Origin: an uncultured Thermoleophilia bacterium
Lineage (GTDB): Bacteria; Actinomycetota; Thermoleophilia; UBA2241
NCBI GenBank assembly: GCA_963702475.1
Contig: CAVPCT010000002.1
Span: 1 to 64,000 of the forward strand
Length of the DNA stretch: 64,000 bases
Direction of reading: 5' to 3'
Notes under the pieces: generated by a model
Databases searched by the model: none
What the model was told of the DNA's origin: nothing
The model's input: the letters and a program-made list of their open reading frames with translations, nothing else
Program-made: the position numbers and the translations under genes
Part shown: in pieces, positions 1 to 64,000 of the stretch
How the letters are laid out: the number at the start of each line of letters is the position of its first letter
Numbering within the stretch: the stretch's first letter is position 1

Positions 1-1034
<1,034 letters not shown>

Positions 1035-1120
1035 TGAACTACACCTGCCGCTCTGCAGTTTTCAGGTCCGTGTCCGTGTGCCGGCACGAAAGTTTGTGCG
1101 CCCGTGTGACGGCGCCAGGT

Positions 1121-1238
1121 TTTCGGCGGTCATAGCGGAGGGGTCACACCTCTTCCCATTCCGAACAGAGTAGTTAAGCCCTCCAGCGCCGATGGTACTT
1201 CGGGGGCAGCCCCGCGGGAGAGTAGGACGCCGCCGGAT
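1121..1238 (+). rRNA. rrf: 5S rRNA
   Basis: CGGCGGTCATAGCGGAGGGGTCACACC...CCCATTCCGAAC...GTTAAGCC...CGCCGATGGTAC...GGGAGAGTAGGACGCCGCCG, ~85 nt after the 23S end. Confidence 0.97.
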
Positions 1239-1247
1239 CTTTCAGAC

Positions 1248-1281
1248 AGAGCCCGGTGAACCTTTCGGTTCACCGGGCTCT
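1248..1281 (+). terminator. rRNA operon terminator hairpin
   Basis: 15-bp perfect stem AGAGCCCGGTGAACC / GGTTCACCGGGCTCT with a TTTC loop, directly after the 5S. Confidence 0.8.
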
Positions 1282-1433
1282 CGTCGTTGTCGGGGCCACA
1301 GCAACTGCCGCTCGGCCAGGTGCCTGACGAGCCCGGGCCTGCTCATCCAATCCGAGCAGCACCGCGTTGGCTGCGCCACCGTGCGCCGTCTCCCCGTGCT
1401 GTGGTAGCTTGCGGGGGTCGAAGGAGGTCGGCG

Positions 1434-2900
1434 ATGGCTCGTGCCCGCGTCACGTATCTCACGGAAGAGGACCGCCGTTTCATCCACGAACAGGTCGTGT
1501 TCCTGCTCGAGGAAGTCGGCGTCGGGTACAACTCGGCGGCGGCCATCGACGTCCTCGAGGAGGCGGGGGCGCCGGTCGACCGCGAGCGCCTGCGGGCGCG
1601 GCTGCCGTGGGAGCTCGTGGAGCGGTGTCTGAAAACCTGCCCGCCGCGGGTGAGACTCGCGGGGCGTGTGCCGGGCTCGGACGTCGTGCTGGGCGACGGT
1701 TCGCTCACGTTCTGCACCGACGGCACCGGCACGTACCTCTACGACGACGAGAGCGGTGTGCGCACGGAGGGGAGTGCGGCCGCACTCCGCCAGGTGATGC
1801 GGCTGTTCGACGCGCTGCCGGAAGTGGACTACGCCTGGCCGTCCCTCTCGGCCCGCGACCTGCATCCGCTCACCGCGGGCCTGGAGATCGAGGCCGTCTC
1901 GTTCGCCTCTTTCAGCCGCCACATCCAGGACGAGGTGCGCGATCCGGCGCACGTGGCTCCCCTGCTCGAGATCTTCGAGGCGGTGGCCGGGGGCTCGCTG
2001 TGGCAGAAGCCGGTCTTCAGCATCGTCGACTGCACGGTGGCTCCCCTGCAGCACGAGCGCGAGATGACCGAGGCGGCCATGCAGCTCGTGCGGGCCGGCG
2101 TGCCCGTGCTCGTGCTGCCCATGCCGCTCACCGGCACCACTTCGCCCATCACGGTGCTGGGCACCTGCATCATCGACCTGGCCGAGCTGCTCAGCGCCGT
2201 CGTGCTCTTCCAGCTCGTGCAGCCCGGCTGCTCTCTCATCTCGGGCGTGGGGGCCGCCGTGGCCGACATGCGCACCGGCGGCTATCTGTGCGGCGCGCCC
2301 GAGGTCGGCCTGATCAACGTCGTCTGCGTCGAGATGAGCCACTTCTACGGCCTCCCCGTGACCGGCACGGCCGGCACCGGCGACTCCAAGGCGAGCAACT
2401 TCCAGGCCGGTGCGGAGGCCATGCTCACCGGCCTCGCCTGCGGTCTGGCCGGCGCCGACAGCATGCTCGCCTTCGGTCTCATCGACGGGGCGGAGACGGT
2501 CACGCTGGCGAAGACCATCATGGACCGTGACGTGGTCACCATGATCGAGCGGCTGCTGCGCGACGATCCCGTCGACGCCGCCCACGCCCTGACCACCGAT
2601 ATCCGCGAGGTGGGGGTCGGCGGCCACTACCTCGGCCGGCGCAGCACGCGTGCGCTCATGCGCGCCGGCGAGCTGTGGTCACCGAAGGTCTTTCAGCGCG
2701 CGCCGTTCGAGACGTACGGCGGGCGCAGCCTGGTGGACGCCGCCGCCGACCAGGCGCGCGAGCTGCTGCGTACGCACGAGGTGCCGCCGCTGCCGGACGA
2801 CGTGGTCGCGGAGATCGACGCGGTCATCGAGAGGTACGCGCGCGCCGTGGGCGCGCCGGAGCGACGCGTGCGCTGGCGCGAGTCCGCGCAGGCTCACTGA
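1434..2900 (+). CDS. MttB-superfamily (trimethylamine methyltransferase family) corrinoid methyltransferase, non-pyrrolysine
   Basis: RBS AAGGAGG before ATG 1434. Family motifs 'IHEQVVFLLEEVGV', 'GTTSPITVLG', 'DMRTG...GAPE', 'DIREVGVGGHYL...T'. No in-frame TAG. Confidence 0.88.
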   Translation: MARARVTYLTEEDRRFIHEQVVFLLEEVGVGYNSAAAIDVLEEAGAPVDRERLRARLPWELVERCLKTCPPRVRLAGRVPGSDVVLGDGSLTFCTDGTGTYLYDDESGVRTEGSAAALRQVMRLFDALPEVDYAWPSLSARDLHPLTAGLEIEAVSFASFSRHIQDEVRDPAHVAPLLEIFEAVAGGSLWQKPVFSIVDCTVAPLQHEREMTEAAMQLVRAGVPVLVLPMPLTGTTSPITVLGTCIIDLAELLSAVVLFQLVQPGCSLISGVGAAVADMRTGGYLCGAPEVGLINVVCVEMSHFYGLPVTGTAGTGDSKASNFQAGAEAMLTGLACGLAGADSMLAFGLIDGAETVTLAKTIMDRDVVTMIERLLRDDPVDAAHALTTDIREVGVGGHYLGRRSTRALMRAGELWSPKVFQRAPFETYGGRSLVDAAADQARELLRTHEVPPLPDDVVAEIDAVIERYARAVGAPERRVRWRESAQAH

Positions 2901-2907
2901 GGCGCGC

Positions 2908-3582
2908 GTGGACGAGGTCATCGAGCGCACCGAGGGCCGCAGCGGCGAGCTCGTACTGCGGCGCAGCCGCGGCCACCTCGAGGTCATCCTCAACGGCGCC
3001 TTCCTCATCTCGACGGAGAACGACGCGTCCAGCCGGGCGATGGTCACGGCGGCGCTGCCGCACCTCGAAGGCGACCGCCTTGAAGTGCTCATCGGCGGTC
3101 TCGGCCTGGGCTACGCCCTCGACGAGGCGCTGGCGCAGCCGCGCGTCGCGCGGGTCACGGTGGCCGAGCTCGAGCCCACCGTGGTGCGCTGGTTCCGCGC
3201 GCACGCGGCGGGGCGCGCGGAGCGCGCCGCCGCAGGCGAGTGCGCCGGGCGCGCCCGCATCGACTGTGCCGACGTCGCCGAGCTGCTGCGCCGCGGCGCG
3301 GGGAGCTTCGACCTCGTATCGCTCGACACCGACAACGGTCCGGCCTGGCTGGTCCGCGACGCCAATGCGGGACTGTACGACGTGGAGGGCGTTCGCCTGG
3401 TGGCGGCCGCGCTTCGCTCGGGCGGCGCGGCCGTGTTCTGGTCGCCGGACCGGTATCCGGCGTTCGAGGAGGTCCTGACGCGTGTCTTCGCTCGCATCGT
3501 GGCGGAGCCGGCGTTCGACGTGGTGCGCGGGCGCCGGCACGAGTACACGATGTACGTCTGCCTCGGGTCGCCGGCGAGGTAG
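2908..3582 (+). CDS. Spermidine synthase-like SAM-binding protein
   Basis: 'VLIGGLGLGY...VAELEP...LDTDNGP' motifs. The GTG start lies 7 nt after the upstream stop. Ends in TAG. Confidence 0.75.
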   Translation: MDEVIERTEGRSGELVLRRSRGHLEVILNGAFLISTENDASSRAMVTAALPHLEGDRLEVLIGGLGLGYALDEALAQPRVARVTVAELEPTVVRWFRAHAAGRAERAAAGECAGRARIDCADVAELLRRGAGSFDLVSLDTDNGPAWLVRDANAGLYDVEGVRLVAAALRSGGAAVFWSPDRYPAFEEVLTRVFARIVAEPAFDVVRGRRHEYTMYVCLGSPAR

Positions 3583-3621
3583 ACTGGTACGGCACAGTGT
3601 GTCCCTTCACGAGGAGGCCGG

Positions 3622-3819
3622 GTGGCGCTCTTCTGGAACGAGCCGAGCGAGATCGCGTGGGCCCTGATCGACGCGTATCCCGATCAGGACCCCTTGGACC
3701 TCAACTTCGTCGACCTGCACGGCATGATCGTGGGCCTGGACGGGTTCGGGGACGACCCCGAGGCGGCCGGCGAACCCATCCTGGAGGCCATCGTGGTGGC
3801 GTGGAATGACCAGCGCTGA
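3622..3819 (+). CDS. iscX: Fe-S assembly protein IscX (YfhJ) family
   Basis: 65-aa acidic protein 'W...EIAWAL.DAYPD.DP..LNF.DLH..I..L..F.DDP......ILEAI..AW'. RBS GAGGAGG. Confidence 0.85.
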   Translation: MALFWNEPSEIAWALIDAYPDQDPLDLNFVDLHGMIVGLDGFGDDPEAAGEPILEAIVVAWNDQR

Positions 3820-4435
3820 CGAGGGCCTCCTCGGGCTCTTCCCGCTCGGCATCGTGCTGCTTCCGGGCGAGGTGGCGCCGCTGCACATCTTCGAGGAGCG
3901 GTACAAGCTGCTGGTCAACGAGCGGCTCGACGGCGGCGAGTTCGGCATCGTGTTCACCGATGACGAAGGCGCCCGCGAGTGCGGCTGCACGGCGCGCGTG
4001 GCCGAGCTGCTCGAGGAGCTCGACGACGGGCGCATGAACGTTCTGGTCCAGGGTGGCCGCCGCTTCCGCGTCGTCGACCTGCGGCCGCCGGATGATCCCC
4101 AGGCCGTCTACCTCAGCGGGATCGTGGAGTACTTCCACGACGAGGACGCGGAGGCGCCCGAGGCGCTGCGCGCTGCGGTGCTCGAGGCGTTCCGCAAGAT
4201 GCTCCTGCTCATGGAGGTCGAGTCGCCGCGCGAGCCGTTGGGCGAAGAGCCGCTGTCGTTTCGCGTGGCGGCCGCGGTGGACTTCGGCGCGTCGCTCAAG
4301 CAGGAGCTGCTCGAGTCGCGCAGCGAGGCCGAGCGCCTGCAGACCCTCCTCACCGTGATGGAGACGCTGCTGCCGCGCCTGCAGCTTCGCAAGGAGCGCG
4401 AAGAGGCCATCCGCGGCAACGGCAAAGGCTACTAG
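3806..4435 (+). CDS. LON peptidase N-terminal (substrate-binding) domain protein
   Basis: 'LFPLGIVLLPGEVAPLHIFEERYKLLV', 'DGRMNVLVQGGRRFRV', 'KQELLESRSEAERL'. Confidence 0.85.
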   Translation: MTSADEGLLGLFPLGIVLLPGEVAPLHIFEERYKLLVNERLDGGEFGIVFTDDEGARECGCTARVAELLEELDDGRMNVLVQGGRRFRVVDLRPPDDPQAVYLSGIVEYFHDEDAEAPEALRAAVLEAFRKMLLLMEVESPREPLGEEPLSFRVAAAVDFGASLKQELLESRSEAERLQTLLTVMETLLPRLQLRKEREEAIRGNGKGY

Positions 4436-4473
4436 CGGAGGGCGCGCGGCGCTCGGCCCAACCGGTCGCAGGG

Positions 4474-5448
4474 TCAGGGCACCAGCACGATCTTTCCGAG
4501 GTGCCTGCCGGCCAGTAGCTCGTGAGCCCTGCGAGCCTCCGCAAGCGGCAGCGTCTCACCTATGACCGGCCGCACCTTACCGGCCGCGGCCATGGCCCCG
4601 ATCTCCGCGGCAATCGCGGCCACTCCGGCGCGGCCCGCGTTGTTCAGGCTCATGAACAGAAGACTGGCGTCCTTCGCGAGCGCCTCGCCGATGGGCACCG
4701 ACGCCTCCGGCGCGGGGCCCTGCCCCGTGCACACGATACGGCCGCCCTTGGCCACGAGCTTGACGTCGACGGGCAGATTGACGCTGATGACGAGCTCGTG
4801 GACGAGGTCGAAGCCCTTGCCGTCCGTGAGCGCCAGGCCGCGAGCGACCACGTCCTCCGCCTTGTAGTCGATGACGTCCTCGGCGCCGAGGCTGCGGACC
4901 AGGGCCGCCTCTTCCTCGCCCGACACCGTGCCTACGACGCGGGCGCCGAGAGCGGCGGCGATCTGCACCGAGGCGGAGCCGACGCCGCCGGCGGCGCCCT
5001 GGACGAGCACCGTCTCGCCCGGCTGCAAGGCTCCGCGCCGCACGAGCGCGTAGTACGCGGTGGGGAAGACCATGCCGAGGGCGGCCGCGTCCGTCGGCGT
5101 GAGGCCGGGAGGCACCGGCACGGCCTGCGTCTCGTGGATGACGGCGTACTCCGCGTAGCTGCCCTCGCTGCCGACGCCCAGCCCGCTGAAGAACACCTCG
5201 TCACCGAGCTTCACCGACGTCACGCCCTCGCCGACCTTCTCCACCACGCCGGCGCCGTCCGAGCCGATGATCTTGGGCGGCTGCTTGGGCGTCGGGAAGC
5301 GGTTTTCTCGGACCGACACGTCGATGGGGTTGACCGTGGCAGCCGTCACGCGCACGAGGACCTGGTCCTCCTTGGGCTCTGGCGCCGGGACCTCCTCGTA
5401 GACGAGGACTTCTGGTCCGCCGTACTCGTGGATGCGTACCGCCTTCAT
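4474..5448 (-). CDS. NADPH:quinone reductase / zeta-crystallin-like MDR oxidoreductase
   Basis: 'MKAVRIHEYGGPEVL', 'VNPID', 'VLVQGAAGGVG', 'GKIVLVP'. RBS GGAGG. Confidence 0.9.
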   Translation of the reverse strand: MKAVRIHEYGGPEVLVYEEVPAPEPKEDQVLVRVTAATVNPIDVSVRENRFPTPKQPPKIIGSDGAGVVEKVGEGVTSVKLGDEVFFSGLGVGSEGSYAEYAVIHETQAVPVPPGLTPTDAAALGMVFPTAYYALVRRGALQPGETVLVQGAAGGVGSASVQIAAALGARVVGTVSGEEEAALVRSLGAEDVIDYKAEDVVARGLALTDGKGFDLVHELVISVNLPVDVKLVAKGGRIVCTGQGPAPEASVPIGEALAKDASLLFMSLNNAGRAGVAAIAAEIGAMAAAGKVRPVIGETLPLAEARRAHELLAGRHLGKIVLVP

Positions 5449-5614
5449 ATCGCCGCCTCCTGACAGGTGGTCGTCCGCTGCTCGGCAGGGACTGTACCCG
5501 GGAGACCCGAAGGTGATACGGGGGCCGGCCGCCGCAGGCGGCCGGCCCCCGTATCGGCGCGGCTCCGACGCCGCGCCGGTCACTCCGGACGTGCCGGCGG
5601 AGCGCTCGCGCCGG

Positions 5615-6661
5615 TCACGCCGGCGCGGTCGGCGGCGCCGTGCGCCGGCGCGCGCGCCGCACCCTGCGCGCCGCGTACCAGACGGCCAGCCCGATCCCGC
5701 CGAAGACCAGCACGAACGGGAAAAGGGCGGTGAGGACGAGGCCGGTGACGCGGGCCCCGTGGCCGAGCAGTTCCAGAGAGCCCTTCAGGGTGTCCCAGAA
5801 CCCCGGCGATGCTGCGACGGCCGGAGCCGTCCCCTTCTCGTGCAGGAACACGGACAGCGTGCCGTAGGTGGTCTGCTCCCGCAGCGACTTCATCTGGGCG
5901 GCCAGCTGCTCGATCTCCAGCTGGACCTTGTCGATGCGGTCCTGCACGGCGAGCGTCTGGGAGATGGTGTCGGCCTTGTCGAGGAAGCTCACGAGCCGGG
6001 CCTCTACGGCACGCAGGTGGCGAAGGCGCGCCTGGAGGTCGACGAACTGGCTCGTGACGTCCTCGCTCGAGGTCGACACGCTCTCGACCTTGCCGAGCTG
6101 GGCGAAGCGCTTGAGCGTGGCGTCGAACACGCGCTCGGGGACGCGCACTGTGAGGGTGGCGTAGGGGGCGGAACCCTCGGGGGCCGTGCTCGTGACGGAG
6201 AGCCCGTCCACCGGAGCGAGATCACCTGAGCCCTCCGCCAGCGGCACCGGCGTCCCGTAGTCGCTGCCCATCGCGCTCGAGAGCACGTAGCCGCCGGCCG
6301 CGGTCGTCAGCGACGTGACGCGGTCGACGGTCGAGAGCAGCGTCCCCCTGGCCACAAGGAGCGAGAGGTCGCCGGTGCGGATGAGGTGGTGTGCCGAGTA
6401 TGCGGAGGCCGGCGGCACGGCCAGTGCGACGTCCGTCTCGGCCGTGCCGCCGGCCGCTCCGTCCTCGGCCTTGGCGACCTGTGCCTCGTCGGCCGCTGCG
6501 CCGAGCGATGCCGCCGAGCGGTCGTAGCCTGCGGAGTCCTCGCTCCCGCCGCCGATGGAGCCGCGGCTGAGCAGGCCCACGCCGGCGAAGAGGCCGACGA
6601 GGCCGACGAGGCTGATGACGACGACGATGACGACGATCCTGCCTCTGGGTGTCCGTGCCAT
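5615..6661 (-). CDS. DUF4349-domain membrane protein
   Basis: N-terminal TM segment, 'ATLTVRVP', 'SEDVTSQFVDLQARL', 'IEQL......L......TL', C-terminal TM segment. Confidence 0.8.
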   Translation of the reverse strand: MARTPRGRIVVIVVVISLVGLVGLFAGVGLLSRGSIGGGSEDSAGYDRSAASLGAAADEAQVAKAEDGAAGGTAETDVALAVPPASAYSAHHLIRTGDLSLLVARGTLLSTVDRVTSLTTAAGGYVLSSAMGSDYGTPVPLAEGSGDLAPVDGLSVTSTAPEGSAPYATLTVRVPERVFDATLKRFAQLGKVESVSTSSEDVTSQFVDLQARLRHLRAVEARLVSFLDKADTISQTLAVQDRIDKVQLEIEQLAAQMKSLREQTTYGTLSVFLHEKGTAPAVAASPGFWDTLKGSLELLGHGARVTGLVLTALFPFVLVFGGIGLAVWYAARRVRRARRRTAPPTAPA

Positions 6662-6710
6662 CTGACTGTCCTCCCCATGTGGCCGCGCCCCATGCGGCCT
6701 TAGATACCGG

Positions 6711-7691
6711 GTGAGACGCCGCGCGGGGGGAGGGCGTTCGTCGAGCGGAGAGGGCCGCAGGTCTGGCGCACGGCAGCGCGGGCTCACTTCTTCTGCGAGC
6801 CTGGACGATACCGTATCCAGGACAGTGGACGACCGGGAGGACCTGACCGCGCGGTCCTCCGTGACGCCGAGTCCTTCACCGACGTCCGACGGCGACCCCA
6901 CGCAGGCCGACGTGCAGGCGTTCGTCAAGAAGGCCGTGGCCTACGCCAAGGAGCACGGCAAGGACGCCGCCCTCGCCGCCTTCACCGCACCGGGCGGCGA
7001 GTTCCACGACGGCCAGCTGTACATCTACGCCTACGACTTCACCGGCACGGTCATCGCCCACGGCGGCGACGCCGGCCTGGTCGGCAGGAACCTCATCGAC
7101 ATGACCGACCCCAACGGCGTGCACGTCATCCAGGAGCTCGTGCGTCTCGCTCGCGGAGGGGGAGGCTGGCTGTACTACACCTGGCCGAACCCGCAACACG
7201 ACAACGCCGAGGAGCCGAAGCTCGGGTACGTGGAGAAGGTGGACGACACCTGGTTCCTGGGCTCGGGCACGTACGGCGCCGCGGCCGTCGAGCCGCCCAG
7301 CAAGGCCGCGGTGAAGGCGTTCGTCGACGAGGCCTGCGCCCACGTCAAGAAGGTCGGCAAGAAGAAGGCGTTCGCGGCGTTCATGAAGAGGGACGGAGAC
7401 TGGTTCCAGGGTCAGCTGTACATCTTCGCCGACCGGTTCGACGGCACCGTGCTGTGCTTTCCGACGGAGCCGGACAAGGTCGGCAAGAGCCTGTGGAGCC
7501 GCAGGGACCCGGACGGCAAGTACCCCATCCGTATGATGAGCAAGGTCGCGCGCACGAAGGGGTCGGGGTGGGTCACCTACAAGTATCTCAACCCGGCCCA
7601 GGGCAAGGTGACGCAGCAGAAGCACACCTACGTGCGGCGCGCCGGCGACGACTGGTTCCTGGGGTCGGGGACGTGCAGCCCGATCCGGTAG
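6711..7691 (+). CDS. Stand-alone tandem Cache-domain protein (start uncertain)
   Basis: Two repeats of 'V.AFV..A......GK..A.AAF....G.F..GQLYI...DP.G......G.GW..Y...NP...K..YV...D.WFLGSGT'. Ends in TAG. Confidence 0.7.
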   Translation: MRRRAGGGRSSSGEGRRSGARQRGLTSSASLDDTVSRTVDDREDLTARSSVTPSPSPTSDGDPTQADVQAFVKKAVAYAKEHGKDAALAAFTAPGGEFHDGQLYIYAYDFTGTVIAHGGDAGLVGRNLIDMTDPNGVHVIQELVRLARGGGGWLYYTWPNPQHDNAEEPKLGYVEKVDDTWFLGSGTYGAAAVEPPSKAAVKAFVDEACAHVKKVGKKKAFAAFMKRDGDWFQGQLYIFADRFDGTVLCFPTEPDKVGKSLWSRRDPDGKYPIRMMSKVARTKGSGWVTYKYLNPAQGKVTQQKHTYVRRAGDDWFLGSGTCSPIR

Positions 7692-7735
7692 GCCGCGCGG
7701 GGGACGCAACGAAGGGCGGGCCGCCCCGCCGCGTC

Positions 7736-10700
7736 TCAGAGCTCGTCGACGAGGTCCTCCGGCGGCGCGAAGCCGCGGCGCATCGTGTTCTCCGTGGTGA
7801 CCCGTGGCTCCACGAATTGCAGCAGGTAGTCGGGGCCGCCGGCCTTGGAGCCGACGCCGCTCATCTTGAAGCCGCCGAACGGCTGGCGGTCAACGAGCGC
7901 GCCCGTGATGCCACGGTTGATGTACAGGTTGCCGACGCGGAACTCGCGGCGCACGCGCTCGATGGAGGCCGGGCTGCGGCTGATGAGGCCGCCGGTGAGG
8001 GCGAAGCGCACGCCGTTGGCGATGGCCAGCGCTTCGTCCATGTCGGCGGCCTTCATGACGGCGACCACCGGCCCGAAGATCTCGTCCTGAGCGATGGTGG
8101 CGTCGGGCCGTACGCCGGTGAACACGTGCGGCGCGACGAAGTAGCCGCCGCTCGGCCAGCCGCCTGAGGGCGGCTCCACCGTGGCGGCCAGCGTGCTCTC
8201 GCGCCGGCCGGTCTCGATGAAGCCGAGGATCCTGTCGCGCGCCTCGCCGGTGATGACCGGCGGCACGCGCGTGGCCGGGTCCTCGGCCGGTCCCACGCGC
8301 AGGCTGCGGGTGGCCTCGGCGAGCCTGCGCACGAAGTCGTCGTGGGCGGCCTCGAGCACGATGACCCGCGAGGCCGCCGAGCACTTCTGGCCGGCGTAGT
8401 GGAACGCCGAGGCCACGACCTCGCTCACGGCCACATCGAGGTCGGCGTCGGCGTCGACGATGACCGCGTTCTTGCCGCCCATCTCGGCGATGACCTTCTT
8501 CACCGCGTCCCGGGCGGGGTTCTGCGCCGCCTGGCTCATGAGGTGCAGGCCGACCTCCATGGACCCGGTGAAGGCGATGAGGTCGACGCCGGGGTGACGC
8601 GCCAGGAAGTCCCCGACCTCGGCGCCGGGGCTCGGCAGGTAGTTCACCGTACCGGGCGGAGCGCCGGCCTGCTCCAGGATGCGGACCAGCTGCGCGGCGA
8701 TGACCGGCGTGGGCCCGGCGGGTTTCACGATGACCGGGTTGCCGGTCACCAGCGCGGCGCTCGTCATGCCGGTGAGGATGGCCAGCGGGAAGTTCCACGG
8801 AGCTACGGCGAGGGCCACGCCGCGCGGCTCGTAGAAGTACACGTTGTGCTCGCCGGGCACGTGGCCCAGCACGCGCGGGCGCGCCAGGCGCAGCGTCTCG
8901 CGCCCGTAGTACTCGAGGAAGTCGACGGCTTCGGCCACGTCCCCGTCGGCCTCGCGCCGCGGCTTGCCGGCCTCGAGGGTCTCGAGTGCCGCCAGCTCCA
9001 CGGCTTCGCGGCGCATGAGCTCGGCGGCGCGGAACAGCACGGCGGCGCGCTCCACGGCGGGGGTGTCGCGCCACGCCGGCAGCGCGGCACGGGCCGCCGC
9101 TACGGCCGCCTCGGCCTCGGCACGGCCGCCGTAGGCGACCGTGCCGATCACCTCGTCCGGCGCCGACGGGTTCACCGACGTGAGCGTGCGCGCCGACTCC
9201 GTGTCGCGTCCGCCGATGCGCAGGGGGTGGTGCGCGCCCAGGCGGGCGCGCACCTTCTGCAGCGCCTCGTCGTAGACGCCGCGGTTCTCCCGGCGGGAGA
9301 AGTCGGCGTGCGGCATGTTCACGAAGGCTGCGGGCTTCGCCGGGTCGGTGGGAGCGATGTGCGGCAGGCGCGCCGACGCCGCGCCGAAGTCCGGCGACGG
9401 CTCGGGTGGCTGCACGAGCTCATCGACCTGATGGCCCTCCACGAACGTCTGACGCAGGAACGATTCGTTCGCCGTGTTCTCCAGGAGCCGCCGCACGAGG
9501 TACGCCATGCCGGGGATCAGCTCGCCCACGGGCGCGTACTCGCGCAGGCGCAGGCCCATGCCGCGGACGGCCTGCTTGATGGGATCTCCCATGCCGTGCA
9601 GCATCTGGATCTCGAACGCGTTGTCGGGCAGGCCGAGCTCGCGCGCCGCTTCGATGGCCGCCGCCAGCGAGCGCACGTTGTGGCTGGCGAAGGCGGGGCG
9701 CACGTGATCGGGGTGCTCGAGCATGACGCGTGCCAGCTTCTCGTACATGGTGTCGGCATCGGGCTTGTGCGTGAACACCGGCACCGGCCAGCCCTCCTGG
9801 GCGGCCAGCACCGTCTCGTAGTCCCAGTAGGCGCCCTTGACCAGGCGCAGGCTGAACACGCGGCCGCGGTCCTGAGCCCAGGCGAGAAGCTCGTCTAGGT
9901 CGCGGTCGGCGTCGCGCAAGTAGGCCTGCACCACGACGCCCGCGTTGTCGTACGAGTGGAACTCCTCCTCGTCCATCAGCGACGTGAACACGCTGTACGT
10001 GAGGTCCCGGCAGCGGAACTGCTCCAGGTCGAGGGTGAGGGCGGCGCCGTCGGCGACGGCCTTGCGGAAGACCGGGCGCAGGCGGTCCTTGACGGTCTCG
10101 AGGCTCCCTTGGAAGTCCAGAGGGTCGATCTGGGAGAAGAGAGACGTGATCTTGAGGCTGAGGTTCACGCGCGGCACCGGACCCCAGGCGGCCTCGTCCA
10201 CGGCGGGCTCTGGGGACCAGGCGGCGGCGGTGGCCGCCAGTCCGTCGAGGAGGTTGAGGTACGTGCGCTGGTAGGCCTCCGCCTCGGCTTCGCTCACGGA
10301 GGCCTCACCGAGGACGTCCAGCGTGAAGCCGACGCCGCGGTCGCGAAGGGCCTTGAGGGCCGGGACGGCGTCGGCCGCGTCGCGGCCCACGATGAAGCGC
10401 TTCGCGAAGCCGCGCATCTGGCGTCGTACGACACCGCCGGCGATGGGCGCCAGCGGCTGGCGGCCGCCGGTGAGGTTGATGCCCCAGCGCAGGGCCCGAG
10501 GCACCGCGACGCCCTGGCGTTCGAAGTACTCCTTGAGGTGCCGGTGCACCTCACGGCGGCTGCGCAGGGTGGGGAAGACGTCGACGAAGCGCAGCAGCTC
10601 CACCTTGAGCCGCTCGTCGGCCATCGCCCACTCCATCATCTCCCCCTGCCAGCGCTCGGACGAGAGCAGCGAGGGCCGTTCCTGGTGGATGGAGGCGAAG

Positions 10701-10753
10701 ATGCCGCGTGCGGTGGCCTGGACGCGCTGCTCCGTGGTGGACCTGCCCGCCAT
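7736..10753 (-). CDS. putA: Bifunctional proline dehydrogenase / P5C dehydrogenase
   Basis: 'LLRFVDVFP', 'LDVLGEA', 'RLVKGAYWDYE', 'ASHN', 'AYLVRRLLEN', ALDH motifs 'AEMGGKN', 'AGQKCSA', 'EIFGPV', 'GSKAGGPDYL'. RBS GGAGG before ATG 10753. Confidence 0.95.
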   Translation of the reverse strand: MAGRSTTEQRVQATARGIFASIHQERPSLLSSERWQGEMMEWAMADERLKVELLRFVDVFPTLRSRREVHRHLKEYFERQGVAVPRALRWGINLTGGRQPLAPIAGGVVRRQMRGFAKRFIVGRDAADAVPALKALRDRGVGFTLDVLGEASVSEAEAEAYQRTYLNLLDGLAATAAAWSPEPAVDEAAWGPVPRVNLSLKITSLFSQIDPLDFQGSLETVKDRLRPVFRKAVADGAALTLDLEQFRCRDLTYSVFTSLMDEEEFHSYDNAGVVVQAYLRDADRDLDELLAWAQDRGRVFSLRLVKGAYWDYETVLAAQEGWPVPVFTHKPDADTMYEKLARVMLEHPDHVRPAFASHNVRSLAAAIEAARELGLPDNAFEIQMLHGMGDPIKQAVRGMGLRLREYAPVGELIPGMAYLVRRLLENTANESFLRQTFVEGHQVDELVQPPEPSPDFGAASARLPHIAPTDPAKPAAFVNMPHADFSRRENRGVYDEALQKVRARLGAHHPLRIGGRDTESARTLTSVNPSAPDEVIGTVAYGGRAEAEAAVAAARAALPAWRDTPAVERAAVLFRAAELMRREAVELAALETLEAGKPRREADGDVAEAVDFLEYYGRETLRLARPRVLGHVPGEHNVYFYEPRGVALAVAPWNFPLAILTGMTSAALVTGNPVIVKPAGPTPVIAAQLVRILEQAGAPPGTVNYLPSPGAEVGDFLARHPGVDLIAFTGSMEVGLHLMSQAAQNPARDAVKKVIAEMGGKNAVIVDADADLDVAVSEVVASAFHYAGQKCSAASRVIVLEAAHDDFVRRLAEATRSLRVGPAEDPATRVPPVITGEARDRILGFIETGRRESTLAATVEPPSGGWPSGGYFVAPHVFTGVRPDATIAQDEIFGPVVAVMKAADMDEALAIANGVRFALTGGLISRSPASIERVRREFRVGNLYINRGITGALVDRQPFGGFKMSGVGSKAGGPDYLLQFVEPRVTTENTMRRGFAPPEDLVDEL

Positions 10754-10790
10754 GTGTGTTCCTCCCCCGGCTCCGATCTGGGCTGCTCCG

Positions 10791-10870
10791 ATTCTACCGC
10801 CCCGGCGGCCGGTCCGGTCCGGGCGCCGCCGCCGACGAGGTCCAGCGGCGTCCCGGCCGTCCGATAGAAT
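10791..10870. promoter_or_regulatory. Divergent putA / GNAT promoter region
   Basis: TAGAAT -10-like hexamers on both strands: minus 10791-10796, plus 10865-10870. Confidence 0.5.
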
Positions 10871-10891
10871 CGGCCGGCGGAGAGGAGGGCC

Positions 10892-11353
10892 GTGGAAGCG
10901 CCACGGACAGGGGTCACGATCGCGGAGTTCACGATGGATGACTACGCCGTCGTCCACGTGCTGTGGCAGCGCAGCGGCCTCTGGATGCGGCCGTCCGACG
11001 GGCCGCGGGAGACGGTGCTCAAGCTCGCGCGCGACCCTGGGCTCTTCCTGGTCGCGCGTGATGCCACGGCCGGTATCGTGGGCACCGTGATGGGCGGCTG
11101 GGACGGTCGCCGGGCCTACGTGTACCACCTCGCTGTGCTGCCGGAGCACGCTCGCCGGGGCATCGGAGCCGCGCTCATGGACGAGCTCGAGGCGCGCTTC
11201 CGGGCGCTCGGCGCGATGAAGGCCAAGCTGCAGATCCTCGTCGGCAACGACGCCTCCAAGGCGTTCTTCGCGGCGCGCGGCTACCTGCTCGAGGCGGACT
11301 GCGAGCCGTGGGGCAAGGAGCTGGGACCCGGCGGGGCGCCGCCGACGAGGTGA
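10892..11353 (+). CDS. GNAT acetyltransferase (YpeA-like)
   Basis: 'GTVMGGWDGRRAYVYHLAVLPEHARRGIG'. RBS GAGGAGG. Confidence 0.88.
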   Translation: MEAPRTGVTIAEFTMDDYAVVHVLWQRSGLWMRPSDGPRETVLKLARDPGLFLVARDATAGIVGTVMGGWDGRRAYVYHLAVLPEHARRGIGAALMDELEARFRALGAMKAKLQILVGNDASKAFFAARGYLLEADCEPWGKELGPGGAPPTR

Positions 11354-11480
11354 TGAGACGCGGCGCCCCCGTGCGGGGCGCGAGTGCGGTGCCGGGTTGA
11401 CGAAGGACCGCGCCCGCTGCACAGACGAAACGGCGGCGGCCGCCCGCTGGGGCCTGCCGCCGCCGCCGCGAGGATCGGCC

Positions 11481-12575
11481 TCAGCCGCGGGGCTGCTGCT
11501 GCGTGATGCAGTGCACGTTGCCGCCGCCCAGCACGATCTCGCGGCCGGGCACGGTGACGACCTCGCGGTCGGGGAACGCGCCGGCGATGATCTCGCGAGC
11601 CACTCCGTCGTTGGGGTCGTCGAAGGTCGGCATGATGATCCCGCCGTTGACGATGAGGAAGTTGAGGTACGACGCGGCGGTCTTGTCGCCGGGCCGCCGC
11701 GGGATGGAGCCCTCGGCGCTGTCGACACCCCACGCCTCGTCGTCGGTGATCTCCATGATGGCCGGCATGGGCAGCGTGACGACCTCGAGCTGCCGGCCCT
11801 GCGCGTCCGTGGTCTTGCGGAGCACGCGGAGGTTGTCCTGCAGGAGCTCGTAGCGCCAGTCGTCCTCGTCTTCGGTGACGGCGGCGAGCACGACGCCCGG
11901 CCGCGCGAAGCAGGCCACGTCGTCTACGTGACCGTTGGTCTCCTCGGGGTCGATGCCCCTGCCCAGCCAGATGGTCTTCTCGACGTTCAGGTAGTCGCGC
12001 AGGTGCTCCTCGATCTGCTCGCGCGTCATGTCCGGGTTGCGGCCGGGGCTGAGCAGGCACTCCTCGGTGGTGATGACGGTGCCCTCGCCGTCGGTGTGGA
12101 ACGAGCCACCCTCCATGACGATGTGCGCCTTGTAGCGGTCGACGCCCTCGATCTGCGCGACCTTCTGCGGGATCAGCTGGTCCTTGTCCCAGGGGAAGTA
12201 GAGGCCGTCGTACAGGCCGCCCCAGGCGTTGAAGTCCCAGTCGACCAGGCGGACGTCACCCGTGTCGTTGACGACGAAGGTGGGTCCGCAGTCGCGTATC
12301 CACGCGTCGTTGCTGGAGAGCTCCACGACGCGCACGGCGTCGGGCAGCATGTTGACGGCGTTCTCGTACTGGTCGTGGTTGACGCCCACGGTGACGGGCT
12401 CGAAGCGCGAGATGGCCGTCGCCACCTCGACCCAGGACCGCTGGGCGGGCTTGGCCCCCAGGCGCCAGTTGTCCGGTCGCTGCGGCCAGAGCATCCAGGT
12501 CTGCGCGTGGGTTTCGAACTCTCCAGGCATGCGGAACCCGTCCGCGCGGGGCGTGCTGTCTATGAGCTTGGTCAT
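11481..12575 (-). CDS. aguA: Agmatine deiminase
   Basis: '[10 protein letters not shown]', 'WPQRPDNW', '[10 protein letters not shown]', 'FNAWGG', 'EGG', 'TNGHVD', '[13 protein letters not shown]'. Confidence 0.95.
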
Positions 12576-12712
12576 GCGGACCTCCTTGCGGCCTGCCGCC
12601 GTCCCGCCGTTCGGCTCGACGACGGACGGCGAGCCGGCGACCGGTGGTGGCGACCATCGGGGCTTGTGTCGTGTTCGGGCGGTGCGTCGGCCATGCCGGG
12701 ATCCCGAGGCGC

Positions 12713-13648
12713 TCAGTCCGGCACGATCTGCGTGCCGGCGACTCCCTCGACGATCCGCCCTATGTCTTTGAGGGCGCCGATGGCCGCGCGATGGCCGGTG
12801 GCGCCGACGAAGTGGCAGGCCGCCGCGACCTTGGGGCCCATGGAGCCGGCCGGGAACGAGTACTGGGCCAGTTCCGGCGGCGTCGCCCTCTCGAGTCTGC
12901 GCGCCTCCGGCGTGCCCCAGTCGAGGTACACGCCGTCGGTGTCCGTGGCGATCACGAAGACGTCCGCGTCCAGCTCACGCGCCAGAAGCTCGCTGGCCCA
13001 GTCCTTGTCGATGACGGCCTCGATGCCGAGCAGCGTGCGCGTTCCGTCGGGGGCGTAGGCAGTGGGGATTCCCCCGCCGCCGGAGCAGATCACCACGGTG
13101 TTCTTCTCGAGCAGCCACTTGATGGGATCCAGCGCGAAGATCTGCTTGGGCATGGGGGACGCCACCACGCGGCGCCACTGGTCGCCGTCCTGCTTGAAGA
13201 CCCAGCCCTTCTCGGAGGCGAGCTCGTCGGCAGCCTGCTTGTCGTAGACCGGGCCGACGAACTTGGTCGGGTCGGCGAACGCGGGGTCGTCCGGGTCGAC
13301 CTCGATCATCGTCAGCAGCGTGGCGAAGGGGCGCTCGAAGGGCAGCAGATTGCCGAGCTCCTGCTCGATCATGTAGCCGATCATGCCTTCTGTCTGCGCG
13401 TCGAGCACATCCAGGGGATAGGGGTCGACGGCCGGGTAGGCCTGCCCCTGCAGCGCGAGCAGGCCTACTTGCGGCCCGTTGCCGTGGCTGAGCACCAGCT
13501 GATGCTGCTCCGCCACGGGAGCCAGCTGCCGGCACGCGACGCGGACGTTCTCGCGCTGAGCATCGGCGGTCATCGGTTGCCCGCGCCTGAGGAGCGCGTT
13601 GCCGCCCAGGGCGACTACGATCTTCAGCGTGGGGGGCAGTGCTTCCAA
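12713..13648 (-). CDS. arcC: Carbamate kinase (copy 1)
   Basis: '[10 protein letters not shown]', 'HGNGPQVG', 'PTKFVGP', 'RRVVASP', 'EAVIDKD', 'GSMGPKV'. TTG start. Confidence 0.93.
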
Positions 13649-13762
13649 CTCGGTACCTCCAGTCGAGGGTTGACCGCGGCGCGTGCGATCATCCGGGAAC
13701 CCACACGCCCGGGGTCTTGTCGTCGAGCGCGCGGCACCGGTGCGCCGGCGGCCGCGGGAGCG

Positions 13763-14932
13763 TCATTCGGCGGCTGCTCTGCGCCGGCCGGTGGCGATGT
13801 CGATGACCTCCGCGTCGCCGTCGTCGGACGTAGTGCCGAGGGGCTTGCTCGCCGGCTTCTTCGCGGCCGCCGTCTTCCCGGTGCGGGCGGCGCTCGCCGG
13901 CCTGCCCTTCGCCGGCGGGCCGGCCGCGTCGGAGCCGGCCTTGGCCCGCGTTCCGGCCACCCCCTTCGCGGCCGCGTCCGGCACGATGCGCGTGCCGGCC
14001 TCGCCGGCCAACGCCGGGCCGACCTCCGTGAGGGAGGCGATCACGGCTTCGCCGCCGGCGTCCACGAAGCGCAGGCAGGCCTCCACCTTGGGGCCCATGG
14101 AGCCCGCCTTGAAGTGGCCGTCGGCGGCGTGGGCCCGCATCTGGCCGGCGGTCACCGTGTCGAGCGCCGTCTGCTCAGGCGTACCGTAGTGCACGTAGAC
14201 CTTGGGCACGTCGGTGAGGATGAGCAGAGCGTCAGCGCCGAGCTCCTTGGCGAGCAGGGCGGCGGCGAGGTCCTTGTCGATGACCGCGTCGATGCCGGAG
14301 ATCGCGCTCCGGCTTCTCACCACCGGCACGCCGCCGCCGCCCGAGCAGATGACGAGCACGCCGCTCGCGAGCAGGTCGCGGATGGCGTCGAGTTCGATGA
14401 TCTCCCGCGGCTCCGGGCTGGGCACCACGCGGCGCCAGCCTCGCCCGGCGTCCTCGCGCATGGCGAGGCCGTCCTCGAGCATCATCTTTCGCGCCTCGGA
14501 TTCCGAGTAGAAGGGGCCGACCGGCTTGCTGGGATTGGCGAACGCCTTGTCGTTCGCGTCCACGGCGACCTGGGTGACGATCGTCACCACGGGCGTGGCG
14601 AGGCGGCGCTTCTTCAGGTGGTTGTCCAGGGCCTGTGCGGCCATGTAGCCGATCTGGCCCTGGCTCTCGGCGCCGCAGACGTCCATCGGCATCGGCGCCA
14701 CCGTCTTGGCCGCGAGGGCGTTCTGGATCAGCAGGTTGCCGACCTGGGGGCCGTTGCCGTGCGTGAGCACGACGCGCCAGCCGTCCTCGACCAGCTGGGC
14801 GATGCGGCGCATCGCCCCGTCGATGTTGAACAGCTGCTCCTCGAAGGTCCCGACCTGGCCGGGCTGGAGGATGGCGTTGCCGCCGAGCGCGACCACGACG
14901 GTCTTGCCGTTCTTCTTGCCTGCTGCTGACAT
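13763..14932 (-). CDS. arcC: Carbamate kinase (copy 2) with an Ala/Lys-rich C-terminal extension
   Basis: '[10 protein letters not shown]', 'THGNGPQVG', 'PSKPVGPFY', 'RRVVPSP', 'AVIDKD', 'GSMGPKV'. Confidence 0.93.
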   Translation of the reverse strand: MSAAGKKNGKTVVVALGGNAILQPGQVGTFEEQLFNIDGAMRRIAQLVEDGWRVVLTHGNGPQVGNLLIQNALAAKTVAPMPMDVCGAESQGQIGYMAAQALDNHLKKRRLATPVVTIVTQVAVDANDKAFANPSKPVGPFYSESEARKMMLEDGLAMREDAGRGWRRVVPSPEPREIIELDAIRDLLASGVLVICSGGGGVPVVRSRSAISGIDAVIDKDLAAALLAKELGADALLILTDVPKVYVHYGTPEQTALDTVTAGQMRAHAADGHFKAGSMGPKVEACLRFVDAGGEAVIASLTEVGPALAGEAGTRIVPDAAAKGVAGTRAKAGSDAAGPPAKGRPASAARTGKTAAAKKPASKPLGTTSDDGDAEVIDIATGRRRAAAE

Positions 14933-14947
14933 CCCTGTCCTTGGTCC

Positions 14948-16396
14948 TTACGCGTCGCGGGAGGGCGTGGCCGTCGCGCCGCGTCCCCGGCGGCTGGCGT
15001 GCCGGTAGAGCCACCAGCCGATGAGGAGCGAGAGGATCGTGCCGCCGCCGGTGATGAGCCAGAAGGTGCCCTTCGACACGCCCTCGGCGGGGAAGTAGAA
15101 GAAGAGGAAGAGCGTGAGCACGATGCCGGCCTCGCAGAGCACCGTGGCGATCCACGCGCCGGCCTTGCCGCCTGGGATCACGTAGGGGCGCGGCTGGTCC
15201 GGGTGCTTGTGGCGCAGCACGAGCAGCGCCGGGAACATCAGCAGGTACGGGATCAGGAACACGATGGACGACAGGGCGAACAGCGTCCAGAACACGCTCG
15301 TCTGGTTGGGGTCGAGCACGTAGGCGAGGATCGTGATGCCCGTCGCGATGATGCCCATGAGCACGAACGCGTAGTCGGGCGTGCCGAAGCGCTTGTTGAC
15401 GTGGCCGAACACGCCCGGGGCGGTGTCGTCCAGGCCGGTGGCGCTGATGGTCTGGTTGGCGCCGATCGACCACGTGACCATGTTGCCGAAGAACGTGAAG
15501 AGGAGGGCGACCACGGCGACATTGAAGAGCCAGGTGGCGCCGCCCACGACCTCCTCGACCATGAGCTTGAGCGCGTCGACGATGCCGGTGACGATGCTGA
15601 CGTCCTCCGTCCTGATCGACGCGAGGATGCCGAAGGTCGCGAACATGTACACGGCGAGGATCGCCGCGCCGGCGAGGATGATCATCTTGGGCACGTCGCG
15701 CTTGGGGTCCTTGATCGCCCCGCCGGCCGAGCTCATGAGCTCGAAGCCCATATACGAGTAGATGATGATGGGCAGGAAGGAGAGGCTGTCGGTGTTCCAC
15801 TGCGGGATCCAGTCGCTCAGCGCGAACGAGTTGGCGGCGCCGTTCTTGACCACGTAGGCGACGCCGAGAGCGCCCAGCCCCACGAGCACGATGACCTTGA
15901 GCGCGGCGCTCAGGTTGGGCACGAACTTGCTCCACTCGAGCGGCAGGATGCCGACGAGCACGATCGCCCACACCATGGCGATGACGATCACGGCCTCCCA
16001 GAGAGGCGCGATGTCGACGCCCCAGGCGACCTCGATCGCGCCGAGGAAGAGCACGAACACCGAGGGAGCCCACAGGGCGACGTTGACCCAGTACATCCAC
16101 GAGGTCACCGTGCCCCAGCCGGGGCCGAAGGCGGTCTTGACCCACACGTAGATGCCGCCCTCGTCCGGCCACGCCGAGCCGAGCTCGGCGGTGACCAAGC
16201 CGTAAGGGATGAAGAAGAGCAGGCCGAGGACGATCCAGAAGCCGAGCCCCTGGACCCCCATCGCCGCCGAGCTGCCCACGGTGTCGGCGACGAGGATCGC
16301 CGACACGCTGAACAGCACCATGCTGAAGAGGCCGAAGACCTTCGGTCGTTCGTTCGGCGCCTCTCCCGGCGCTCCGCGCTGCAGGTCGGTTGCCAT
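14948..16396 (-). CDS. APC-family transporter, probable agmatine/putrescine antiporter
   Basis: About 12 TM segments, 'AELGSAWPDEGGIYVWV', 'GFELMS', 'KDPKRDVPK'. Lies within the agmatine deiminase cluster. Confidence 0.82.
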   Translation of the reverse strand: MATDLQRGAPGEAPNERPKVFGLFSMVLFSVSAILVADTVGSSAAMGVQGLGFWIVLGLLFFIPYGLVTAELGSAWPDEGGIYVWVKTAFGPGWGTVTSWMYWVNVALWAPSVFVLFLGAIEVAWGVDIAPLWEAVIVIAMVWAIVLVGILPLEWSKFVPNLSAALKVIVLVGLGALGVAYVVKNGAANSFALSDWIPQWNTDSLSFLPIIIYSYMGFELMSSAGGAIKDPKRDVPKMIILAGAAILAVYMFATFGILASIRTEDVSIVTGIVDALKLMVEEVVGGATWLFNVAVVALLFTFFGNMVTWSIGANQTISATGLDDTAPGVFGHVNKRFGTPDYAFVLMGIIATGITILAYVLDPNQTSVFWTLFALSSIVFLIPYLLMFPALLVLRHKHPDQPRPYVIPGGKAGAWIATVLCEAGIVLTLFLFFYFPAEGVSKGTFWLITGGGTILSLLIGWWLYRHASRRGRGATATPSRDA

Positions 16397-16434
16397 GACG
16401 GTTCCTTTCGGTGCTGCGATGCCGAGGGTGTCGC

Positions 16435-17445
16435 TCAGTTGAGCAGGGCCTCGCCGATGGGCTGGAGGTCCGGGTCGGCGGGCAGCTCGTCGATGCCGAT
16501 CAGAGCGAGCATGAGGGCCTTCTGGAAGTGCATCCGGTTCTGGGCCTGCGGGAAGATGATGCTCATGGGGCCGTCGGCGATCTCGTCCACGACCTCCTCG
16601 CCGCGCATGGCCGGCAGGCAGTGCATGAACTTCGTGTCCGGCTTGGCGTTGCTCCAGAGGTCGGGGTTGACCTGGAACGCCTTGAAGGCGCTGATGCGGT
16701 CCTTGTACTCGTCCTCCTGGCCGGTCCACCACCAGCAGTCGGTGTAGATGAAGTCGGCGCCGGCGATGGCCTCGAGCGGGTCGTTGGTGAGCAGGAACGA
16801 CCCGCCGCTCTCCGCCGCGAATCCGGCCGCGAGCTCCTGGAGCTCGGGCGCCATCTCGTAGCCGGCGGCGTTGCCGACGCGCACGTTGAGCCCGAGCTTG
16901 GTGAGCGTGGTGGAGAGCGAGTTGCAGGGGTGGGCGGCGTCACCGACGTAGGCGAACGTGACGCCGGCCAGCGTGCCGGCGTGCTCCAGGATCGTGAGCG
17001 CGTCGCTCATGCTCTGGCAGGGGTGCCGGTCGTGATCCATGCCGTTGATGACCGGCACCGTCGACCAAGCGGCCAGCTCGTTGACCGTCTCGTTCTTCTT
17101 GCTGCGGATCTCGATGGCCGCGTTGTACTGCGAGAGCGTGCGCGCCGTGTCGGCGATGCTCTCGCGCCCCGGCAGGTGGATCTCGCCGGGCCGCAGGTAC
17201 AGGGCGTTGCCGCCGAGCTCGGCGAAGCCGTTCTCGAAGCTCACGCGCGTGCGCGTGGAGGCGGCCTCGAAGATCATCGCCAGGTGCTTGCCGGGGAGGA
17301 AGGGGGTCAGCGGCCGCCTCCGCCAGAGCTCCTTGAGGTTCACGGCGAGCTTGAGCAGGTCCTCGAGCTCCTCGCGCGTGTAGTCCAGGTCGGTGAGGAA
17401 GTGACGGCCGCGAAGCCTCTTGAGGGCGGGGAGTGTGGTGTCCAA
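16435..17445 (-). CDS. OTC-family transcarbamylase, probable putrescine carbamoyltransferase
   Basis: 'STRTRVSFE', 'HPCQ', 'HCLPA'. Lacks the SMG motif (reads 'YTDCWWWTG'). TTG start after GGAGG. Operon context with aguA/arcC. Confidence 0.8.
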   Translation of the reverse strand: MDTTLPALKRLRGRHFLTDLDYTREELEDLLKLAVNLKELWRRRPLTPFLPGKHLAMIFEAASTRTRVSFENGFAELGGNALYLRPGEIHLPGRESIADTARTLSQYNAAIEIRSKKNETVNELAAWSTVPVINGMDHDRHPCQSMSDALTILEHAGTLAGVTFAYVGDAAHPCNSLSTTLTKLGLNVRVGNAAGYEMAPELQELAAGFAAESGGSFLLTNDPLEAIAGADFIYTDCWWWTGQEDEYKDRISAFKAFQVNPDLWSNAKPDTKFMHCLPAMRGEEVVDEIADGPMSIIFPQAQNRMHFQKALMLALIGIDELPADPDLQPIGEALLN

Positions 17446-17498
17446 GTCGGTACCTCCTGGGCGGGGAGCGTCGTCTGTCGTCCGGTGGAGACGTGGTT

Positions 17499-17527
17499 TG
17501 TCCGTCCGGACGGATGAATGTATGCTA
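17499..17527. promoter_or_regulatory. Palindromic TetR operator next to overlapping divergent -10 boxes
   Basis: Perfect 14-bp palindrome TCCGTCCGGACGGA (17501-17514); plus-strand TATGCT 17521-17526 and minus-strand TAGCAT 17522-17527. Confidence 0.6.
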
Positions 17528-17583
17528 CCAGTGTGAGTGAGCGCTGGCAAGGAAGCTCAGGGGACCGGCGAGAGAGGTGCGAT

Positions 17584-18246
17584 GTGACCGTGACGGATGA
17601 GAGACGTCTCAGTCTGGCGCGTGGCGAAGGGCTGCCGCAGCCCCTCCTCCTCGAAGACCCGATGGCCTCCCTGCCTCCCACCGCGCAGCGTATCCTGGCC
17701 GCGGCCCGGCGCCTCCTGGCCAGCGGCGGCTTCGAGGCGCTCAAGCTGTCGGCCATCGCCCGCGAAGCGGGGGAGTCCAAGGCCAGCATCGGCTATCACT
17801 TCGGCAACAAGGCGGGACTGGTCACCGCCCTGGTCGACGCGCTGACCCACGAGGCCAACCGCGGGCTCATCGCCGAGACGGCGGCGGCCCCGGCGGGCGA
17901 GGCGCGCGTGCGCGCGCTGATCGACGGCGAGACGCGCATCATCGGCGACGCCGAGGCGTTCCAGTCGTTCTTCGAAGTACTGCCGCACGCGCTCCGCGAC
18001 CCTGACCTGCGGGAGCGGGTCGCGGCACTGTACGACGGCTACCGCGAGACGGTGCTCCGCTGTCTGGATGCCCGGGACAAGCAGGAGCGGCAGCGGCTGC
18101 GGCCGTTCGCCATGCTCATGATCGCCATCGTCGACGGCCTCGCGCTGCAGCACGGCCTCGACCCGGACGGCGCCGACGTGGCCGCGGCGGCGGGTCTTTG
18201 GGAGCGGCTTGCGGCGCCGTTCCTCAGTGACGCCGGCGTCCTCTGA
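17584..18246 (+). CDS. TetR-family regulator (AguR-like by context)
   Basis: 'RILAAARRLL...GF.......IAREAGESKASIGYHFGNK'. Divergent from the agu cluster. Alternative start at ATG 17662. Confidence 0.88.
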   Translation: MTVTDERRLSLARGEGLPQPLLLEDPMASLPPTAQRILAAARRLLASGGFEALKLSAIAREAGESKASIGYHFGNKAGLVTALVDALTHEANRGLIAETAAAPAGEARVRALIDGETRIIGDAEAFQSFFEVLPHALRDPDLRERVAALYDGYRETVLRCLDARDKQERQRLRPFAMLMIAIVDGLALQHGLDPDGADVAAAAGLWERLAAPFLSDAGVL

Positions 18247-18260
18247 CGCAGGCGGCGCCG

Positions 18261-18665
18261 TCAGCGGTCCGGCGCTGAGCGCCGGGCCGGTGGCTTGGGC
18301 GGCCGCGGGTAGAAAGCGGTGAGGAGCGCCACCGCGGCGACACACACCACCAGGACGACTGCTGCAGGGCCTCGCTCGTGTTGCCCCTCGAAGAGGAGCC
18401 GGTACGACACGGCGAGCGCCGCGAACGCTGCGAAGAGGATCAGCATCTGGACGATCACGCGGTGGCGCCAGGGGTCGCGCGAGGACCGCAGCGCCCCGTA
18501 GCTCAACACGAGGAGGGCTCCGGCGAGGGCCTTGCCCGAGGTCGTGCCCGCCAGGTCCCCGGCCCTGCCCAGGGCGAACGCGACGGGGATGGCCACGAGC
18601 ACGCACCCGAGGGCGTACAGCCACAACGCCGTGCGAAGCACTCTGGTCCGTCGTTCGTCGGTCAC
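18261..18665 (-). CDS. Small 4-TM membrane protein
   Basis: Four hydrophobic segments following 'VTDERRTRVLR'; fills the gap between TetR and the deacetylase. Confidence 0.6.
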   Translation of the reverse strand: MTDERRTRVLRTALWLYALGCVLVAIPVAFALGRAGDLAGTTSGKALAGALLVLSYGALRSSRDPWRHRVIVQMLILFAAFAALAVSYRLLFEGQHERGPAAVVLVVCVAAVALLTAFYPRPPKPPARRSAPDR

Positions 18666-18782
18666 CGGGCGACCATCCTCGAGGGTGGCAGGGGGCTTCA
18701 GTCTATCCCCGCGCATGCCGGCGGCCGACCGGACGCGTCCCGATGCATCGACCCGCTGCGCCATATGGTCTAGGCTCTGGGC

Positions 18783-19796
18783 ATGGACGCCGCCGTCATC
18801 TGGCACGAGGCCTACGCGGAACACGACACCGCCGACCACCCCGAGGGGCCCGACAGGGTCGCGGCGGTGGTCGCGCATCTGCGGAGCACCGACCTGTGGC
18901 CGCGCCTCACGGTAGTGGAACCCCAGCCGGCCACGGAGGACGACGTGCTGCTGGTGCACTCGCGCACGCACCTGAACGTGGTGAGGCGCGCGGCGCAGGG
19001 CAGGGGGCAGTGGCTCGACCCCGATACCTACGTCTCGCCGCGCAGCTACGAGATCGCGCTGCTGTCGGTGGGCGGCGCGATCGAGGCGACGAGGCTCTGG
19101 GACCGCGGCCTCGTCGCGTTCGCCCTCATCCGCCCGCCCGGCCACCACGCCACGCCCGACAGGGCGATGGGCTTCTGCCTGTTCGACAACATCGCCATCG
19201 CCGTGGCGCGCCTGCTCGGGGACGGCTACGAACGTGTGGCCATCCTCGACTGGGACGTGCACCACGGCAACGGCACGCAGGCGGCCTTCTACGGCGAGCC
19301 TCGCGTGCTGTTCGTGAGCCTGCACCAGTGGCCGCACTACCCGGGGAGCGGGTTCTTCACCGAGTGCGGCGAGGGTGAGGCCGAGGGCACCACCGTGAAC
19401 ATCCCGCTGCCGGCGGGCTGCACCGACGGCGACTACGTGCACGCCTTCGACGCCGTCGTGGAGCCCATCGTCCGGCAGTTCCGGCCGCAGGCGATCCTGG
19501 TCTCGGCCGGAGAGGACATCCACCGCTTCGACCCGCTGGGCAGCATGGCCGTCACCGAGGACGGCTTCGCGGCCATGGCGCTGCGCTGCCTGCGCCTCGC
19601 GCAGGAGCAGTGCGGCGGCAAGCTCGCCTTCATCCTCGAGGGCGGCTACGACCGCGGCGCTACCAGCTCCGCCATCGAGGCGGTCCTGCGGGCGGTGCTC
19701 GATGAGTCGGCGCCCGCGGTCGGGCCGGGCACGGCGAAGGGCACGGCCGCGGTGGAGCGGGCGCGAGAGACGCAGGCGGCGTACTGGAAGGTATGA
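18783..19796 (+). CDS. Histone deacetylase family / acetylpolyamine amidohydrolase-like protein
   Basis: 'HPEGPDR', 'RPPGHHA', 'GFC', 'DWDVHHGNGTQ', 'EGGY'. TAGGCT 6 nt upstream suggests a leaderless transcript. Confidence 0.92.
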   Translation: MDAAVIWHEAYAEHDTADHPEGPDRVAAVVAHLRSTDLWPRLTVVEPQPATEDDVLLVHSRTHLNVVRRAAQGRGQWLDPDTYVSPRSYEIALLSVGGAIEATRLWDRGLVAFALIRPPGHHATPDRAMGFCLFDNIAIAVARLLGDGYERVAILDWDVHHGNGTQAAFYGEPRVLFVSLHQWPHYPGSGFFTECGEGEAEGTTVNIPLPAGCTDGDYVHAFDAVVEPIVRQFRPQAILVSAGEDIHRFDPLGSMAVTEDGFAAMALRCLRLAQEQCGGKLAFILEGGYDRGATSSAIEAVLRAVLDESAPAVGPGTAKGTAAVERARETQAAYWKV

Positions 19797-19841
19797 GACG
19801 GCCGGGCGCGGAGCTGCGGAGCAGCCCCGCGCCCGGCCGTC
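19797..19841. terminator. Hairpin between convergent genes
   Basis: GACGGCCGGGCGCGG...CCGCGCCCGGCCGTC inverted repeat. Confidence 0.6.
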
Positions 19842-19859
19842 AGCCGGCTTGACGCCGCC

Positions 19860-21047
19860 TCAGACGCAGCGCGCCGCCATGGCGGCGAGCTCGTCCATGT
19901 GCTCCTCGATGAACTCCATGCAGCTCACCTGGCCGACGAAGTACCCCATGTACTCGTCCACGTCGGAGTCGGGCGAGCCGTAGAAGTACGTGACGTCCCA
20001 GTTGAGGATGTAGAGGTTGGCGTCGGCGATCATGCGCGGCAGCAGCGCCAGCTCCTCCGCGCCCATACGGCCGGGGTGCTCCCAGCGTGCCGCCTCGTCC
20101 TGATAGCCGCGCAGAAAGACCTCCGCCTTGTCGAGGCGCAGCGTGCCCTTGTCGGCGCCCTCCCAGGAGGTGCAGAAGTAGCAGATGCCCTGGGCGACGT
20201 CGAAGAGGCGGTAGTCCAGCTTCGCCCAGTCGAAGTCGAACAGCCCTACGCCCTGCTCGTCCACCCACTTGAGGTTGCCGGGGTGGTAGTCGCAGTGGGT
20301 CGCGCACGTCGGCATGCCCTCGATGCCGGCCTCGATCTGCGCGCCCTTCGCGACCACGTCGAGGATCTCCGGGAGCTTCTCGCGCAGATACCTGTCGCAG
20401 GCGGTGTCGCCGCCGCCGGCGATGAGCCTGGGCCAATCCTCCGCCCACGTGGGCACGAACTCCATGATGGGCGGCTGCACGCGCGCCAGGTCGCCGGGGT
20501 CGAAGCCGAAGCCGGCGTGGTGGTAGCGGGCGAGCACGCGGGCGCCGCTGTCGAACTCCTTGTCGGTCAGGCGGTTCTCGAGCCACGTGTACTTGTCCTC
20601 GCCGGTCAGCATGGTGAACACCGCGAAGAAGAACGTCGTGTCGGCGCCGTCCACGATCTCGTCACGCGTGACGAACGTGGAGCCGCTGCGCGTGGGGTAG
20701 ACGTGCGAGGCGAGGCCGAAGCCCTCGCGGTCGATGTGCGTGAGGAGCGCGTGCTCGAAGAGCACCTCGCGCTCCGTGATGGCCGGGTTGTACTTGCGCA
20801 CGAAGTACAGGTGCTCGCCGTCCTCCCGGCGCGTCCACACGGAGAAGCTGGCGTTGCAGTAGCCGCCGAAGATGCGTTCGACGCGCACGACCTCGCCCAG
20901 GTCCCAGTCGTCGTTCACCACGCCGGCGATCTGCGCCAGGAGCGCGGCCTCGCGCGCGTCGATCGTGCCGTCGCCGGCGCCGACAGGGCCGCAGGTCGCG
21001 CCCTCCGTCGTCGTGCCGTCGACACGGGTCTCATCGTTCGCGGTCAC
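19860..21047 (-). CDS. APH-fold phosphotransferase (homoserine kinase type II-like)
   Basis: 'FEHALL.H', Brenner-type motif 'HCDYHPGN', 'FDFDW'. Confidence 0.82.
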   Translation of the reverse strand: MTANDETRVDGTTTEGATCGPVGAGDGTIDAREAALLAQIAGVVNDDWDLGEVVRVERIFGGYCNASFSVWTRREDGEHLYFVRKYNPAITEREVLFEHALLTHIDREGFGLASHVYPTRSGSTFVTRDEIVDGADTTFFFAVFTMLTGEDKYTWLENRLTDKEFDSGARVLARYHHAGFGFDPGDLARVQPPIMEFVPTWAEDWPRLIAGGGDTACDRYLREKLPEILDVVAKGAQIEAGIEGMPTCATHCDYHPGNLKWVDEQGVGLFDFDWAKLDYRLFDVAQGICYFCTSWEGADKGTLRLDKAEVFLRGYQDEAARWEHPGRMGAEELALLPRMIADANLYILNWDVTYFYGSPDSDVDEYMGYFVGQVSCMEFIEEHMDELAAMAARCV

Positions 21048-21127
21048 TGCTGCCTCTCCTCATGTACGGGGTGGTCGGGCCGGGTCTCGCCGGCGCCGGT
21101 CTGCGCCGGGAGCCGCCCGGCCGGTCT

Positions 21128-21922
21128 TCACACGACGATGAGCTGCAGGCCAAGGAGCTCGATCTCCTCGCGCACGTCGCTGCTCACGCCGTCGTCCAGG
21201 ATCACCACGTGCGCCGTGTCGAGCGGGCAGATGACCACGTCGCCCACGGCGCCGACCTTGCTGTTGTCCGCCAGCACGACGATCTCTCCGCGCGTCTGGC
21301 GGATCATGGCCCGCTCCACGCCGGCCAGGCTCATGCTCGGCGTGGTCACGCCCTCGTCGAGGGAGAGGCCGTCGGCGCCGAGGATGAAGCGCGAGGCGTG
21401 GAACCCCTCCACCATCTGCACCGTGAGGGAGCCGGCGACGATGTTGGAGCGCGGCTTGTAGGAGCCGCCGAGCAGCACGATGTCGAGGCTGGTGTGCTGC
21501 GCAGCAGACACCGCGCCGACGTTGTGGGTCACCACCCGGGCGCGGAGCTCCGGGTCCACGTTGCTGAGCACCTGCACCGCTGTGGTGCCGGAGCTCAGGA
21601 ACACCGTCTCACCGGGCTGGATCATAGCCGCCGCGGCCTTCGCGATGCGCCGTTTCTCCTCCGGCTGCTCGCGCTCCTGGGCGACGTAGAACGGCTCCTC
21701 CACCATGCGTCGCTTGAGGATGGCGCCGCCGTGCATGCGCGAGAGCATGCCCTCCTGCTCGAGACGCTCCAGGTCGCGGCGGATCGTCATCTCGGAGACG
21801 CCGAGCTCCTCGCTGAGCATCGAGACGCGCACGGAGCGCCGCTGCTCAAGCGACTCGACGATGCGGGCGCGGCGCTCGGCGGGGATCATCTCGTGTGCTT
21901 CGGGCGCTCCGTCAGACGGCAT
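21128..21922 (-). CDS. DeoR/GlpR-family transcriptional regulator (1 of 3)
   Basis: 'ERRARI', HTH 'LGVSEMTIRRDL', 'HGGA', 'EKRRIA', 'LADNSKVG'. Confidence 0.92.
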   Translation of the reverse strand: MPSDGAPEAHEMIPAERRARIVESLEQRRSVRVSMLSEELGVSEMTIRRDLERLEQEGMLSRMHGGAILKRRMVEEPFYVAQEREQPEEKRRIAKAAAAMIQPGETVFLSSGTTAVQVLSNVDPELRARVVTHNVGAVSAAQHTSLDIVLLGGSYKPRSNIVAGSLTVQMVEGFHASRFILGADGLSLDEGVTTPSMSLAGVERAMIRQTRGEIVVLADNSKVGAVGDVVICPLDTAHVVILDDGVSSDVREEIELLGLQLIVV

Positions 21923-21980
21923 CGCAAAGCCTCCCGCACCGGTCGCTCATGATTCGACAAGACCGAACAAGTCCGCACAC

Positions 21981-22009
21981 ATCATTGACGTGTGGCGGTG
22001 ATGTGTCAA
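21981..22009 (-). promoter_or_regulatory. sigma70-type promoter of DeoR-1
   Basis: Minus strand TTGACA-N17-AATGAT, followed by 10-bp-periodic TGTGCG/TGTTCG/TGTCGA repeats. Confidence 0.6.
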
Positions 22010-22052
22010 GCAACGACGGGCTGCTGCGGGGTGGGCCGCCGACCCCGTACGT

Positions 22053-22084
22053 GGAGGCGCCGGGCCTCGCGGCCCGGCGCCTCC
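22053..22084 (-). terminator. Hairpin after the APC gene
   Basis: 14-bp stem GGAGGCGCCGGGCC / GGCCCGGCGCCTCC. Confidence 0.6.
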
Positions 22085-22110
22085 GGAACCTCCTCAGCTG
22101 TGCGGCCGGC

Positions 22111-23742
22111 TCACTCCGGCGGCACCTCGAGGAAGGCGTAGCCGACGTCGATGCCCTTGCTCTTGTTGTAGGCGGCGCCGATGAAGTACCAGACGACGCA
22201 GATGACGAAGATGCCGCCGACGACGATGTACGGCGTCGTGCCCTTGAGGCCGTAGCCGGCCTGGGTGAGGAACGCGATCAAGGCGGCACACCCGAAGACG
22301 AAGCCGATGATGCCGAACACGGTCACCAGCGGGAACCCGCCGATGGTGTACTTCGCCCCCGGGGAGGCCTCATACAAGGCCTTGGCCCGGAACGGCAGCA
22401 GCGCCGCCGCGAGGCAGCTGATCGTGAAGACGTAGCCGCACGCGAGAGTCACGCCCAAGGTCAAGGTGACCCACTGTCCCCAGTAGCTGTAGCCGATGAT
22501 CACGGGGATGCTGAAGGCGAAGTAGACCCAGTGGGCGACCGCGGGCGAGCGGAAGCGCGGGCTGATCTTGGAGACGACCGACGGCAACGTGCGGTCGAGC
22601 GACATGCCGACCATGATGCGCGTCATGCCGATGTAGCAGTTGCAGGTGATCTGCAGTGACGCGAGGATGAAGCTGACCGCCACGAGGATCGTGATGATCG
22701 GATTGGGCCAGATCACGATCGCGAGCACGCCGGGGAAGGGGCGCACGCTTCCGGCGCCTTCCCCGGAGGCGCTCACCAGGTAGTAGTACGAGTGCGACAC
22801 GGCGTTGAAGAAGGCCGTGCCCACCGCCCTCTCCTGGCTCCAGGCGATGAGGGCGAGCACGAGACCCACGGCGACCATCGAGCCGACGATGATGAAGGCC
22901 TGGTTCTTGAACACGCGGGCGCCCTTGATCTCGCCGCCCTGCTGCACGCTGTAGGTGGCCCACTGAAGGCTCGTCCAGACGATCGGCGCGGCCAGCAGTG
23001 TGGCGCCGAGCGCGAACTTGGGCAGCAGGTTGATGCCGGCGTCGGCGACGTCCTTCTGGACCCAGTTGTAGTAGTCGGTGCGGCCGTCGACCACGTTGGA
23101 GAAGTGGTTCATGGCCGTCGCGAACTCCGCCGGCGTGGTGCGCAGGAACTGCACGATCAGGATGACGACGAGGATGCCGGTGGCCGCGAACATGAAGTAC
23201 TGCAGGCGCACGTAGTTCTTGAAGCCGGTCACCAGCAGGAGGGCGATCGCCGCGGCACCGACGATGCTGGTCACGACGACGCCCTGCGCCGACTGCACCC
23301 AGATGGCGGCGTCGATGAGGCCGGTGTTCTCGTAGTACACGCCGAGGCCCATGAAGAGCGGCGCCAGGCCGAGGCAGGCGAGAAGCCAGCCGGCGAGCGC
23401 GACCCACTGCAGGATCCAGATCACGAAGCCGCTCATCACGATCGGGAAGCCGATGGCGCCGCCGAGCACGCGGCTCTGGAACACGTAGTCGCCGCCGCTG
23501 CGTGGCATGGCGGTCGCCATCCATATGTAGGCGAGGGCGATGGGGAGCTCGAGCAGGATCGCGAAGAGGCACGCCATCCACACGGAGACGCCGGGGAACG
23601 CCGCCGGCGCCCAGATGAACGTCCACGGGAAGATGACGCCCATGGTGAGGAAGTTGTACATGAACGCCGACCAGGGCGACATCACCCTGGACAGCCCCGA
23701 TGCCTTCCTGCTGAAGACCTCAGGTCTTGCCGCTGTTGCCAT
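22111..23742 (-). CDS. APC-family permease
   Basis: 'FSRKASGLSR', 'AMPRSGGDYVFQSR', multiple TM segments, C-terminal 'EVPPE'. Confidence 0.87.
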   Translation of the reverse strand: MATAARPEVFSRKASGLSRVMSPWSAFMYNFLTMGVIFPWTFIWAPAAFPGVSVWMACLFAILLELPIALAYIWMATAMPRSGGDYVFQSRVLGGAIGFPIVMSGFVIWILQWVALAGWLLACLGLAPLFMGLGVYYENTGLIDAAIWVQSAQGVVVTSIVGAAAIALLLVTGFKNYVRLQYFMFAATGILVVILIVQFLRTTPAEFATAMNHFSNVVDGRTDYYNWVQKDVADAGINLLPKFALGATLLAAPIVWTSLQWATYSVQQGGEIKGARVFKNQAFIIVGSMVAVGLVLALIAWSQERAVGTAFFNAVSHSYYYLVSASGEGAGSVRPFPGVLAIVIWPNPIITILVAVSFILASLQITCNCYIGMTRIMVGMSLDRTLPSVVSKISPRFRSPAVAHWVYFAFSIPVIIGYSYWGQWVTLTLGVTLACGYVFTISCLAAALLPFRAKALYEASPGAKYTIGGFPLVTVFGIIGFVFGCAALIAFLTQAGYGLKGTTPYIVVGGIFVICVVWYFIGAAYNKSKGIDVGYAFLEVPPE

Positions 23743-23802
23743 CTTGACCCCCCTGTTCTCAGGTGGAAGGGACTTGCTTGTCGGAGGCGCCCATACCCCT
23801 GG

Positions 23803-24807
23803 TCACCCCGACGTCATCTGGTAGCCGATCACCTTGCCCGGCTCCAGGGTGAAGATGCATCCCCTCAGGATGCCCTCGCCGTACTCGCTGCCGGGGTTGA
23901 TCACGGTGGTGCGGCCCAGCTTGACGAGGCCGCGCGACTCGTGGATGTGCCCCGTGAGCTGCAGGAGCGGCTGGTACTTCTCGACGACCTTGCGCACGGC
24001 GGTGCTGCCGGCCGGCGCCGACTGCGGCACGCCGGCGATCACGACGGGCGACGGCGGGTCGGTGGACCAATCGAGCTTGGGGCAATCGTCGAGGGTGCAG
24101 TCGTAGGGCGGGACGTGGAAGTTGAAGATCGCGCTCTCAAAGTCCTCGATGCCCTCGACCGCCTTCTCCAGATGTTGTTCGAGCACCTCCTCCTCGACCT
24201 CCCGCGGGGTGTCCCACGGGGTCCGGTTGCTGTACCCGCAGTTGGCCATGGGGTACTTGTCGTCGACGTAGATGACCTTCTCCTCGCAGTTCACGACGTG
24301 CTCGCTCGCGATGTCGTCGAGCACGGTGAGGACCTCGGGCGGGTCGTCGTTGCCGCCCGTGACGTACCACTTCACGGGCGTGCCGGACAGGCGCTCGTCG
24401 GCCATGGTGATCCAGCGCTCCAGCCGCTCGCGCCCCAACTGGCGGAAGCGGGCGTCGATGGCGCCCTCGTCCTCCTGCATGGCGTGGAGCTCGTCCTCCT
24501 CGAGGATCACGAAGTAGAAGCCGAGCGTCTCGATGCGCTCCTTGACGGCCGCGAGGGCGTCGCCGCCGTCGATGGCCTCGGTCGTGCCCTGCAGGGTCAC
24601 TCGATAGTGGTCGTTGTGCTCGTGGACGATGGGCACGAGGAACTTCCCCGTGATGTCGCCGCCCATGATGATGTGGTCGACCTTGTAGAACGCCGCCCCG
24701 TTGATGAACTTGCGGAACGTGCGCTCCGAGCCGTGGACGTCGGTGGCGTAGAACAGGCGGGTGCGCTTCTTGTCGCCTCCGCCATCCTTCTTCTTGAACA
24801 ATCCCAT
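23803..24807 (-). CDS. Calcineurin-like metallophosphoesterase (Icc-related)
   Basis: 'ATDVHGS', 'GGDITGK', 'GGNDD', 'HVPP', 'GHIHE', 'NPGSEY'. Confidence 0.87.
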   Translation of the reverse strand: MGLFKKKDGGGDKKRTRLFYATDVHGSERTFRKFINGAAFYKVDHIIMGGDITGKFLVPIVHEHNDHYRVTLQGTTEAIDGGDALAAVKERIETLGFYFVILEEDELHAMQEDEGAIDARFRQLGRERLERWITMADERLSGTPVKWYVTGGNDDPPEVLTVLDDIASEHVVNCEEKVIYVDDKYPMANCGYSNRTPWDTPREVEEEVLEQHLEKAVEGIEDFESAIFNFHVPPYDCTLDDCPKLDWSTDPPSPVVIAGVPQSAPAGSTAVRKVVEKYQPLLQLTGHIHESRGLVKLGRTTVINPGSEYGEGILRGCIFTLEPGKVIGYQMTSG

Positions 24808-24821
24808 GCTGCGGTCTCCTG

Positions 24822-25625
24822 TCAGTCGATCTCGCGGTACCACTTCACCTTGTCGCCCACCCTGGCACGAAGCTTCCACTTGGTGCCCTTGGGGAAGTCG
24901 TCGATGGCGGTGCGCAGCTCCGCGATGCGCCGCACGACGACCTCCTTGTCCTCCTCGGGAAGGTCCAGGTGAGGCAGGTAGTCGCGCGTCTTGTCCATGT
25001 TCATGGTCGTCGTGCGGTACAGGCCCCACTCGCCCGCGCACAGTCTGGCCACGTGGCTGGAGTTGATGCAGTCCTCGTCGCTGGCCGCGATCTCGTGCTC
25101 GCGCAGCAGCATGATGGTGTCGATGATGTCCTTCTCGTTGATCCTCACGATCTGCATCTTCTCGAGGAACAGTTCCGCGAGCGGGATGGTGACGTCGTCG
25201 ACCTCGAGGCGGTTCTTCCACGGGATGGGATGGCAGAAGTCGAGCCGGTCCATGAACACGTCGATGTGCAGGTGGGTCTCAGGATGGTTGAAGATGAGCC
25301 TGCCGCCCTCCGCGTGGAAGGCATTGATCTCCAGGTCCTCGTCGTAGCCGAGCGAGACGAAGAGCTCGCGGATCTGCTTGCTCTGCTTGCCGTAGCCGGC
25401 GAAGTCGATGTCGGTGTACACGCGGTTCAGCTGCGCCTGGATGTAGCCGAACTGCGGGCAGTGGTGATGGAAGGCGAGAGCGCCGATCACGCGAAGGGTG
25501 ACGCCCGCGGCGCCGCCGGCCTCGACGATCCTGACGGCCTCGTCCTCGAACCGCCTGGCCATGTCGGGGTCCACGGTGCCCATGCCGACTTCTTCATCGA
25601 TGGGCTGGAGCTCTTCGTCGGTCAT
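24822..25625 (-). CDS. Nucleotidyltransferase-fold (Pol-beta superfamily) protein of unknown function
   Basis: 'RVIGALAF' followed by 'YTDIDF' (DxD), 'IDVF', 'LEKMQI', 'KDIID'. Confidence 0.65.
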   Translation of the reverse strand: MTDEELQPIDEEVGMGTVDPDMARRFEDEAVRIVEAGGAAGVTLRVIGALAFHHHCPQFGYIQAQLNRVYTDIDFAGYGKQSKQIRELFVSLGYDEDLEINAFHAEGGRLIFNHPETHLHIDVFMDRLDFCHPIPWKNRLEVDDVTIPLAELFLEKMQIVRINEKDIIDTIMLLREHEIAASDEDCINSSHVARLCAGEWGLYRTTTMNMDKTRDYLPHLDLPEEDKEVVVRRIAELRTAIDDFPKGTKWKLRARVGDKVKWYREID

Positions 25626-25674
25626 GTGCCGCTCCTCAGTCGTCGGTTGAGTGTCATGGTGTGCGGCCCCGAGC

Positions 25675-26469
25675 TCACGCGATCTCGCAGCGGGGTCCGG
25701 CCCGCTGGATCCTGACCTGCATGTCGGGGGAGAGCCCGTCGTCCGCGAGCACGACGTCGATCTGGTCGAGCGGGCAGACGACGACCTGGTGCACGAGGCC
25801 GATCTTGTTGCTGTCCGCGAGCACGACGACCTCGCCGCGCGTGCGGCGGATCATGGCGAGCTCGATGCCGGCCACGGCCATGCTGGGGGTCGTGAGACCT
25901 GCGGTGGCGTCGAGGCCGTCGGCGCCCAGAAACGCCTTGTCGGCGTGAAAGCTGCCGATCATGTCGACGGTCCAGGTGCCCTCGACCGCCTGGATGCCGG
26001 GCCGGTACAGGCCGCCGAGGAAGATGATCTCGAGACTCGGGTCCCTGGCCTCCGCGGCGGCTGCCAGGCTGTGGGTGACGATGCGCGCCTCCAGGGCCGG
26101 GTCCACGTAGCGGACCACGGCTGCGACGGTGGAGCCCGAGCCCAGGAACACCGTGTCCCTGGGCTCGATCATGGCCGCCGCGGCTCGGGCGATGCGGACC
26201 TTCTCCTCGGTGAGCGCTTCGGCCGCGGCGGTCGCCTCGAACTGCGGCTCGGCGGAGGGCCGACGCTTCAGCACCGCGCCACCGTGGGTGCGCCGCAGCA
26301 CGCCCTCGCGGTCGAGCAGCTTGAGGTCGCGGCGGATGGTGATCTCGGAGACGCCGAGCACGTCGCTGAGTGTGGAGACCTTGACGACGCGCTGCTGTTC
26401 GAGCGCCTCGACGATGCGTGCGCGGCGCTCGGCAGGCAACATCTCGGGCGCGTCAGGCACGGTCACCAA
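25675..26469 (-). CDS. DeoR/GlpR-family transcriptional regulator (2 of 3)
   Basis: 'ERRARI', 'LGVSEITIRRDL', 'THGGA', 'LADSNKIG'. Confidence 0.92.
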   Translation of the reverse strand: MVTVPDAPEMLPAERRARIVEALEQQRVVKVSTLSDVLGVSEITIRRDLKLLDREGVLRRTHGGAVLKRRPSAEPQFEATAAAEALTEEKVRIARAAAAMIEPRDTVFLGSGSTVAAVVRYVDPALEARIVTHSLAAAAEARDPSLEIIFLGGLYRPGIQAVEGTWTVDMIGSFHADKAFLGADGLDATAGLTTPSMAVAGIELAMIRRTRGEVVVLADSNKIGLVHQVVVCPLDQIDVVLADDGLSPDMQVRIQRAGPRCEIA

Positions 26470-26539
26470 GCGATCCTCGCAGTCAGTCCCCTGGCGGTCG
26501 AACGGTCATCATCGTGCAGAACCGTTCATGAATGGTCAC

Positions 26540-26567
26540 ATCTTATGACCGGTTCGCGAGGTGTCAA
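26540..26567 (-). promoter_or_regulatory. sigma70-type promoter of DeoR-2
   Basis: Minus strand TTGACA-N16-TAAGAT. Confidence 0.6.
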
Positions 26568-26751
26568 GGACCGGGACCGGCCGCATGGGCGAGGCCGGAC
26601 AGGGGGCCGTGGTGCGGCCGGGATGGAGGGGCAGCGTCGCCCCGGATGCGGACAGGCCGGGGAGCCGCGAAGCGGCTCCCCGGCCTCTGCCGGGCGGTCA
26701 GGATGCGGGCAGCGCCCGCCGCACGTCAGCGCAACGTGCGGGCGCGGGGCG

Positions 26752-28758
26752 TCAGGCCAGCGCCTTGGCGCGCGCGTACACGTTGTCCGCGGTGAAGCCC
26801 CACTCCTTGAAGATGGTGCCGGCCGGGGCCGACGTGCCGAAGTGGTCGATGCCCAGCACCTGACCGCCGTCGCCGACCCAGCGGTCCCAGCCGAAGGTCA
26901 CACCGGCCTCGACGGCCAGGCGGGCGCTGCAGGCCGGCGGCAGCACGCTCTCGCGGTAGTCGGCGTTCTGCTGCTCGAAGAGGCGCATGGACGCCATGTT
27001 GACGACGCGCGACTTGACGCCGTCGGCCATGAGGCGCTCGTGGGCCTCGAGGGCCAGAGCCACCTCGCTGCCGCTGGCGATGATGATCACGTCGGGCACG
27101 TGGCCGGGGACGGCATCGGCCAGCACGTAGGCGCCCTTGGCGATGCCGTCGGCCGCCGCGTACTTCTCGCGGTCGATGGTCGGCAGGTTCTGCCGCGTGA
27201 GCATGAGGCCCACCGGTGCGTCGGTGGTCTGCATGGCGATCCTCCAGGCCTCCACCGTCTCGTTGGCGTCGGCCGGGCGGATGTCGAGGAAGCCCGGCGT
27301 GGCGCGCAGCATCGCGAGGTGCTCGATCGGCTGGTGCGTGGGGCCGTCCTCGCCGACGCCGACACTGTCGTGCGTGAGCACGTAGATCACCGGCTGCTTC
27401 ATGAGGGCCGAGAGGCGCATGGCCGGCCGCATGTAGTCGACGAACACGAAGAACGTGGCCACGTACGGCCGGATGCCGCCGTGCGTGGAGAGGCCGTTGG
27501 CCATCGCCGCCATGCCGAGCTCGCGCACGCCCCAGCGCACGTTGCGCCCGGCCGGCGTCGCCGCCTGCTGGTCGTCGGAGCCGGCGATCAGGGTGTTGTT
27601 GGAGGGCGCCAGGTCGGCAGAGCCGCCCATGAGGTTCGGGACGTGCGGCGCCAGGGCGTTGATGACCTTGCCCGAGGCGGCGCGGGTCGCGATCTTGTCG
27701 TCGGTGGTGAAGACGGGCAGATCGGTGTCCCAACCGGCGGGCAGCGACCCGGACCAGGCGTCGTCCCACGACTGCGCGCGGGCGGCGTCGGCCGCGCGCC
27801 ACGCCTCGTACTTCTTCGTCCACTCGGCGTGCGCCTCAGCGGCCTTGGCGGCCGCGGCGAGGAACGCCTCGCGCACATCGTCCGGCACAGTGAACTCCGG
27901 CTCGAGCGGCCAGGCGCAGGCCTCCTTGGTCAACTTGACCTCGTCGGCACCGAGCGGAGCGCCGTGCGCCGCCGCCTTGTCCTGCTTGTTGGGCGAGCCG
28001 CAGCCGATGTGGGTGCGCACGGCGATGAACGACGGCTTGCCCGTCTCGGCCTTGGCCGCGGCCAGGGCCGCGTCGATGGCCTCGACGTCGTTGCCGTCGG
28101 CCACGCGCTGCACGTGCCACCCGTAGGCGGCGAAGCGGGCGACCACGTCCTCGGTGAAGGCGAGGTCGGTCGAGCCGTCGATGGTGATGTGGTTGTCGTC
28201 GTAGATGAGGATCAGCTTGCCGAGCTTCTGGTGACCGGCGAAGGAGGCGGCCTCGCTGCTGATGCCCTCCATCATGCAGCCGTCACCGGCGAGCACGTAG
28301 GTGAAGTGGTCCACCACTTCGTCGCCGAAACCGGCGGCGAGGAAGCGCTCGGCCACGGCCATGCCCACGCCGTTGGCGACGCCCTGGCCGAGTGGGCCGG
28401 TGGTGGTCTCCACGCCGGGCGTGTGCCCGAACTCGGGGTGACCCGGCGTGCGGCTGCCCCACTGCCGGAAGGCCTTGAGGTCGTCCATGGTGACGTCGTA
28501 GCCGGTCAGGTGCAGCATGGAGTAGAGCAGCATGCTGGCGTGCCCGGCGGAGAGCACGAAGCGGTCGCGGTCCGGCCATGCCGGGTCGGCCGGGTCGTAG
28601 CGCAGGTGGCGCGTGAAGAGCGTGTAGGCGACGGCGGCCGCGCCCATGGGCATGCCGGGGTGGCCGGAGTTGGCCTTCTGGACGCCGTCGACGGCGAGGA
28701 AGCGGATCGTCTCGATGCAGCGCTGCTGCAGCTCCGCCTCGCTTGCGACTGTGCTCAT
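26752..28758 (-). CDS. tkt: Transketolase (canonical)
   Basis: 'SGHPGMPMG', '[12 protein letters not shown]', 'TPGHPE', 'GDGCMMEG', 'GSADLAPSN', 'GEDGPTHQP'. Confidence 0.95.
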
Positions 28759-28860
28759 CTGGGTCCTTTCGTCTGGGCTACAGGGCCGTCAGCCTCCGCC
28801 CTCCCGCCGGGGGCGGGAGAACGGAGGCTGAGGCCGGTCGTCATACAGCCTTGAGTCGGC

Positions 28861-29943
28861 TCAGAAGTACTCGCGGACGAACTCCACGAAGCGCTGGCTC
28901 TCCTCGGGCGTGCCCGGCGTGACGCGGAAATAGCCTTCCTTGCCGTTGATGGGCTTGATGGTCTTGATGAAGATCTTCCTGGAGTCGTAGGCGGCCTGCA
29001 CGATCTCGGCGCTGGTCTTGCCGCTCGCGGACGCGTCGATCAGCATGTAGTTGCCGTGCGGCGGGAACGGCTTGAGGCCCTTGGCCTCGAGCTCCTTGAC
29101 GAACGTGGCCATCCAGTCGTTGTTGTAGGTGACCTTCTCCTTGACCTCGCCCGTGTCCAGGATGGCCTCGGCCGCGGCGATCGCCATGAGGCTGAGGTTC
29201 CAGGGCAGGTACATGAGGTTGAAGGCGTCTACGACGGTCGGCGAGCCCACCACGTAGCCCATGCGGATGCCGGCGAGGCCGAAGGCCTTGGAGAAGGTGT
29301 GCGACAGGAACACGTGGTCGTACTGCTTCACGAAGTCGATCTTGGCCTCGACGTCCGGGTGGTAGTCCAGGTAGGCCTCGTCGATGCACATCGGGATCCC
29401 CAGCTGCGCGAACTTGTGCAGGTCGGCGTCGTCGATGAAGATGCCCGTCGGGTTGTTGGGGTTGATGATGAGGATCAGCTTCGTCTTGTCGGTGACGGCA
29501 TCGAGCATGGCCGGCACGTCGTACTGCAGGTCGGGCTCGCGCAGCGGGATCTGCACGGTCTTCGCGTTGCAGAGGCCGGCGCGCGACGGGAACATCTCGA
29601 ACGTGGGGTTGGAGCAGAGGAACTCGTCGCCCGGCTGCAGGAAGATGCGCATCATCGCGTCGATGGTCTCGGACGAGCCGTTGGCGAGGGCGATGTTCTC
29701 CGCCGCCACGCCGTGCAGCTTGCCGAGCTTCTCGCGCAGTCGGTAGGCGCGGTCCGGATAGCGATTGCCCTTCTCGGCCATGTCGGTGATGGACTTCACG
29801 ACGGCCTCCGACGGCGGCATGGGGTTCTCGTTGAGCATCATGCGGCCGTACTCCGGCTGCGCCCACGCCTTGTCGAGGATGGCCGTGTTGTACTCGGGGG
29901 CCGTCCACACGTACGGGTTGATCTTGTCCTTGATGTCCGTCAT
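28861..29943 (-). CDS. PLP-dependent aminotransferase, HisC/CobD family
   Basis: 'NENP', 'NGSSE', 'NPNNPTG', 'DEAY', 'TFSKAFGLAGIRMGY' (PLP lysine). Confidence 0.87.
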   Translation of the reverse strand: MTDIKDKINPYVWTAPEYNTAILDKAWAQPEYGRMMLNENPMPPSEAVVKSITDMAEKGNRYPDRAYRLREKLGKLHGVAAENIALANGSSETIDAMMRIFLQPGDEFLCSNPTFEMFPSRAGLCNAKTVQIPLREPDLQYDVPAMLDAVTDKTKLILIINPNNPTGIFIDDADLHKFAQLGIPMCIDEAYLDYHPDVEAKIDFVKQYDHVFLSHTFSKAFGLAGIRMGYVVGSPTVVDAFNLMYLPWNLSLMAIAAAEAILDTGEVKEKVTYNNDWMATFVKELEAKGLKPFPPHGNYMLIDASASGKTSAEIVQAAYDSRKIFIKTIKPINGKEGYFRVTPGTPEESQRFVEFVREYF

Positions 29944-29993
29944 GCCGGAGATCCTTTCGTCAGTCTCTGACCGTCAGCGGGAAGTCCCGAAGC

Positions 29994-31196
29994 TCAGCAC
30001 TTGTCCTTGAGGCAGCCGTCGGCGAACGCGACCATCTCGTTGGTGGCCTTGGAGAACGCCTCGTGCGTCTTCACGAGAGCCGGGTGCGTGTTGTACTCCT
30101 CGCGCGTGTAGCCGTCCTCGTCGTAGGCGCGGGCGAAGTACTCGATCTTCATGAGCTTCTCCATGACGTCGTCCGGCGGGTCGACGTCGATCTGGCCGGG
30201 CTTGAACTTGACCTCGCCGGCGCGCGGGAAGTTGATGACCTCGTCGATGAACGACGGCGGGCAGGTGACGACGATGTCGGCGCCGGCCTTCTCCTCGAGG
30301 TGCCACAGGTGCGTGACGCCGTCGATCGTCGGGCCGAGGCGCAGCGAGCAGGAGAGCATCTTGCTGGGGCACGCGCGCTCCTTGACGGTGCGGTAGGCCT
30401 TCTTGAAGATGGCCAGCTCGGCCATGCGCACGTCGCCCTCGGTGATCTCCACGCCCACCTCGGCGCCGGCCTCCTTGAGGCCGCCGAGGTCGCCGTAGCG
30501 AGCTTCCATGTGCGTGATGACCGAGCGCCACTTGCTCAGGTCCACGCCGTTGGCCTTGGCCTTCTCGAGGCCGCGCTGCACGCTCTTGGCGCAATCGAGC
30601 AGCTGCGAGAGGACGAACGTCAGCGTGTTGTTGGTGGCGATGCCGCGGGAGGTGAGCTCCTCGATGATGTCATAGCCCTGGGCCGTACCCGGCACCTTGA
30701 CCATGACGTTGGGGTTCACGGCGTGGATCTCGAGGGCCTGGGCCAGCATGGCCTCGCCGTCGAAGGCGCTGCGAGGGTCGACCTGGCCGCTGAGGAAGCC
30801 CTGCTTGTAGCCGGAGGCCTCGAAGAGCGGCAGGAACATGTCCGAACCGGACTTCACGACTTCCTTGTAGAGGAGCCAGAAGAGGCCCTCGGTGTCGACG
30901 CCGGGGTTGGCGGCCATGACCTTCTCGGCGACCTTCTGCCAACGGGCGGGGTCGTCCTTGAAGGCGGCCAGCGACAGCGGCGGGTTGGTGGTGACGCCGC
31001 GGAACAGCTGGTCCATGGGGTGGCCGACGTCGTACATGCGCGCGAACTGGCACTCCAGGTTGGCGCGGTCCTTCTCGTCGGCCTTACCGAGCATCTTCTT
31101 CACCCAGTTGCTGAAGATGACCGGCGAGGAATCCCACCAGATCTCCATGCCGGGGCTGACGGCGACGAGGTCTTCGAAGAGGTTGTGGTCCTTCAT
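29994..31196 (-). CDS. Transaldolase-family protein (divergent)
   Basis: 'WWDSS', 'GVTTNPPL', 'SGQVDP', Schiff-base motif 'VKVPGT', 'NNTLTF'. Confidence 0.83.
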   Translation of the reverse strand: MKDHNLFEDLVAVSPGMEIWWDSSPVIFSNWVKKMLGKADEKDRANLECQFARMYDVGHPMDQLFRGVTTNPPLSLAAFKDDPARWQKVAEKVMAANPGVDTEGLFWLLYKEVVKSGSDMFLPLFEASGYKQGFLSGQVDPRSAFDGEAMLAQALEIHAVNPNVMVKVPGTAQGYDIIEELTSRGIATNNTLTFVLSQLLDCAKSVQRGLEKAKANGVDLSKWRSVITHMEARYGDLGGLKEAGAEVGVEITEGDVRMAELAIFKKAYRTVKERACPSKMLSCSLRLGPTIDGVTHLWHLEEKAGADIVVTCPPSFIDEVINFPRAGEVKFKPGQIDVDPPDDVMEKLMKIEYFARAYDEDGYTREEYNTHPALVKTHEAFSKATNEMVAFADGCLKDKC

Positions 31197-31280
31197 GCTT
31201 CCCCCTAGACGGTGAGGTTCCTGATGACTGACGTCCCCGGGATCGGGGGGCGCCTGATGCTCGAGTGCGGCTGCACCGGG

Positions 31281-31383
31281 AAAAGCGCACAATCCGTCAC
31301 TGAAACGCACACTTTCACACCAGTGCGCATACTAGTTCAGGTTCGCACGGGTGTCTACCATGAATCGCACACGGTTCGAACAC
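31281..31383 (-). promoter_or_regulatory. Promoter and DeoR-type operator array upstream of the transaldolase-aminotransferase-tkt operon
   Basis: Minus strand TAGACA-N17-TAGTAT, flanked by repeated GTGTTCGAA, GTGTGCGATT, GTGCGAAC, TGTGCGTT and TGTGCGCT. Confidence 0.6.
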
Positions 31384-31435
31384 CGGTGGACCAAGCTGGG
31401 GTCCGGACGTGCCCGGCAGTGTGATGTGTGCAACG

Positions 31436-31470
31436 TGAAAGGGGCGGCGGGCCGGATGGCCCGCCGCCCC
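31436..31470 (-). terminator. Intrinsic terminator after the amino acid permease
   Basis: 13-bp stem GGGGCGGCGGGCC / GGCCCGCCGCCCC followed by TTTCA on the minus strand. Confidence 0.65.
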
Positions 31471-31508
31471 CGATGCGTGCGACCCGAGGTCGCGCGACAG
31501 GGTAGCTG

Positions 31509-33107
31509 TCAGAGGGACAGGTCGCGCTCGATCTCGGCCAGTTCCTCGGCGGTACCCTGGACCTTGGGCCCCTTGAACCACTTGCGCGCCGAGACCGCGT
31601 ACCACAGTCCGGCCCCGCCGACGACGACGAGCACGGCGATGGGCGCGTAGTTGAACGTGTCGCGGTTTATCTCATTGAACGGTCCGGTCTGCGGCAGCAT
31701 GAGCAGGATGACGATGAAGACCACCCAGATGATGGCGACCCAGTTGATGATCGGTCCCCACGTCTTGTTGAGCTTCCAGGGGCCTTCGACGAACGCGCCT
31801 GGGTTGATGCGACGCAGGAAGACCGGCGTGAGGTACGAGATGTAGAGGCCGATCACTGCGATCGACGTGACGGCGTAGTAGGCGGTCACGTTGAACAGGT
31901 ACGGGAAGGCCAGGATGAACGCCCCGACGGCGCCGAACCAGGCGGTGCGCACGGGCACGTGGGCCTTCTTGCTCACGTGGTGCCAGAAGTTGGAGAACGG
32001 CATGGCGCCGTCGCGCGAGAACGCGTAGACCATGCGCGAGTTGGCGGTGATCGACGACATGCCGCAGAAGAACTGCGCCACGATGACGACCAGGATCAGC
32101 ATCAGCCCGATGGTGCGTCCGGTGGCGTACTCGAAGATCGTCGCCCATGGCACACCCACGGCGATGTCGGCGTAGCTGGCGTATTCGACGCCGCCGATGG
32201 TGACGGGGTAGGTGTGCGGGATGGCGTAGCTGACGGCAATCAGAAGGATGAAGCCTGCGACCATGGAGATCCAGATGGAGTTGACGATGCCCTTCGGCGC
32301 GGAGATGCGTGCCTGGATCGTCTCCTCGGAGACGTGGGCAGACGCGTCATACCCGGTGAACGTGTACTGCGCGTTGAGGAGCCCGATCAGGAAGACATAG
32401 AAGGGGATCGCGAATCCTGAGAGGCCCTCGAAGGCCTGCCAACCCTCACTTCCGAAGAGGAAGCTCACCGTCTGGTGGCTGCCAGACTCCGGCGCCCAGA
32501 AGAGCAGGATGAAGATGAGAGCGACGCCGACCAGGTGCCAGTACACGGATACGTCGTTGAGCAGGGCCACGAGGCGCACGCTGAATGTGTTCAGCAGGCC
32601 TTGGATGAACAGGACGACGGCGAGGATGATGATCGCGTAGACCCTCTCGTCCAGCCAGTAGGAATCGCCGGTCAGGATGGCGAGGAAGGCCGCGATCGAG
32701 AAGGCGCAGCCGAAGCTGATGCCGGCGGTGACGGCGACCTGGCCCAGGAGGTTGAACCAGCCGGTGAACCAGGACCAGATCGGTCCGCTCTTGCCGGGGG
32801 CCAGCTTGGCCGACCAGTAGTACAGGCCGCCGGCAGTCGGGAAGGCGGAGCAGATCTCACCGAGGGACATGCCGGCGAAGATCACCAGAGTGCCCACAAG
32901 CAGCCAGCCCCAGAGCATGACGGGCGGGCCGCCGTGGGTGAGGCCGTACCCGTAGAGCGTGAGGCAGCCCGACAGGATGGAGATGATTGTGAAGGACACG
33001 GCGAAGTTCGAGAACTTGCTCATGCTTCGGTTGAGCTCCTGCGCGTACCCCATCGCGTGCAGGTCGGCCACGTCCTGATCGTGCTGCTGGGTTTGTTGTT
33101 CTGCCAT
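31509..33107 (-). CDS. Amino acid/amine permease (APC, ACT/choline-GABA-like subfamily)
   Basis: 'MGYAQELNR.MS.FSNFAVSFTIISIL', 'EICSAFPTAGGLYYW', 'GYDASAHVSEET', 'SRMVYAFSRDG', 'WFKGP'. Confidence 0.9.
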   Translation of the reverse strand: MAEQQTQQHDQDVADLHAMGYAQELNRSMSKFSNFAVSFTIISILSGCLTLYGYGLTHGGPPVMLWGWLLVGTLVIFAGMSLGEICSAFPTAGGLYYWSAKLAPGKSGPIWSWFTGWFNLLGQVAVTAGISFGCAFSIAAFLAILTGDSYWLDERVYAIIILAVVLFIQGLLNTFSVRLVALLNDVSVYWHLVGVALIFILLFWAPESGSHQTVSFLFGSEGWQAFEGLSGFAIPFYVFLIGLLNAQYTFTGYDASAHVSEETIQARISAPKGIVNSIWISMVAGFILLIAVSYAIPHTYPVTIGGVEYASYADIAVGVPWATIFEYATGRTIGLMLILVVIVAQFFCGMSSITANSRMVYAFSRDGAMPFSNFWHHVSKKAHVPVRTAWFGAVGAFILAFPYLFNVTAYYAVTSIAVIGLYISYLTPVFLRRINPGAFVEGPWKLNKTWGPIINWVAIIWVVFIVILLMLPQTGPFNEINRDTFNYAPIAVLVVVGGAGLWYAVSARKWFKGPKVQGTAEELAEIERDLSL

Positions 33108-33255
33108 AGGACCCCCCTGTTCGAACCTCGTCTTGCCACGACTACGTTTCGTGCATATAGCCTGCTCGTACCGTCCGCTGTCAATGGGTCGTGCGCGCGT
33201 GCTGATCCATGGTGTGCGAGTCTGAGAGAAAAGGGCTGGTTGTGGGACAAGCGCA

Positions 33256-33298
33256 GGCGCGGACCGGGGGCCGGCAGAGCCGGCCCCCGGTCCGCGCC
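33256..33298 (-). terminator. Strong hairpin after the transketolase-like gene
   Basis: 20-bp perfect stem GGCGCGGACCGGGGGCCGGC / GCCGGCCCCCGGTCCGCGCC. Confidence 0.65.
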
Positions 33299-33320
33299 GC
33301 CGTGCTTCGTCAGGCGTGAC

Positions 33321-35687
33321 TCAGGAGCGTGGCCGCGAGGCGGCGTACCGCACGATGGCCTCAGCCTGCGACGCGCCGTCGAGGCCGGCCTCGGCGAGCA
33401 CCGCCTCGCCCTGGCCGCTGCCCAGGTAGTGGCCGTGTGCGTACGGGTGCAGCGTCGCGCTGCGCCCTTCCGGAGATGTGATCCAGCGCATCATGGTCGG
33501 CAGGGTGAAGCCGGTGATGCCCATGGCCTCGCGCGCGTGTGCGTCGGGGAACAGGGCCGCCTGCTCCGCGGGGCTCAGGGAGTCGAAGAGCTCGGCGCTC
33601 GCGACGTAGTAGACACGAGCGTCGACGCCGTGCGCGGCGAGCAGCGGCAGACCCTCCTCCACGAGAGCGTAGGCGACGGCGCTCTCCTGCACCACGACGG
33701 TGACATCCGCCTCACCCTCGGGTGCGCGCAGCAGGTAGACGCCGGTCACCGCCGCCTCCGCAGGAGCCAGGCCCAGTCCCGGCCTGTCGAGGACGGTCTC
33801 GCTGGGGCGGGTCACGAACGGCGCGATCACCGCGGGGCGCCGCGCCAGCGCCGTCGCGAGCAGCGGCCACACTTCCTGAGGTTCCCAGGGTGTGAGGGTG
33901 ACGGACGTGCCCTTCGGGAAGTCCTCCTGCAGCAGCTGCAGCGCCTGCGGGTCGGCGTGGGTGGGGCCGTCCTCGCCGGTCTTGAGGCCGGCGTGGGCGC
34001 ACACCAGGACCATCGGCTTGTACGGCTCGCCGCTCACGCTGCGGCGCGCCTGAGCGCCGATGCAGTGCAGGCGCGCGGCGATGTGACCGAGCGGCGCCAT
34101 GAAAGCGCCGTAGGAGCTGCCTACGCCGATGGCATGCCCGAAGGTCGAGATGCCGGAGAGTGTGCCGGCGATGGCGTCCTCGCAGATGCCGCCGACGGAG
34201 AGCAGGCGAGCGTCCGGGTTCGTGACGGCGTTGAAGAAGCCGGGCGCGAAATCGGCGGCGACGTTGCTGACGCTCGTGGAACCGTACAGGTCGGCCGAGG
34301 CTGTGAGCACGGCGCCCCCGGACGCCGTGTTCAGGTAGCGCAGGGCCTCGCCCAAGGCGCCGCGGATGGTGGTGGATGAGCCCGGCACGAGGCGAAGCTG
34401 GTCCGGGACGCGCGCCTGCTCTTGCGCGGCGACCTCGCAGACAGCCTCGACGCGCGGCGCGCCGGCACGGGGAGCGCGAGCGCGACGCTCCAGGCGCTCG
34501 CCGGCGGCGCGCAGGCGTTCGGCCAAGGCCGCCGCCACGTCGTGCTCCTGCTCCAGCCGCGCCCTGACGGCCTCGAGCGCGGCCCAGAAGCACTTCTCGC
34601 GCTCCGCCGGGCCGTCCGGACCCGTGCAGCGCGGGTCGGCCGGGTCGCACGTGGGCAGCACGTCCTGTGCGCCTCCGGTGAGCTCGGCCAGGGCCTCGTA
34701 GTAGCCGGGCGCGCAGAGCTTGTGCCCGGCGCCGTGCGAGGCCTTGCCCTCCACGCCGTACTTCCAGCCCTTCAGCGTGCGGTAGACGATGGCCGTGGGC
34801 TGGCCGTTGTCCAGCTCCGCCGCGCGGCGCTGGGCCGCGACGACCTGGCGGTGGTCGCGGCCGTCGGCCACCTCGATCACGTTCCAGTCGTGCAGGTAGA
34901 ACAGCTCGGCCGGCGTCCACTGCACGTACTCTCCGGGCTGATCGCCCTCGCGGCAGACCCGGTTGCTGTCGATGGAAGCCTGGTTGAAGTCCACGTGCAT
35001 GACGACGTTGCCGAGGGATGCGGTGCCGGCCGCGGCCAGCGCCTCTGCCACGCGGCCGGGGGTGAGCCCGCCTTCGCCCTCGACGATGTGCACGCGGGGC
35101 GCGTTCGCGCCGTAGCGGTCGCGCGCCCCGATGGCGAGGCCGATGGAGCTGGCCACGCCCACGCCGGAGGCGCCGGTGGACAGCTTGACGAACGGCGTCG
35201 CCGGCGTCGGGTGCCCGTCGAGCGCCTTGGCGTCGAACAGCCGGAAGAGCGGCGTCGACGTGACCGGGTTGCGGCGGAATCCGAGCAGGTCCTCCAGGCG
35301 CAGCCTGCGGGCGTCGTCCGCCGGCAGCAGGTCCGGCGCGCCCACACGGGCCACCTCGTCCCGCAGAGCCCAGAGCGCGTAGAGGCCCATGGCCTTGTGG
35401 CCGGCCGCGTAGCTGACGATGTCGGCGTCCTGCCTGTCCGGGTCGTCGAGTCTGTAGTCTGCGGCGTCGAAGAGGACGGCCTCCACGAAACGGCCAGACG
35501 AGATGGAGCCGCCCGGGTGACCGGACGTGGGCACGTAGTTGAAGAGGATGCCGCAGAGGGAGCGGTACAGCAGGTCGAAGGTCTCGAACTGGGCGACCTC
35601 CGTTTCGTCCAGCGGCGCCTGCGCCGTTGCCAGTGCGGCGTCGACGGAGAGGTGGACGGCGCGCCTGGGGCCGAAAGACATCGTCAC
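33321..35687 (-). CDS. Divergent large transketolase-like ThDP enzyme
   Basis: 'SGHPGGS', 'AAGHKA', 'LDGHP', 'STGASGVG', 'EGEGG...DFN', 'TGEDGPTHA'. RBS AAGGAG before GTG 35687. Confidence 0.8.
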   Translation of the reverse strand: MTMSFGPRRAVHLSVDAALATAQAPLDETEVAQFETFDLLYRSLCGILFNYVPTSGHPGGSISSGRFVEAVLFDAADYRLDDPDRQDADIVSYAAGHKAMGLYALWALRDEVARVGAPDLLPADDARRLRLEDLLGFRRNPVTSTPLFRLFDAKALDGHPTPATPFVKLSTGASGVGVASSIGLAIGARDRYGANAPRVHIVEGEGGLTPGRVAEALAAAGTASLGNVVMHVDFNQASIDSNRVCREGDQPGEYVQWTPAELFYLHDWNVIEVADGRDHRQVVAAQRRAAELDNGQPTAIVYRTLKGWKYGVEGKASHGAGHKLCAPGYYEALAELTGGAQDVLPTCDPADPRCTGPDGPAEREKCFWAALEAVRARLEQEHDVAAALAERLRAAGERLERRARAPRAGAPRVEAVCEVAAQEQARVPDQLRLVPGSSTTIRGALGEALRYLNTASGGAVLTASADLYGSTSVSNVAADFAPGFFNAVTNPDARLLSVGGICEDAIAGTLSGISTFGHAIGVGSSYGAFMAPLGHIAARLHCIGAQARRSVSGEPYKPMVLVCAHAGLKTGEDGPTHADPQALQLLQEDFPKGTSVTLTPWEPQEVWPLLATALARRPAVIAPFVTRPSETVLDRPGLGLAPAEAAVTGVYLLRAPEGEADVTVVVQESAVAYALVEEGLPLLAAHGVDARVYYVASAELFDSLSPAEQAALFPDAHAREAMGITGFTLPTMMRWITSPEGRSATLHPYAHGHYLGSGQGEAVLAEAGLDGASQAEAIVRYAASRPRS

Positions 35688-35997
35688 GGGACCCACTCCT
35701 TCCATGCGGTTCGCGGGGCGGCGGTCGAGGGCGAGCACCCCCCTCGACGGTGCCCGTCACCGGCATTGTATCGACACGCGCTCGCGCGTTTCCCTCGCAG
35801 CGTGTGGCGAAACGTACCGGCCGCAGGTCCCCGCTGCGCCAGAATGAAGCGGCGGCCGAGGCTGCGAGCGGGCAGGTGGAGCCGGATCACGGAGCGAAGT
35901 CGGGGCGGGGGCGCTCTGCGGGCGCGCCCCGCCCCTGGGCGGAACGCTTCTCCGGCCGGCCCCTCGCGGCCGGCCCCTCAGGGGCTTCCCGGGACGC

Positions 35998-36630
35998 TCA
36001 GACGCCGAGCAGCTCGTCGATCTTCTTGACGCCGTCGGAGGCGTCCTCGGCGTAGGCGTCGGCGCCGATCTGGTCGGCCCAGCGCTGCGTCGCGGGGGCG
36101 CCGCCGACGACGCACTTGTAGGCGAGGCCCTCCTCGCGCACGCGCTTGATGACCTTCTTCTGCTCCTCCATCGTGGTGGTGAGCAGGGCGCTCATGCCGA
36201 TCACGTTCGCGCCGACCTCGGCGGCCTTGGTGAGGAAGGCGTCGGCGGGCACGTCGCGGCCGAGGTCGTGGACCTCGTAGCCGTTGGCCTTCAGGTAGGC
36301 GATGACGATGGCCTTGCCGATGTCGTGCACGTCGCCCTGCACGGTGCCGATCACGATCACGCCCTTGGCCGCGGCGGCCTCGCCCTCGAGGGCGGCGTTG
36401 GTGACCTCGGTGGCCCCGGCCATGGCGTCGGCGCTCATCATCAGCTCGGGGAGGAAGACCTCGCCGCTCTCGAAGAGCTCGCCGACCTCCTGGATACCCT
36501 TGACGAAGCCGTTCTGCATGATGTCGGCGGGCGCGAGGCCCTGCCCGAGGGCGCGCTTCGCGACCTCCTCGGCGGCGGCGCGGTCGGCGTCGACGATGGT
36601 CTGGGCTGCTTCTTCGTAGATGGTGGCCAT
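35998..36630 (-). CDS. Methyltransferase cognate corrinoid protein (MtbC/MttC-like)
   Basis: 'FLPELMMSA', B12 motif 'GTVQGDVHDIGK', 'SALLTTT', 'VGGA'. RBS AAGGAG. Confidence 0.93.
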   Translation of the reverse strand: MATIYEEAAQTIVDADRAAAEEVAKRALGQGLAPADIMQNGFVKGIQEVGELFESGEVFLPELMMSADAMAGATEVTNAALEGEAAAAKGVIVIGTVQGDVHDIGKAIVIAYLKANGYEVHDLGRDVPADAFLTKAAEVGANVIGMSALLTTTMEEQKKVIKRVREEGLAYKCVVGGAPATQRWADQIGADAYAEDASDGVKKIDELLGV

Positions 36631-36690
36631 GCGTGGGGCTCCTTCCTCTCTACCCGCCGGTGTCGGTTTGGCGTAGAGTCGGGTCGACGT

Positions 36691-36771
36691 GTGTGCGAGT
36701 GCAAAAGTAGCACGTTCGCGAACGTTATCAAACACACTCGCACTTGACGTCACGCGTGTCGTGCCTATGAT
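36691..36771. promoter_or_regulatory. Divergent promoter with nested inverted repeats
   Basis: Plus strand TTGACG-N16-TATGAT (36744-36771). Palindrome ACGTTCGCGAACGT (36712-36725) sits inside GTGCGAGTG...CACTCGCAC (36693-36743). Confidence 0.65.
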
Positions 36772-36997
36772 GGGCTTTGTTTCTGTTCGATTCTGCCAAT
36801 CTGGGGAGAAGCGTAGGGGCAGTGTCCGGACCAGTCTCATCGTGTGGGCCACGTCCATCCGCCTCGGCGTCCCCCGCTCGCGCCCTCTTCTTCGGCGACA
36901 CCCGCCGCCGGCTGCTCAGCCGTGTGCCGGCGGCGGTCCTGAACCGGTCCAGACGACCGATGCCCGTTCACTGCGACTCTTCGAAAGGAGGCTTGGT

Positions 36998-37945
36998 GTG
37001 AGCACACGCTTGTTCTTCGCCACGGACGTGCACGGGTCTGAGGTCTGCTGGCGCAAGTTCATCAATTCCGGCCCGCACTATGGCGCCAACATCCTGATCC
37101 TCGGTGGCGACATGACCGGCAAGGCGGTGGTGCCGATCATCGACCAGGGGTCGGGCCGCTACTACTACCACATGCAGGACGTGCGTCACGAGTTCGAAGG
37201 GCAGGAGGCCCTGGCCAAGGAGACCCGCGCCATCCGCGACCACGGCTACTACGCGGTGACGATGACCGCCGATGAGCGCGACGAGTACACGCGCGACCAG
37301 GACAAGTTCGACGAACTGTTCCATGCGCAGATGCGCAGCACCGTGGCCGACTGGGTCGAGTGGGCCGACGCCAAGCTCGCCGGCTCGGGCCTGCAGTGCA
37401 TCGTCTGCCCCGGCAACGACGACCGCCACGACATCGACGGCATCCTCGCGCAGTCGCAGCTCATCCAGGTCGGGGAGGGCAACGTCCTCGACCTGCCCGA
37501 CGGCTATCAGCTGGCCTCGAGCGGCTGGACGAACCTCACGCCATGGGACACGCCGCGCGAGGAGGACGAGCCCGAGCTCAAGAAGCGCATCGACGCCATC
37601 GTCGCGCAGGCGACCGTGTCGCCGGACCGACTTGTCCTTGGGCTGCACTGCCCGCCCTACGACACCAACCTCGACGTCGCGCCCAAGATCGACTGGGACA
37701 CCCTGACGGTCAAGGGGCAGGACACGGCGCACGTCGGATCGAGCGCGGTCAAGGAGGTCATCAAGGAGGTCCAGCCGGTCCTGTCGCTGCATGGGCACAT
37801 CCACGAGAGCCGCGCCGCGGAGCGCATCGGCCGCACGCTGGCCATCAATCCGGGCAGCTCCTACGTTGAGGGGACGCTCTCGGGCGTCGTCGTCGAGCTC
37901 GACGGCAAGAGCAAGGTCAAGAACTACCGGCTGACCATGGGGTGA
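36998..37945 (+). CDS. Calcineurin-like metallophosphoesterase (paralog of 23803-24807)
   Basis: 'ATDVHGS', 'GGDMTGK', 'PGNDD', 'HCPP', 'HGHIHE', 'NPGSSY'. RBS AAGGAGG. Confidence 0.87.
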   Translation: MSTRLFFATDVHGSEVCWRKFINSGPHYGANILILGGDMTGKAVVPIIDQGSGRYYYHMQDVRHEFEGQEALAKETRAIRDHGYYAVTMTADERDEYTRDQDKFDELFHAQMRSTVADWVEWADAKLAGSGLQCIVCPGNDDRHDIDGILAQSQLIQVGEGNVLDLPDGYQLASSGWTNLTPWDTPREEDEPELKKRIDAIVAQATVSPDRLVLGLHCPPYDTNLDVAPKIDWDTLTVKGQDTAHVGSSAVKEVIKEVQPVLSLHGHIHESRAAERIGRTLAINPGSSYVEGTLSGVVVELDGKSKVKNYRLTMG

Positions 37946-38019
37946 ACACGCGCAGGCGTGATACTGGGGGTGCCGGCGGCGCGCCGTCGGCCGCTTAAGA
38001 GACTCAGGAGGCGTAGTCT

Positions 38020-39771
38020 ATGGCAAGTTCATCAACTCCCGCGCCGGAGCAGACGCTCTTCGTACGCAAGGCGAGCGGCCTCGTCAAGGGGTGGTCTGGC
38101 GGGGACGGGTTCCGCTACTCGTTCATGTCCGTCAACCTCTTCCTGGCGATCTGGTCGTTCTCCTATGCGACGTTCATCCCGGGCGGCAGCATGTTCTGGG
38201 CGATCGTCATCGCGGCGATCTTCATCGCCCTCGAGATCCTCGTGTACGCCGGCCTGATCTCGGCCATGCCGCGCGCCGGTGGCGACTACGTGTGGCAGAC
38301 ACGTATCTTCCACAGCGCCGTCGGCTTCGTGGTCGCGGCGGTGGGCTGGTGGTTCATCCTCTGGCTCTGGACCCCCATCTACGCCGACATGGGCGTCCAG
38401 ACCACGGTGAAGCCCATCTTCCGCATCCTCGGCCTCAACGGCGCGGCGGACTGGATGACCAGCCGTACCGGCATCTTCATCAGCGCCCTGGTGGTCATCG
38501 CGATCGCCTCGACGCTCGTGGCCATCGGCATGAAGAGCTACGCCGTCTTCCAGAAGTGGGCGCTCTGGATCGGCATCGCCGGCGTCATCGTGTGCGGGAT
38601 CCTGCTGCTCGTGACCTCGGGCGACTCCTTCAAGGAGAAGTTCAACGAGGCCGCCAACAAGTACTACGGCGACGCCGGCACGCTCAATCTCCAGGCGTAC
38701 AAGACGGACGAGGCCGGCTACTTCGTCTACGAGGACATCTACGTCGTGCCCGAGGAGGGTGCGACCTATCCCGACGCGTTCACGGCGGTCGAGGAAGTCG
38801 GCAAGGGTACCGGCATGCCCACCTCGACGTTCGCCGGTGGTTTCAGCTGGGCCACCTGGACACTCATCCCGTTCATGCTGTTCTGGATCGCCTGGCCGAA
38901 CTGGGGGGCGACGCTCTACGGTGAGGTCCGAGGGGCCAAGGACTACCGCAAGAACATCTACCAGATGCTCGGCGGGCTCTTCGTGCCCACGGCCATCGTC
39001 CTCAGCTTCCTCGGGCTGATGACGTGGAAGGTAGGCTACCAGGCGTTCATGGGGATGATGGCCTCGTTCTGGTACTACGCGACGACGGGCTCGAACCTCT
39101 CGCCGCTCGGTGGCGACTACGTCTCGCCGACGGCGATGATCTCGTGGATCGTGCCCAACGCGGCCTTCCAGGTCATCCTCATCGCGGCCGTCTCGCTGCT
39201 GCTCTTCGGCTGGTTCGGCACCCTGTTCCTCTCGTCGACGCGCATGATCTTCGCCGCGGCCTTCGACCGCATCCTGCCTGAGGGGGCCGCACGGGTGACG
39301 TCGGGCGGCGTGCCGGTCGTCGCGCTGCTCCTCATGACGATCCCGTCCATCATCGTGGCAGCGCTCTATGCGTACACGCCGACCGATGCGACCACGGGCT
39401 ACACGATCGTCAAAGTGTTCACGCTGGATGCCACGTTCGGCATCATCATCATGTTCATGTTCTCGGGGCTCGCCTTCATGGTCATGAAGTGGCGAGCCAG
39501 GAGCATCTGGGACAGCTCGTCGCTGCCAAAGAGTGGTCTCGCCGGCATACCTTGGATGTCGGTGATAGCCGCCATCTACAGCGCGTTCCTGGTGTTCAAC
39601 ATCTACCTGTACGCCACAGACGCCATCTACGGAGTGAACAACCGGCAGTCCTTCATCTTCATGGGCGTCCTCTACGCGTCGGCCATCGTCATCTGGGTCG
39701 TCATGTACTTCGTCCGCAAGGGCCAGGGCATGGCGCTCGAGGCGGTCGCCAAGGAGATCCCGGTCGAGTAA
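38020..39771 (+). CDS. APC-family permease (paralog of 22111-23742)
   Basis: 'FVRKASGLVK', 'AMPRAGGDYVWQTR', 'YGEVRGA', C-terminal 'EIPVE'. Confidence 0.87.
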   Translation: MASSSTPAPEQTLFVRKASGLVKGWSGGDGFRYSFMSVNLFLAIWSFSYATFIPGGSMFWAIVIAAIFIALEILVYAGLISAMPRAGGDYVWQTRIFHSAVGFVVAAVGWWFILWLWTPIYADMGVQTTVKPIFRILGLNGAADWMTSRTGIFISALVVIAIASTLVAIGMKSYAVFQKWALWIGIAGVIVCGILLLVTSGDSFKEKFNEAANKYYGDAGTLNLQAYKTDEAGYFVYEDIYVVPEEGATYPDAFTAVEEVGKGTGMPTSTFAGGFSWATWTLIPFMLFWIAWPNWGATLYGEVRGAKDYRKNIYQMLGGLFVPTAIVLSFLGLMTWKVGYQAFMGMMASFWYYATTGSNLSPLGGDYVSPTAMISWIVPNAAFQVILIAAVSLLLFGWFGTLFLSSTRMIFAAAFDRILPEGAARVTSGGVPVVALLLMTIPSIIVAALYAYTPTDATTGYTIVKVFTLDATFGIIIMFMFSGLAFMVMKWRARSIWDSSSLPKSGLAGIPWMSVIAAIYSAFLVFNIYLYATDAIYGVNNRQSFIFMGVLYASAIVIWVVMYFVRKGQGMALEAVAKEIPVE

Positions 39772-39976
39772 GCCGCGAAGCGGCGAAGCCACTGAGCGAC
39801 TGTGGGCTGAAACTCGAACGACGCAGACGAAGACGCAGGCGCGGGCGGCGGCCCGGTGATCCTTCCGGGCCGCCGCCGTCCCTGACGGGGAGGCGCCCAC
39901 AAGCGGGCGTTCCCCGGAGGGTCCCCACGCCGGGGGCGCCGGGCGTGAAACGACGGCAGAGGGAGGCCGTACCTTA

Positions 39977-41377
39977 ATGAAGGTCCTCACCAGAATGGGC
40001 GACAGCTCCAACGTCGAGCTGACGATGGACGAGCTTCGCCAGGAGTTCATCGCCGGCTCCGAGCTCGCCGCCACGAAGGCCAAGATCCCGGCGCTCACCG
40101 AGAACGAGATCGACTTCCTGGTCGACATGTTCGCGGCGCCGACGCGTATCTGGGGCGTGCAGCGCGGCCACGAGGTCGTCATGACCAAGGATGGCTGCGT
40201 CAACGCCCTCAACTCCTCGCGCATGTCGAGCGGCGTCACCGCGCCGGTCAACCGCGAGGTGGGCGTGCGCCTCTTCGAGTCGATGCTCGGCTTCGACTCC
40301 ATGGAGGTGGCGCACAACGACTACTCCGTGAAGCCGCAGCGCTTCCTCAAGGCGCTGGAGCAGCTCCACATGGAGATCCTCCAGGAAGTCACCATCTTCC
40401 CGCTGTTCTACGGCTTCATGCCCAACCTGGGCCTGTACTACCGGCCCGACGGCTCGTTCGAGAACCCGTCGGACCTCATGCCGATCGGCAAGATCCCGGA
40501 GGCGCGCCGCACGCAGGAAGAAGCGCTCGAGAAGTGCATGGAAGACTGCATCGAGATGAGCGACTGCATGCTCGAGATGGGCGCCGACGGCATCGACTAC
40601 GACACCACCGCGTCCACCGGTGACGCCGAGTTCCTGGCCGTGCTCAAGACCACCGAGCACGTGGCCGGCGAGACGGGCCTCCCCGTCGAGGTCGGCATGT
40701 CGGCCGAGATGGTGCTGGGCTTCCACGGCCAGCTCGAGTACAACGGCAAGCGCCTCGCCGGCATGTGGCCGCACCAGCAGCTGCAGGTGTGCGAAGAGGC
40801 CGGCGTGGCGATCTTCGGCCCGGTCTGCAACACCAACACCAAGAAGACCGTGCCGTGGAACCTGGGTCGCGCCCTCACCTTCGTCAAGGCGTGCACCGAC
40901 ATCGCCAAGATCCCGGTGCACCCCAACGTGGGCATGGGCGTGGGCGGCGTGCCGATGTTCGAGACCCCGGCCGTGGACGTCGTGACGCGCTGCAGCGCGG
41001 CCATGATCGAGATCGGGCACGCCGACGGGTTGTAGGTCGGTACGGGTGACCCGGCCGGCATGCACATGGCGCATCTGCTGGCCTCGTCGATGGGCGGTAT
41101 CCGCGCAGCCGGAGATCTGGTTGCCCGCATGCAGCTCCAGAAGATGAGGATCGACGACGCCAAGAAGTACGTGGCCGACAAGCTCCACGTGACGCCGCTC
41201 GACCTGTCCGATCCCACCGTCATGCGAGCTCTCAGGGAAGAGCTCGACATCGGTGTGGTCACGGGCGTCCCCGGCATCGCCAAGGGCATGGCCGCCAAGT
41301 GCCGTATCGCCGAGTTGCTCGACATCAAGATCAACTCGGTGGAGCAGTTCAAGAAGAAGACCGGTCTGCACCTCTGA
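39977..41377 (+). CDS. mtbB: Dimethylamine:corrinoid methyltransferase MtbB family, 466 aa, with an in-frame amber codon (predicted pyrrolysine at codon 353)
   Basis: ORFs 39977-41035 and 41060-41377 are in one frame and separated only by TAG 41033-41035. The joined protein reads 'TRMGD...HNDYSVKP...MPNLGLY...FGPVCNTN...[13 protein letters not shown]...ADGL-(TAG)-VGTGDPAGM...[12 protein letters not shown]...LREELDIG...KINSV', matching the MtbB 'DG.(O).G.GDP' site. Confidence 0.92.
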
Positions 41378-41437
41378 GCCGGCGGCTGACGGCCGCGGCG
41401 CCTGGCGCCGCGGCCGCCCGGCTCCTGCGGACCGCAC

Positions 41438-41474
41438 AACGGGCCCCGGTCGCCTACGGCGACCGGGGCCCGTT
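41438..41474. terminator. Hairpin between convergent operons
   Basis: 17-bp stem AACGGGCCCCGGTCGCC / GGCGACCGGGGCCCGTT. Confidence 0.7.
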
Positions 41475-41513
41475 CACGTGCCACGCGTGGCGCTCAGTCG
41501 CGCACGGCGAGGC

Positions 41514-42452
41514 TCAGACGGCCCTGAGCCACTCCTCGTAGTCCGGATGGGCGGCGTTGCGCTCCATGCGGTGGATGCGGTCCATGCCGTACTGGAAGAA
41601 GTCGAAGTCGAGCTTGCTGAGCGTGGCCTGGATCATCGCCCAGATGCTCCACCACAGGTCGGCGACCAGCTTGTGCAGCATCATGCGCGCGTAACGGTGC
41701 TCGTCCCAGCCGCCGCAGTACTGCTCGAGGACGGCCTTCTCTTCGGCCTCGGTGAGCGGCGTCTCCACGCAGAAGTCACCGAGGTCGAAGTACGGGTCGG
41801 TCATGCCGCCGTACTCCCAGTCGATGACCCACATCTTGCCATCGAGGGCGAGGATGAAGTTCTCGCTGAGCAGGTCGTTGTGGCAGGCGGTGAAGGCCGG
41901 CGCGTCACGCTTCATGGCCTCCTCGATGCGCGCGCCCTGTTCCAGCATCCAGTCGGTCTCCGCAGGGCGCGGCGCGCTCACGTCCTCGGCCATGCGCAGG
42001 TACTCGCGGATCATGTCGAACACGCGGATCTCGTTGGTGAAGACGGCCCTGTCGTGGTAGGTGCGCATGGCCGCGACGATCTTCTGGAGACGGTCGGCGT
42101 GTCCGGCGATGGATTCCGGGTGCATGGTCTCGCCCTCGATGAAGGGCACCACGGTGCAGTCGCCGGGCTGGAGGACGTGCAGGAGCGGCGGCGTGACGCC
42201 GGCCGCCGCCGCGGCGCGGTGGTTGCTGAGCTCGCGCGCGCGGTCGATGAACGTGTCGGTGCCCTCGCCGGGGATGCGCACGACGTACTTGCCGGCGCCG
42301 GGCGTTCCCGGCTCGCCGAGTACCGTGACCACGTAGTTGCGGTTGGTGATGCCGCCGCCGAGCTCCTGGCAGAGGACGTCCTTGTCCTGCCACTCCTCGA
42401 TGCGGGCGATGACCTCCTCGACGCTGATGGGCGCGCTGGCGGAGTCTGTCAT
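41514..42452 (-). CDS. Choline/ethanolamine kinase family protein
   Basis: 'ELGGGITNRNY', 'VVRIPG', 'CHNDLLSEN', 'IDWEYGG', 'FDLG'. Confidence 0.87.
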   Translation of the reverse strand: MTDSASAPISVEEVIARIEEWQDKDVLCQELGGGITNRNYVVTVLGEPGTPGAGKYVVRIPGEGTDTFIDRARELSNHRAAAAAGVTPPLLHVLQPGDCTVVPFIEGETMHPESIAGHADRLQKIVAAMRTYHDRAVFTNEIRVFDMIREYLRMAEDVSAPRPAETDWMLEQGARIEEAMKRDAPAFTACHNDLLSENFILALDGKMWVIDWEYGGMTDPYFDLGDFCVETPLTEAEEKAVLEQYCGGWDEHRYARMMLHKLVADLWWSIWAMIQATLSKLDFDFFQYGMDRIHRMERNAAHPDYEEWLRAV

Positions 42453-42558
42453 GGTGGTGCCTCGCTGCAGGTAGGGGTCTGGAACGGCGAACGGCCGGGG
42501 CCCTCGCGCTCTGGGGAGCATACCTGCGAGGGCCCCGGCCGTTTCAGGGGGGCTCGGA

Positions 42559-43941
42559 TCAGAGGGCCGGGACCTCGAGGCCCATCTTGGCGAGGTCGGC
42601 GCGCACGTCCTCCATCGCCTTCTGGTACTCGCTGTTCACGATCGCTTTGGTCTTCGCGTCGTAGACCTCCTGGAAGGTCATGCCCTTGTCCGGGTCCTTC
42701 AGCTTGTCCCCGAACAGCGGGAAGAGCTTCTGGGCGATGGGCTCGGCCTCGGCGCGCGTGAGCTTGGCGGCCGCGAGGCCCATCTCGGCGTGGAACTTGT
42801 GGTCGTCCGGCACCAGGGAGTCGGTCTGGACGGCCATGGCCGGGTGGCCGGAGAACACGTTGCCGCCTGAGGTGACGATGGCGAGCAGGTAACAGGCCAT
42901 CTCGTAGTGGTACTGCTTGGTGCCCGAGCCGCCGCCCAGGTACGGCAGGTTGACCATGGGGTAGCCCATGTTGCGGCCGATTGCGGCGTTGCTCATGGCG
43001 ATGGCCCAGATGAGCGGCTTGGTGGACGAGAGGTGCAGCTTGCTGTGCAGCGGCGCGTTGTAGTGGTAGGTGCCGCGGAAGACCAGGTTGCCCATGATCA
43101 TGTAGGCGGTGGCGGTGACGGCCACGCCCTCCGCGCCGCCGGCGTAGCCGCCGAAGAGCGGGGTGGAGGTGGAGCCGATATTGGCGCTGATGCTGTTGTA
43201 GAAGGCGACCTTCTGCAGAGCCTCGTAGCCCACCACCATCTCGCTGAGGAAGTCGATGAGGAAGCCGTCGCTCGGCCGCAGGCCGAACTCAGGGTAGGTG
43301 GCGGCGAACATGCTGGCCGGCTGGGAGGCCGCGGAGATGCCGTTGATGATCGGCAGGCCGGCGCGACCGGAGCGACGGATGCCCTCACGCGCGAGGCGCA
43401 CGGTCTTGCAGGCCGCGAGGATCTCCTGCGGCGAGCGCACGCGCGCGTCCTTGCCGCGCAGGTGCAGGATCGACGGCACGGACACCGAGTCGACGATGGA
43501 GAAGGACGCCATCTTCTCGACGGTGTCCATGTACACCTGCTCGTCGCTGGTGTAGATGCCGCCGCCCACGTGCACCCACGGGCGGTCGTCGGTCGTGTCG
43601 GGCCTGCGCCCGTACATGGTCTTGCGCTCGCGCCCCTCGCCGAAGGTCGCGCCCCTGGGGGCCTGCGAGCAGGCCAGCAGGATCTCTTCCGTGGTGAACT
43701 GCATCACGCGGTTGGTCTCAGGGCAGTAGGCGCCGGCCTCTGCGATGAGGTCCACGGCGGCCTCGAACACGTGGTCGGTGAGGGCGTCGTCGGTGTTGAT
43801 GATGGTCTGTTTGTCCCATTTCACGCCGTGCCGCGCGATGACCTCGCTCAGCTTGGGCACGTAGCGCTTCATGTAGTAGTCCATCTCGGACGTGAGCGGA
43901 CCGGTCTCCGCGCGGTCGAACACCTCGATAAGGTCGATCAT
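42559..43941 (-). CDS. Monomethylamine methyltransferase MtmB-family homolog, non-pyrrolysine
   Basis: 'DRAETGP', 'DDALTDHVFEAA', 'YCPETNRV', 'GEGRE', 'SGRAGLP', 'PLFGGYAGGAEG', 'GMTFQEVYD'. Uninterrupted 460-aa ORF. Confidence 0.82.
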   Translation of the reverse strand: MIDLIEVFDRAETGPLTSEMDYYMKRYVPKLSEVIARHGVKWDKQTIINTDDALTDHVFEAAVDLIAEAGAYCPETNRVMQFTTEEILLACSQAPRGATFGEGRERKTMYGRRPDTTDDRPWVHVGGGIYTSDEQVYMDTVEKMASFSIVDSVSVPSILHLRGKDARVRSPQEILAACKTVRLAREGIRRSGRAGLPIINGISAASQPASMFAATYPEFGLRPSDGFLIDFLSEMVVGYEALQKVAFYNSISANIGSTSTPLFGGYAGGAEGVAVTATAYMIMGNLVFRGTYHYNAPLHSKLHLSSTKPLIWAIAMSNAAIGRNMGYPMVNLPYLGGGSGTKQYHYEMACYLLAIVTSGGNVFSGHPAMAVQTDSLVPDDHKFHAEMGLAAAKLTRAEAEPIAQKLFPLFGDKLKDPDKGMTFQEVYDAKTKAIVNSEYQKAMEDVRADLAKMGLEVPAL

Positions 43942-43990
43942 GGCTGGCTCCTGTGGTGAGGTTCGCTGGTCAGAAGGCGGGCGTCCGGTG

Positions 43991-44638
43991 TCACACGAGC
44001 TCGCCGGCGATGCGCACGGCGTCGTAGGCGTTGGCCGCCCAGCCGTCGGCGCCGATGCTGTCGGCCCACTCCTGGGTGGTGGCGCCGCCACCGACCATGA
44101 CCTTGAACTTGTCGCGCGTACCCTGGTCCTTGAGGGCGTCGATCACGTCGCGCTGGCCGATGAGTGTGGTGGTGAGGAGCGCCGACATGGCGATGACGTC
44201 CGCGTGCACCTCGTTGGCCTTGTCGACGAACTTGAACAGGTCGACGTCGATGCCCAGGTCGTGCACCTCGTACCCCGAGGTCTCGAAGAGCAGCTTGAGG
44301 ATGTTCTTGCCGATGGAGTGCAGGTCGCCCTTGACGGTGCCCATCACGACGGTGCCCTTCTTGGGGCCCGCGCCGCCGGCCTCCTTGATGAGCGGCTCGA
44401 GCACGCCCATGGCCGCCTGGAAGGCGAGGGCCGCCTGCATGAGCTCGGGCAGGAAGATGTCCTCACACTCGAACTGCTCGCCGATGACGTTGAGGCCCGG
44501 CAGCAGGCCCTTGTCGATGACTTCCTGGGCGCTCATGCCATCGGCGAGGGCCTTGTCCACGGCGGCCAGGACGGCTTCTTCGTCCTGGTCGATGATCGCC
44601 TGCTTGAGCTGGTCGTACATGGCCTCGTTTCCCATCAC
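43991..44638 (-). CDS. Methyltransferase cognate corrinoid protein
   Basis: 'IFLPELM', 'GTVKGDLHSIGKN', 'SALLTTT', 'VMVGGG'. Confidence 0.93.
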   Translation of the reverse strand: MMGNEAMYDQLKQAIIDQDEEAVLAAVDKALADGMSAQEVIDKGLLPGLNVIGEQFECEDIFLPELMQAALAFQAAMGVLEPLIKEAGGAGPKKGTVVMGTVKGDLHSIGKNILKLLFETSGYEVHDLGIDVDLFKFVDKANEVHADVIAMSALLTTTLIGQRDVIDALKDQGTRDKFKVMVGGGATTQEWADSIGADGWAANAYDAVRIAGELV

Positions 44639-44666
44639 TGACTCCTCGTCTCCTTGGGTGGTGTTC

Positions 44667-46109
44667 TCAGTCTTCGTTCCAGACGGCGTCGCCGGCCACG
44701 ATGCCGGGGAACTCCGCGCGGATGCGGGCGTCCAGGTCCTCGTCCCACGCGGACTGGTTGGGCTGCGTGAGGATGCCTCGGGCCACTGCGCGCGCCTTGC
44801 TCTGGGCGTCCGGCCTGCCGGCCCCCTCCCACTGGGCGCGCATGTCGCGGTTCGCCACCTTGGGGAAGAGGGCCGTCGTCTTCATGAGCGACTTCGTGTG
44901 GCGGCTCTTCATGTAGTCGCCACCGGGGCCGACGTCGGCGATGACGTCGAGCGCCAGGTTCTCCTCGCTGTACTCCAGCCCGCGCACGACGCGTTTGTTC
45001 ATCTGCGCGATCTCGTCGTCCACCACGGCCTTGCCGAAGTCGAACGCCATGAGCGAGCTGAACAGGCCGCCCATGTTGAGCAGGGTCGCGCCGGCGAGCA
45101 CCGAGGCAAGGGTGTTCATGCCGGTCTCGTAGCCCGACTGCGCGTCGTTGCTGTGGGCGTTGGTCAGGCCGATATAGCCGCCGGTGGGGACGTTGTAGAA
45201 GCGCCCGAGCTGGGCCTGGGCCATGAAGAGCATGCCGGTCTCGATGGCGCCGGGCGCGTAGGCGCCGGTGCGCATGTCGGCCACTGTGGGCAGGCTCGCG
45301 TAGATGAGCGGCGTGCCCTCCCTGACCATCTGCTGGAACACTGAGATCGCGAGGAACTCCGCGTTGCCGACGACCAGTGTGCCCATGAGCGTCATGGGTG
45401 AGGTGAGGCCGGCGTTGGGGACCACCGTGGTGTACACGGGCAGGCCCTCGCCGGTGAGGTACATCACCGCTTCGGTCGAGTCGACGTCCATGGTGAGCGG
45501 GCTGACCATGGGGCAGTAGTGGTGGTTGATGATCGGCCGCTCGTAGTAGGCCTCCTTGCCGCCGGCGATGAGCTCGCCCAGCGTGAGCACCATGTGGAGG
45601 TCGTCCATGTTGGGCGTGTTGCTGCGCACGGGCTTGAGGCAGTTCTTCAGCGCCGGGTAGAAGCGGCTGAGGCTGAACTGGCCGGGAGGCGCGTCGTCGG
45701 CGAGCGTGGAGATGGAGAAGATGTCGAAGCCCTTGAGCTCGTTGATGAGGTGGGCGATGTTGGCGATGTCGGTGGAGGTGGCGCGGCGCTCGACGCCGGT
45801 GACCGGGTCGACGACGTTGGGCGCCGAGCTGCCGGTGACGACCACGGGGCCACCGTCCGGGATGGTGCGGTCGAACTGTGGGTCGCGCCCGCGGAACGTG
45901 AAGCGCGGCGGGCACAGGCGCATGTAGCGGTCGACCACCTCGGGCGGGAAGGTGACGATGCCCTCGTCCGAGACGGCGCAGCCGTGCGTCTTGAAGACCT
46001 CGCGGGCCTTGGGGTGATGCGCGAGGATACCCACGTTCTCGAGCACCCAGAGGGACGCCTCGTGGACGCGCGCCACCTGCTCTGCGCTGAGCAACTCTGC
46101 GTACTTCAT
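44667..46109 (-). CDS. MttB-superfamily methyltransferase, non-pyrrolysine
   Basis: 'VHEASLWVLENVG', 'SPL', 'GLTSPMTL', 'DMRTGAYAPGAIE', 'DAQSGYE', 'VGPGG.Y'. No TAG. Confidence 0.9.
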   Translation of the reverse strand: MKYAELLSAEQVARVHEASLWVLENVGILAHHPKAREVFKTHGCAVSDEGIVTFPPEVVDRYMRLCPPRFTFRGRDPQFDRTIPDGGPVVVTGSSAPNVVDPVTGVERRATSTDIANIAHLINELKGFDIFSISTLADDAPPGQFSLSRFYPALKNCLKPVRSNTPNMDDLHMVLTLGELIAGGKEAYYERPIINHHYCPMVSPLTMDVDSTEAVMYLTGEGLPVYTTVVPNAGLTSPMTLMGTLVVGNAEFLAISVFQQMVREGTPLIYASLPTVADMRTGAYAPGAIETGMLFMAQAQLGRFYNVPTGGYIGLTNAHSNDAQSGYETGMNTLASVLAGATLLNMGGLFSSLMAFDFGKAVVDDEIAQMNKRVVRGLEYSEENLALDVIADVGPGGDYMKSRHTKSLMKTTALFPKVANRDMRAQWEGAGRPDAQSKARAVARGILTQPNQSAWDEDLDARIRAEFPGIVAGDAVWNED

Positions 46110-46151
46110 GTGGACCAGACCCTCCCCTTGCGAGTGATCAGATAGAGACGC

Positions 46152-46934
46152 TCACGCGGACACCACGCGGAGCCCGCGGCGGAGCATCTCGTCGCGCACG
46201 TCGTCGTCGACGTCGTCGACGACGACGGTCTGGACGTCGCTGAGGCCGCAGATGACGAAGTCGCCGACTGCTCCCAGCTTGCTGCGGTCGGCGAGGACGA
46301 CGACCTCACCGCGCGTCTGGCGGATCATGGCGCGCTCCACGCCGGCGATGCCGATGCTGGCGGTGGTGACGCCCTCCTCGAGGCTGAGGCCGTCGGCGCC
46401 CAGGATGAAGCGGGACGCGTGCAGGGTGGAGACGGCCTCGATGGCCATGGGGCCCTCGAGGGTATTGCTGCGCGGCCTGAAGATGCCGCCCAGCATGATG
46501 ACGTCCAGGGACGAGTCCTGGGCGGTGGTGAGGGCGCCCACGTTGCCGGTCACGATGCGCGCGCTGGTCTGCGGGTCGACATGCGCGAGCACCTGCGCGG
46601 CCGTCGTGCCGGAGCCCAGAAAGACGGTCTCACCCGGGGCGATCATGGTGGCGGCGGCACGCGCGATGCGGTCCTTCTCGAGCGTGTGCGTGCGCACGTT
46701 GGTCACGTAGCGCGGCTCCTCCACGATGTGCTGGCGCAGGATAGCGCCGCCGTGGGTGCGCGAGAGCTGGCCGTCGTTCTCCAGCCTCTCGAGGTCGCGG
46801 CGGATGGTCATCTCCGAGACGCCGAGCAGCTCGCTCAGGGCAGAGACACGTACGCCGCGCTGCTCGGCGAGTATCTCCAGGATCCGGCCCTGTCGCTCGG
46901 CCGGGAACATCTCTCGCATGTCGGGCGCCGACAC
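46152..46934 (-). CDS. DeoR/GlpR-family transcriptional regulator (3 of 3)
   Basis: 'ERQGRI', 'LGVSEMTIRRDL', 'THGGA', 'LADRSKLG'. Start uncertain (46919, 46934 or 46955). Confidence 0.92.
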   Translation of the reverse strand: MSAPDMREMFPAERQGRILEILAEQRGVRVSALSELLGVSEMTIRRDLERLENDGQLSRTHGGAILRQHIVEEPRYVTNVRTHTLEKDRIARAAATMIAPGETVFLGSGTTAAQVLAHVDPQTSARIVTGNVGALTTAQDSSLDVIMLGGIFRPRSNTLEGPMAIEAVSTLHASRFILGADGLSLEEGVTTASIGIAGVERAMIRQTRGEVVVLADRSKLGAVGDFVICGLSDVQTVVVDDVDDDVRDEMLRRGLRVVSA

Positions 46935-46994
46935 CGTCCCCCCAGGGCTGTTCAATCTTGGTGGAATCGCTCAGATTCGAACGCTTCTGACCGA

Positions 46995-47051
46995 ATCCTA
47001 GACGTGCGAGCGTGAATGTCAAGCGTTCTGACGTGTGCGAGTTTGTGTTCG
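46995..47051 (-). promoter_or_regulatory. sigma70-type promoter of the DeoR-3/mttB/corrinoid/mtmB operon, with operator motifs
   Basis: Minus strand TTGACA-N16-TAGGAT (47022-46995); adjacent GTGTGCGAGT and GTGTTCG. Confidence 0.6.
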
Positions 47052-47106
47052 CCTGAAAGAACCGGCGGGGTGCCGCCGGGCGCGAGTCCGCCGTGCCGTG
47101 AACGAG

Positions 47107-47140
47107 GACGGGCGGCGGGCCTTGCGGTCCGCCGCCCGTC
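47107..47140 (-). terminator. Hairpin after cydB
   Basis: GACGGGCGGCGG...CCGCCGCCCGTC inverted repeat. Confidence 0.6.
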
Positions 47141-47187
47141 TCGGGAGGTCCGTGCGGTGCGCGGCGAGGGCCGCGCCCAGGCCGTTC

Positions 47188-48207
47188 TCAGTACTCGGCG
47201 TCCGCCGCCTTCGTCTTGCCCCAGAACGTCTTGTAGATGTACGCGGTGTACACCAGCACGATGGGGCAGAAGATGACCGTCACGATCAGCATCACGGCGA
47301 GCGTCAGCGAGCCGGAGGATGCGTTGGTCACCGTGAGGCTCGTGTCCGGCGGGGTGCCGCGCGCGGGCACCATCGCCGGAAAGTTGCCGACGGCGGCGAT
47401 GCCGGCCAGCCCGATGATGATGACGGCCGACCCGAGGAACGACTTGAGCTCGCCGCCCGGCTTGTACATCTGCCGGATGGTGTAGAGCACGCCGAGCAGG
47501 AAGACGACGAGGAACAGCCACCCGGCCGCGCGACCGAACACGAGGTCGGACGCGCGCGGCACCCAGACGATAGTGGCCACCGACGTGGCGACGGCCAGCA
47601 CCGCGCACGCCCAGAACGACGTACGGCGGTACTTGAGCGCCCGCTCGTGCAGCTCGCCCTCGGACTTGACTGCCAGCCAGGCGGCGCCGTGCTGCGCGAT
47701 GAGGCACAGGCCGGTGACTCCCACCAGCAGGGCGTACGGGTTGAGCAGCTCCCAGAACGTCCCGACGTAGTTGCCCTGCGCGTCCATCGGCACGCCGCGG
47801 ATGACGTTGCCGAGAGCTACGCCCACGAGGAGCGACGGCACGAGGCTGCCGAGGAAGAAGGCGCCGTCCCACACCTTCGCCCAGCTCGTGTCACGGTGGC
47901 GGAACTCGAGCGAGACCGCCCGCAGGATCAGCCCGAAGAGCACGAGCATGATGGCGAGGTAGAAGCCGCTGAACGTCATCGCGTACACCATCGGGAAGGC
48001 GGCGAAGATGGCGCCGGCGCCCGTGATGAGCCACACCTCGTTGCCGTCCCACACGGGGCCGATAGAGGCGCGCACGACGGACCTCTCGGCTTCGCTTCGG
48101 GCGAGGAACGGATAGAGCACACCGGCGCCGAGGTCGAAGCCGTCGAGGATCACGTAGCCGGTGAGCAGGAACGCAACGAGGAAGAACCAGATATTGGGCA
48201 GGGTCAT
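47188..48207 (-). CDS. cydB: Cytochrome bd oxidase subunit II
   Basis: 'LDGFDLGAG', 'GPVWDGNEVWL', 'RAVSLEFR'. Confidence 0.95.
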   Translation of the reverse strand: MTLPNIWFFLVAFLLTGYVILDGFDLGAGVLYPFLARSEAERSVVRASIGPVWDGNEVWLITGAGAIFAAFPMVYAMTFSGFYLAIMLVLFGLILRAVSLEFRHRDTSWAKVWDGAFFLGSLVPSLLVGVALGNVIRGVPMDAQGNYVGTFWELLNPYALLVGVTGLCLIAQHGAAWLAVKSEGELHERALKYRRTSFWACAVLAVATSVATIVWVPRASDLVFGRAAGWLFLVVFLLGVLYTIRQMYKPGGELKSFLGSAVIIIGLAGIAAVGNFPAMVPARGTPPDTSLTVTNASSGSLTLAVMLIVTVIFCPIVLVYTAYIYKTFWGKTKAADAEY

Positions 48208-48211
48208 CTCG

Positions 48212-49606
48212 TCACCTCCCCGCGCCGGCGGGAGCTGCGGCGGGGCCGCTGCCGGTCTCCGCCGGGGTCTCGAGAGCGGCCTTGTCCGCCTTCAGCATGT
48301 CGGCCACGCCTTCCGGCCCCTTCTTTATGATGCCGACGAAGATGCGTAGCCAGGCGATGAAGAGCACCAGGTAGATGAGGGCGAACAGGCCCAGCGTCGT
48401 CCAGATCTCGCCTGCGGAGACCAGCGGGGAGACGCCGTCGCTCGTGCGCATCAGGTCCTGGACGACCCACGGCTGGCGACCCACCTCGGCCGCCATCCAG
48501 CCCATGTTGATGGCGAGCTCGGCGAGCGGGATACAGATGAGCAGCGCCAGGAGCATCCAGCGCGACGTCTCCAGGCGCTTGAAGATGTGCATCGCGAGGG
48601 CCACGAAGAACACGAGGATGAACAGCCCGCCCAGAGCGATCATGAGGTGGTAGCTCTGGAACGTGAGCTGCGCCGGCGGCCGGTCCGCAGCCGCGACCCG
48701 GTCGAGGCCCGGCACTTCGCGGTTCGGGTCGAGGCCGAGCATCAGGCTCAGGCCGCTCGGGATAGCCAGGCCGGTGGTACTCCCGTCGCTGTTGACCCAG
48801 CCGATGAGGGTGAGCGGCGCGTTGGTCTGCGTCGTCTGGATGTTCTCGAACGCGGCCATTTTCACGGGCTGGTGCTCGGCGACCACCAGGGCGCCCCAGT
48901 GGCCGATGAACGGCATGGCCAGCGAGACCGCCAGGCCCACGCCGAGCGCGATGAACATGAAGTGGCGCGCGAAGACCAGGTGCCGCTTTCTGAGCATGTA
49001 GTAGGCGCACACGCCGGCGGCCACGAAGCAGCCACAGACGATGGCCGCGGCGATCGTGTGGAAGTAGCGTGGTCCCGTGGACGGGTTCAAGGCCGCCGCC
49101 CAGAAGCTCGTGAGGACGGCCTTCCCGTCGACGACCTTGTAGCCTGCCGGCGTCTGCATCCACGAGTTGGCGATGAGGATCCACAGCGCCGAGAGCAGCG
49201 CTCCGATCCACACCAGCCAGGCGGAGATGTAGTAGACGCGCTTGGACACCTTCTTGCGGCCGAACAGCAGGATGCCGAGGAAGGTGGACTCGAGGAAGAA
49301 GGCGATGAGGCCTTCGGCCGCGAGGGGCGCTCCGAAGATATTGCCGACGAAGCGCGAGTAGTTGGACCAGTTCGTGCCGAAGGCGAACTCCATCGTGAGT
49401 CCCGTGGCGACGCCGATGGCAAACGTCGCCGTGAACAGCTTGATCCAGAAGGTGGAGGCTGCCCGATCGGCGGGAATCCCGCTCTTGTAGTAGCGGCGCT
49501 CTGCGAGCACCACCATCAACCCTACGCCGATGCTGATGGGGACGAAGAGAAAGTGATAGCCGACGGTGAACGCGAACTGGATGCGGGCGAGCGTTTCTGC
49601 ATCCAT
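48212..49606 (-). CDS. cydA: Cytochrome bd oxidase subunit I
   Basis: 'LARIQFAFTVGYHFLF', 'FGTNW', 'AFFLES', 'ANSWMQTP', 'QPVKMAAFE', 'EVGRQPW'. Confidence 0.95.
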   Translation of the reverse strand: MDAETLARIQFAFTVGYHFLFVPISIGVGLMVVLAERRYYKSGIPADRAASTFWIKLFTATFAIGVATGLTMEFAFGTNWSNYSRFVGNIFGAPLAAEGLIAFFLESTFLGILLFGRKKVSKRVYYISAWLVWIGALLSALWILIANSWMQTPAGYKVVDGKAVLTSFWAAALNPSTGPRYFHTIAAAIVCGCFVAAGVCAYYMLRKRHLVFARHFMFIALGVGLAVSLAMPFIGHWGALVVAEHQPVKMAAFENIQTTQTNAPLTLIGWVNSDGSTTGLAIPSGLSLMLGLDPNREVPGLDRVAAADRPPAQLTFQSYHLMIALGGLFILVFFVALAMHIFKRLETSRWMLLALLICIPLAELAINMGWMAAEVGRQPWVVQDLMRTSDGVSPLVSAGEIWTTLGLFALIYLVLFIAWLRIFVGIIKKGPEGVADMLKADKAALETPAETGSGPAAAPAGAGR

Positions 49607-49885
49607 CCCTGTCCTGCACCTCCTTGGGGCGACTGGCCCGCGCGGCTACCCCTCTGCGTCCGCCAGAACGCGCCCGCGCGGCTGAGCGGCACCATTTTCA
49701 CTGTGCTTATAGTGGTATGTCAATGGCCTGCGGGTTTGGGAATCGGCGGGAGGGTCCACAAGCCGATGAGTAGAAAGTATTAAGCGCAGGTTAAGGGGTC
49801 TGTTCAGTCCTGTATGACTCGTGCTACCATGCCCACGGGCCGGCACCGAACGCCGGCCGTTGTGCTGTCAGGGAGGCTGATTCGT

Positions 49886-50236
49886 TTGTCTGAAGAGTTG
49901 CTCGAATGTACTGAATGCTCGGCCCAGTGCGAGAAGGTCGTGTACCCGGCGTCGTGCCTCAGCATGAACTGCCGGTTCCTCTACGCGTTCAAAGAAGACG
50001 GGCACACGTTCTTCGGCTGTATCGAGAAGGTGTTCCCCCACGAGATCGACCTCAAGATGTTCGAGGACATCGAGCGCGGCAAGGGTGGCTTCGGGGTGGT
50101 CAAGGTCGCACGCACGCCGCTGCCGCAGTGCAACGTCGCGGTGCAGAGCTGCTACGCCTCCGGCGAGGGCCCGCTCTGCCGCAACCTGTACTTCCGCCGT
50201 CGCGACCGTCGCGAGGTGCAGACGGTAGAAGACTGA
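49886..50236 (+). CDS. Small cysteine-rich (9 Cys) hypothetical protein, possibly metal/Fe-S binding
   Basis: RBS GGGAGG before TTG 49886; 'CTECSAQC...C....C...GC'; high GC3 codon bias. Confidence 0.75.
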   Translation: MSEELLECTECSAQCEKVVYPASCLSMNCRFLYAFKEDGHTFFGCIEKVFPHEIDLKMFEDIERGKGGFGVVKVARTPLPQCNVAVQSCYASGEGPLCRNLYFRRRDRREVQTVED

Positions 50237-50282
50237 CCGGCGAAGCGGCCCGGTGAAACGCGGCCGCGAGCAGGGATTCTCT

Positions 50283-50333
50283 GGCGAAACCGCGCTCCGG
50301 CGCGGTTTCGCCGTCTCCGGGGGCTGGTATACT
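50283..50333 (+). promoter_or_regulatory. Hairpin followed by the extended -10 promoter of ssrA
   Basis: GGCGAAACCGCGC / GCGCGGTTTCGCC stem (50283-50312), then TGgTATACT (50325-50333). Confidence 0.55.
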
Positions 50334-50361
50334 CATGGTTGCGGCCTCCCCGGCCGCCCAT

Positions 50362-50721
50362 GGGGGCGAACAGGTCTCGACATGGGCTGTACCGCGGTGG
50401 GAGCAGCAGGCCGAGGTCCGGTGGCCTCGTTAAACTGCCGGAACAACACACTTGCCGAGGATAACTCCTTCGCACTCGCTGCCTAATTAATTAGGCAGCG
50501 CATCGCACCCGGCTCGCCCGTGGCCGGGACTCGCGGTGTCATCTAACGGGCTGGGGTGCGGTCGCTCTGCTCCGTGCGAGCGCATCCGAGACTGATCGGG
50601 GCTGGCGAGCGGAACCTGTGCCGCTGCGGGGTCCGTAAGCGAGACAAATGCGACGGCTAAGCCTGTAGAGACTCCGCCGAGGCGTCCGTGGACGCGGGTT
50701 CGATTCCCGCCGCCTCCACCA
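50362..50721 (+). ncRNA. ssrA: tmRNA; tag peptide (A)AEDNSFALAA*
   Basis: 5' GGGGGCGAACAGGTCTCGAC; 3' GACGCGGGTTCGATTCCCGCCGCCTCCACCA; tag ORF 50454-50486 ending in ALAA-TAA. Confidence 0.96.
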
Positions 50722-50728
50722 ACTCTGT

Positions 50729-50782
50729 CGTCCTGCGTCCTGCGGCATCGTCCTGCGGCTCCTGCGGCTCGTCCTGCGGCTC
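50729..50782. repeat. Imperfect tandem repeat (TCCTGCG x5)
   Basis: TCCTGCG at 50731, 50738, 50751, 50760 and 50772. Confidence 0.7.
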
Positions 50783-50798
50783 TCGCGCCGTGGGCGCG

Positions 50799-51374
50799 TC
50801 AGCGCTTGCGTCCGCCGCGGCGCTGCCTGCTCTTCGCGGCGGGCTGGGCGGGCTGCGGCGCAGCGGGCGCTCGCCCGGGCGCAGCAGGGGCCCCTCCCGA
50901 GGCCTGGGCCGCGCGTGCCTTCGCGAGCCGCGCGCTCTGCATCCAGATGAACGCGTAGGCCGTGGTACCCACGAGCAGTCGCATCACCAGGGAGTTCACG
51001 GCGCCGCCGAGCGTCAGGATGCCGGTGATGGTCCCCGTGACCGCGGTGGTCCACATCACGAGGTTGACGTCGGCCACCTGCCTGCGCGTCAGGATTCTGA
51101 AGAACGTCGTGTTGACGGCGAGGAGCGCCATGAGCAGGGACGCGACCGCCATCAGGGCGAGCACGATGTACATGGGCCCCGCCTTGACCGCCGGGTCGGG
51201 CGCCAGGACGAAGCGGACCGCCGAGCCGACCATCGTGACGGCGATCACGACGACCACGACGACGAGCAGGGTCAGCGTCGTCGTGCGCATCGACTGCGCG
51301 CTCTTCGTCGGTCTCGTCGTCAGAAGGCTTCCGCCGTTGGCGGGCTTCGGGTCTTTGGGCGTGAGCGGGCTCAT
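50799..51374 (-). CDS. 4-TM hypothetical membrane protein with a basic C-terminus
   Basis: Four hydrophobic stretches and the tail 'KSRQRRGGRKR'. Confidence 0.7.
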   Translation of the reverse strand: MSPLTPKDPKPANGGSLLTTRPTKSAQSMRTTTLTLLVVVVVVIAVTMVGSAVRFVLAPDPAVKAGPMYIVLALMAVASLLMALLAVNTTFFRILTRRQVADVNLVMWTTAVTGTITGILTLGGAVNSLVMRLLVGTTAYAFIWMQSARLAKARAAQASGGAPAAPGRAPAAPQPAQPAAKSRQRRGGRKR

Positions 51375-51515
51375 GCGGACTCCGTTTCGGCGGCCGGACG
51401 GGCCGTGAGGCTGTGCCCGGTACTGTACATGAACCCGCCGGCGCCGGCCGCGTGTGCGGTCGCCGGCGCCGGGTACCACTCCCGCTGCCGGGGCAACCTT
51501 CCCTATACTGACCCC

Positions 51516-52736
51516 GTGAGCGCGCCCGCCGACATCCTCGTATCCGCCCAGGGCGCCGCGCCGACCCCCCGTCACTCGCGCCTGCTCGACCCGCTCGCCG
51601 TCAGCATCTTTCTGGCGCTGGTGTTCACCGCGGCGGGCCTCGTGGAGTTGCTGCTGCGCGGCCCCGTGCCCGCGGGCTACCGCGACGACGGGGCCGCGCT
51701 CATCGTGCTCACCATCGCCGGCGGCCTCTCTCTCGGCATCATCTGGTGGTCGCCGCTGGCGAGTCTCCTGGCCAGCACCGTGCTCCTCGTCTGGCAGGCG
51801 ATGGCCCAGTACGAGTACACGCAGGCGGCCGTGATGGCCGTGGTGGTGGCGTCGTTCGCCACCGTGGCGTTCGACACGTGGAAGCGTGCCGTCGCGGCCG
51901 GGTTCGTGGTCACGGCGGGCATCGTGGTCGTCTTCGTGGTCCTGCCCGACCTCACCTGGGAGCGCGCCGTCAGCACCTGGGCCTCGCTCTCCGTGGTCTG
52001 GGTGGTCGCTGTGGTGATCCGCGTCTACCGCGGCAGCATCGAGCGCGCCGAGCGCAGGGCGGCGCTCTTTGCCGCCGACCGCGAGGCGCGCGCCCGCGAG
52101 GCCGTCACCGAGGAGCGCGCCCGTCTCGCCCGCGAGTTGCACGACAGCGTGGGGCATGCCCTCAACGTCGTCGTGCTGCACGCGGGCGCGGCCCGGCGGC
52201 TGGTGGAGACGAAGCCCCAGGTAGCGCGCGACGCGCTGGAGTCGATCGAGACCGCGGGCCGCCAGGCGCTCGGCGACATCGAGCGCATGCTCGGTATCCT
52301 GCGCGCGCCCGAGGAAGAGGTCAGCCGCGACGCTGCCCCAGGGATGGGTCAGCTGGATATGCTCTGCACTCAGGTGCGGGAGGCCGGGCTTCCGGTGGCG
52401 CTCCAGGTGGAGGGCGAGCGCGTCACCCTGCCCGCGAGCCTCGACCTCACGGCGTACCGCATCGTGCAGGAGGCTCTCACGAACACGCTGAAGCACGCCG
52501 GCACCAAGGCTCATGCCTGGGTGTCGGTCAGGTACGAGCCGGAGGCCGTCACGATCGACGTGCTCGACGACGGCCGCGGTGTGGTGGCCGCCACCACCGG
52601 CGGCGGCCGGGGTCTGCTCGGCATGCGCGAGCGCGTGGCGACGTTCAGAGGCGACCTCGTCGCGGGTGCGCGTGCGGAGGGCGGGTTCGCGGTGCACGCG
52701 CGCCTGCCCCTGGCGGGCGACGGCGTGCCGCGGTGA
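51516..52736 (+). CDS. Membrane sensor histidine kinase (HisKA_3 / NarX-DesK type)
   Basis: 'EERARLARELHDSVGH', 'AYRIVQEALTN.LKHA', 'DDGRG', 'GLLGMRERV'. TATACT 6 nt upstream suggests a leaderless transcript. Confidence 0.9.
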   Translation: MSAPADILVSAQGAAPTPRHSRLLDPLAVSIFLALVFTAAGLVELLLRGPVPAGYRDDGAALIVLTIAGGLSLGIIWWSPLASLLASTVLLVWQAMAQYEYTQAAVMAVVVASFATVAFDTWKRAVAAGFVVTAGIVVVFVVLPDLTWERAVSTWASLSVVWVVAVVIRVYRGSIERAERRAALFAADREARAREAVTEERARLARELHDSVGHALNVVVLHAGAARRLVETKPQVARDALESIETAGRQALGDIERMLGILRAPEEEVSRDAAPGMGQLDMLCTQVREAGLPVALQVEGERVTLPASLDLTAYRIVQEALTNTLKHAGTKAHAWVSVRYEPEAVTIDVLDDGRGVVAATTGGGRGLLGMRERVATFRGDLVAGARAEGGFAVHARLPLAGDGVPR

Positions 52737-52818
52737 CGGCAGGCGCAGGGGACTGCAGGGGCGGGCGGCCGCCGGCGACCGACGACGGGCCGGCGGCGGC
52801 CCGGGAGACGGAGGGGAC

Positions 52819-53502
52819 ATGGGCGTGAAGGTGGTGCTGGCCGACGACGAGCAGCTCGTACGGGCCGGACTCAAGCTGATCCTCGAGGCAGAGGACGATA
52901 TCGAGGTGGTGGGCGAGGCCGGAGACGGGGCCGAGGCCGTCACGCTCACGCGCAGACTCGATCCCGACGTCGTGCTCATGGACGTGCAGATGCCGGTGAT
53001 GAACGGCATCGAGGCCACGCGGGCCATCGCGGCGCTGGGCCGGGAGGACAGCTCGCGCGTGCTCATCCTGACCACGTTCGACCTCGACGAGTACGTCTAC
53101 GAGGGTTTCAAGGCCGGGGCCAGCGGCTTTCTGCTCAAGCGGACGCCCGCACCCGACCTCGTCGCCGGCATCCACATCGTGGCCGCCGGCGAGGGCATGA
53201 TCGCTCCGTCGGTGACCACCCGGCTCATCGCCAAGTTCCGCGCGGCCGACGGGCAGACCGGAGTGCTGCGCGATCCGGCGGCGCTCGACGACCTCACGGA
53301 ACGCGAACGGGAGGTACTCATCCTCGTCGCCAAAGGCATGACCAACGGCGACATCGCCGCCCACCTGTTCCTCAGCGAGGGCACGGTCAAGACGCACGTG
53401 AAGCGCATCTTCTCCAAACTTGGGCTGCACGACCGCACGCAGGCCGTGATCATCGCCTACGAGGTCGGTCTGGTGAAGCCGGGCGAAGGCCCGGCGGAGT
53501 AG
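52819..53502 (+). CDS. NarL/LuxR-family response regulator
   Basis: 'LADDEQLVRAG', 'LMDVQMP', 'LTTFD', 'LTEREREVL', 'TVKTHV'. Ends in TAG. Confidence 0.95.
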   Translation: MGVKVVLADDEQLVRAGLKLILEAEDDIEVVGEAGDGAEAVTLTRRLDPDVVLMDVQMPVMNGIEATRAIAALGREDSSRVLILTTFDLDEYVYEGFKAGASGFLLKRTPAPDLVAGIHIVAAGEGMIAPSVTTRLIAKFRAADGQTGVLRDPAALDDLTEREREVLILVAKGMTNGDIAAHLFLSEGTVKTHVKRIFSKLGLHDRTQAVIIAYEVGLVKPGEGPAE

Positions 53503-53520
53503 AGCCCGGCGCGGCGGGCC

Positions 53521-53538
53521 GTACCCCTGTGGGGGTAC
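53521..53538. promoter_or_regulatory. Inverted repeat, candidate response-regulator binding site
   Basis: GTACCCC-TGTG-GGGGTAC upstream of the next operon. Confidence 0.45.
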
Positions 53539-53661
53539 GCGGGCCGCGCCGAGAATCCCTCCCCCAGCCGACGGCACGTTCCCGCCTCGGGGTGACGACC
53601 CGCGTGCCTCTTCTCGCTACGCTTGTCCCGCAAGGTGCGAGAGAAACGTGGAGGTGCGCTC

Positions 53662-54615
53662 ATGAACGACACGCCGCTCGGCAGGTTCTTCGGCGTGGTG
53701 ACCAGGCCGCGCACCTGGCTCAACCTGCTGTTCCAGATCGTCGCCTTCCCGCTGGGTCTCTTCTACTTCGTGTTCCTCGTGGTGGGGCTCTCCGTCGGCC
53801 TCGGGCTCGTGATCATCTGGGTCGGCATCCCGATCCTGCTCGTCGTGGCGGGCGCCTGGTGGCTCTTCGGCGCCCTCGAACGCTTCCAGGCGCGCGTGCT
53901 GCTCGGCGCCGCGGTCCCCGATGCGCCCCGGTCCTGGGAGACTGTCGACGGCATCTGGGGCAAGGTCAAGGCGCACTTCGGCAACGGCGCGACGTGGAAG
54001 GACCTCCTGTACCTGCTCGCCAAGCTCGCCTTCGGCGTGGTCTCGTTCACCCTCGTGGTGAGCCTGGCGTCGATCATCGCCTGGTTCTTCGCCCTGCCGT
54101 TCTCCTCGGCCTGGAACCTGGGGACCATCGACTTCGGCTCCGGACCCTGGGTCCCGCCCATGTGGCTCGGCGTGCTCGGCATCCCGGCCGGCGTGCTCAT
54201 GATCTTCGCGTCGCTGCATGTGCTCAACGCCTGGGGCTGGGTCTGCAAGCGGTGGGCGGAGGTCATGTTCAGCCTGGCTCCGCAGTCTCCGCTCGCAACG
54301 GCTCCGCCGGCGCCGCTGGTGTCGACGTCGCCGCAGACGTTCGGCGACGCGGGCACGGTCGCGACCTGGCAGGCGCCGGCCGGCGTGCCGGCCCCTCCCG
54401 ACCCGGCGACCGCCGTGATGCCGCCGCCGCCTCCCGCTGCGCTTGCCGCGCCGGTCCCGGCGTCTGCGCCCTCGCCTGAGCCGCAGCCGGCCGCGCCGGC
54501 GCCCCAGCCCGGTCCGCAGCCGCCTGCGCCGACCTCCGGGTCCGCTCCTCGAGCGACGGAGCCCGGACCGCAGCCCCCCGCGAACGACGTTGACCGACCC
54601 TCGGCGGGTCGGTGA
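53662..54615 (+). CDS. Stand-alone membrane 'Sensor'-domain protein with a Pro-rich tail
   Basis: 'RTWLNLLF...FPLG..YF', 'WVGIPIL', 'ER..AR..LG', 'TWKDLLYL'. Confidence 0.75.
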   Translation: MNDTPLGRFFGVVTRPRTWLNLLFQIVAFPLGLFYFVFLVVGLSVGLGLVIIWVGIPILLVVAGAWWLFGALERFQARVLLGAAVPDAPRSWETVDGIWGKVKAHFGNGATWKDLLYLLAKLAFGVVSFTLVVSLASIIAWFFALPFSSAWNLGTIDFGSGPWVPPMWLGVLGIPAGVLMIFASLHVLNAWGWVCKRWAEVMFSLAPQSPLATAPPAPLVSTSPQTFGDAGTVATWQAPAGVPAPPDPATAVMPPPPPAALAAPVPASAPSPEPQPAAPAPQPGPQPPAPTSGSAPRATEPGPQPPANDVDRPSAGR

Positions 54616-54624
54616 GGAGGAGAG

Positions 54625-56193
54625 ATGGACGGTGTGCGTGCGCTGAGGATCCTCAGACCCTCGCTGGCGCTGATTGGGCTGGCCCTGGCTCTCGTGCTGC
54701 TGGGCGGTGCCCTGGCGGCTCCTGCAGGTGCGGCGAGCGGCCTGTCTGTGCCGTCCGGGTCGCTGGCCCCCGTGGGCGCCGCCGACCCCACGCAGCCGCT
54801 CGTGAAGGCCGGGGAAGACGTGGTCGTGCCGGCCGGTACGACCGTCGAGGCGGCCGTCGCCTTCGGCGGTGACGTGGCGGTGGATGGGACGGTCACGGAG
54901 GTCGCCATGGCCTTCGGCGGTGACATCGTCGTCGAGGGGAGCGTGGGGAGCAGCGTCGTGGCCTTCGGCGGCGACGTCACGGTGAGTGGGTCCGTCGGCG
55001 CCAGCGTGATCGCGTTCGGCGGCGACGTGCGGCTGCTGCCGGGCGCGGCGGTCGGGACGTCGATGAAGCCGTCTGACGACACGGTGGTGCTGTTCGGCGG
55101 CAAGCTGACGCGCGATCCCGCGGCCCAGGTGACGGGCAAGACGGCAGAGTACGACAACGCGAACTGGGCCAAGGCGGCGAGCTGGTTCGGCGGCGGCGTG
55201 GGACGCGGCATCGTGCGGCCCTGGGGCGGCTTCACCGTGCTGGGCTGGGTGATCCAGGCGGCGATCTTCCTGGTGCTGGGCCTCGTGGCGGCGGCGCTCA
55301 TGCCGAAGCAGATGCGCGCCGTGCAGCGCAAGCTCGCGGAGAAGACCGCGGCGTCGCTGGGCTGGGGTGCCCTCGCGTTCTTCGTGATCGTCCCGGCGGT
55401 GCTGGTCGTCCTCGTGATCAGCGTGGTCGGACTGCTGCTGGTGCTGCCCTACGCCGTCTTCCTGGCGTTGTTCTACTTCTTCGTGATCACCTCGGTCGGT
55501 GCGCTCGTGGCGGGGCTGCTGCTGAAGGGCACCCGGCACGCCGACAACCTGGTACTGGCGGTGGTGATCGGCGTGCTCGCCACCACGGTGGTCTCCAAGA
55601 TACCCGTGGCCGGCTTCCTCGTACTGGTCGTGATGGCCGTGTTCGGCGCCGGCGCGGCCGTGCTGGCCTACGGCGAGTACCGGCGGGCGCGCCGCGCGGC
55701 CATGACACCGGCCCCCGCCGGCGGGCCGGCGGGGGCCGTGTCGACGCCCGGCGCGGCGATGACGGCCGCCACCGCGGCGGTGCCGCCGCAGCCGCCCGTG
55801 TACGCGCCGGTCCCAGCGGACACGACCGGCGCGCAGACCGCCGCGGCGACGGCCCTGCCCGCTGGCGTGGAGTACTGGCCGGCGGTGCCGCCGCTGCCGC
55901 CGCTGCCGCCTGAGGCGCCGGCCGGGCCGGACCAGACTGCGGAGACTACGGTCGCCCAGGCCGAGCCTGTCGCCGGCCAGGAGCCCGCGGTCGCCGAGGC
56001 GCCTGCAGTGGCGCCTGCGGACGAGGCCGTTGTCGAGGGTGGCGTGGCGGAACCGACGGCGGAGACGGTCGCCGCCACGGGCAGCGAGGCGCCGGCTCTG
56101 GACGATGGATCGGCTTCGGCCGTCGGCGATCAACCGCGGCCGCCGGCCGGCAAGCCGCCGGGCGGTGACCCCGCCTCCCCGGAGGGCGTCTGA
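54625..56193 (+). CDS. Membrane protein with a bactofilin-like beta-helix repeat region
   Basis: Signal peptide, four 17-aa 'AFGGD(V/I).V.G.V' repeats, about 6 TM segments, Pro/Ala/Glu-rich tail. Confidence 0.75.
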   Translation: MDGVRALRILRPSLALIGLALALVLLGGALAAPAGAASGLSVPSGSLAPVGAADPTQPLVKAGEDVVVPAGTTVEAAVAFGGDVAVDGTVTEVAMAFGGDIVVEGSVGSSVVAFGGDVTVSGSVGASVIAFGGDVRLLPGAAVGTSMKPSDDTVVLFGGKLTRDPAAQVTGKTAEYDNANWAKAASWFGGGVGRGIVRPWGGFTVLGWVIQAAIFLVLGLVAAALMPKQMRAVQRKLAEKTAASLGWGALAFFVIVPAVLVVLVISVVGLLLVLPYAVFLALFYFFVITSVGALVAGLLLKGTRHADNLVLAVVIGVLATTVVSKIPVAGFLVLVVMAVFGAGAAVLAYGEYRRARRAAMTPAPAGGPAGAVSTPGAAMTAATAAVPPQPPVYAPVPADTTGAQTAAATALPAGVEYWPAVPPLPPLPPEAPAGPDQTAETTVAQAEPVAGQEPAVAEAPAVAPADEAVVEGGVAEPTAETVAATGSEAPALDDGSASAVGDQPRPPAGKPPGGDPASPEGV

Positions 56194-56350
56194 CGGGCGG
56201 GGCGCCGGCAGACCCCCGCGGCCGGGACGATGCGTGTTGTCTTACCCCGTTCCGCGTGGCATACAGTGAGCAAGTCCGTGTGGCGGGCCGGGCCCTCGAG
56301 GCCCGGCCCGCCACAGGCCGCGGTGTGCGGCCGCTGACGAGGAGGACGAC

Positions 56351-57157
56351 GTGACCGAGGACATCGTGAACGCGGGCGCGGCCATCGCTCTGGAGACCTG
56401 CGTGGCCGGCACCGAGACCGGCCTGGTCGACGCCGTGGTCCAGGCGCGCGGGATCACCAAGCTGTACGGCCAGGGCGACGCCTGCGTGCACGCCCTGGCG
56501 GGCATCGACCTGGACCTTGTTCGCGGCGCCTACACGGCGATCATGGGCCCGTCGGGCTCCGGCAAGTCGACGCTCATGCACGTGCTGGCCGGTCTCGACC
56601 GGCCGTCGGCAGGCAATGTGTGGATCGACGGCCAGGAGATCACCACGCTCAGGGAGCGCGCCCTCACGCAGCTGCGGCGCGACAAGATCGGCTTCATCTT
56701 CCAGACGTTCAACCTCCTGCCCACGCTGAAGGCGCAGGAGAACATCGTGCTGCCGCTGACGATCGCCGGGCGCAAGGGTGACGAGGCGTACATCGAGCAG
56801 CTCATCGACACCGTGGGTCTGCGCGACCGCCTGGACCACAAGCCCTCGGAGCTCAGCGGTGGCCAGCAGCAGCGCGTGGCCGTGGCCCGTGCGCTCGCCT
56901 CGCGGCCCGCCGTGCTCTTCGCCGACGAACCCACGGGCAACCTCGACTCCCGCACGGGCGAGGAGGTCCTCCAGCTCCTGCGGACGTCCTGCGACGGATT
57001 GGGCCAGACCATCGTGATGGTCACGCACGACGCCCACGCCGCCACCTACGCCGACCGCATCGTGTTCCTCAAGGACGGGCGCATCGCCCACGACTGCGGG
57101 CGCCTTGGGCGCGACGACATCTACGAGGTCATCAAGTCTCTGGAGGGGGCGGGTTGA
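56351..57157 (+). CDS. ABC transporter ATP-binding protein (LolD/MacB type)
   Basis: 'GPSGSGKST', 'LSGGQQQRV', 'ADEPTGNLD'. Confidence 0.95.
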   Translation: MTEDIVNAGAAIALETCVAGTETGLVDAVVQARGITKLYGQGDACVHALAGIDLDLVRGAYTAIMGPSGSGKSTLMHVLAGLDRPSAGNVWIDGQEITTLRERALTQLRRDKIGFIFQTFNLLPTLKAQENIVLPLTIAGRKGDEAYIEQLIDTVGLRDRLDHKPSELSGGQQQRVAVARALASRPAVLFADEPTGNLDSRTGEEVLQLLRTSCDGLGQTIVMVTHDAHAATYADRIVFLKDGRIAHDCGRLGRDDIYEVIKSLEGAG

Positions 57158-59700
57158 TCCGTATCGCCTGGCGCAGCCTCACCGCGCACAAGCTGAGGAC
57201 GTTGCTCACCACGCTCGCCATCCTCCTCGGCGTGGCGATGATCTGCGGCACGTACGTGCTCAGCGACCAGATCGACCGCGGCTTCAAGAACATCTTCACC
57301 GACGCGTACGAGGGCATCGACGTCACCATCACCCGCAAGGCCAAGTTCAGCAGCCAGCTGTCCAGCGCCACCGAGGGGCTGCCGCAGTCGCTGGAGCAGA
57401 CGGTGCGCGACGTGGACGGGGTCGCGAAAGCCTACGGTTACGTGACGGGGATGGGGGCCATCGCCGTCGACGGCAAGGTGGTGTCCACCGGCGGCGCGCC
57501 CACGTTGTTCTTCTCGGCCGTGCCCACGGACATCAGCAACACCAGCTACGTGAGCGGCGGCCTGCCCGAGGGGTCGGGGGAGGTGTCCGTCATCCAGAAG
57601 CTCGCTCAGGACGAGAAGCTGGACATCGGATCCACTCTGACGGTGGTCACGCCCGGCGGTAGCGAGGAGGTCCGCGTCACGGGCATCTTCACGTTCGCCT
57701 CGCAGTCGTCCCTCGGCGGGTCGACGCTGATCGACGCGACCCTCTCGGACATGCAGCGCTGGTTCAGCATGCAGGGCAGGTTCTCGGAGATCGACGCCAA
57801 GGCGGAGGCGGGCGTGTCGTCCGAAGAGCTGGCGCGACGGATCAAGAAGGTCGTGCCGCCCTTCGCCGAGGTCAAGACGGGCACGCAGGCGGCCGCCGAC
57901 CAGAGCAGGCAGCTCAGCGACGCCATCGGTATGTTCCTCAAGCCCATGCTGCTCTCGTTCGGCGGCATCGCCGTGTTCGTCGGCGCGTTCATCATCTTCA
58001 ACGCCTTCTCCATGACGGTCGCGCAGCGCCGGCGCGAGTTCGCCATGCTGCGGGCGCTCGGGGCGAGCCGGCGGCAGGTCCTCGTCACACTGGCCGTCGA
58101 GGCGCTCGCCATGGGCGTCCTTGCCTCCGTGCTCGGCATCCTCGCCGGCCTCGGCATCTCGGCCGGCGTGCTCCAGCTGCTGCAGGCCGTCAACGTCGAC
58201 ATCCCGCACAGCGGGCTGGTGCTCGCGCCACGCACCGTCGCCATCTCGCTGGCCGTCGGCATCCTCGTCACCCTGCTGTCGGCCATCGTGCCGGCGTGGC
58301 GGGCGACGCGCGTGCCGCCGGTGGCAGCTCTGCAGGAGGGAGCTTCGCTGCCTCCCACCAGGCTCGCGCGCTTCATGCCGGTCGTGGCCGTCGTGGTCGC
58401 CGCGCTGGGCGTGGCCGGCATCGTGGCCGGCATGTACGCGCCGGGCACCACCACGACGCGCCTTGGCGCGATCGCCTTCGGTGCCGTACTGGTGTTCCTG
58501 GCCGTGGCCATCGCCAGCAAGTACCTGATCCGGCCGCTGGCCGGTGTGCTCGGCTGGCCGCTGCAGAAGGTGGCGCCGGTCAGCGGCCGGCTGGCGCGCG
58601 ACAACACCGTGCGCAACCCGGCGCGCACCGCCGCCACTGCCTCCGCTCTCATGATCGGTCTCGGCGTCGTGGTGTTCGTGGCCGTCTTCGCCCAAGGGCT
58701 GAAGAGCTCGTTCGTCGACGCCTTCGACAAGGTGTCGCGCGCCGACTTCGTCATCCAGAGCGAGGGCTTCGTCCCCCTGCCCTCGGGCACCGCGACCAAC
58801 CTGCAGTCCCTCCCCGGTGTGCAGACCGCGACGGGCCTGGACATGCAGCAGGTCCGTGCCGACGGCCAGACGGCCGTGGTCATGGGCATCGACCCCGGTC
58901 TGTTCAAGCAGCTGTGGCGCTTCGACTGGCTGAACGGAGGCACCGACGCCCTTCTCGGCCAGCTGGGGCGCGGCAACGCGGTCGTCGAGGAGCAGACGGC
59001 GTCGTCGCTCGGCGCCGCGGTGGGCGACACCATCACAGTCGAGACGCAGGACGGCAAGAAGGCGAAGCTCAAGATGACCGGCCTGTACCGCGACCCGATG
59101 ATGCTCAACGGCATCATCGTGGGCACCAGCGGCTACCAGGCGCTCTTCCCTTCGAGCCAGCAGTACATGGTGTTCGTCAAGGCGGCGCCCGGCAGCGACC
59201 TGGAGCAGGAGCAGCAGCGGCTCCAGGAGGCGCTGGCGTCGGTCCCCACCGCCAAGGTGCAGACCGCACAGGAGTACAAGGACAGCCTGGTCGGGCAGGT
59301 GAACCAGCTGCTCAACCTGGTGTACGGCCTGCTGGCGATGAGCGTGATCATCTCGCTGTTCGGCATCGTCAACACGCTGGTGCTGGCGGTGTACGAGCGC
59401 ACGCGCGAGATCGGCCTGCTGCGCGCCATCGGCTCGTCGCGGCGGCAAGTGCGGGCGACCGTGCGGTACGAGAGCGTGATCACGTCGGTGATCGGCGCCA
59501 TCATGGGGATCATCGTCGGGGTGCTGTTCGCCTGGGTGATCACGACCAGGTTCGCCGGGCAGGGCATCACGTTCTCATTGCCCGGCGGGCAGCTCGTCGT
59601 CTTTCTCATCGTGGGCGTGATCGTGGGCGTGATCGCCGCCATCCTGCCGGCGCGGCGGGCGGCGCGCATCGACATCCTGCAGGCGATCCACTACGAGTGA
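57154..59700 (+). CDS. FtsX/MacB-like ABC permease (duplicated)
   Basis: 'QRRREFAMLRALGA' and 'ERTREIGLLRAIG'; overlaps the ATPase stop codon. Confidence 0.92.
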   Translation: MIRIAWRSLTAHKLRTLLTTLAILLGVAMICGTYVLSDQIDRGFKNIFTDAYEGIDVTITRKAKFSSQLSSATEGLPQSLEQTVRDVDGVAKAYGYVTGMGAIAVDGKVVSTGGAPTLFFSAVPTDISNTSYVSGGLPEGSGEVSVIQKLAQDEKLDIGSTLTVVTPGGSEEVRVTGIFTFASQSSLGGSTLIDATLSDMQRWFSMQGRFSEIDAKAEAGVSSEELARRIKKVVPPFAEVKTGTQAAADQSRQLSDAIGMFLKPMLLSFGGIAVFVGAFIIFNAFSMTVAQRRREFAMLRALGASRRQVLVTLAVEALAMGVLASVLGILAGLGISAGVLQLLQAVNVDIPHSGLVLAPRTVAISLAVGILVTLLSAIVPAWRATRVPPVAALQEGASLPPTRLARFMPVVAVVVAALGVAGIVAGMYAPGTTTTRLGAIAFGAVLVFLAVAIASKYLIRPLAGVLGWPLQKVAPVSGRLARDNTVRNPARTAATASALMIGLGVVVFVAVFAQGLKSSFVDAFDKVSRADFVIQSEGFVPLPSGTATNLQSLPGVQTATGLDMQQVRADGQTAVVMGIDPGLFKQLWRFDWLNGGTDALLGQLGRGNAVVEEQTASSLGAAVGDTITVETQDGKKAKLKMTGLYRDPMMLNGIIVGTSGYQALFPSSQQYMVFVKAAPGSDLEQEQQRLQEALASVPTAKVQTAQEYKDSLVGQVNQLLNLVYGLLAMSVIISLFGIVNTLVLAVYERTREIGLLRAIGSSRRQVRATVRYESVITSVIGAIMGIIVGVLFAWVITTRFAGQGITFSLPGGQLVVFLIVGVIVGVIAAILPARRAARIDILQAIHYE

Positions 59701-59784
59701 CGCCGTGCGGGTCGCCTGCGCGAGGCTTGTTCTTTATCATGAGCGGGCTCGCCATGGGCCGCGGACCCGCCGCTTGGCGCGCGG

Positions 59785-62508
<2,724 letters not shown>

Positions 62509-62515
62509 CCGGCGT

Positions 62516-63664
62516 GTGACGCCGCCCGGGCCCGTGCTTCTCACGCCGCCTTTCGAGCAGGGGCCGATACGCCCGCCGAGCGAGGCGCAGAGCCTGCTCG
62601 TGCGGGTCATCCGCAGTTGCACCTGGAACCGCTGCACCTTCTGCCCGGTGTACAAGGGGACCAAGTCGTCGTTGCGGCCGGTGGAGGATGTGCTCGCCGA
62701 CGTGGAAGCGATGGCGGCGGCCGCGGACGTGCTGCGGCGCGAGGGCCTCGCGCCACTGCGCGACGAGCGACTGCCCCGCGAGGCGTACCAGGTGGCGCTG
62801 TTCGTGCGCGCGGGGGAGAGGACCGTCTTTCTGCAGGATGCCGACCCGTGCGCGGTGAAGCCGGACAAGCTCGCCGCCGTCATCCGCCGGGTGAAGCAGC
62901 GCTTCCCGGCGGTCGAGCGGGTGACCACGTACGGGCGTGCGGCGACGCTGGCGCGGCGCACGCCCGAACAGCTGGCCTTGCTCGTGGAGGCCGGCCTCAC
63001 GCGCGTGCACCTCGGCCTCGAGTCCGGCGCCGACGAGGTGCTCATGGCGGTCGACAAGGGCTGCACCAGTGGGGACCTGGTCGCGGCCGGCGAGAATGTC
63101 GTGCGCGCCGGCCTCGAGCTGTGCTTCTACCTGATGCCCGGCCTGGGCGGGCGCGCGGCGGCTGCCGCGCACGTCGCCGGCTCCGCCGGCGTGATCAGCG
63201 CGGTGGCCGCAGCCGCGCCCGCGGAGCGCCCGCTCGTGGTGCGTCTGCGCACGGCAGCCGTGGCACCGGGCACCCCGCTCGCCGACCGCGAGGCGGCCGG
63301 CGAGTTCGTGCTGCCCGACGACGTGGAGGTGGCGCAGGAGCTCCACGATCTCCTGGAGCAGCTCGGCGAGGTGCGCGTGGAGCTGCGCTCCGACCACGTC
63401 CTCAACCTGATGCAGGGCCTGGAGGGCTCGCTGCCACGCGACCGGGAGCGGCTGCTGGCCATGCTCGACGAGTACCTGTCGCTGCCGCGTGACGAGCAGG
63501 CCCGGTTCGCCATCGGCGTGCGCCTGGGCCTGTTCCGCACGCTCGCCGACCTGCGCGACCCCGGCCGGTCCGCCGCGCTCGAGCGGCAGTTCGACGGCTA
63601 CGAGCAGCCGTCCGCCGACGAACTGCTCGAGGTGGCCGCCTCGCTGCGTTCGCGGCATATCTGA
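62516..63664 (+). CDS. Radical SAM protein
   Basis: 'GPIRPPSEA.S', 'CTWNRCTFC', 'FLQDAD', 'GLESG', 'PGLGG', 'SDH..N'. Confidence 0.88.
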   Translation: MTPPGPVLLTPPFEQGPIRPPSEAQSLLVRVIRSCTWNRCTFCPVYKGTKSSLRPVEDVLADVEAMAAAADVLRREGLAPLRDERLPREAYQVALFVRAGERTVFLQDADPCAVKPDKLAAVIRRVKQRFPAVERVTTYGRAATLARRTPEQLALLVEAGLTRVHLGLESGADEVLMAVDKGCTSGDLVAAGENVVRAGLELCFYLMPGLGGRAAAAAHVAGSAGVISAVAAAAPAERPLVVRLRTAAVAPGTPLADREAAGEFVLPDDVEVAQELHDLLEQLGEVRVELRSDHVLNLMQGLEGSLPRDRERLLAMLDEYLSLPRDEQARFAIGVRLGLFRTLADLRDPGRSAALERQFDGYEQPSADELLEVAASLRSRHI

Positions 63665-63702
63665 GCACCGCCGGCGCCTTCCAAGGAGGAGCGGCGGGGT
63701 CC

Positions 63703-64000
63703 TCAGCCGCCCTCGCCGCTCAGGTCTCCCGTGAGGTACCGCTGGATGGTCGGCCCCAGCGCCGCCACCAGCTGCTCGCGCGGGGCTGAGGCCAGCGGCT
63801 CGATGCGGGTGATGTAGCGGGCCATCGCGAGGCCGATGAGCTGCGTGCCGACGAGGGTGGCGCGCAGCCGCGCGTCGGGCACGCCGAGCGCTTCGGTGAT
63901 GGGCCCGAAGATGCGCTGGCCGAGGTGCTCCCGCACCAGGTCCGAGGCGACCTCGTTGGTCATCGCCGAGCGCACCATGGCGACGAGCGGCGCGCGCGTC
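63703..64000 (-). CDS. TetR-family regulator, C-terminal part (runs off the right edge)
   Basis: 'LRATLVGTQLIGLAMARY...EPLA......V...GPTIQRYLTG' TetR C-terminal pattern. Confidence 0.75.
   Translation of the reverse strand, partial: TRAPLVAMVRSAMTNEVASDLVREHLGQRIFGPITEALGVPDARLRATLVGTQLIGLAMARYITRIEPLASAPREQLVAALGPTIQRYLTGDLSGEGG

Follow-up and report, generated by a model that had tools for sequence, protein, structure and literature searches.

The window analyzed here is a stretch of 64,000 nucleotides from a Thermoleophilia MAG (70% GC, 93.8% complete) whose host is a soil or sediment actinobacterium; no cultured strains were among the close relatives found. Gene calls from third-position GC, followed by scans with Pfam, NCBIfam, and the ESM Atlas, identified 20 contiguous genes spanning positions 19860 to 46955, and bore out the gene kinds listed in a preliminary description of this DNA.

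19860..21047, minus strand, g01, APH-fold kinase, 395 aa (Pfam APH, E 1.8e-19)
21128..21922, minus strand, g02, DeoR regulator 1 (HTH_DeoR and DeoRC domains)
22111..23742, minus strand, g03, divergent APC permease APC1 (AA_permease_2, E 6e-10)
23803..24807, minus strand, g04, metallophosphoesterase, paralog of g13 (~38% identity); start re-delimited from an alignment with the L010 ortholog, which is 80% identical
24822..25625, minus strand, g05, nucleotidyltransferase-like protein, 267 aa (Atlas neighbors)
25675..26469, minus strand, g06, DeoR regulator 2 (Pfam domains; promoter and operator candidate)
26752..28758, minus strand, g07, canonical transketolase (Transketolase_N, 488 bits)
28861..29943, minus strand, g08, HisC/CobD-family PLP aminotransferase, AT (Aminotran_1_2, E 1.5e-51)
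29994..31202, minus strand, g09, divergent transaldolase-like (TAL-like) protein, 402 aa from a conserved start (TAL_FSA, E 5.7e-29)
31509..33107, minus strand, g10, APC permease APC2 of the amino-acid/choline transporter type, with its own promoter (AA_permease_2, E 1.6e-59)
33321..35738, minus strand, g11, divergent transketolase-like (TK-like) ThDP enzyme (weak Transketolase_N and Transket_pyr matches); maximal ORF, real start probably near 35680-35705
35998..36630, minus strand, g12, corrinoid protein 1 (B12-binding and B12-binding_2; start and ribosome-binding site read)
36998..37945, plus strand, g13, metallophosphoesterase (Metallophos_3, E 7e-7; start read)
38020..39771, plus strand, g14, divergent APC permease APC3 (AA_permease_2, E 6e-13)
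39977..41377, plus strand, g15, MtbB-family methyltransferase with an in-frame TAG (TIGR02368 with TAG read through)
41514..42521, minus strand, g16, choline/ethanolamine-kinase-family kinase (Choline_kinase, E 6.5e-32)
42559..43941, minus strand, g17, non-pyrrolysine MtmB homolog (Pfam MtmB, E 3.3e-65, in a single stretch without internal stop)
43991..44638, minus strand, g18, corrinoid protein 2, partner of g17 (B12-binding domains)
44667..46109, minus strand, g19, non-pyrrolysine MttB-superfamily methyltransferase (Pfam MTTB, E 2e-84, without internal stop)
46152..46955, minus strand, g20, DeoR regulator 3 (Pfam domains; promoter and operator candidate)

Pfam and NCBIfam scans gave no match for g05; its Atlas neighbors are "nucleotidyltransferase family" clusters (score 0.98), with PF14907 found in 19% of the members of one cluster. 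The top NCBIfam match of g10 was TIGR00907 (2A0304) at 383 bits, under the cutoff of that model.

Five TTGACA-N17/18-TAnnAT promoters were identified upstream of g20, g02, g06, g09, and g10, and a divergent promoter pair is located between g12 and g13. Each of these promoters bears a GTTCGAAC-like palindrome; the shared promoter motifs reported earlier are real. The g02 promoter has a GTTCG/CGAA operator-like site, and the following sites are operator candidates by their position.

46975..46982, operator candidate of the GTTCGAAC type, lying downstream of the g20 promoter
33119-33126, similar operator candidate
31374-31381, similar operator candidate
26496-26503, similar operator candidate
36712-36725, similar operator candidate (ACGTTCGCGAACGT)

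The 8-mer was not enriched over the whole window (16 sites versus 15.2 in shuffles), and 5 of the 16 sites fall within ~1.2 kb of promoter DNA. The three DeoR regulators (g02, g06, and g20) share 52 to 67% pairwise identity.

The in-frame TAG of g15 (41033-41035), which is absent from the preliminary description, is at the canonical pyrrolysine site. It is kept in all 46 mtbB orthologs (45 loci), with 113 to 121 in-frame codons downstream. As in Methanosarcina MtbB (TIGR02368/PF09505), the match is full-length and over the cutoff (504 bits versus 369 with the TAG read through), the conserved site is a UAG, and the pyrrolysine system of the genome is complete (pylB, pylC, pylD, pylSn, pylSc, and tRNA-Pyl). 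However, g15 is one of about seven diverged, full-length Pyl-MtbB paralogs in a bacterium, and genes for a phosphoesterase, a permease, and a choline-kinase-like protein always accompany it. The MttB-family protein g19 scored 354 bits with TIGR02369, below the cutoff of 525, and g17 is 460 aa from its conserved start, as are its orthologs. Since g17 and g19 lack pyrrolysine, they are unlikely to be MMA or TMA enzymes. The substrate of g15 may be an N-methyl-ethanolamine derivative; however, because g15 exceeds the curated dimethylamine-methyltransferase cutoff, it could simply use free dimethylamine, which counts against the scheme proposed below. That score would also suit ordinary methylotrophy on free TMA, DMA, and MMA beside unrelated genes, and Pyl mttB and mtbB are described as expressed by Actinobacteriota MAGs of a mire (PMC10805028). 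We nevertheless consider such methylotrophy very unlikely here, given that the MttB- and MtmB-like genes are free of in-frame TAGs and either miss the cutoffs of the curated TMA and MMA models or lie outside these models, that the Pyl-MtbB paralogs are only 42 to 59% identical to g15, which argues for diversified substrates, and that kinases are conserved in the methyltransferase module.

Papers from 2025-26 show that a kinase-partnered MttB homolog acts on phosphocholine and that a non-Pyl MtmB homolog acts on choline (PMC12155760, PMC13044021). MthB of Eubacterium limosum acts as a demethylase on phosphocholine and not on choline, the gene for its partner kinase MthK adjoins its own, and MthK/MthB/MthC/MthA together carry out phosphocholine:THF methyl transfer (PMC12155760). 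MtqB of Methanococcoides methylutens, an MtmB homolog without pyrrolysine, is described as demethylating choline and tetramethylammonium (PMC13044021). The choline-like phosphorylated substrate suggested earlier fits both activities (PMC12155760, PMC13044021). As in the Mth system, genes for a non-Pyl MttB-superfamily enzyme, a corrinoid protein, and an APH-type kinase are grouped, and phosphorylation would likewise precede demethylation (PMC12155760). The kinase g01, homologs of which lie directly upstream of the MttB-like gene in loci L038, L052, L138, and L099, is a candidate counterpart of the choline kinase MthK, and g19 is one of MthB (PMC12155760). The island differs in having no MthA-type gene and in its additional genes, which are those of two further methyltransferase families, another kinase, and the backbone module; the E. 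limosum endpoint is given as dimethylaminoethanol (PMC12155760). Similarly, g17 resembles MtqB in being a non-pyrrolysine MtmB homolog with its own corrinoid protein (PMC13044021), a likeness at the family level, but the system here is bacterial and its MtmB homolog sits amid kinase genes and a gene for Pyl-MtbB. Section 10 of PMC12155760 names kinase/MttB-family co-localization for Firmicutes and delta-proteobacteria and not for Actinomycetota. The pathway can be called undescribed, as it was at first, only with respect to its backbone part; the combination of a kinase and an MttB-family demethylase was published in 2025 (PMC12155760). No methyl-corrinoid:THF/CoM methyltransferase or activase was found within the island, a point against the scheme proposed below; elsewhere, possible methyl acceptors and corrinoid reactivators of the host genome are 11 URO-D-family matches, 4 RACo matches (3 loci), and 3 pterin-binding matches.

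The predicted model of g09 (pLDDT 85) has the transaldolases 3r5e and 3clm as its best folds (Foldseek TM, 0.72 to 0.76). In addition to this fold, g09 shares with transaldolase B and fructose-6-phosphate aldolase (TAL_FSA) the Schiff-base K132, D17, N35, T156, and the phosphate-binding R181, S226, and R228 (alignment A1). However, it carries N- and C-terminal extensions and falls far under every curated model (NCBIfam, 101 bits versus a cutoff of 367). Its catalytic E96 is replaced by Q, as in FSA, yet the FSA tyrosine is Met, and F178 is replaced by M; the reaction type is therefore uncertain. The TAL-like proteins form a tight family (63 to 89% identity), members of which were seen in Thermoleophilia, Desulfobacterales, Syntrophales, and a small number of other MAGs only. 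The aminotransferase g08 scored 253 bits with TIGR01141, under the cutoff of 276.55, and, judging from its sequence, is no bona fide HisC. Alignment A2 showed that K214, R335, and other HisC residues, including the PLP lysine and the basic residues of the HisC phosphate site, are kept, and that K stands in place of R322, S in place of D85, and F in place of Y110; the residues that contact the imidazole ring are lost. Ten TktA residues (H26, H66, H100, H261, R358, E411, H461, D469, H473, and R520) are invariant in g11, and the TK-like enzymes retain the TK catalytic and phosphate-binding residues (alignment A4). No second canonical transketolase was found as a full match in the host genome G000 (tblastn; PF00456). 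Both transketolases originally placed in the pathway are present, one canonical and one divergent, but as g07 is the only one of its kind in the genome, its presence may reflect housekeeping, and it is probably a housekeeping enzyme and not a dedicated one.

Comparison with relatives indicated that the island brings together two modules that are conserved. One, the methyltransferase module, has DeoR, APH kinase, non-Pyl MttB, corrinoid protein, non-Pyl MtmB, choline-kinase-like protein, phosphoesterase, APC, and Pyl-MtbB; the other, the core module, has APC, divergent transaldolase-like protein, HisC-like aminotransferase, and transketolase. Among 50 Actinomycetota loci obtained with the TAL-like query, AT was paired with the TAL-like gene in 47, TK adjoined the two in 41, a kinase was present in 13, and one or more of the three methyltransferases in 17 (10 of 28 among loci of at least 20 kb). 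The MtmB-like query gave 62 loci with Cor2 (58 loci, in all of which it adjoins the MtmB-like gene), MttB-like (47), APH kinase (37), ChoK (36), phosphoesterase (32), APC3 (31), and MtbB (29) genes. Orthologs of g11 adjoin the methyltransferase module in L107, L108, and L112, and the triad of APC, phosphoesterase, and g05-like genes recurs at G000 C3:616113-619595 and in L220 and L227. The TAL-like gene was found in 54 of the 79 genomes of family f1, whereas the class's 11 other families, with 321 genomes, had none.

The two modules could also be unrelated neighboring systems, the first harvesting nothing but the methyl groups of choline, tetramethylammonium, or dimethylamine while excreting the demethylated amine, as in Eubacterium limosum, and APC2/TAL-like/AT/TK serving a different amine or ordinary pentose-phosphate metabolism. 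A point against the scheme proposed below is that most relatives show neither a kinase nor a methyltransferase within 10 kb of the core locus (APC2, TAL, AT, TK, and DeoR), so part of the linkage could be inherited synteny of one family. The distance between the TAL-like and MtmB-like genes in 25 same-contig genomes is 2 to 12 kb in 10, 17 to 34 kb in 13, and 150 to 171 kb in 2, with cydAB and other genes separating the modules in the genomes with distant spacing. The two wider ranges of distance, the sole transketolase of the genome, the halt of E. limosum at dimethylaminoethanol (PMC12155760), and three Desulfo-type loci, counted among the 58 above, with MtmB-like and corrinoid genes alone speak for two systems. 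The island is contiguous in the host, as first described, but in most relatives the modules are neighbors at 17 to 34 kb and not one operon. Against two separate systems, the modules lie 2 to 34 kb apart in 23 of the 25 cases and are arranged adjacently in at least four distinct ways across Thermoleophilia. In two relatives they are fused: L038 has a single co-directional operon (DeoR, APH kinase, MttB-like, corrinoid, MtmB-like, ChoK, APC2, TAL, AT, and TK), which the L052 operon resembles. By our own count in the family, 51 genomes have both TAL and MtmB, 3 have TAL only, 5 have MtmB only, and 19 have neither, and operator-like sites are common to the units. Together with the loci of the second phylum described next, where TAL/AT genes independently adjoin MttB homologs, APH/ChoK kinases, a phosphoesterase, and an NTase-like gene, these observations make two unrelated systems unlikely in our view.

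The second-phylum set comprised 53 unique loci from Desulfobacterales, Syntrophales, and other lineages, with AT in 42, alanine dehydrogenase in 25, TK-like in 17, a kinase in 12, ETF in 13, MttB-family in 3, and, beside TAL/AT and likewise at odds with two systems, DMGDH-like demethylases in 12. PylS is encoded in all four genomes tested. The gene order in L220 is GntR, TAL, Ald, AT, MttB (with an in-frame TAG; Pfam match, 16-477), and TK-like, with divergent NTase-like, APC1-like, ChoK-like, and phosphoesterase genes, and that in L219 is GntR, APH kinase, MttB-like, TAL, Ald, Ald, AT, and DMGDH-like. The g01 homolog that adjoins the MttB-like and TAL-like genes in L219 (Desulfobacterales) is 39% identical; in L220 and L227 (Desulfobacterales) the g03 homolog beside the TAL/AT operon is 49% identical and the g04 homologs are 50% identical, and g16 homologs of 31 to 32% identity lie beside TAL/AT in delta loci. 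In L066 (Desulfosarcinaceae), a canonical TK follows TAL-Ald-AT. Two lineages add glyoxylate/hydroxypyruvate-reductase-like and glycerate-kinase genes and a GcvT-SHMT fusion, which the proposed scheme leaves unexplained and which count against it. In two phyla, the gene-neighborhood comparison thus tied the sugar-type genes to kinases as well as to genes for N-demethylation, and the objection that they are not linked elsewhere therefore does not hold against the preliminary description.

Taurine and 2-aminoethylphosphonate (AEP) modules use an amine:pyruvate aminotransferase and alanine dehydrogenase to convert 2-aminoethyl-X to X-acetaldehyde with recycling of alanine, and in the sulfo-TAL and sulfo-TK sulfoquinovose pathways TAL- and TK-type enzymes act on short anionic aldehydes. 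By analogy with these sulfoquinovose routes and with the same AT and alanine dehydrogenase logic, the backbone here could be a 2-aminoethyl-phosphonate or -sulfonate (AEP, taurine, or N-methyl forms), converted by AT to phosphono- or sulfo-acetaldehyde for the TAL-like and TK-like enzymes. The binding protein of the Syntrophales-locus ABC system has TIGR03261 (putative aminoethylphosphonate type) as its best match (332 bits versus a cutoff of 393), such PhnS2-type ABC systems occur in 18 of the 53 loci and TRAP transporters in 8, and in one case, L220, the TK-like gene is followed by a TauE-family gene; these are pointers to phosphonate or sulfonate analogues and speak against our scheme. The sulfofructose transaldolase 8bc3 is also a weak sequence match. 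However, choline-kinase-family or APH kinases, which would have no role on such a route, accompany the TAL/AT pair in 12 of the 53 loci and in the Thermoleophilia module, and they imply an O-phosphate. The aminotransferase belongs to the HisC family and not to class III or V, desulfonating or C-P-cleaving enzymes are absent here, and no phosphonatase, C-P lyase, or Xsc-type genes were noticed beside the TAL/AT pair. In addition, the products would not be normal sugar phosphates, and the TIGR03261-type protein could equally bind phosphoethanolamine. We regard a phosphonate or sulfonate backbone as improbable.

A match of g08 to the threonine-phosphate decarboxylase model TIGR01140 (151 bits) would suit a biosynthetic pathway that makes head groups of the phosphocholine kind or an amino sugar and in which AT is a CobD-like decarboxylase. 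With a permease at every unit under repressor-type regulators, alanine dehydrogenase adjoining AT in 25 of the 53 loci, and oxidative demethylases with ETF in Syntrophales loci, biosynthesis is hardly credible.

The reading that we prefer, and hold with middling confidence, is that the island consolidates, in one supercluster, the genes to catabolize choline-type N-methylated 2-aminoethyl compounds, a scheme that we infer throughout. Candidate substrates are choline, dimethyl- and monomethyl-ethanolamine, and their phosphate esters. The amine would be imported by the APC permeases and phosphorylated by the choline-kinase-like g16 and the APH kinase g01. Quaternary amines would be demethylated by the MthB-like g19 and the MtqB-like g17 with corrinoid proteins g18 and g12, and secondary or tertiary amines by the pyrrolysine-containing g15, with methyl groups passing to methyl-corrinoid acceptors and activases whose genes lie elsewhere in the genome. 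This would leave a primary amine, phosphoethanolamine being the likeliest, for g08 to transaminate to glycolaldehyde 2-phosphate, and g09 would join this aldehyde with the dihydroxyacetone unit of a ketose phosphate to give xylulose 5-phosphate or a similar product, entering the pentose-phosphate pool via g07 or, in some lineages, via the TK-like g11. In line with the scheme, neither EutB nor phosphoketolase was found in the host genome. We infer both the transamination product and the reaction of the TAL-like enzyme, and the specific route from phosphoethanolamine through glycolaldehyde phosphate to a pentulose phosphate is tentative. The three DeoR paralogs, acting on similar GTTCGAAC-like operators, would coordinate the units, the presumed signal being a phosphorylated intermediate.

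As a whole, the earlier interpretation is partly supported. If the scheme is true, its new part would be full demethylation to 2-aminoethyl phosphate followed by transamination and transaldolase/transketolase chemistry, such that a two-carbon amine probably enters sugar-phosphate metabolism through an enzyme pair never before characterized.

The window is the opening 64 kb of a 414-kb contig in the host genome (4.3 Mb, 70% GC; 93.8% complete, 6.5% contamination). MAGs of Thermoleophilia obtained from soils, peat, and sediments are closely related to this genome. Genes were called by third-position GC, and the calls were then scanned against protein families; all 20 genes listed in the preliminary description (g01 to g20) were thereby confirmed within 19860-46955. 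The following coordinates were revised:

23803-24807, g04, phosphoesterase
start at 31202, g09, transaldolase-like protein (TAL), from ortholog comparison
35998-36630, g12, corrinoid protein 1
36998-37945, g13, phosphoesterase
start at 43941, g17, MtmB-like protein, from ortholog comparison

Logan contigs of four runs, comprising three RNA libraries (X16, X18, and X20) and X15, whose RNA status was guessed, cover the genes for the HisC-like aminotransferase (AT, g08), TAL, the transketolase (TK, g07), phosphoesterase, MtbB (g15), the MtmB-like protein, and the MttB-like protein (g19) in pieces of 200 to 530 nt with 88 to 100% identity; as there was no silent control stretch, they speak neither for nor against transcription or coregulation. 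Outside the island, a tmRNA gene with the tag peptide AEDNSFALAA was identified just past cydAB (50362-50721), and a second, overlapping ARAGORN call (50627-51049) looks spurious. On the other flank (13763-17550), genes for an amino-acid-kinase-family protein, an APC permease, and an ornithine/aspartate carbamoyltransferase lie side by side, adjoined by genes for a TetR regulator and an HDAC-like protein. Relatives share this flank, which may represent a unit of the arginine- or agmatine-deiminase type.

A scan with the TAL-like protein gave 188 relatives, and the analysis continued with the best 80. Among the 50 Actinomycetota loci in this set, AT accompanied TAL in 47 and TK was present in 41. 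In many genomes the locus has a minimal form, consisting of cydAB, APC2 (the transporter encoded by g10), TAL, AT, TK, DeoR, HDAC-like, TetR, and OTCase genes, which has the same flanks as the window and contains no kinase or methyltransferase gene. With the MtmB-like protein as the query (62 loci), a second conserved module was identified, containing genes for DeoR, the APH kinase, the MttB-like protein, a corrinoid protein, the MtmB-like protein, the choline-kinase-like protein ChoK, a phosphoesterase, APC3, and the pyrrolysine (Pyl) enzyme MtbB. The window holds both modules, a unit of APC1, phosphoesterase, nucleotidyltransferase-like, and DeoR genes, and a TK-like (g11)/corrinoid pair, and all of these occupy the position that the minimal locus has elsewhere, as insertions. 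In 25 genomes with the marker genes on the same contig, these were spaced by 2 to 12 kb (10 genomes), 17 to 34 kb (13 genomes), or 150 to 171 kb (2 genomes), and in two relatives (loci L038 and L052) both modules form a single codirectional operon.

Of 79 genomes sampled from the family, 54 have the TAL-like gene, compared with none of the 321 genomes from the 11 other families of the class. Within the family, 51 genomes have both the TAL-like and the MtmB-like gene, 3 only the former, 5 only the latter, and 19 neither; both genes are missing from seven small genomes of the same genus that are nearly complete. One of the main alternatives is that the modules are independent of each other, and co-occurrence within the family could by itself be a matter of inheritance, since the relatives are not independent; the loci from other phyla are stronger evidence of functional linkage. 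Some relatives carry additional genes. In one actinomycetotal sublineage, the MtmB-like gene is followed by a gene for a 949-aa GcvT-SHMT fusion (L107:12033-14882), and glyoxylate/hydroxypyruvate-reductase-like and DUF4147-MOFRL (glycerate-kinase-type) genes are found beside TAL or APC2/ChoK (L028:7299-9858 and L107:2973-5478), which hints at a serine- or glycerate-type branch there. Locus L106 is labeled as deltaproteobacterial, yet it contains an MtmB-like match with 85% identity to the Thermoleophilia gene of the window.

The cross-phylum set comprised 53 unique loci from Desulfobacterales, Syntrophales, and other groups. The TAL-like gene was neighbored by genes for AT (42 loci), a GntR/UTRA regulator (39 loci), alanine dehydrogenase (25 loci), and a TK-like protein (17 loci), as well as a choline-kinase-like or APH kinase (12 loci), an MttB-family protein (3 loci), and a DAO-GcvT (dimethylglycine-dehydrogenase-like) demethylase (12 loci; with ETF, 13 loci). 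This pattern indicates that N-demethylation genes and amino-alcohol kinase genes have been recruited repeatedly beside AT/TAL, with different types of enzymes. In L220 (Desulfobacterales), the order is GntR, TAL, alanine dehydrogenase, AT, MttB, and TK-like, with homologs of g05, g03, g16, and g04 oriented divergently; its MttB gene has an in-frame TAG within a continuous Pfam match (16-477). In L219, APH kinase and MttB-like genes are directly upstream of TAL. PylS is encoded in all four of the genomes carrying L219, L220, L226, and L227. The transporters next to TAL include an aminoethylphosphonate-type ABC system (18 loci) and TRAP transporters (8 loci), and both would suit another main alternative, namely, a phosphonate or sulfonate analogue as the substrate. 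In the window, APC2 most resembles the amino-acid/choline transporter subfamily, and ChoK (g16) is a member of the choline/ethanolamine kinase family (Pfam Choline_kinase, 111.5 bits vs a gathering score of 29).

The unit formed by an APC permease, a phosphoesterase, and a nucleotidyltransferase-like protein recurs elsewhere. A paralogous triad is located on contig C3 of the host genome (616113-619595), where the metallophosphoesterase is 44% identical to g04 and the nucleotidyltransferase-like protein 34% identical to g05, and in the Desulfobacterales loci L220 and L227 a triad of this type, accompanied by a gene for a choline-kinase-like protein, lies next to the TAL/AT operon. Among the fetched loci, a 200-base probe from one of the pair L189/L194 recurs exactly in the other, the MAGs being labeled as Promethearchaeota and Gammaproteobacteria; at least one of them has probably been misbinned.

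AT is a HisC/CobD-family protein, scoring 253.4 bits with TIGR01141, which is under the HisC equivalog cutoff of 276.55. The alignment showed that the PLP lysine (K214), R335, and other PLP-site residues are kept and that Lys replaces Arg322. In addition, S stands in place of D85 and F in place of Y110, which we take to be the imidazole contacts in E. coli HisC; with both the equivalog score and the imidazole-contact residues missing, AT falls outside HisC. The adjoining alanine dehydrogenase gene suggests that AT is a pyruvate-dependent amine transaminase.

TAL has a transaldolase fold (predicted model with pLDDT of 85; best matches, 3r5e and 3clm) and retains Lys132, Asp17, Asn35, Thr156, Arg181, Ser226, and Arg228 (TalB numbering). 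However, its best NCBIfam score was 101 bits vs a cutoff of 367, which places it outside transaldolase (EC 2.2.1.2), and TIGR00875 gave 35 bits vs a cutoff of 246. Glu96 is Gln in all six aligned TAL-like sequences, as in FSA, and Phe178 is Met. Compared with FSA, defined here by Gln59, Tyr131, and a chain of ~220 aa, the protein has the Gln, Met at the Tyr131/Phe178 position, and a length of 402 aa, so that it lies outside this group also. The Gln at Glu96 and the Met at Phe178 thus set it apart from both standard transaldolase and FSA. Three other TAL_FSA genes are present elsewhere in the host genome. In the open-access papers searched, we found no phosphoethanolamine transaminase or aminotransferase, no glycolaldehyde phosphate in such a transaldolase/aminotransferase route, and no Pyl, MtbB, or corrinoid enzymes acting on methylethanolamines.

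The two transketolase-type genes of the window differ in kind. TK (g07) has all three transketolase domains at full score (488, 187, and 131 bits), is 52% identical to E. coli TktA, and is a normal transketolase, the only one found in the host genome. A strong GC-rich hairpin (28759-28860) separates it from AT, and because of this position the TAL/AT transcript, under DeoR control, may be to some extent uncoupled from the probable housekeeping TK. The TK-like proteins, g11 and those of the Desulfobacterales/Syntrophales-type loci, score far under the cutoffs (131 vs 488 and 217 vs 575). H26, H66, H100, H261, R358, E411, H461, D469, H473, and R520 are invariant in the alignment, and both groups retain the catalytic and phosphate-binding residues of transketolase. 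With the donor, acceptor, and phosphate residues all in place, we consider it less likely that these proteins are Xsc- or phosphoketolase-like lyases with glycolaldehyde phosphate as the substrate.

The MttB-like protein g19 (PF06253, E value of 2e-84) is encoded by one uninterrupted ORF with no internal stop and scored 354 bits with TIGR02369, under the trimethylamine (TMA) cutoff of 525, which makes it a non-Pyl member of the MttB superfamily. In relatives, the APH kinase gene is immediately upstream of the MttB-like gene; its counterpart in the window (g01) is 24 kb distant, beside DeoR1. The MtmB-like protein g17 matches PF05369 (E value of 3e-65) in a single stretch over profile positions 1 to 450 with no internal stop, falls below or outside the curated monomethylamine (MMA) models, and is adjoined by the gene for the corrinoid protein Cor2 (g18) in 58 of 62 loci. 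It shares with the Methanococcoides protein MtqB the MtmB fold without an in-frame stop and an adjacent cognate corrinoid protein, and is thereby a candidate counterpart of it. By family, g19 and g01 are candidate counterparts of MthB and MthK of E. limosum. PMC12155760 describes MthB as demethylating phosphocholine and not choline, the MthK kinase as encoded alongside it, and the pathway as stopping at dimethylaminoethanol.

The mtbB gene is a single frame broken by a TAG codon (41033-41035) in the motif GL-TAG-VGTGD. When the TAG was read through, the product matched TIGR02368, the dimethylamine methyltransferase model, over its full length at 503.8 bits, above the cutoff of 369.1; the match to Pfam Dimeth_Pyl is divided into two segments (5-353 and 363-463). 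All 46 island-type MtbB orthologs (45 fetched loci) retain the TAG and the frame that follows it, with 113 to 121 codons downstream of the TAG per ortholog, except at one locus that ends early. A match of this strength accords with plain methylamine use, also among the main alternatives, but the scores of g17 and g19 against the MMA and TMA models do not.

The host has a complete pyl set, in which pylB, pylC, pylD, pylSn, and pylSc are all above the cutoffs and tRNA-Pyl (CUA) is located at C3:641046-641118. The system is split, with pylB, pylC, pylD, tRNA-Pyl, and pylSn together (C3:637885-642485) and pylSc 15 kb away (C3:655728-658501), adjoining another mtbB gene that likewise contains an in-frame TAG. 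The genome also has a tRNA-Sec gene (C3:167171-167268). Besides the island copy, the genome encodes about six or seven full-length MtbB paralogs (at C9:308737, C3:655995, C5:372540, C5:358333, C5:336114, and C3:390278) that are 42 to 59% identical to it, all with TAG at the site DG[LF]-TAG-[VA]GxGD. Not counting the island copies, there are also at least 13 genes for MttB-like proteins, 4 for MtmB-like proteins, and at least 13 for corrinoid proteins, a methyltransferase complement unusually large for an actinobacterium. Among 2025 confidently called ORFs, the stop codons are TAG (294), TGA (1671), and TAA (59); since TAG terminates 294 of them, the amber codon is not avoided despite pyrrolysine decoding. 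A possible second pyrrolysine gene in L107, an ORF pair joined by TAG (17375-19354), was rejected, as it proved to be Der followed by PlsY. A search of the open-access literature for pyrrolysine in Thermoleophilia returned nothing relevant. The use of pyrrolysine in this lineage is not new, because PMC10805028 reports that Actinobacteriota from a mire express the Pyl genes mtbB and mttB.

A palindrome resembling GTTCGAAC is present at each of five sigma-70-type promoters and at a divergent promoter pair. From their positions, these putative operator sites fit control by the three DeoR paralogs (g02, g06, and g20). TTCGAAC occurs 8 times vs 3.7 expected, a count reached in 3 of 100 shuffles. 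A global enrichment of the operator word was rejected (GTTCGAAC with up to one mismatch, 16 vs 15.2), and its clustering at promoters, not its overall count, is what is notable.

The most economical account of these genes is a five-stage scheme for choline-type amines, in which we infer every catalytic step: (i) the amines would be taken up and phosphorylated; (ii) they would be demethylated stepwise by corrinoid-dependent enzymes, the quaternary amine by the non-Pyl enzymes and the secondary or tertiary amine by the Pyl enzyme; (iii) phosphoethanolamine would be transaminated to glycolaldehyde phosphate; (iv) the TAL-like enzyme would condense this to a pentulose phosphate; and (v) transketolase would follow. 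The many URO-D-type, pterin-binding, and RACo proteins of the host could serve in methyl acceptance and corrinoid reactivation. Neither EutB nor a phosphoketolase was found in the host genome. Serinol, homoserine-betaine, carnitine-derived, and amino-sugar substrates, considered from the gene content, were dropped, as they need no specialized TAL or do not fit the context of a choline kinase and an aminoethyl-type transporter. The earlier proposal that an N-methylated amino alcohol or amino sugar is phosphorylated, demethylated, and transaminated, with its backbone entering pentose phosphate reactions, is supported in part, and part of it had been anticipated by work from 2025-26.

Taken jointly, this reading would mean that Thermoleophilia and several sulfate-reducing and syntrophic Deltaproteobacteria mineralize choline completely without trimethylamine or acetaldehyde. 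Corrinoid enzymes would remove all three methyl groups from phosphorylated intermediates, Pyl MtbB/MttB-type enzymes acting on N-methyl-ethanolamine phosphates and not on free methylamines, after which a new phosphoethanolamine aminotransferase and a new TAL-family enzyme would convert the remainder via glycolaldehyde phosphate to pentulose phosphate. As a whole we regard it as tentative and less likely than not. The conserved AT/TAL-like pair, with its recurrent coupling to kinases and demethylases, offers a good starting point for finding a new pathway, and the compact, conserved gene set makes each step directly testable with recombinant proteins.

In peat, soils, and sediments, major sources of methyl groups and nitrogen include choline and its partly methylated relatives, from which trimethylamine and methane are also formed. 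If the scheme is true, abundant uncultured Thermoleophilia and Desulfobacterales/Syntrophales would consume choline compounds without releasing methylamines and would thus be an unrecognized sink. The substrates of pyrrolysine methyltransferases would extend past free methylamines, and the non-Pyl MtmB/MttB homologs of Actinomycetota would gain a function. Two new activities, those of a transaminase for phosphoethanolamine and a transaldolase-type enzyme for glycolaldehyde phosphate, would constitute a new route of ethanolamine assimilation, by which a C2 amine would enter the pentose phosphate pathway with its carbon conserved and without B12 lyases.

Follow-up and report, generated by a model that had tools for sequence, protein, structure and literature searches.

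Among the known pyrrolysine (Pyl) enzymes, the one that resembles the gene studied here is MtbB from Methanosarcina, the dimethylamine:corrinoid methyltransferase, which contains a single pyrrolysine, encoded by UAG, and whose copies within Methanosarcina are nearly identical to each other. The determination of its structure is described as still being pursued in PMC9842639. In bacteria, the Pyl systems in which PylS is split into PylSn and PylSc are described mainly in Firmicutes and Deltaproteobacteria, according to PMC9630628, which also reports PylRS genes in "two Actinobacteria". In the same phylum, Actinobacteriota MAGs from Stordalen Mire (genera Bog-752 and RBG-16-64-13) are reported in PMC10805028 to express Pyl-encoding mttB and mtbB. 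Last, PMC13044021 names Methanococcoides methylutens Q3c as the source of MtqB.

We analysed a window of 64,000 nucleotides (the whole stretch of DNA considered here, positions 1 to 64,000 of contig CAVPCT010000002.1), which carries an mtbB gene and several genes of related function (Table 1). The frame of mtbB starts with ATG at 39977, ends with TGA at 41375-41377 and gives 466 residues on read-through, while translation with table 11 produces two ORFs in the same frame, 39977-41035 (352 aa) and 41060-41377 (105 aa). The sequence thus reads as an earlier note on this DNA had described it, with the two ORFs split by the TAG at 41033-41035. That note had also anticipated that gene callers would report fragments, and so they do: in a collection of 5.8 billion proteins, the best matches are nearly all 343-356 aa long, the majority being 352 or 353, and they span some 75% of the query.

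Table 1. Features of the window around the mtbB gene
Feature	Position	Strand	Evidence and remarks
Corrinoid (B12-binding) protein, methyltransferase-cognate type, candidate methyl acceptor (MtbC-like)	35998..36858	-	PF02310, PF02607
Calcineurin-like metallophosphoesterase	36689..37945	+	PF14582 29.2 bits; DVHG, GNDD and GHIH motifs in translation
APC-type (amino acid permease family) transporter, candidate substrate importer	38020..39771	+	PF13520 48.9 bits; directly upstream of mtbB; putative function
GGGAGG, Shine-Dalgarno-like	39961..39966	+	10 nt 5' of mtbB start codon; read directly from sequence
mtbB, dimethylamine:corrinoid methyltransferase family	39977..41377	+	466 codons, one in-frame TAG, TGA end
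TAG, codon 353, putative pyrrolysine codon	41033..41035	+	sole in-frame TAG
PYLIS_2 match (pyrrolysine insertion sequence, mtbB type; RF02509)	41033..41132	+	63.7 bits vs gathering 36
Choline/ethanolamine-kinase-family protein	41514..42521	-	PF01633 111.5 bits, PF01636 75.6 bits; recurs near relatives' mtbB
Non-pyrrolysine MtmB homologue, no in-frame stop	42559..44091	-	PF05369 221.1 bits, full length
Non-pyrrolysine MttB-superfamily methyltransferase, no internal stop	44667..46109	-	PF06253 283.8 bits; TIGR02369 354.1 bits, below cut-off 525
DeoR-family transcription regulator	46152..46955	-	PF00455 126 bits, PF08220 65.1 bits

The read-through protein matches Pfam Dimeth_Pyl (PF09505) with 612.8 bits over residues 5-461, in a single stretch that spans the TAG, and the MtbB equivalog TIGR02368 with 503.8 bits (cut-off 369.1), the same residues 5-461 covering positions 7-465 of the 466 of the profile. 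A stop codon is found at the homologous codon in all 80 related loci (86/86 spanning HSPs), and it is TAG in 84/84 HSPs on the + strand. Since the PF09505 match runs unbroken across the TAG and the stop is kept in all 80 loci, we reject the idea that the ORF is split by chance. Judged by these profile scores, 39977-41377 is a genuine member of the MtbB family, with dimethylamine as its presumed substrate.

The predicted fold of the read-through protein is that of a corrinoid-methyltransferase-like barrel. The AlphaFold2 model (pLDDT 90.0, pTM 0.91) is a TIM barrel over residues ~64-395 with a well-folded C-terminal part, and it places codon 353 within the strand 351-354. The best structural match according to VIA-align is the homocysteine-domain barrel of MetH (Z 18.6, rmsd 3.3, 249 residues aligned), and further matches include the Methanosarcina mazei methyltransferase 4ay7 (Z 17.6), BHMT and UROD. 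Foldseek against the PDB returns generic TIM barrels only (HisF, aldolases, BHMT; TM 0.3-0.58). The structures of MtmB and MttB are absent among the 50 structural matches listed but may nevertheless be similar, and a sequence search of the PDB with the read-through protein gives 0 matches at E up to 0.01.

The genome contains all that is needed to make and use pyrrolysine. PylB, pylC and pylD, with scores of 437.6 (cut-off 348.2), 323.8 (248.3) and 209.6 bits (150.05), respectively, are adjacent and are followed by pylT, whose product, tRNA-Pyl(CUA), is detected by ARAGORN at C3:641046-641118, as tRNA-Pyl (cta). The pyl genes are on contig C3 and the window on contig C2. The fold of the tRNA (-34.8 kcal/mol) leaves one base between the acceptor stem and the D stem; the D arm is short (a 4-bp stem and a loop of 5 nt), the anticodon stem is long and the variable region measures 2 nt. 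Features of this kind are hallmarks of tRNA-Pyl. PylSn (TIGR03912) scores 126.2 bits against 51.15, and pylSc (TIGR02367) 314.3-314.6 bits against 178.15. The latter adjoins another copy of mtbB, ~16 kb from the group pylB-pylC-pylD-pylT-(1.1 kb)-pylSn. The search of the genome for pylT, pylSn/pylSc and pylBCD that the earlier note had proposed therefore finds every one of them, above the curated cut-offs.

The TAG lies where pyrrolysine is expected. Positions 1-3 of the Rfam model RF02509 (mtbB PYLIS) are UAG and align to 41033-41035, and TAG occupies the same column in 7/7 full-length mtbB paralogues of the genome, within D-G-[LF]-O-[VA]-G-x-G-D, as had been supposed; we thus defined the Pyl column through RF02509, through the curated HMMs and through the paralogues of this genome. 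With the full pyl set and the conserved TAG site, the genes bear out the proposal that the organism decodes UAG as pyrrolysine.

On the basis of its sequence, 39977-41377 very probably codes for a full-length, functional corrinoid methyltransferase of the MtbB family, in which the organism's own pyl system reads the UAG at codon 353 as pyrrolysine. We infer the actual insertion of pyrrolysine, the substrate and the methyl group's route on the evidence of the genes. In the mechanism that we propose, tRNA-Pyl(CUA), the split PylSn and PylSc and the products of pylBCD would place pyrrolysine at UAG codon 353; in the TIM-barrel enzyme, this pyrrolysine would bind and activate dimethylamine, by analogy with Methanosarcina MtbB; one methyl group would be transferred to the Co(I) of a cognate corrinoid protein, which may be the product of 35998-36858, and then, in place of coenzyme M, to tetrahydrofolate and the Wood-Ljungdahl pathway. 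The candidate corrinoid protein scores 218.8 bits on TIGR02370 (cut-off 215.3) and 218.2 bits on the MtbC equivalog NF041607, which is below the cut-off of 350.

The genes around mtbB recur in related genomes. The metallophosphoesterase is kept at 60% identity or more beside the permease and mtbB in 28/52 loci; its translation probably begins well downstream of 36689, because the initial ~100 residues, which overlap the corrinoid gene, have a non-coding look. In 17/52 related loci, a permease with at least 60% identity lies upstream of the mtbB orthologue, and other loci have one of lower identity. The choline/ethanolamine-kinase-like gene is near the orthologue at 60% identity or more in 12/52 loci, and the non-Pyl MtmB homologue is beside it in 22/52 loci, with 84-94% identity. 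In the relatives, the genes encoding the non-Pyl MtmB homologue, the kinase-like protein, the metallophosphoesterase, the permease and the Pyl-containing MtbB are often co-directional. Plain use of dimethylamine leaves this conserved cluster of MtmB homologue, kinase and phosphoesterase unexplained.

The genome contains about 20 intact TAG-bearing methylamine methyltransferase genes (7 mtbB, at least 12 mttB and 1 mtmB). For mttB, we used 12 of the 14 matches with exactly one TAG and dropped the two others, C6:21-1430 (contig end) and C5:931793-932863 (partial), as well as C5:364272-365009 (partial, 2 TAG); for mtbB, the fragmentary matches C4:76-1430, C5:362180-363436, C6:6123-6362 and C7:37364-38577 were left out. 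The estimated contamination of the assembly (6.49%) could somewhat inflate these counts of paralogues. The six other full-length MtbB copies are 43-59% identical to that encoded by 39977-41377, which is too divergent for strain duplicates, and they also pass TIGR02368, with scores in the range 388.5-543.5 bits.

It may be that the same Pyl enzyme acts on a substrate other than free dimethylamine, for example N,N-dimethylethanolamine or N-methylethanolamine, which are linked to choline and ethanolamine, and that it works in series with the non-Pyl MtmB homologue. The five-gene cluster of the relatives, with the frequencies given above for the MtmB homologue, the kinase, the phosphoesterase and the permease, would fit such a substrate, as would the divergence between the seven MtbB paralogues, when compared with the nearly identical copies of Methanosarcina. 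In addition, MtqB, a non-Pyl MtmB homologue, is reported to demethylate tetramethylammonium and choline (PMC13044021). However, the score of the 39977-41377 copy on the MtbB equivalog is well over the cut-off and is the second best of the seven, neither the Pyl motif nor its flanking residues vary in 22 sequences, and a neighbourhood by itself defines no substrate; we therefore consider this possibility unlikely. Still more doubtful is the broader proposal that the MtbB family has diversified, in this family of Thermoleophilia, into at least seven paralogue groups with different substrates, and that the group of 39977-41377 demethylates a secondary or tertiary amine derived from choline (dimethylethanolamine or N-methylethanolamine, for example) and not free dimethylamine. 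If this were true, it would be the first pyrrolysine enzyme whose substrate is beyond mono-, di- and trimethylamine.

The preferred reading, in which this UAG is decoded as pyrrolysine by a dimethylamine methyltransferase, raises the question of how the other UAG codons of the genome are read. According to a preprint (10.1101/2024.09.30.615893), a "Pyl code", in which UAG is reassigned to pyrrolysine genome-wide and every TAG is a sense codon, exists in some archaea. To some extent the base composition would agree with such a code here: among crude ORFs (100 aa or longer, with a third-position G+C over 0.80), the third-position G+C downstream of the stop is coding-like for 27% of those ended by TAG, against 12.9% of those ended by TGA. 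On the contrary, TAG ends 430/2739 of these ORFs (15.7%), and the median third-position G+C after TAG (0.775) is near the value found after TGA (0.75), whereas coding sequence lies much higher, above 0.9. The median distance to the next in-frame stop is 58 codons for TAG and TGA alike, so that this comparison gives no sign of a genome-wide adaptation through back-up stops. There are 86 TAG-ended crude ORFs that are followed by at least 60 open, G+C-rich codons, about 18 of which are the known methyltransferases; when 20 read-through products from the remainder were scanned (extensions of 61-168 codons), none had a Pfam domain spanning the TAG (0/20). Four of the 20 consist of two genes in one frame, whose downstream part is a separate, complete domain, and five lack any family match and resemble antisense artefacts produced by the crude caller. 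A Pyl code is thus very improbable in this organism. Because TAG still ends 15.7% of the crude ORFs, the decoding of UAG is ambiguous, and UAG is not reassigned: most genes use it as a stop, and about 20 methylamine methyltransferase genes use it for pyrrolysine.

That UAG does terminate translation here, and that table 11 gives two ORFs, may conversely suggest that the TAG of mtbB is a true stop, the gene being a decaying relic or two separate fragments that are not read through. This is extremely improbable when the DNA on either side is compared between orthologues. The differences per codon position (1/2/3) amount to 0.118/0.057/0.287 over the 113 codons downstream of the TAG and to 0.114/0.073/0.252 over the 352 codons upstream, so that both parts share the same third-position-biased divergence: the DNA after the TAG evolves as coding sequence, under purifying selection. 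The T, the A and the G of codon 353 are all kept in 52/52 orthologues, and the residues that are invariant after the TAG across the 22 sequences, which include paralogues, are many, among them G355, G357, D358, G361, M362, H366 and G379-R384. A complete set of pyl genes also argues against a relic. The conservation on both sides of the stop that had been claimed from the sequence alone is found again in the full-length MtbB match and in this coding-like divergence.

For the PYLIS_2 match, a comparison of 80 sequences gives 63.3% pairing in helix 1, where three pairs are almost never formed, while helix 2 (hairpin 41105-41124) is 94.6% paired and is the sole hairpin that is well kept in the lineage. 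One pair of helix 2 is compensatory at two third-codon positions (CG 46, AU 12, UA 10); however, the count of double-change pairs is matched by 494/500 shuffles. The match may have conserved coding sequence as its main source, and we consider PYLIS_2 a putative element.

The possibility that the TAG comes from an error of sequencing or assembly, or that the contig is contamination by a member of the Bacillota or Desulfobacterota that uses Pyl, is practically negligible: the assembly does consist of 9 contigs with the estimated contamination given above, but the same TAG is present in the 52 orthologues from other assemblies and in the contigs of other runs, the 23S/5S genes borne by the mtbB contig itself are 97-98% identical to those of MAGs titled Thermoleophilia, and the G+C content is uniform over the 9 contigs (69.5-70.9%). 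The TAG is bridged by the contigs of these public runs, two metatranscriptome libraries among them; the four runs consist of contigs, mostly of relatives that are 90-99% alike, and give no RNA start, end or level. They vary at the third-codon positions 41038, 41041 and 41044, and no difference at 41033-41035 is seen among the best-supported differences listed (103 more are beyond the list). As to the sense codon that reads might have revealed, none of the listed differences hits the TAG.

The assembly, which is 93.8% complete, has a G+C content of 70%. The 3' half of the 23S and the 5S, at the start of the contig that carries mtbB, are 98, 98 and 97% identical to those of three MAGs titled "uncultured Thermoleophilia bacterium", and 94% identical to two more. 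The nearest mtbB loci point in the same direction, since 79/80 belong to MAGs whose titles read Thermoleophilia (58), Actinomycetes (14) or Actinomycetota (7). By the titles of the MAGs that harbor these rRNA and gene relatives, the host is a member of the class Thermoleophilia of the Actinomycetota, the phylum that the earlier note had proposed. WhiB (PF02467) has no match in this genome and is found in 0/31 sampled genomes of the host's class; it is present in 209/401 genomes of the phylum sample and, among 14 control genomes, solely in Corynebacterium. As WhiB is missing across the class as sampled, its absence is no argument against a placement in the Actinomycetota. A high-G+C Bacillota host was also considered, based on the weak CwlD/SleB matches of the amidase encoded beside pylSc, and this idea was dropped on account of the rRNA and the relatives of mtbB.

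PylSc is found in 73/79 genomes of the host's family (44/48 of its genus), in 9/61 genomes of a second family, in none of the other 260 genomes of the class that were searched, and in just 2/401 genomes across the phylum sample. The decoding of pyrrolysine is thus a stable, clade-wide trait, and it is the rule in one family of Thermoleophilia. It had been supposed that an Actinomycetota host would be unusual; the host is indeed an actinomycetote, but the rarity was overstated, because Pyl in Actinobacteria is already in print (PMC9630628, PMC10805028) and because of the frequency of PylSc in the family. Pyl-using Actinobacteria are therefore not a new kind of finding. In open-access full text, we found no paper that names Thermoleophilia as users of pyrrolysine.

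These findings leave the known mechanism of pyrrolysine unchanged. Standard annotation breaks the Pyl-containing mtbB genes, nearly every close homologue being stored as a fragment of ~352 aa. The clade supplies a PylRS/tRNA-Pyl pair from high-G+C bacteria for genetic-code work. Regarding ecology, the genome contains 75 matches to the MttB family, three loci for RamA-type activases, three pterin-binding methyltransferases, and AcsB/CdhC at C5:445925, near RamA-type and pterin-binding matches at C5:450617-452940. With dozens of corrinoid methyltransferases and an acetyl-CoA synthase, a rivalry with methylotrophic methanogens is possible, and these bacteria may contend with them for methylamines in soils and sediments.

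When compared with Methanosarcina MtbB, the protein described here has about the same length and a full-length match above the cut-off of the equivalog, its gene has a single in-frame UAG where the PYLIS model of mtbB starts, and genes for a corrinoid protein and a permease lie close to it. Unlike in Methanosarcina, the host is a bacterium (70% G+C), tetrahydrofolate and the Wood-Ljungdahl pathway presumably accept the methyl group instead of coenzyme M, the seven paralogues are divergent, whereas the copies of the methanogen are near-identical, and helix 1 of PYLIS is poorly kept. Like in the bacterial systems with a split PylS, pylSn and pylSc are separate genes, pylBCD and a CUA tRNA are present, and UAG is still used as a stop; the differences are the phylum, the location of pylSc, which is ~16 kb off the rest of the pyl genes and adjoins a copy of mtbB, and the large number of TAG-bearing methyltransferase genes. 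The likeness to MtqB concerns the neighbour 42559-44091, not mtbB itself: both are MtmB-family proteins, that of the neighbour being full-length and free of in-frame stops, and the comparison is with the published description of MtqB. The Actinobacteriota MAGs from Stordalen Mire belong to the same phylum and contain the same types of genes; a MAG titled "isolate bog_752" has an orthologue of mtbB that is 85% identical, with TAG at the same codon. That study (PMC10805028), in its accessible part, deals with expression at the level of the community, and what is added here is the pyl genes, the families of paralogues and the clade-wide distribution of the trait.

The mtbB gene starts at an ATG located 10 nt 3' of GGGAGG, ends with a TGA at 41375-41377, and its sole in-frame interruption is a TAG at 41033-41035, codon 353 of 466. 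Table 11 splits it into two ORFs of 352 and 105 aa, both in one frame, which is exactly the layout described in the earlier note. That note had called the gene mtbB, and the read-through product bears this out: it matches Pfam Dimeth_Pyl without a break over residues 5-461 (612.8 bits) and the NCBIfam equivalog for dimethylamine--corrinoid protein Co-methyltransferase with 503.8 bits, for a cut-off of 369.1 bits. On these sequence-level criteria the gene classes as mtbB. Directly 3' of its stop codon, a G+C-rich inverted repeat without a T run (41391-41415, seen by eye) is possibly a terminator-like hairpin.

Coordinates of mtbB and associated features (window positions unless a contig is named; G000 is the whole source assembly, C3 one of its contigs)
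Feature	Position	Strand	Basis or remark
23S rRNA, 3' part (cut at window start), and 5S rRNA	within 1-1238		Rfam
Corrinoid protein, right general type for the partner	35998-36858	-	below MtbC equivalog cut-off
APC-family permease	directly upstream of mtbB	+	family match
mtbB, one frame of 466 codons	39977-41377	+	read in sequence
tmRNA, tag peptide AEDNSFALAA	50362-50721		
pyl region (loci L007, L008)	G000 C3:637885-658501	pylSc on opposite strand	pylB-pylC-pylD, then pylT, pylSn

The Rfam model of the mtbB pyrrolysine insertion sequence (PYLIS_2, RF02509) opens with UAG, and these three positions fall on 41033-41035 (63.7 bits; gathering score, 36). The source assembly contains 7 full-length mtbB copies, the others merely 43-59% identical to that of the window; each of the seven has exactly one TAG, in one shared alignment column, in the motif D-G-[LF]-O-[VA]-G-x-G-D. 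Codon 353 is a stop in all 86 spanning alignments from 80 related loci in public genomes, TAG in 84/84 of the + strand alignments across it, and none of its three bases varies in 52/52 orthologues. The sequence 3' of the TAG appears to be translated, since its divergence at codon positions 1/2/3 in these 52 orthologues (0.118/0.057/0.287) mirrors that of the 5' part (0.114/0.073/0.252), in line with the earlier claim of conservation on both sides of the stop; many residues C-terminal to the TAG are invariant in a 22-sequence alignment. Nearly all close MtbB homologues in a large protein collection are held as fragments of about 352 aa, which indicates that gene callers halt at the TAG, as had been forecast. 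The TAG is bridged by contigs from four further public runs, including two metatranscriptome libraries; it is unaffected by any of the differences listed for them (103 more exist) and the next three third-codon positions vary, which weakly supports an intact TAG.

The Rfam match should not be over-read, because helix 1 of the PYLIS is paired to only 63% in 80 sequences, and because controls fail to set the pairing of helix 2 apart from relatedness and coding constraint. This second helix (hairpin at 41105-41124, 72-92 nt 3' of the TAG) is 94.6% paired in the same 80 sequences; one of its pairs covaries (CG 46, AU 12, UA 10, UG 5) and joins two synonymous sites, the third positions of an Ala and a Val codon.

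Regarding the decoding machinery, contig C3 carries pylB, pylC and pylD consecutively, each over its equivalog cut-off. Next comes a tRNA gene with a CUA anticodon, identified by ARAGORN as tRNA-Pyl; in the fold the D arm is short, the anticodon stem long and the variable region 2 nt. The pylSn gene lies about 1.1 kb past this tRNA gene, while pylSc is about 16 kb off and adjoins another mtbB copy (C3:655986-657347), so the gene order is unusual. All these genes being present, the assembly has the predicted components of a complete bacterial-type Pyl system with a split PylS. The TAG site, its conservation and the machinery genes support what the earlier note had proposed, namely that UAG codon 353 would be decoded as pyrrolysine. 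The same contig encodes a tRNA-Sec (anticodon TCA, C3:167171-167268), and the organism therefore probably decodes selenocysteine as well.

Besides the seven mtbB copies, at least 12 full-length MttB-family genes have a TAG in one common column, and one MtmB gene contains a TAG; about 60 MttB-family and 4 MtmB matches are non-Pyl homologues. Several results speak against full reassignment of UAG: TAG terminates 430 of 2739 crude ORFs (15.7%), it resembles TGA in the median third-position G+C beyond the stop (0.775 vs 0.75) and in how far off the following stop in frame lies (58 codons for both), and no Pfam domain spans the TAG in the 20 of 86 candidate read-through ORFs tested. The decoding of UAG in this genome is thus ambiguous, not reassigned. 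We note that the 75 MttB-family matches of this 4.3-Mb genome, the majority without in-frame stop and strongly clustered on contig C4, presumably form a very large quaternary-amine methyltransferase set. Fragmentary or frame-broken mtbB matches (C4:76-1430, C5:362180-363436, C7:37364-38577, C6:6123-6362), one of which contains a TGA, could represent pseudogenes, truncation at contig ends or misassembly.

A confident AlphaFold2 model of MtbB, computed from 22 read-through homologues (pLDDT 90.0, pTM 0.91), has a barrel spanning residues ~64-395, with residue 353 within the beta strand 351-354. The predicted barrel is most similar to those of methyl-transfer enzymes: the MetH homocysteine domain (Z 18.6), the Methanosarcina mazei methyltransferase 4ay7 (Z 17.6), BHMT and UROD. 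Foldseek returned generic TIM barrels alone, and a sequence search of the PDB with the read-through protein found no MtbB structure.

By homology, the pyrrolysine of MtbB would bind dimethylamine, and MtbB would then pass a methyl group to the Co(I) corrinoid that a partner protein carries. Transfer of the methyl group to tetrahydrofolate and the Wood-Ljungdahl pathway is plausible, because the assembly encodes three RamA-type corrinoid activase loci, three pterin-binding methyltransferases and AcsB/CdhC, with one copy of each in C5:445925-452940. In relatives (loci L038, L041, L044, L046, L050, L052 and others), orthologues of the window gene belong to a recurring cluster, co-directional in many of them: non-Pyl MtmB homologue, choline/ethanolamine-kinase-like protein, calcineurin-like metallophosphoesterase, APC permease, Pyl-mtbB. 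In the window (36689-46955), the kinase and MtmB homologue are inverted and downstream of mtbB; beyond them come genes for a non-Pyl homologue of MttB and for a DeoR regulator. A non-Pyl MtmB homologue is described in PMC13044021 as demethylating tetramethylammonium and choline; this activity and the recurring cluster make a choline-derived substrate conceivable, although we consider it improbable that this paralogue uses such an amine instead of free dimethylamine. Cytochrome bd oxidase (subunits I and II, 47188-49606) is encoded near the methyltransferase cluster, which suggests that this carrier of acetyl-CoA synthase tolerates or uses oxygen to some extent.

The host had been called high-GC and probably actinobacterial, and its rRNA agrees: the 23S 3' half and 5S of the window share 97-98% identity with three MAGs titled 'uncultured Thermoleophilia'. 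The nine contigs have 69.5-70.9% G+C, and the 80 nearest mtbB loci come, by MAG title, from Thermoleophilia (58), Actinomycetes (14), Actinomycetota (7) and Deltaproteobacteria (1). The last of these, L085, is the sole non-actinobacterial title; its mtbB falls, at 69% identity, with one of the Thermoleophilia paralogue groups, which may be due to gene transfer or to a mis-binned contig. WhiB occurs in 209/401 sampled genomes of the phylum and, among 14 named control genomes, in Corynebacterium alone, so that the phylum is Actinomycetota; this tally takes in 14 unpublished genomes, and WhiB was found neither in the source assembly nor in any of 31 sampled genomes of the class. A second ARAGORN 'tmRNA*' (50627-51049) has no support from Rfam.

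Pyrrolysine had been expected to be unusual for Actinomycetota. This holds for the phylum, where an even sample has PylSc in 2/401 genomes, both from the host's class, but not for the host's family (73/79; genus, 44/48), in which Pyl decoding is the rule. Over the class sample, PylSc is present in 83/401 genomes, with 9/61 in a second family and 0/260 in the remaining ten. The novelty is modest, since Pyl in Actinobacteria is already in print: PMC9630628, repeated in PMC11764691, gives 81 PylRS-encoding bacterial genomes, 'two Actinobacteria' among them. In addition, PMC10805028 reports expression of Pyl-encoding mttB and mtbB by Actinobacteriota MAGs from Stordalen Mire, of the genera Bog-752 and RBG-16-64-13. 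We found nothing further in the open-access literature on pyrrolysine with Thermoleophilia, UBA2241, Bog-752 or RBG-16-64-13. What is added is detail and no new principle: how PylSc is distributed over the clade, and how many TAG-bearing genes the genome has. The mtbB orthologue of a bog_752 MAG (L056) is 85% identical to the window copy, and the ambiguous decoding of UAG is the same here as in other Pyl users.
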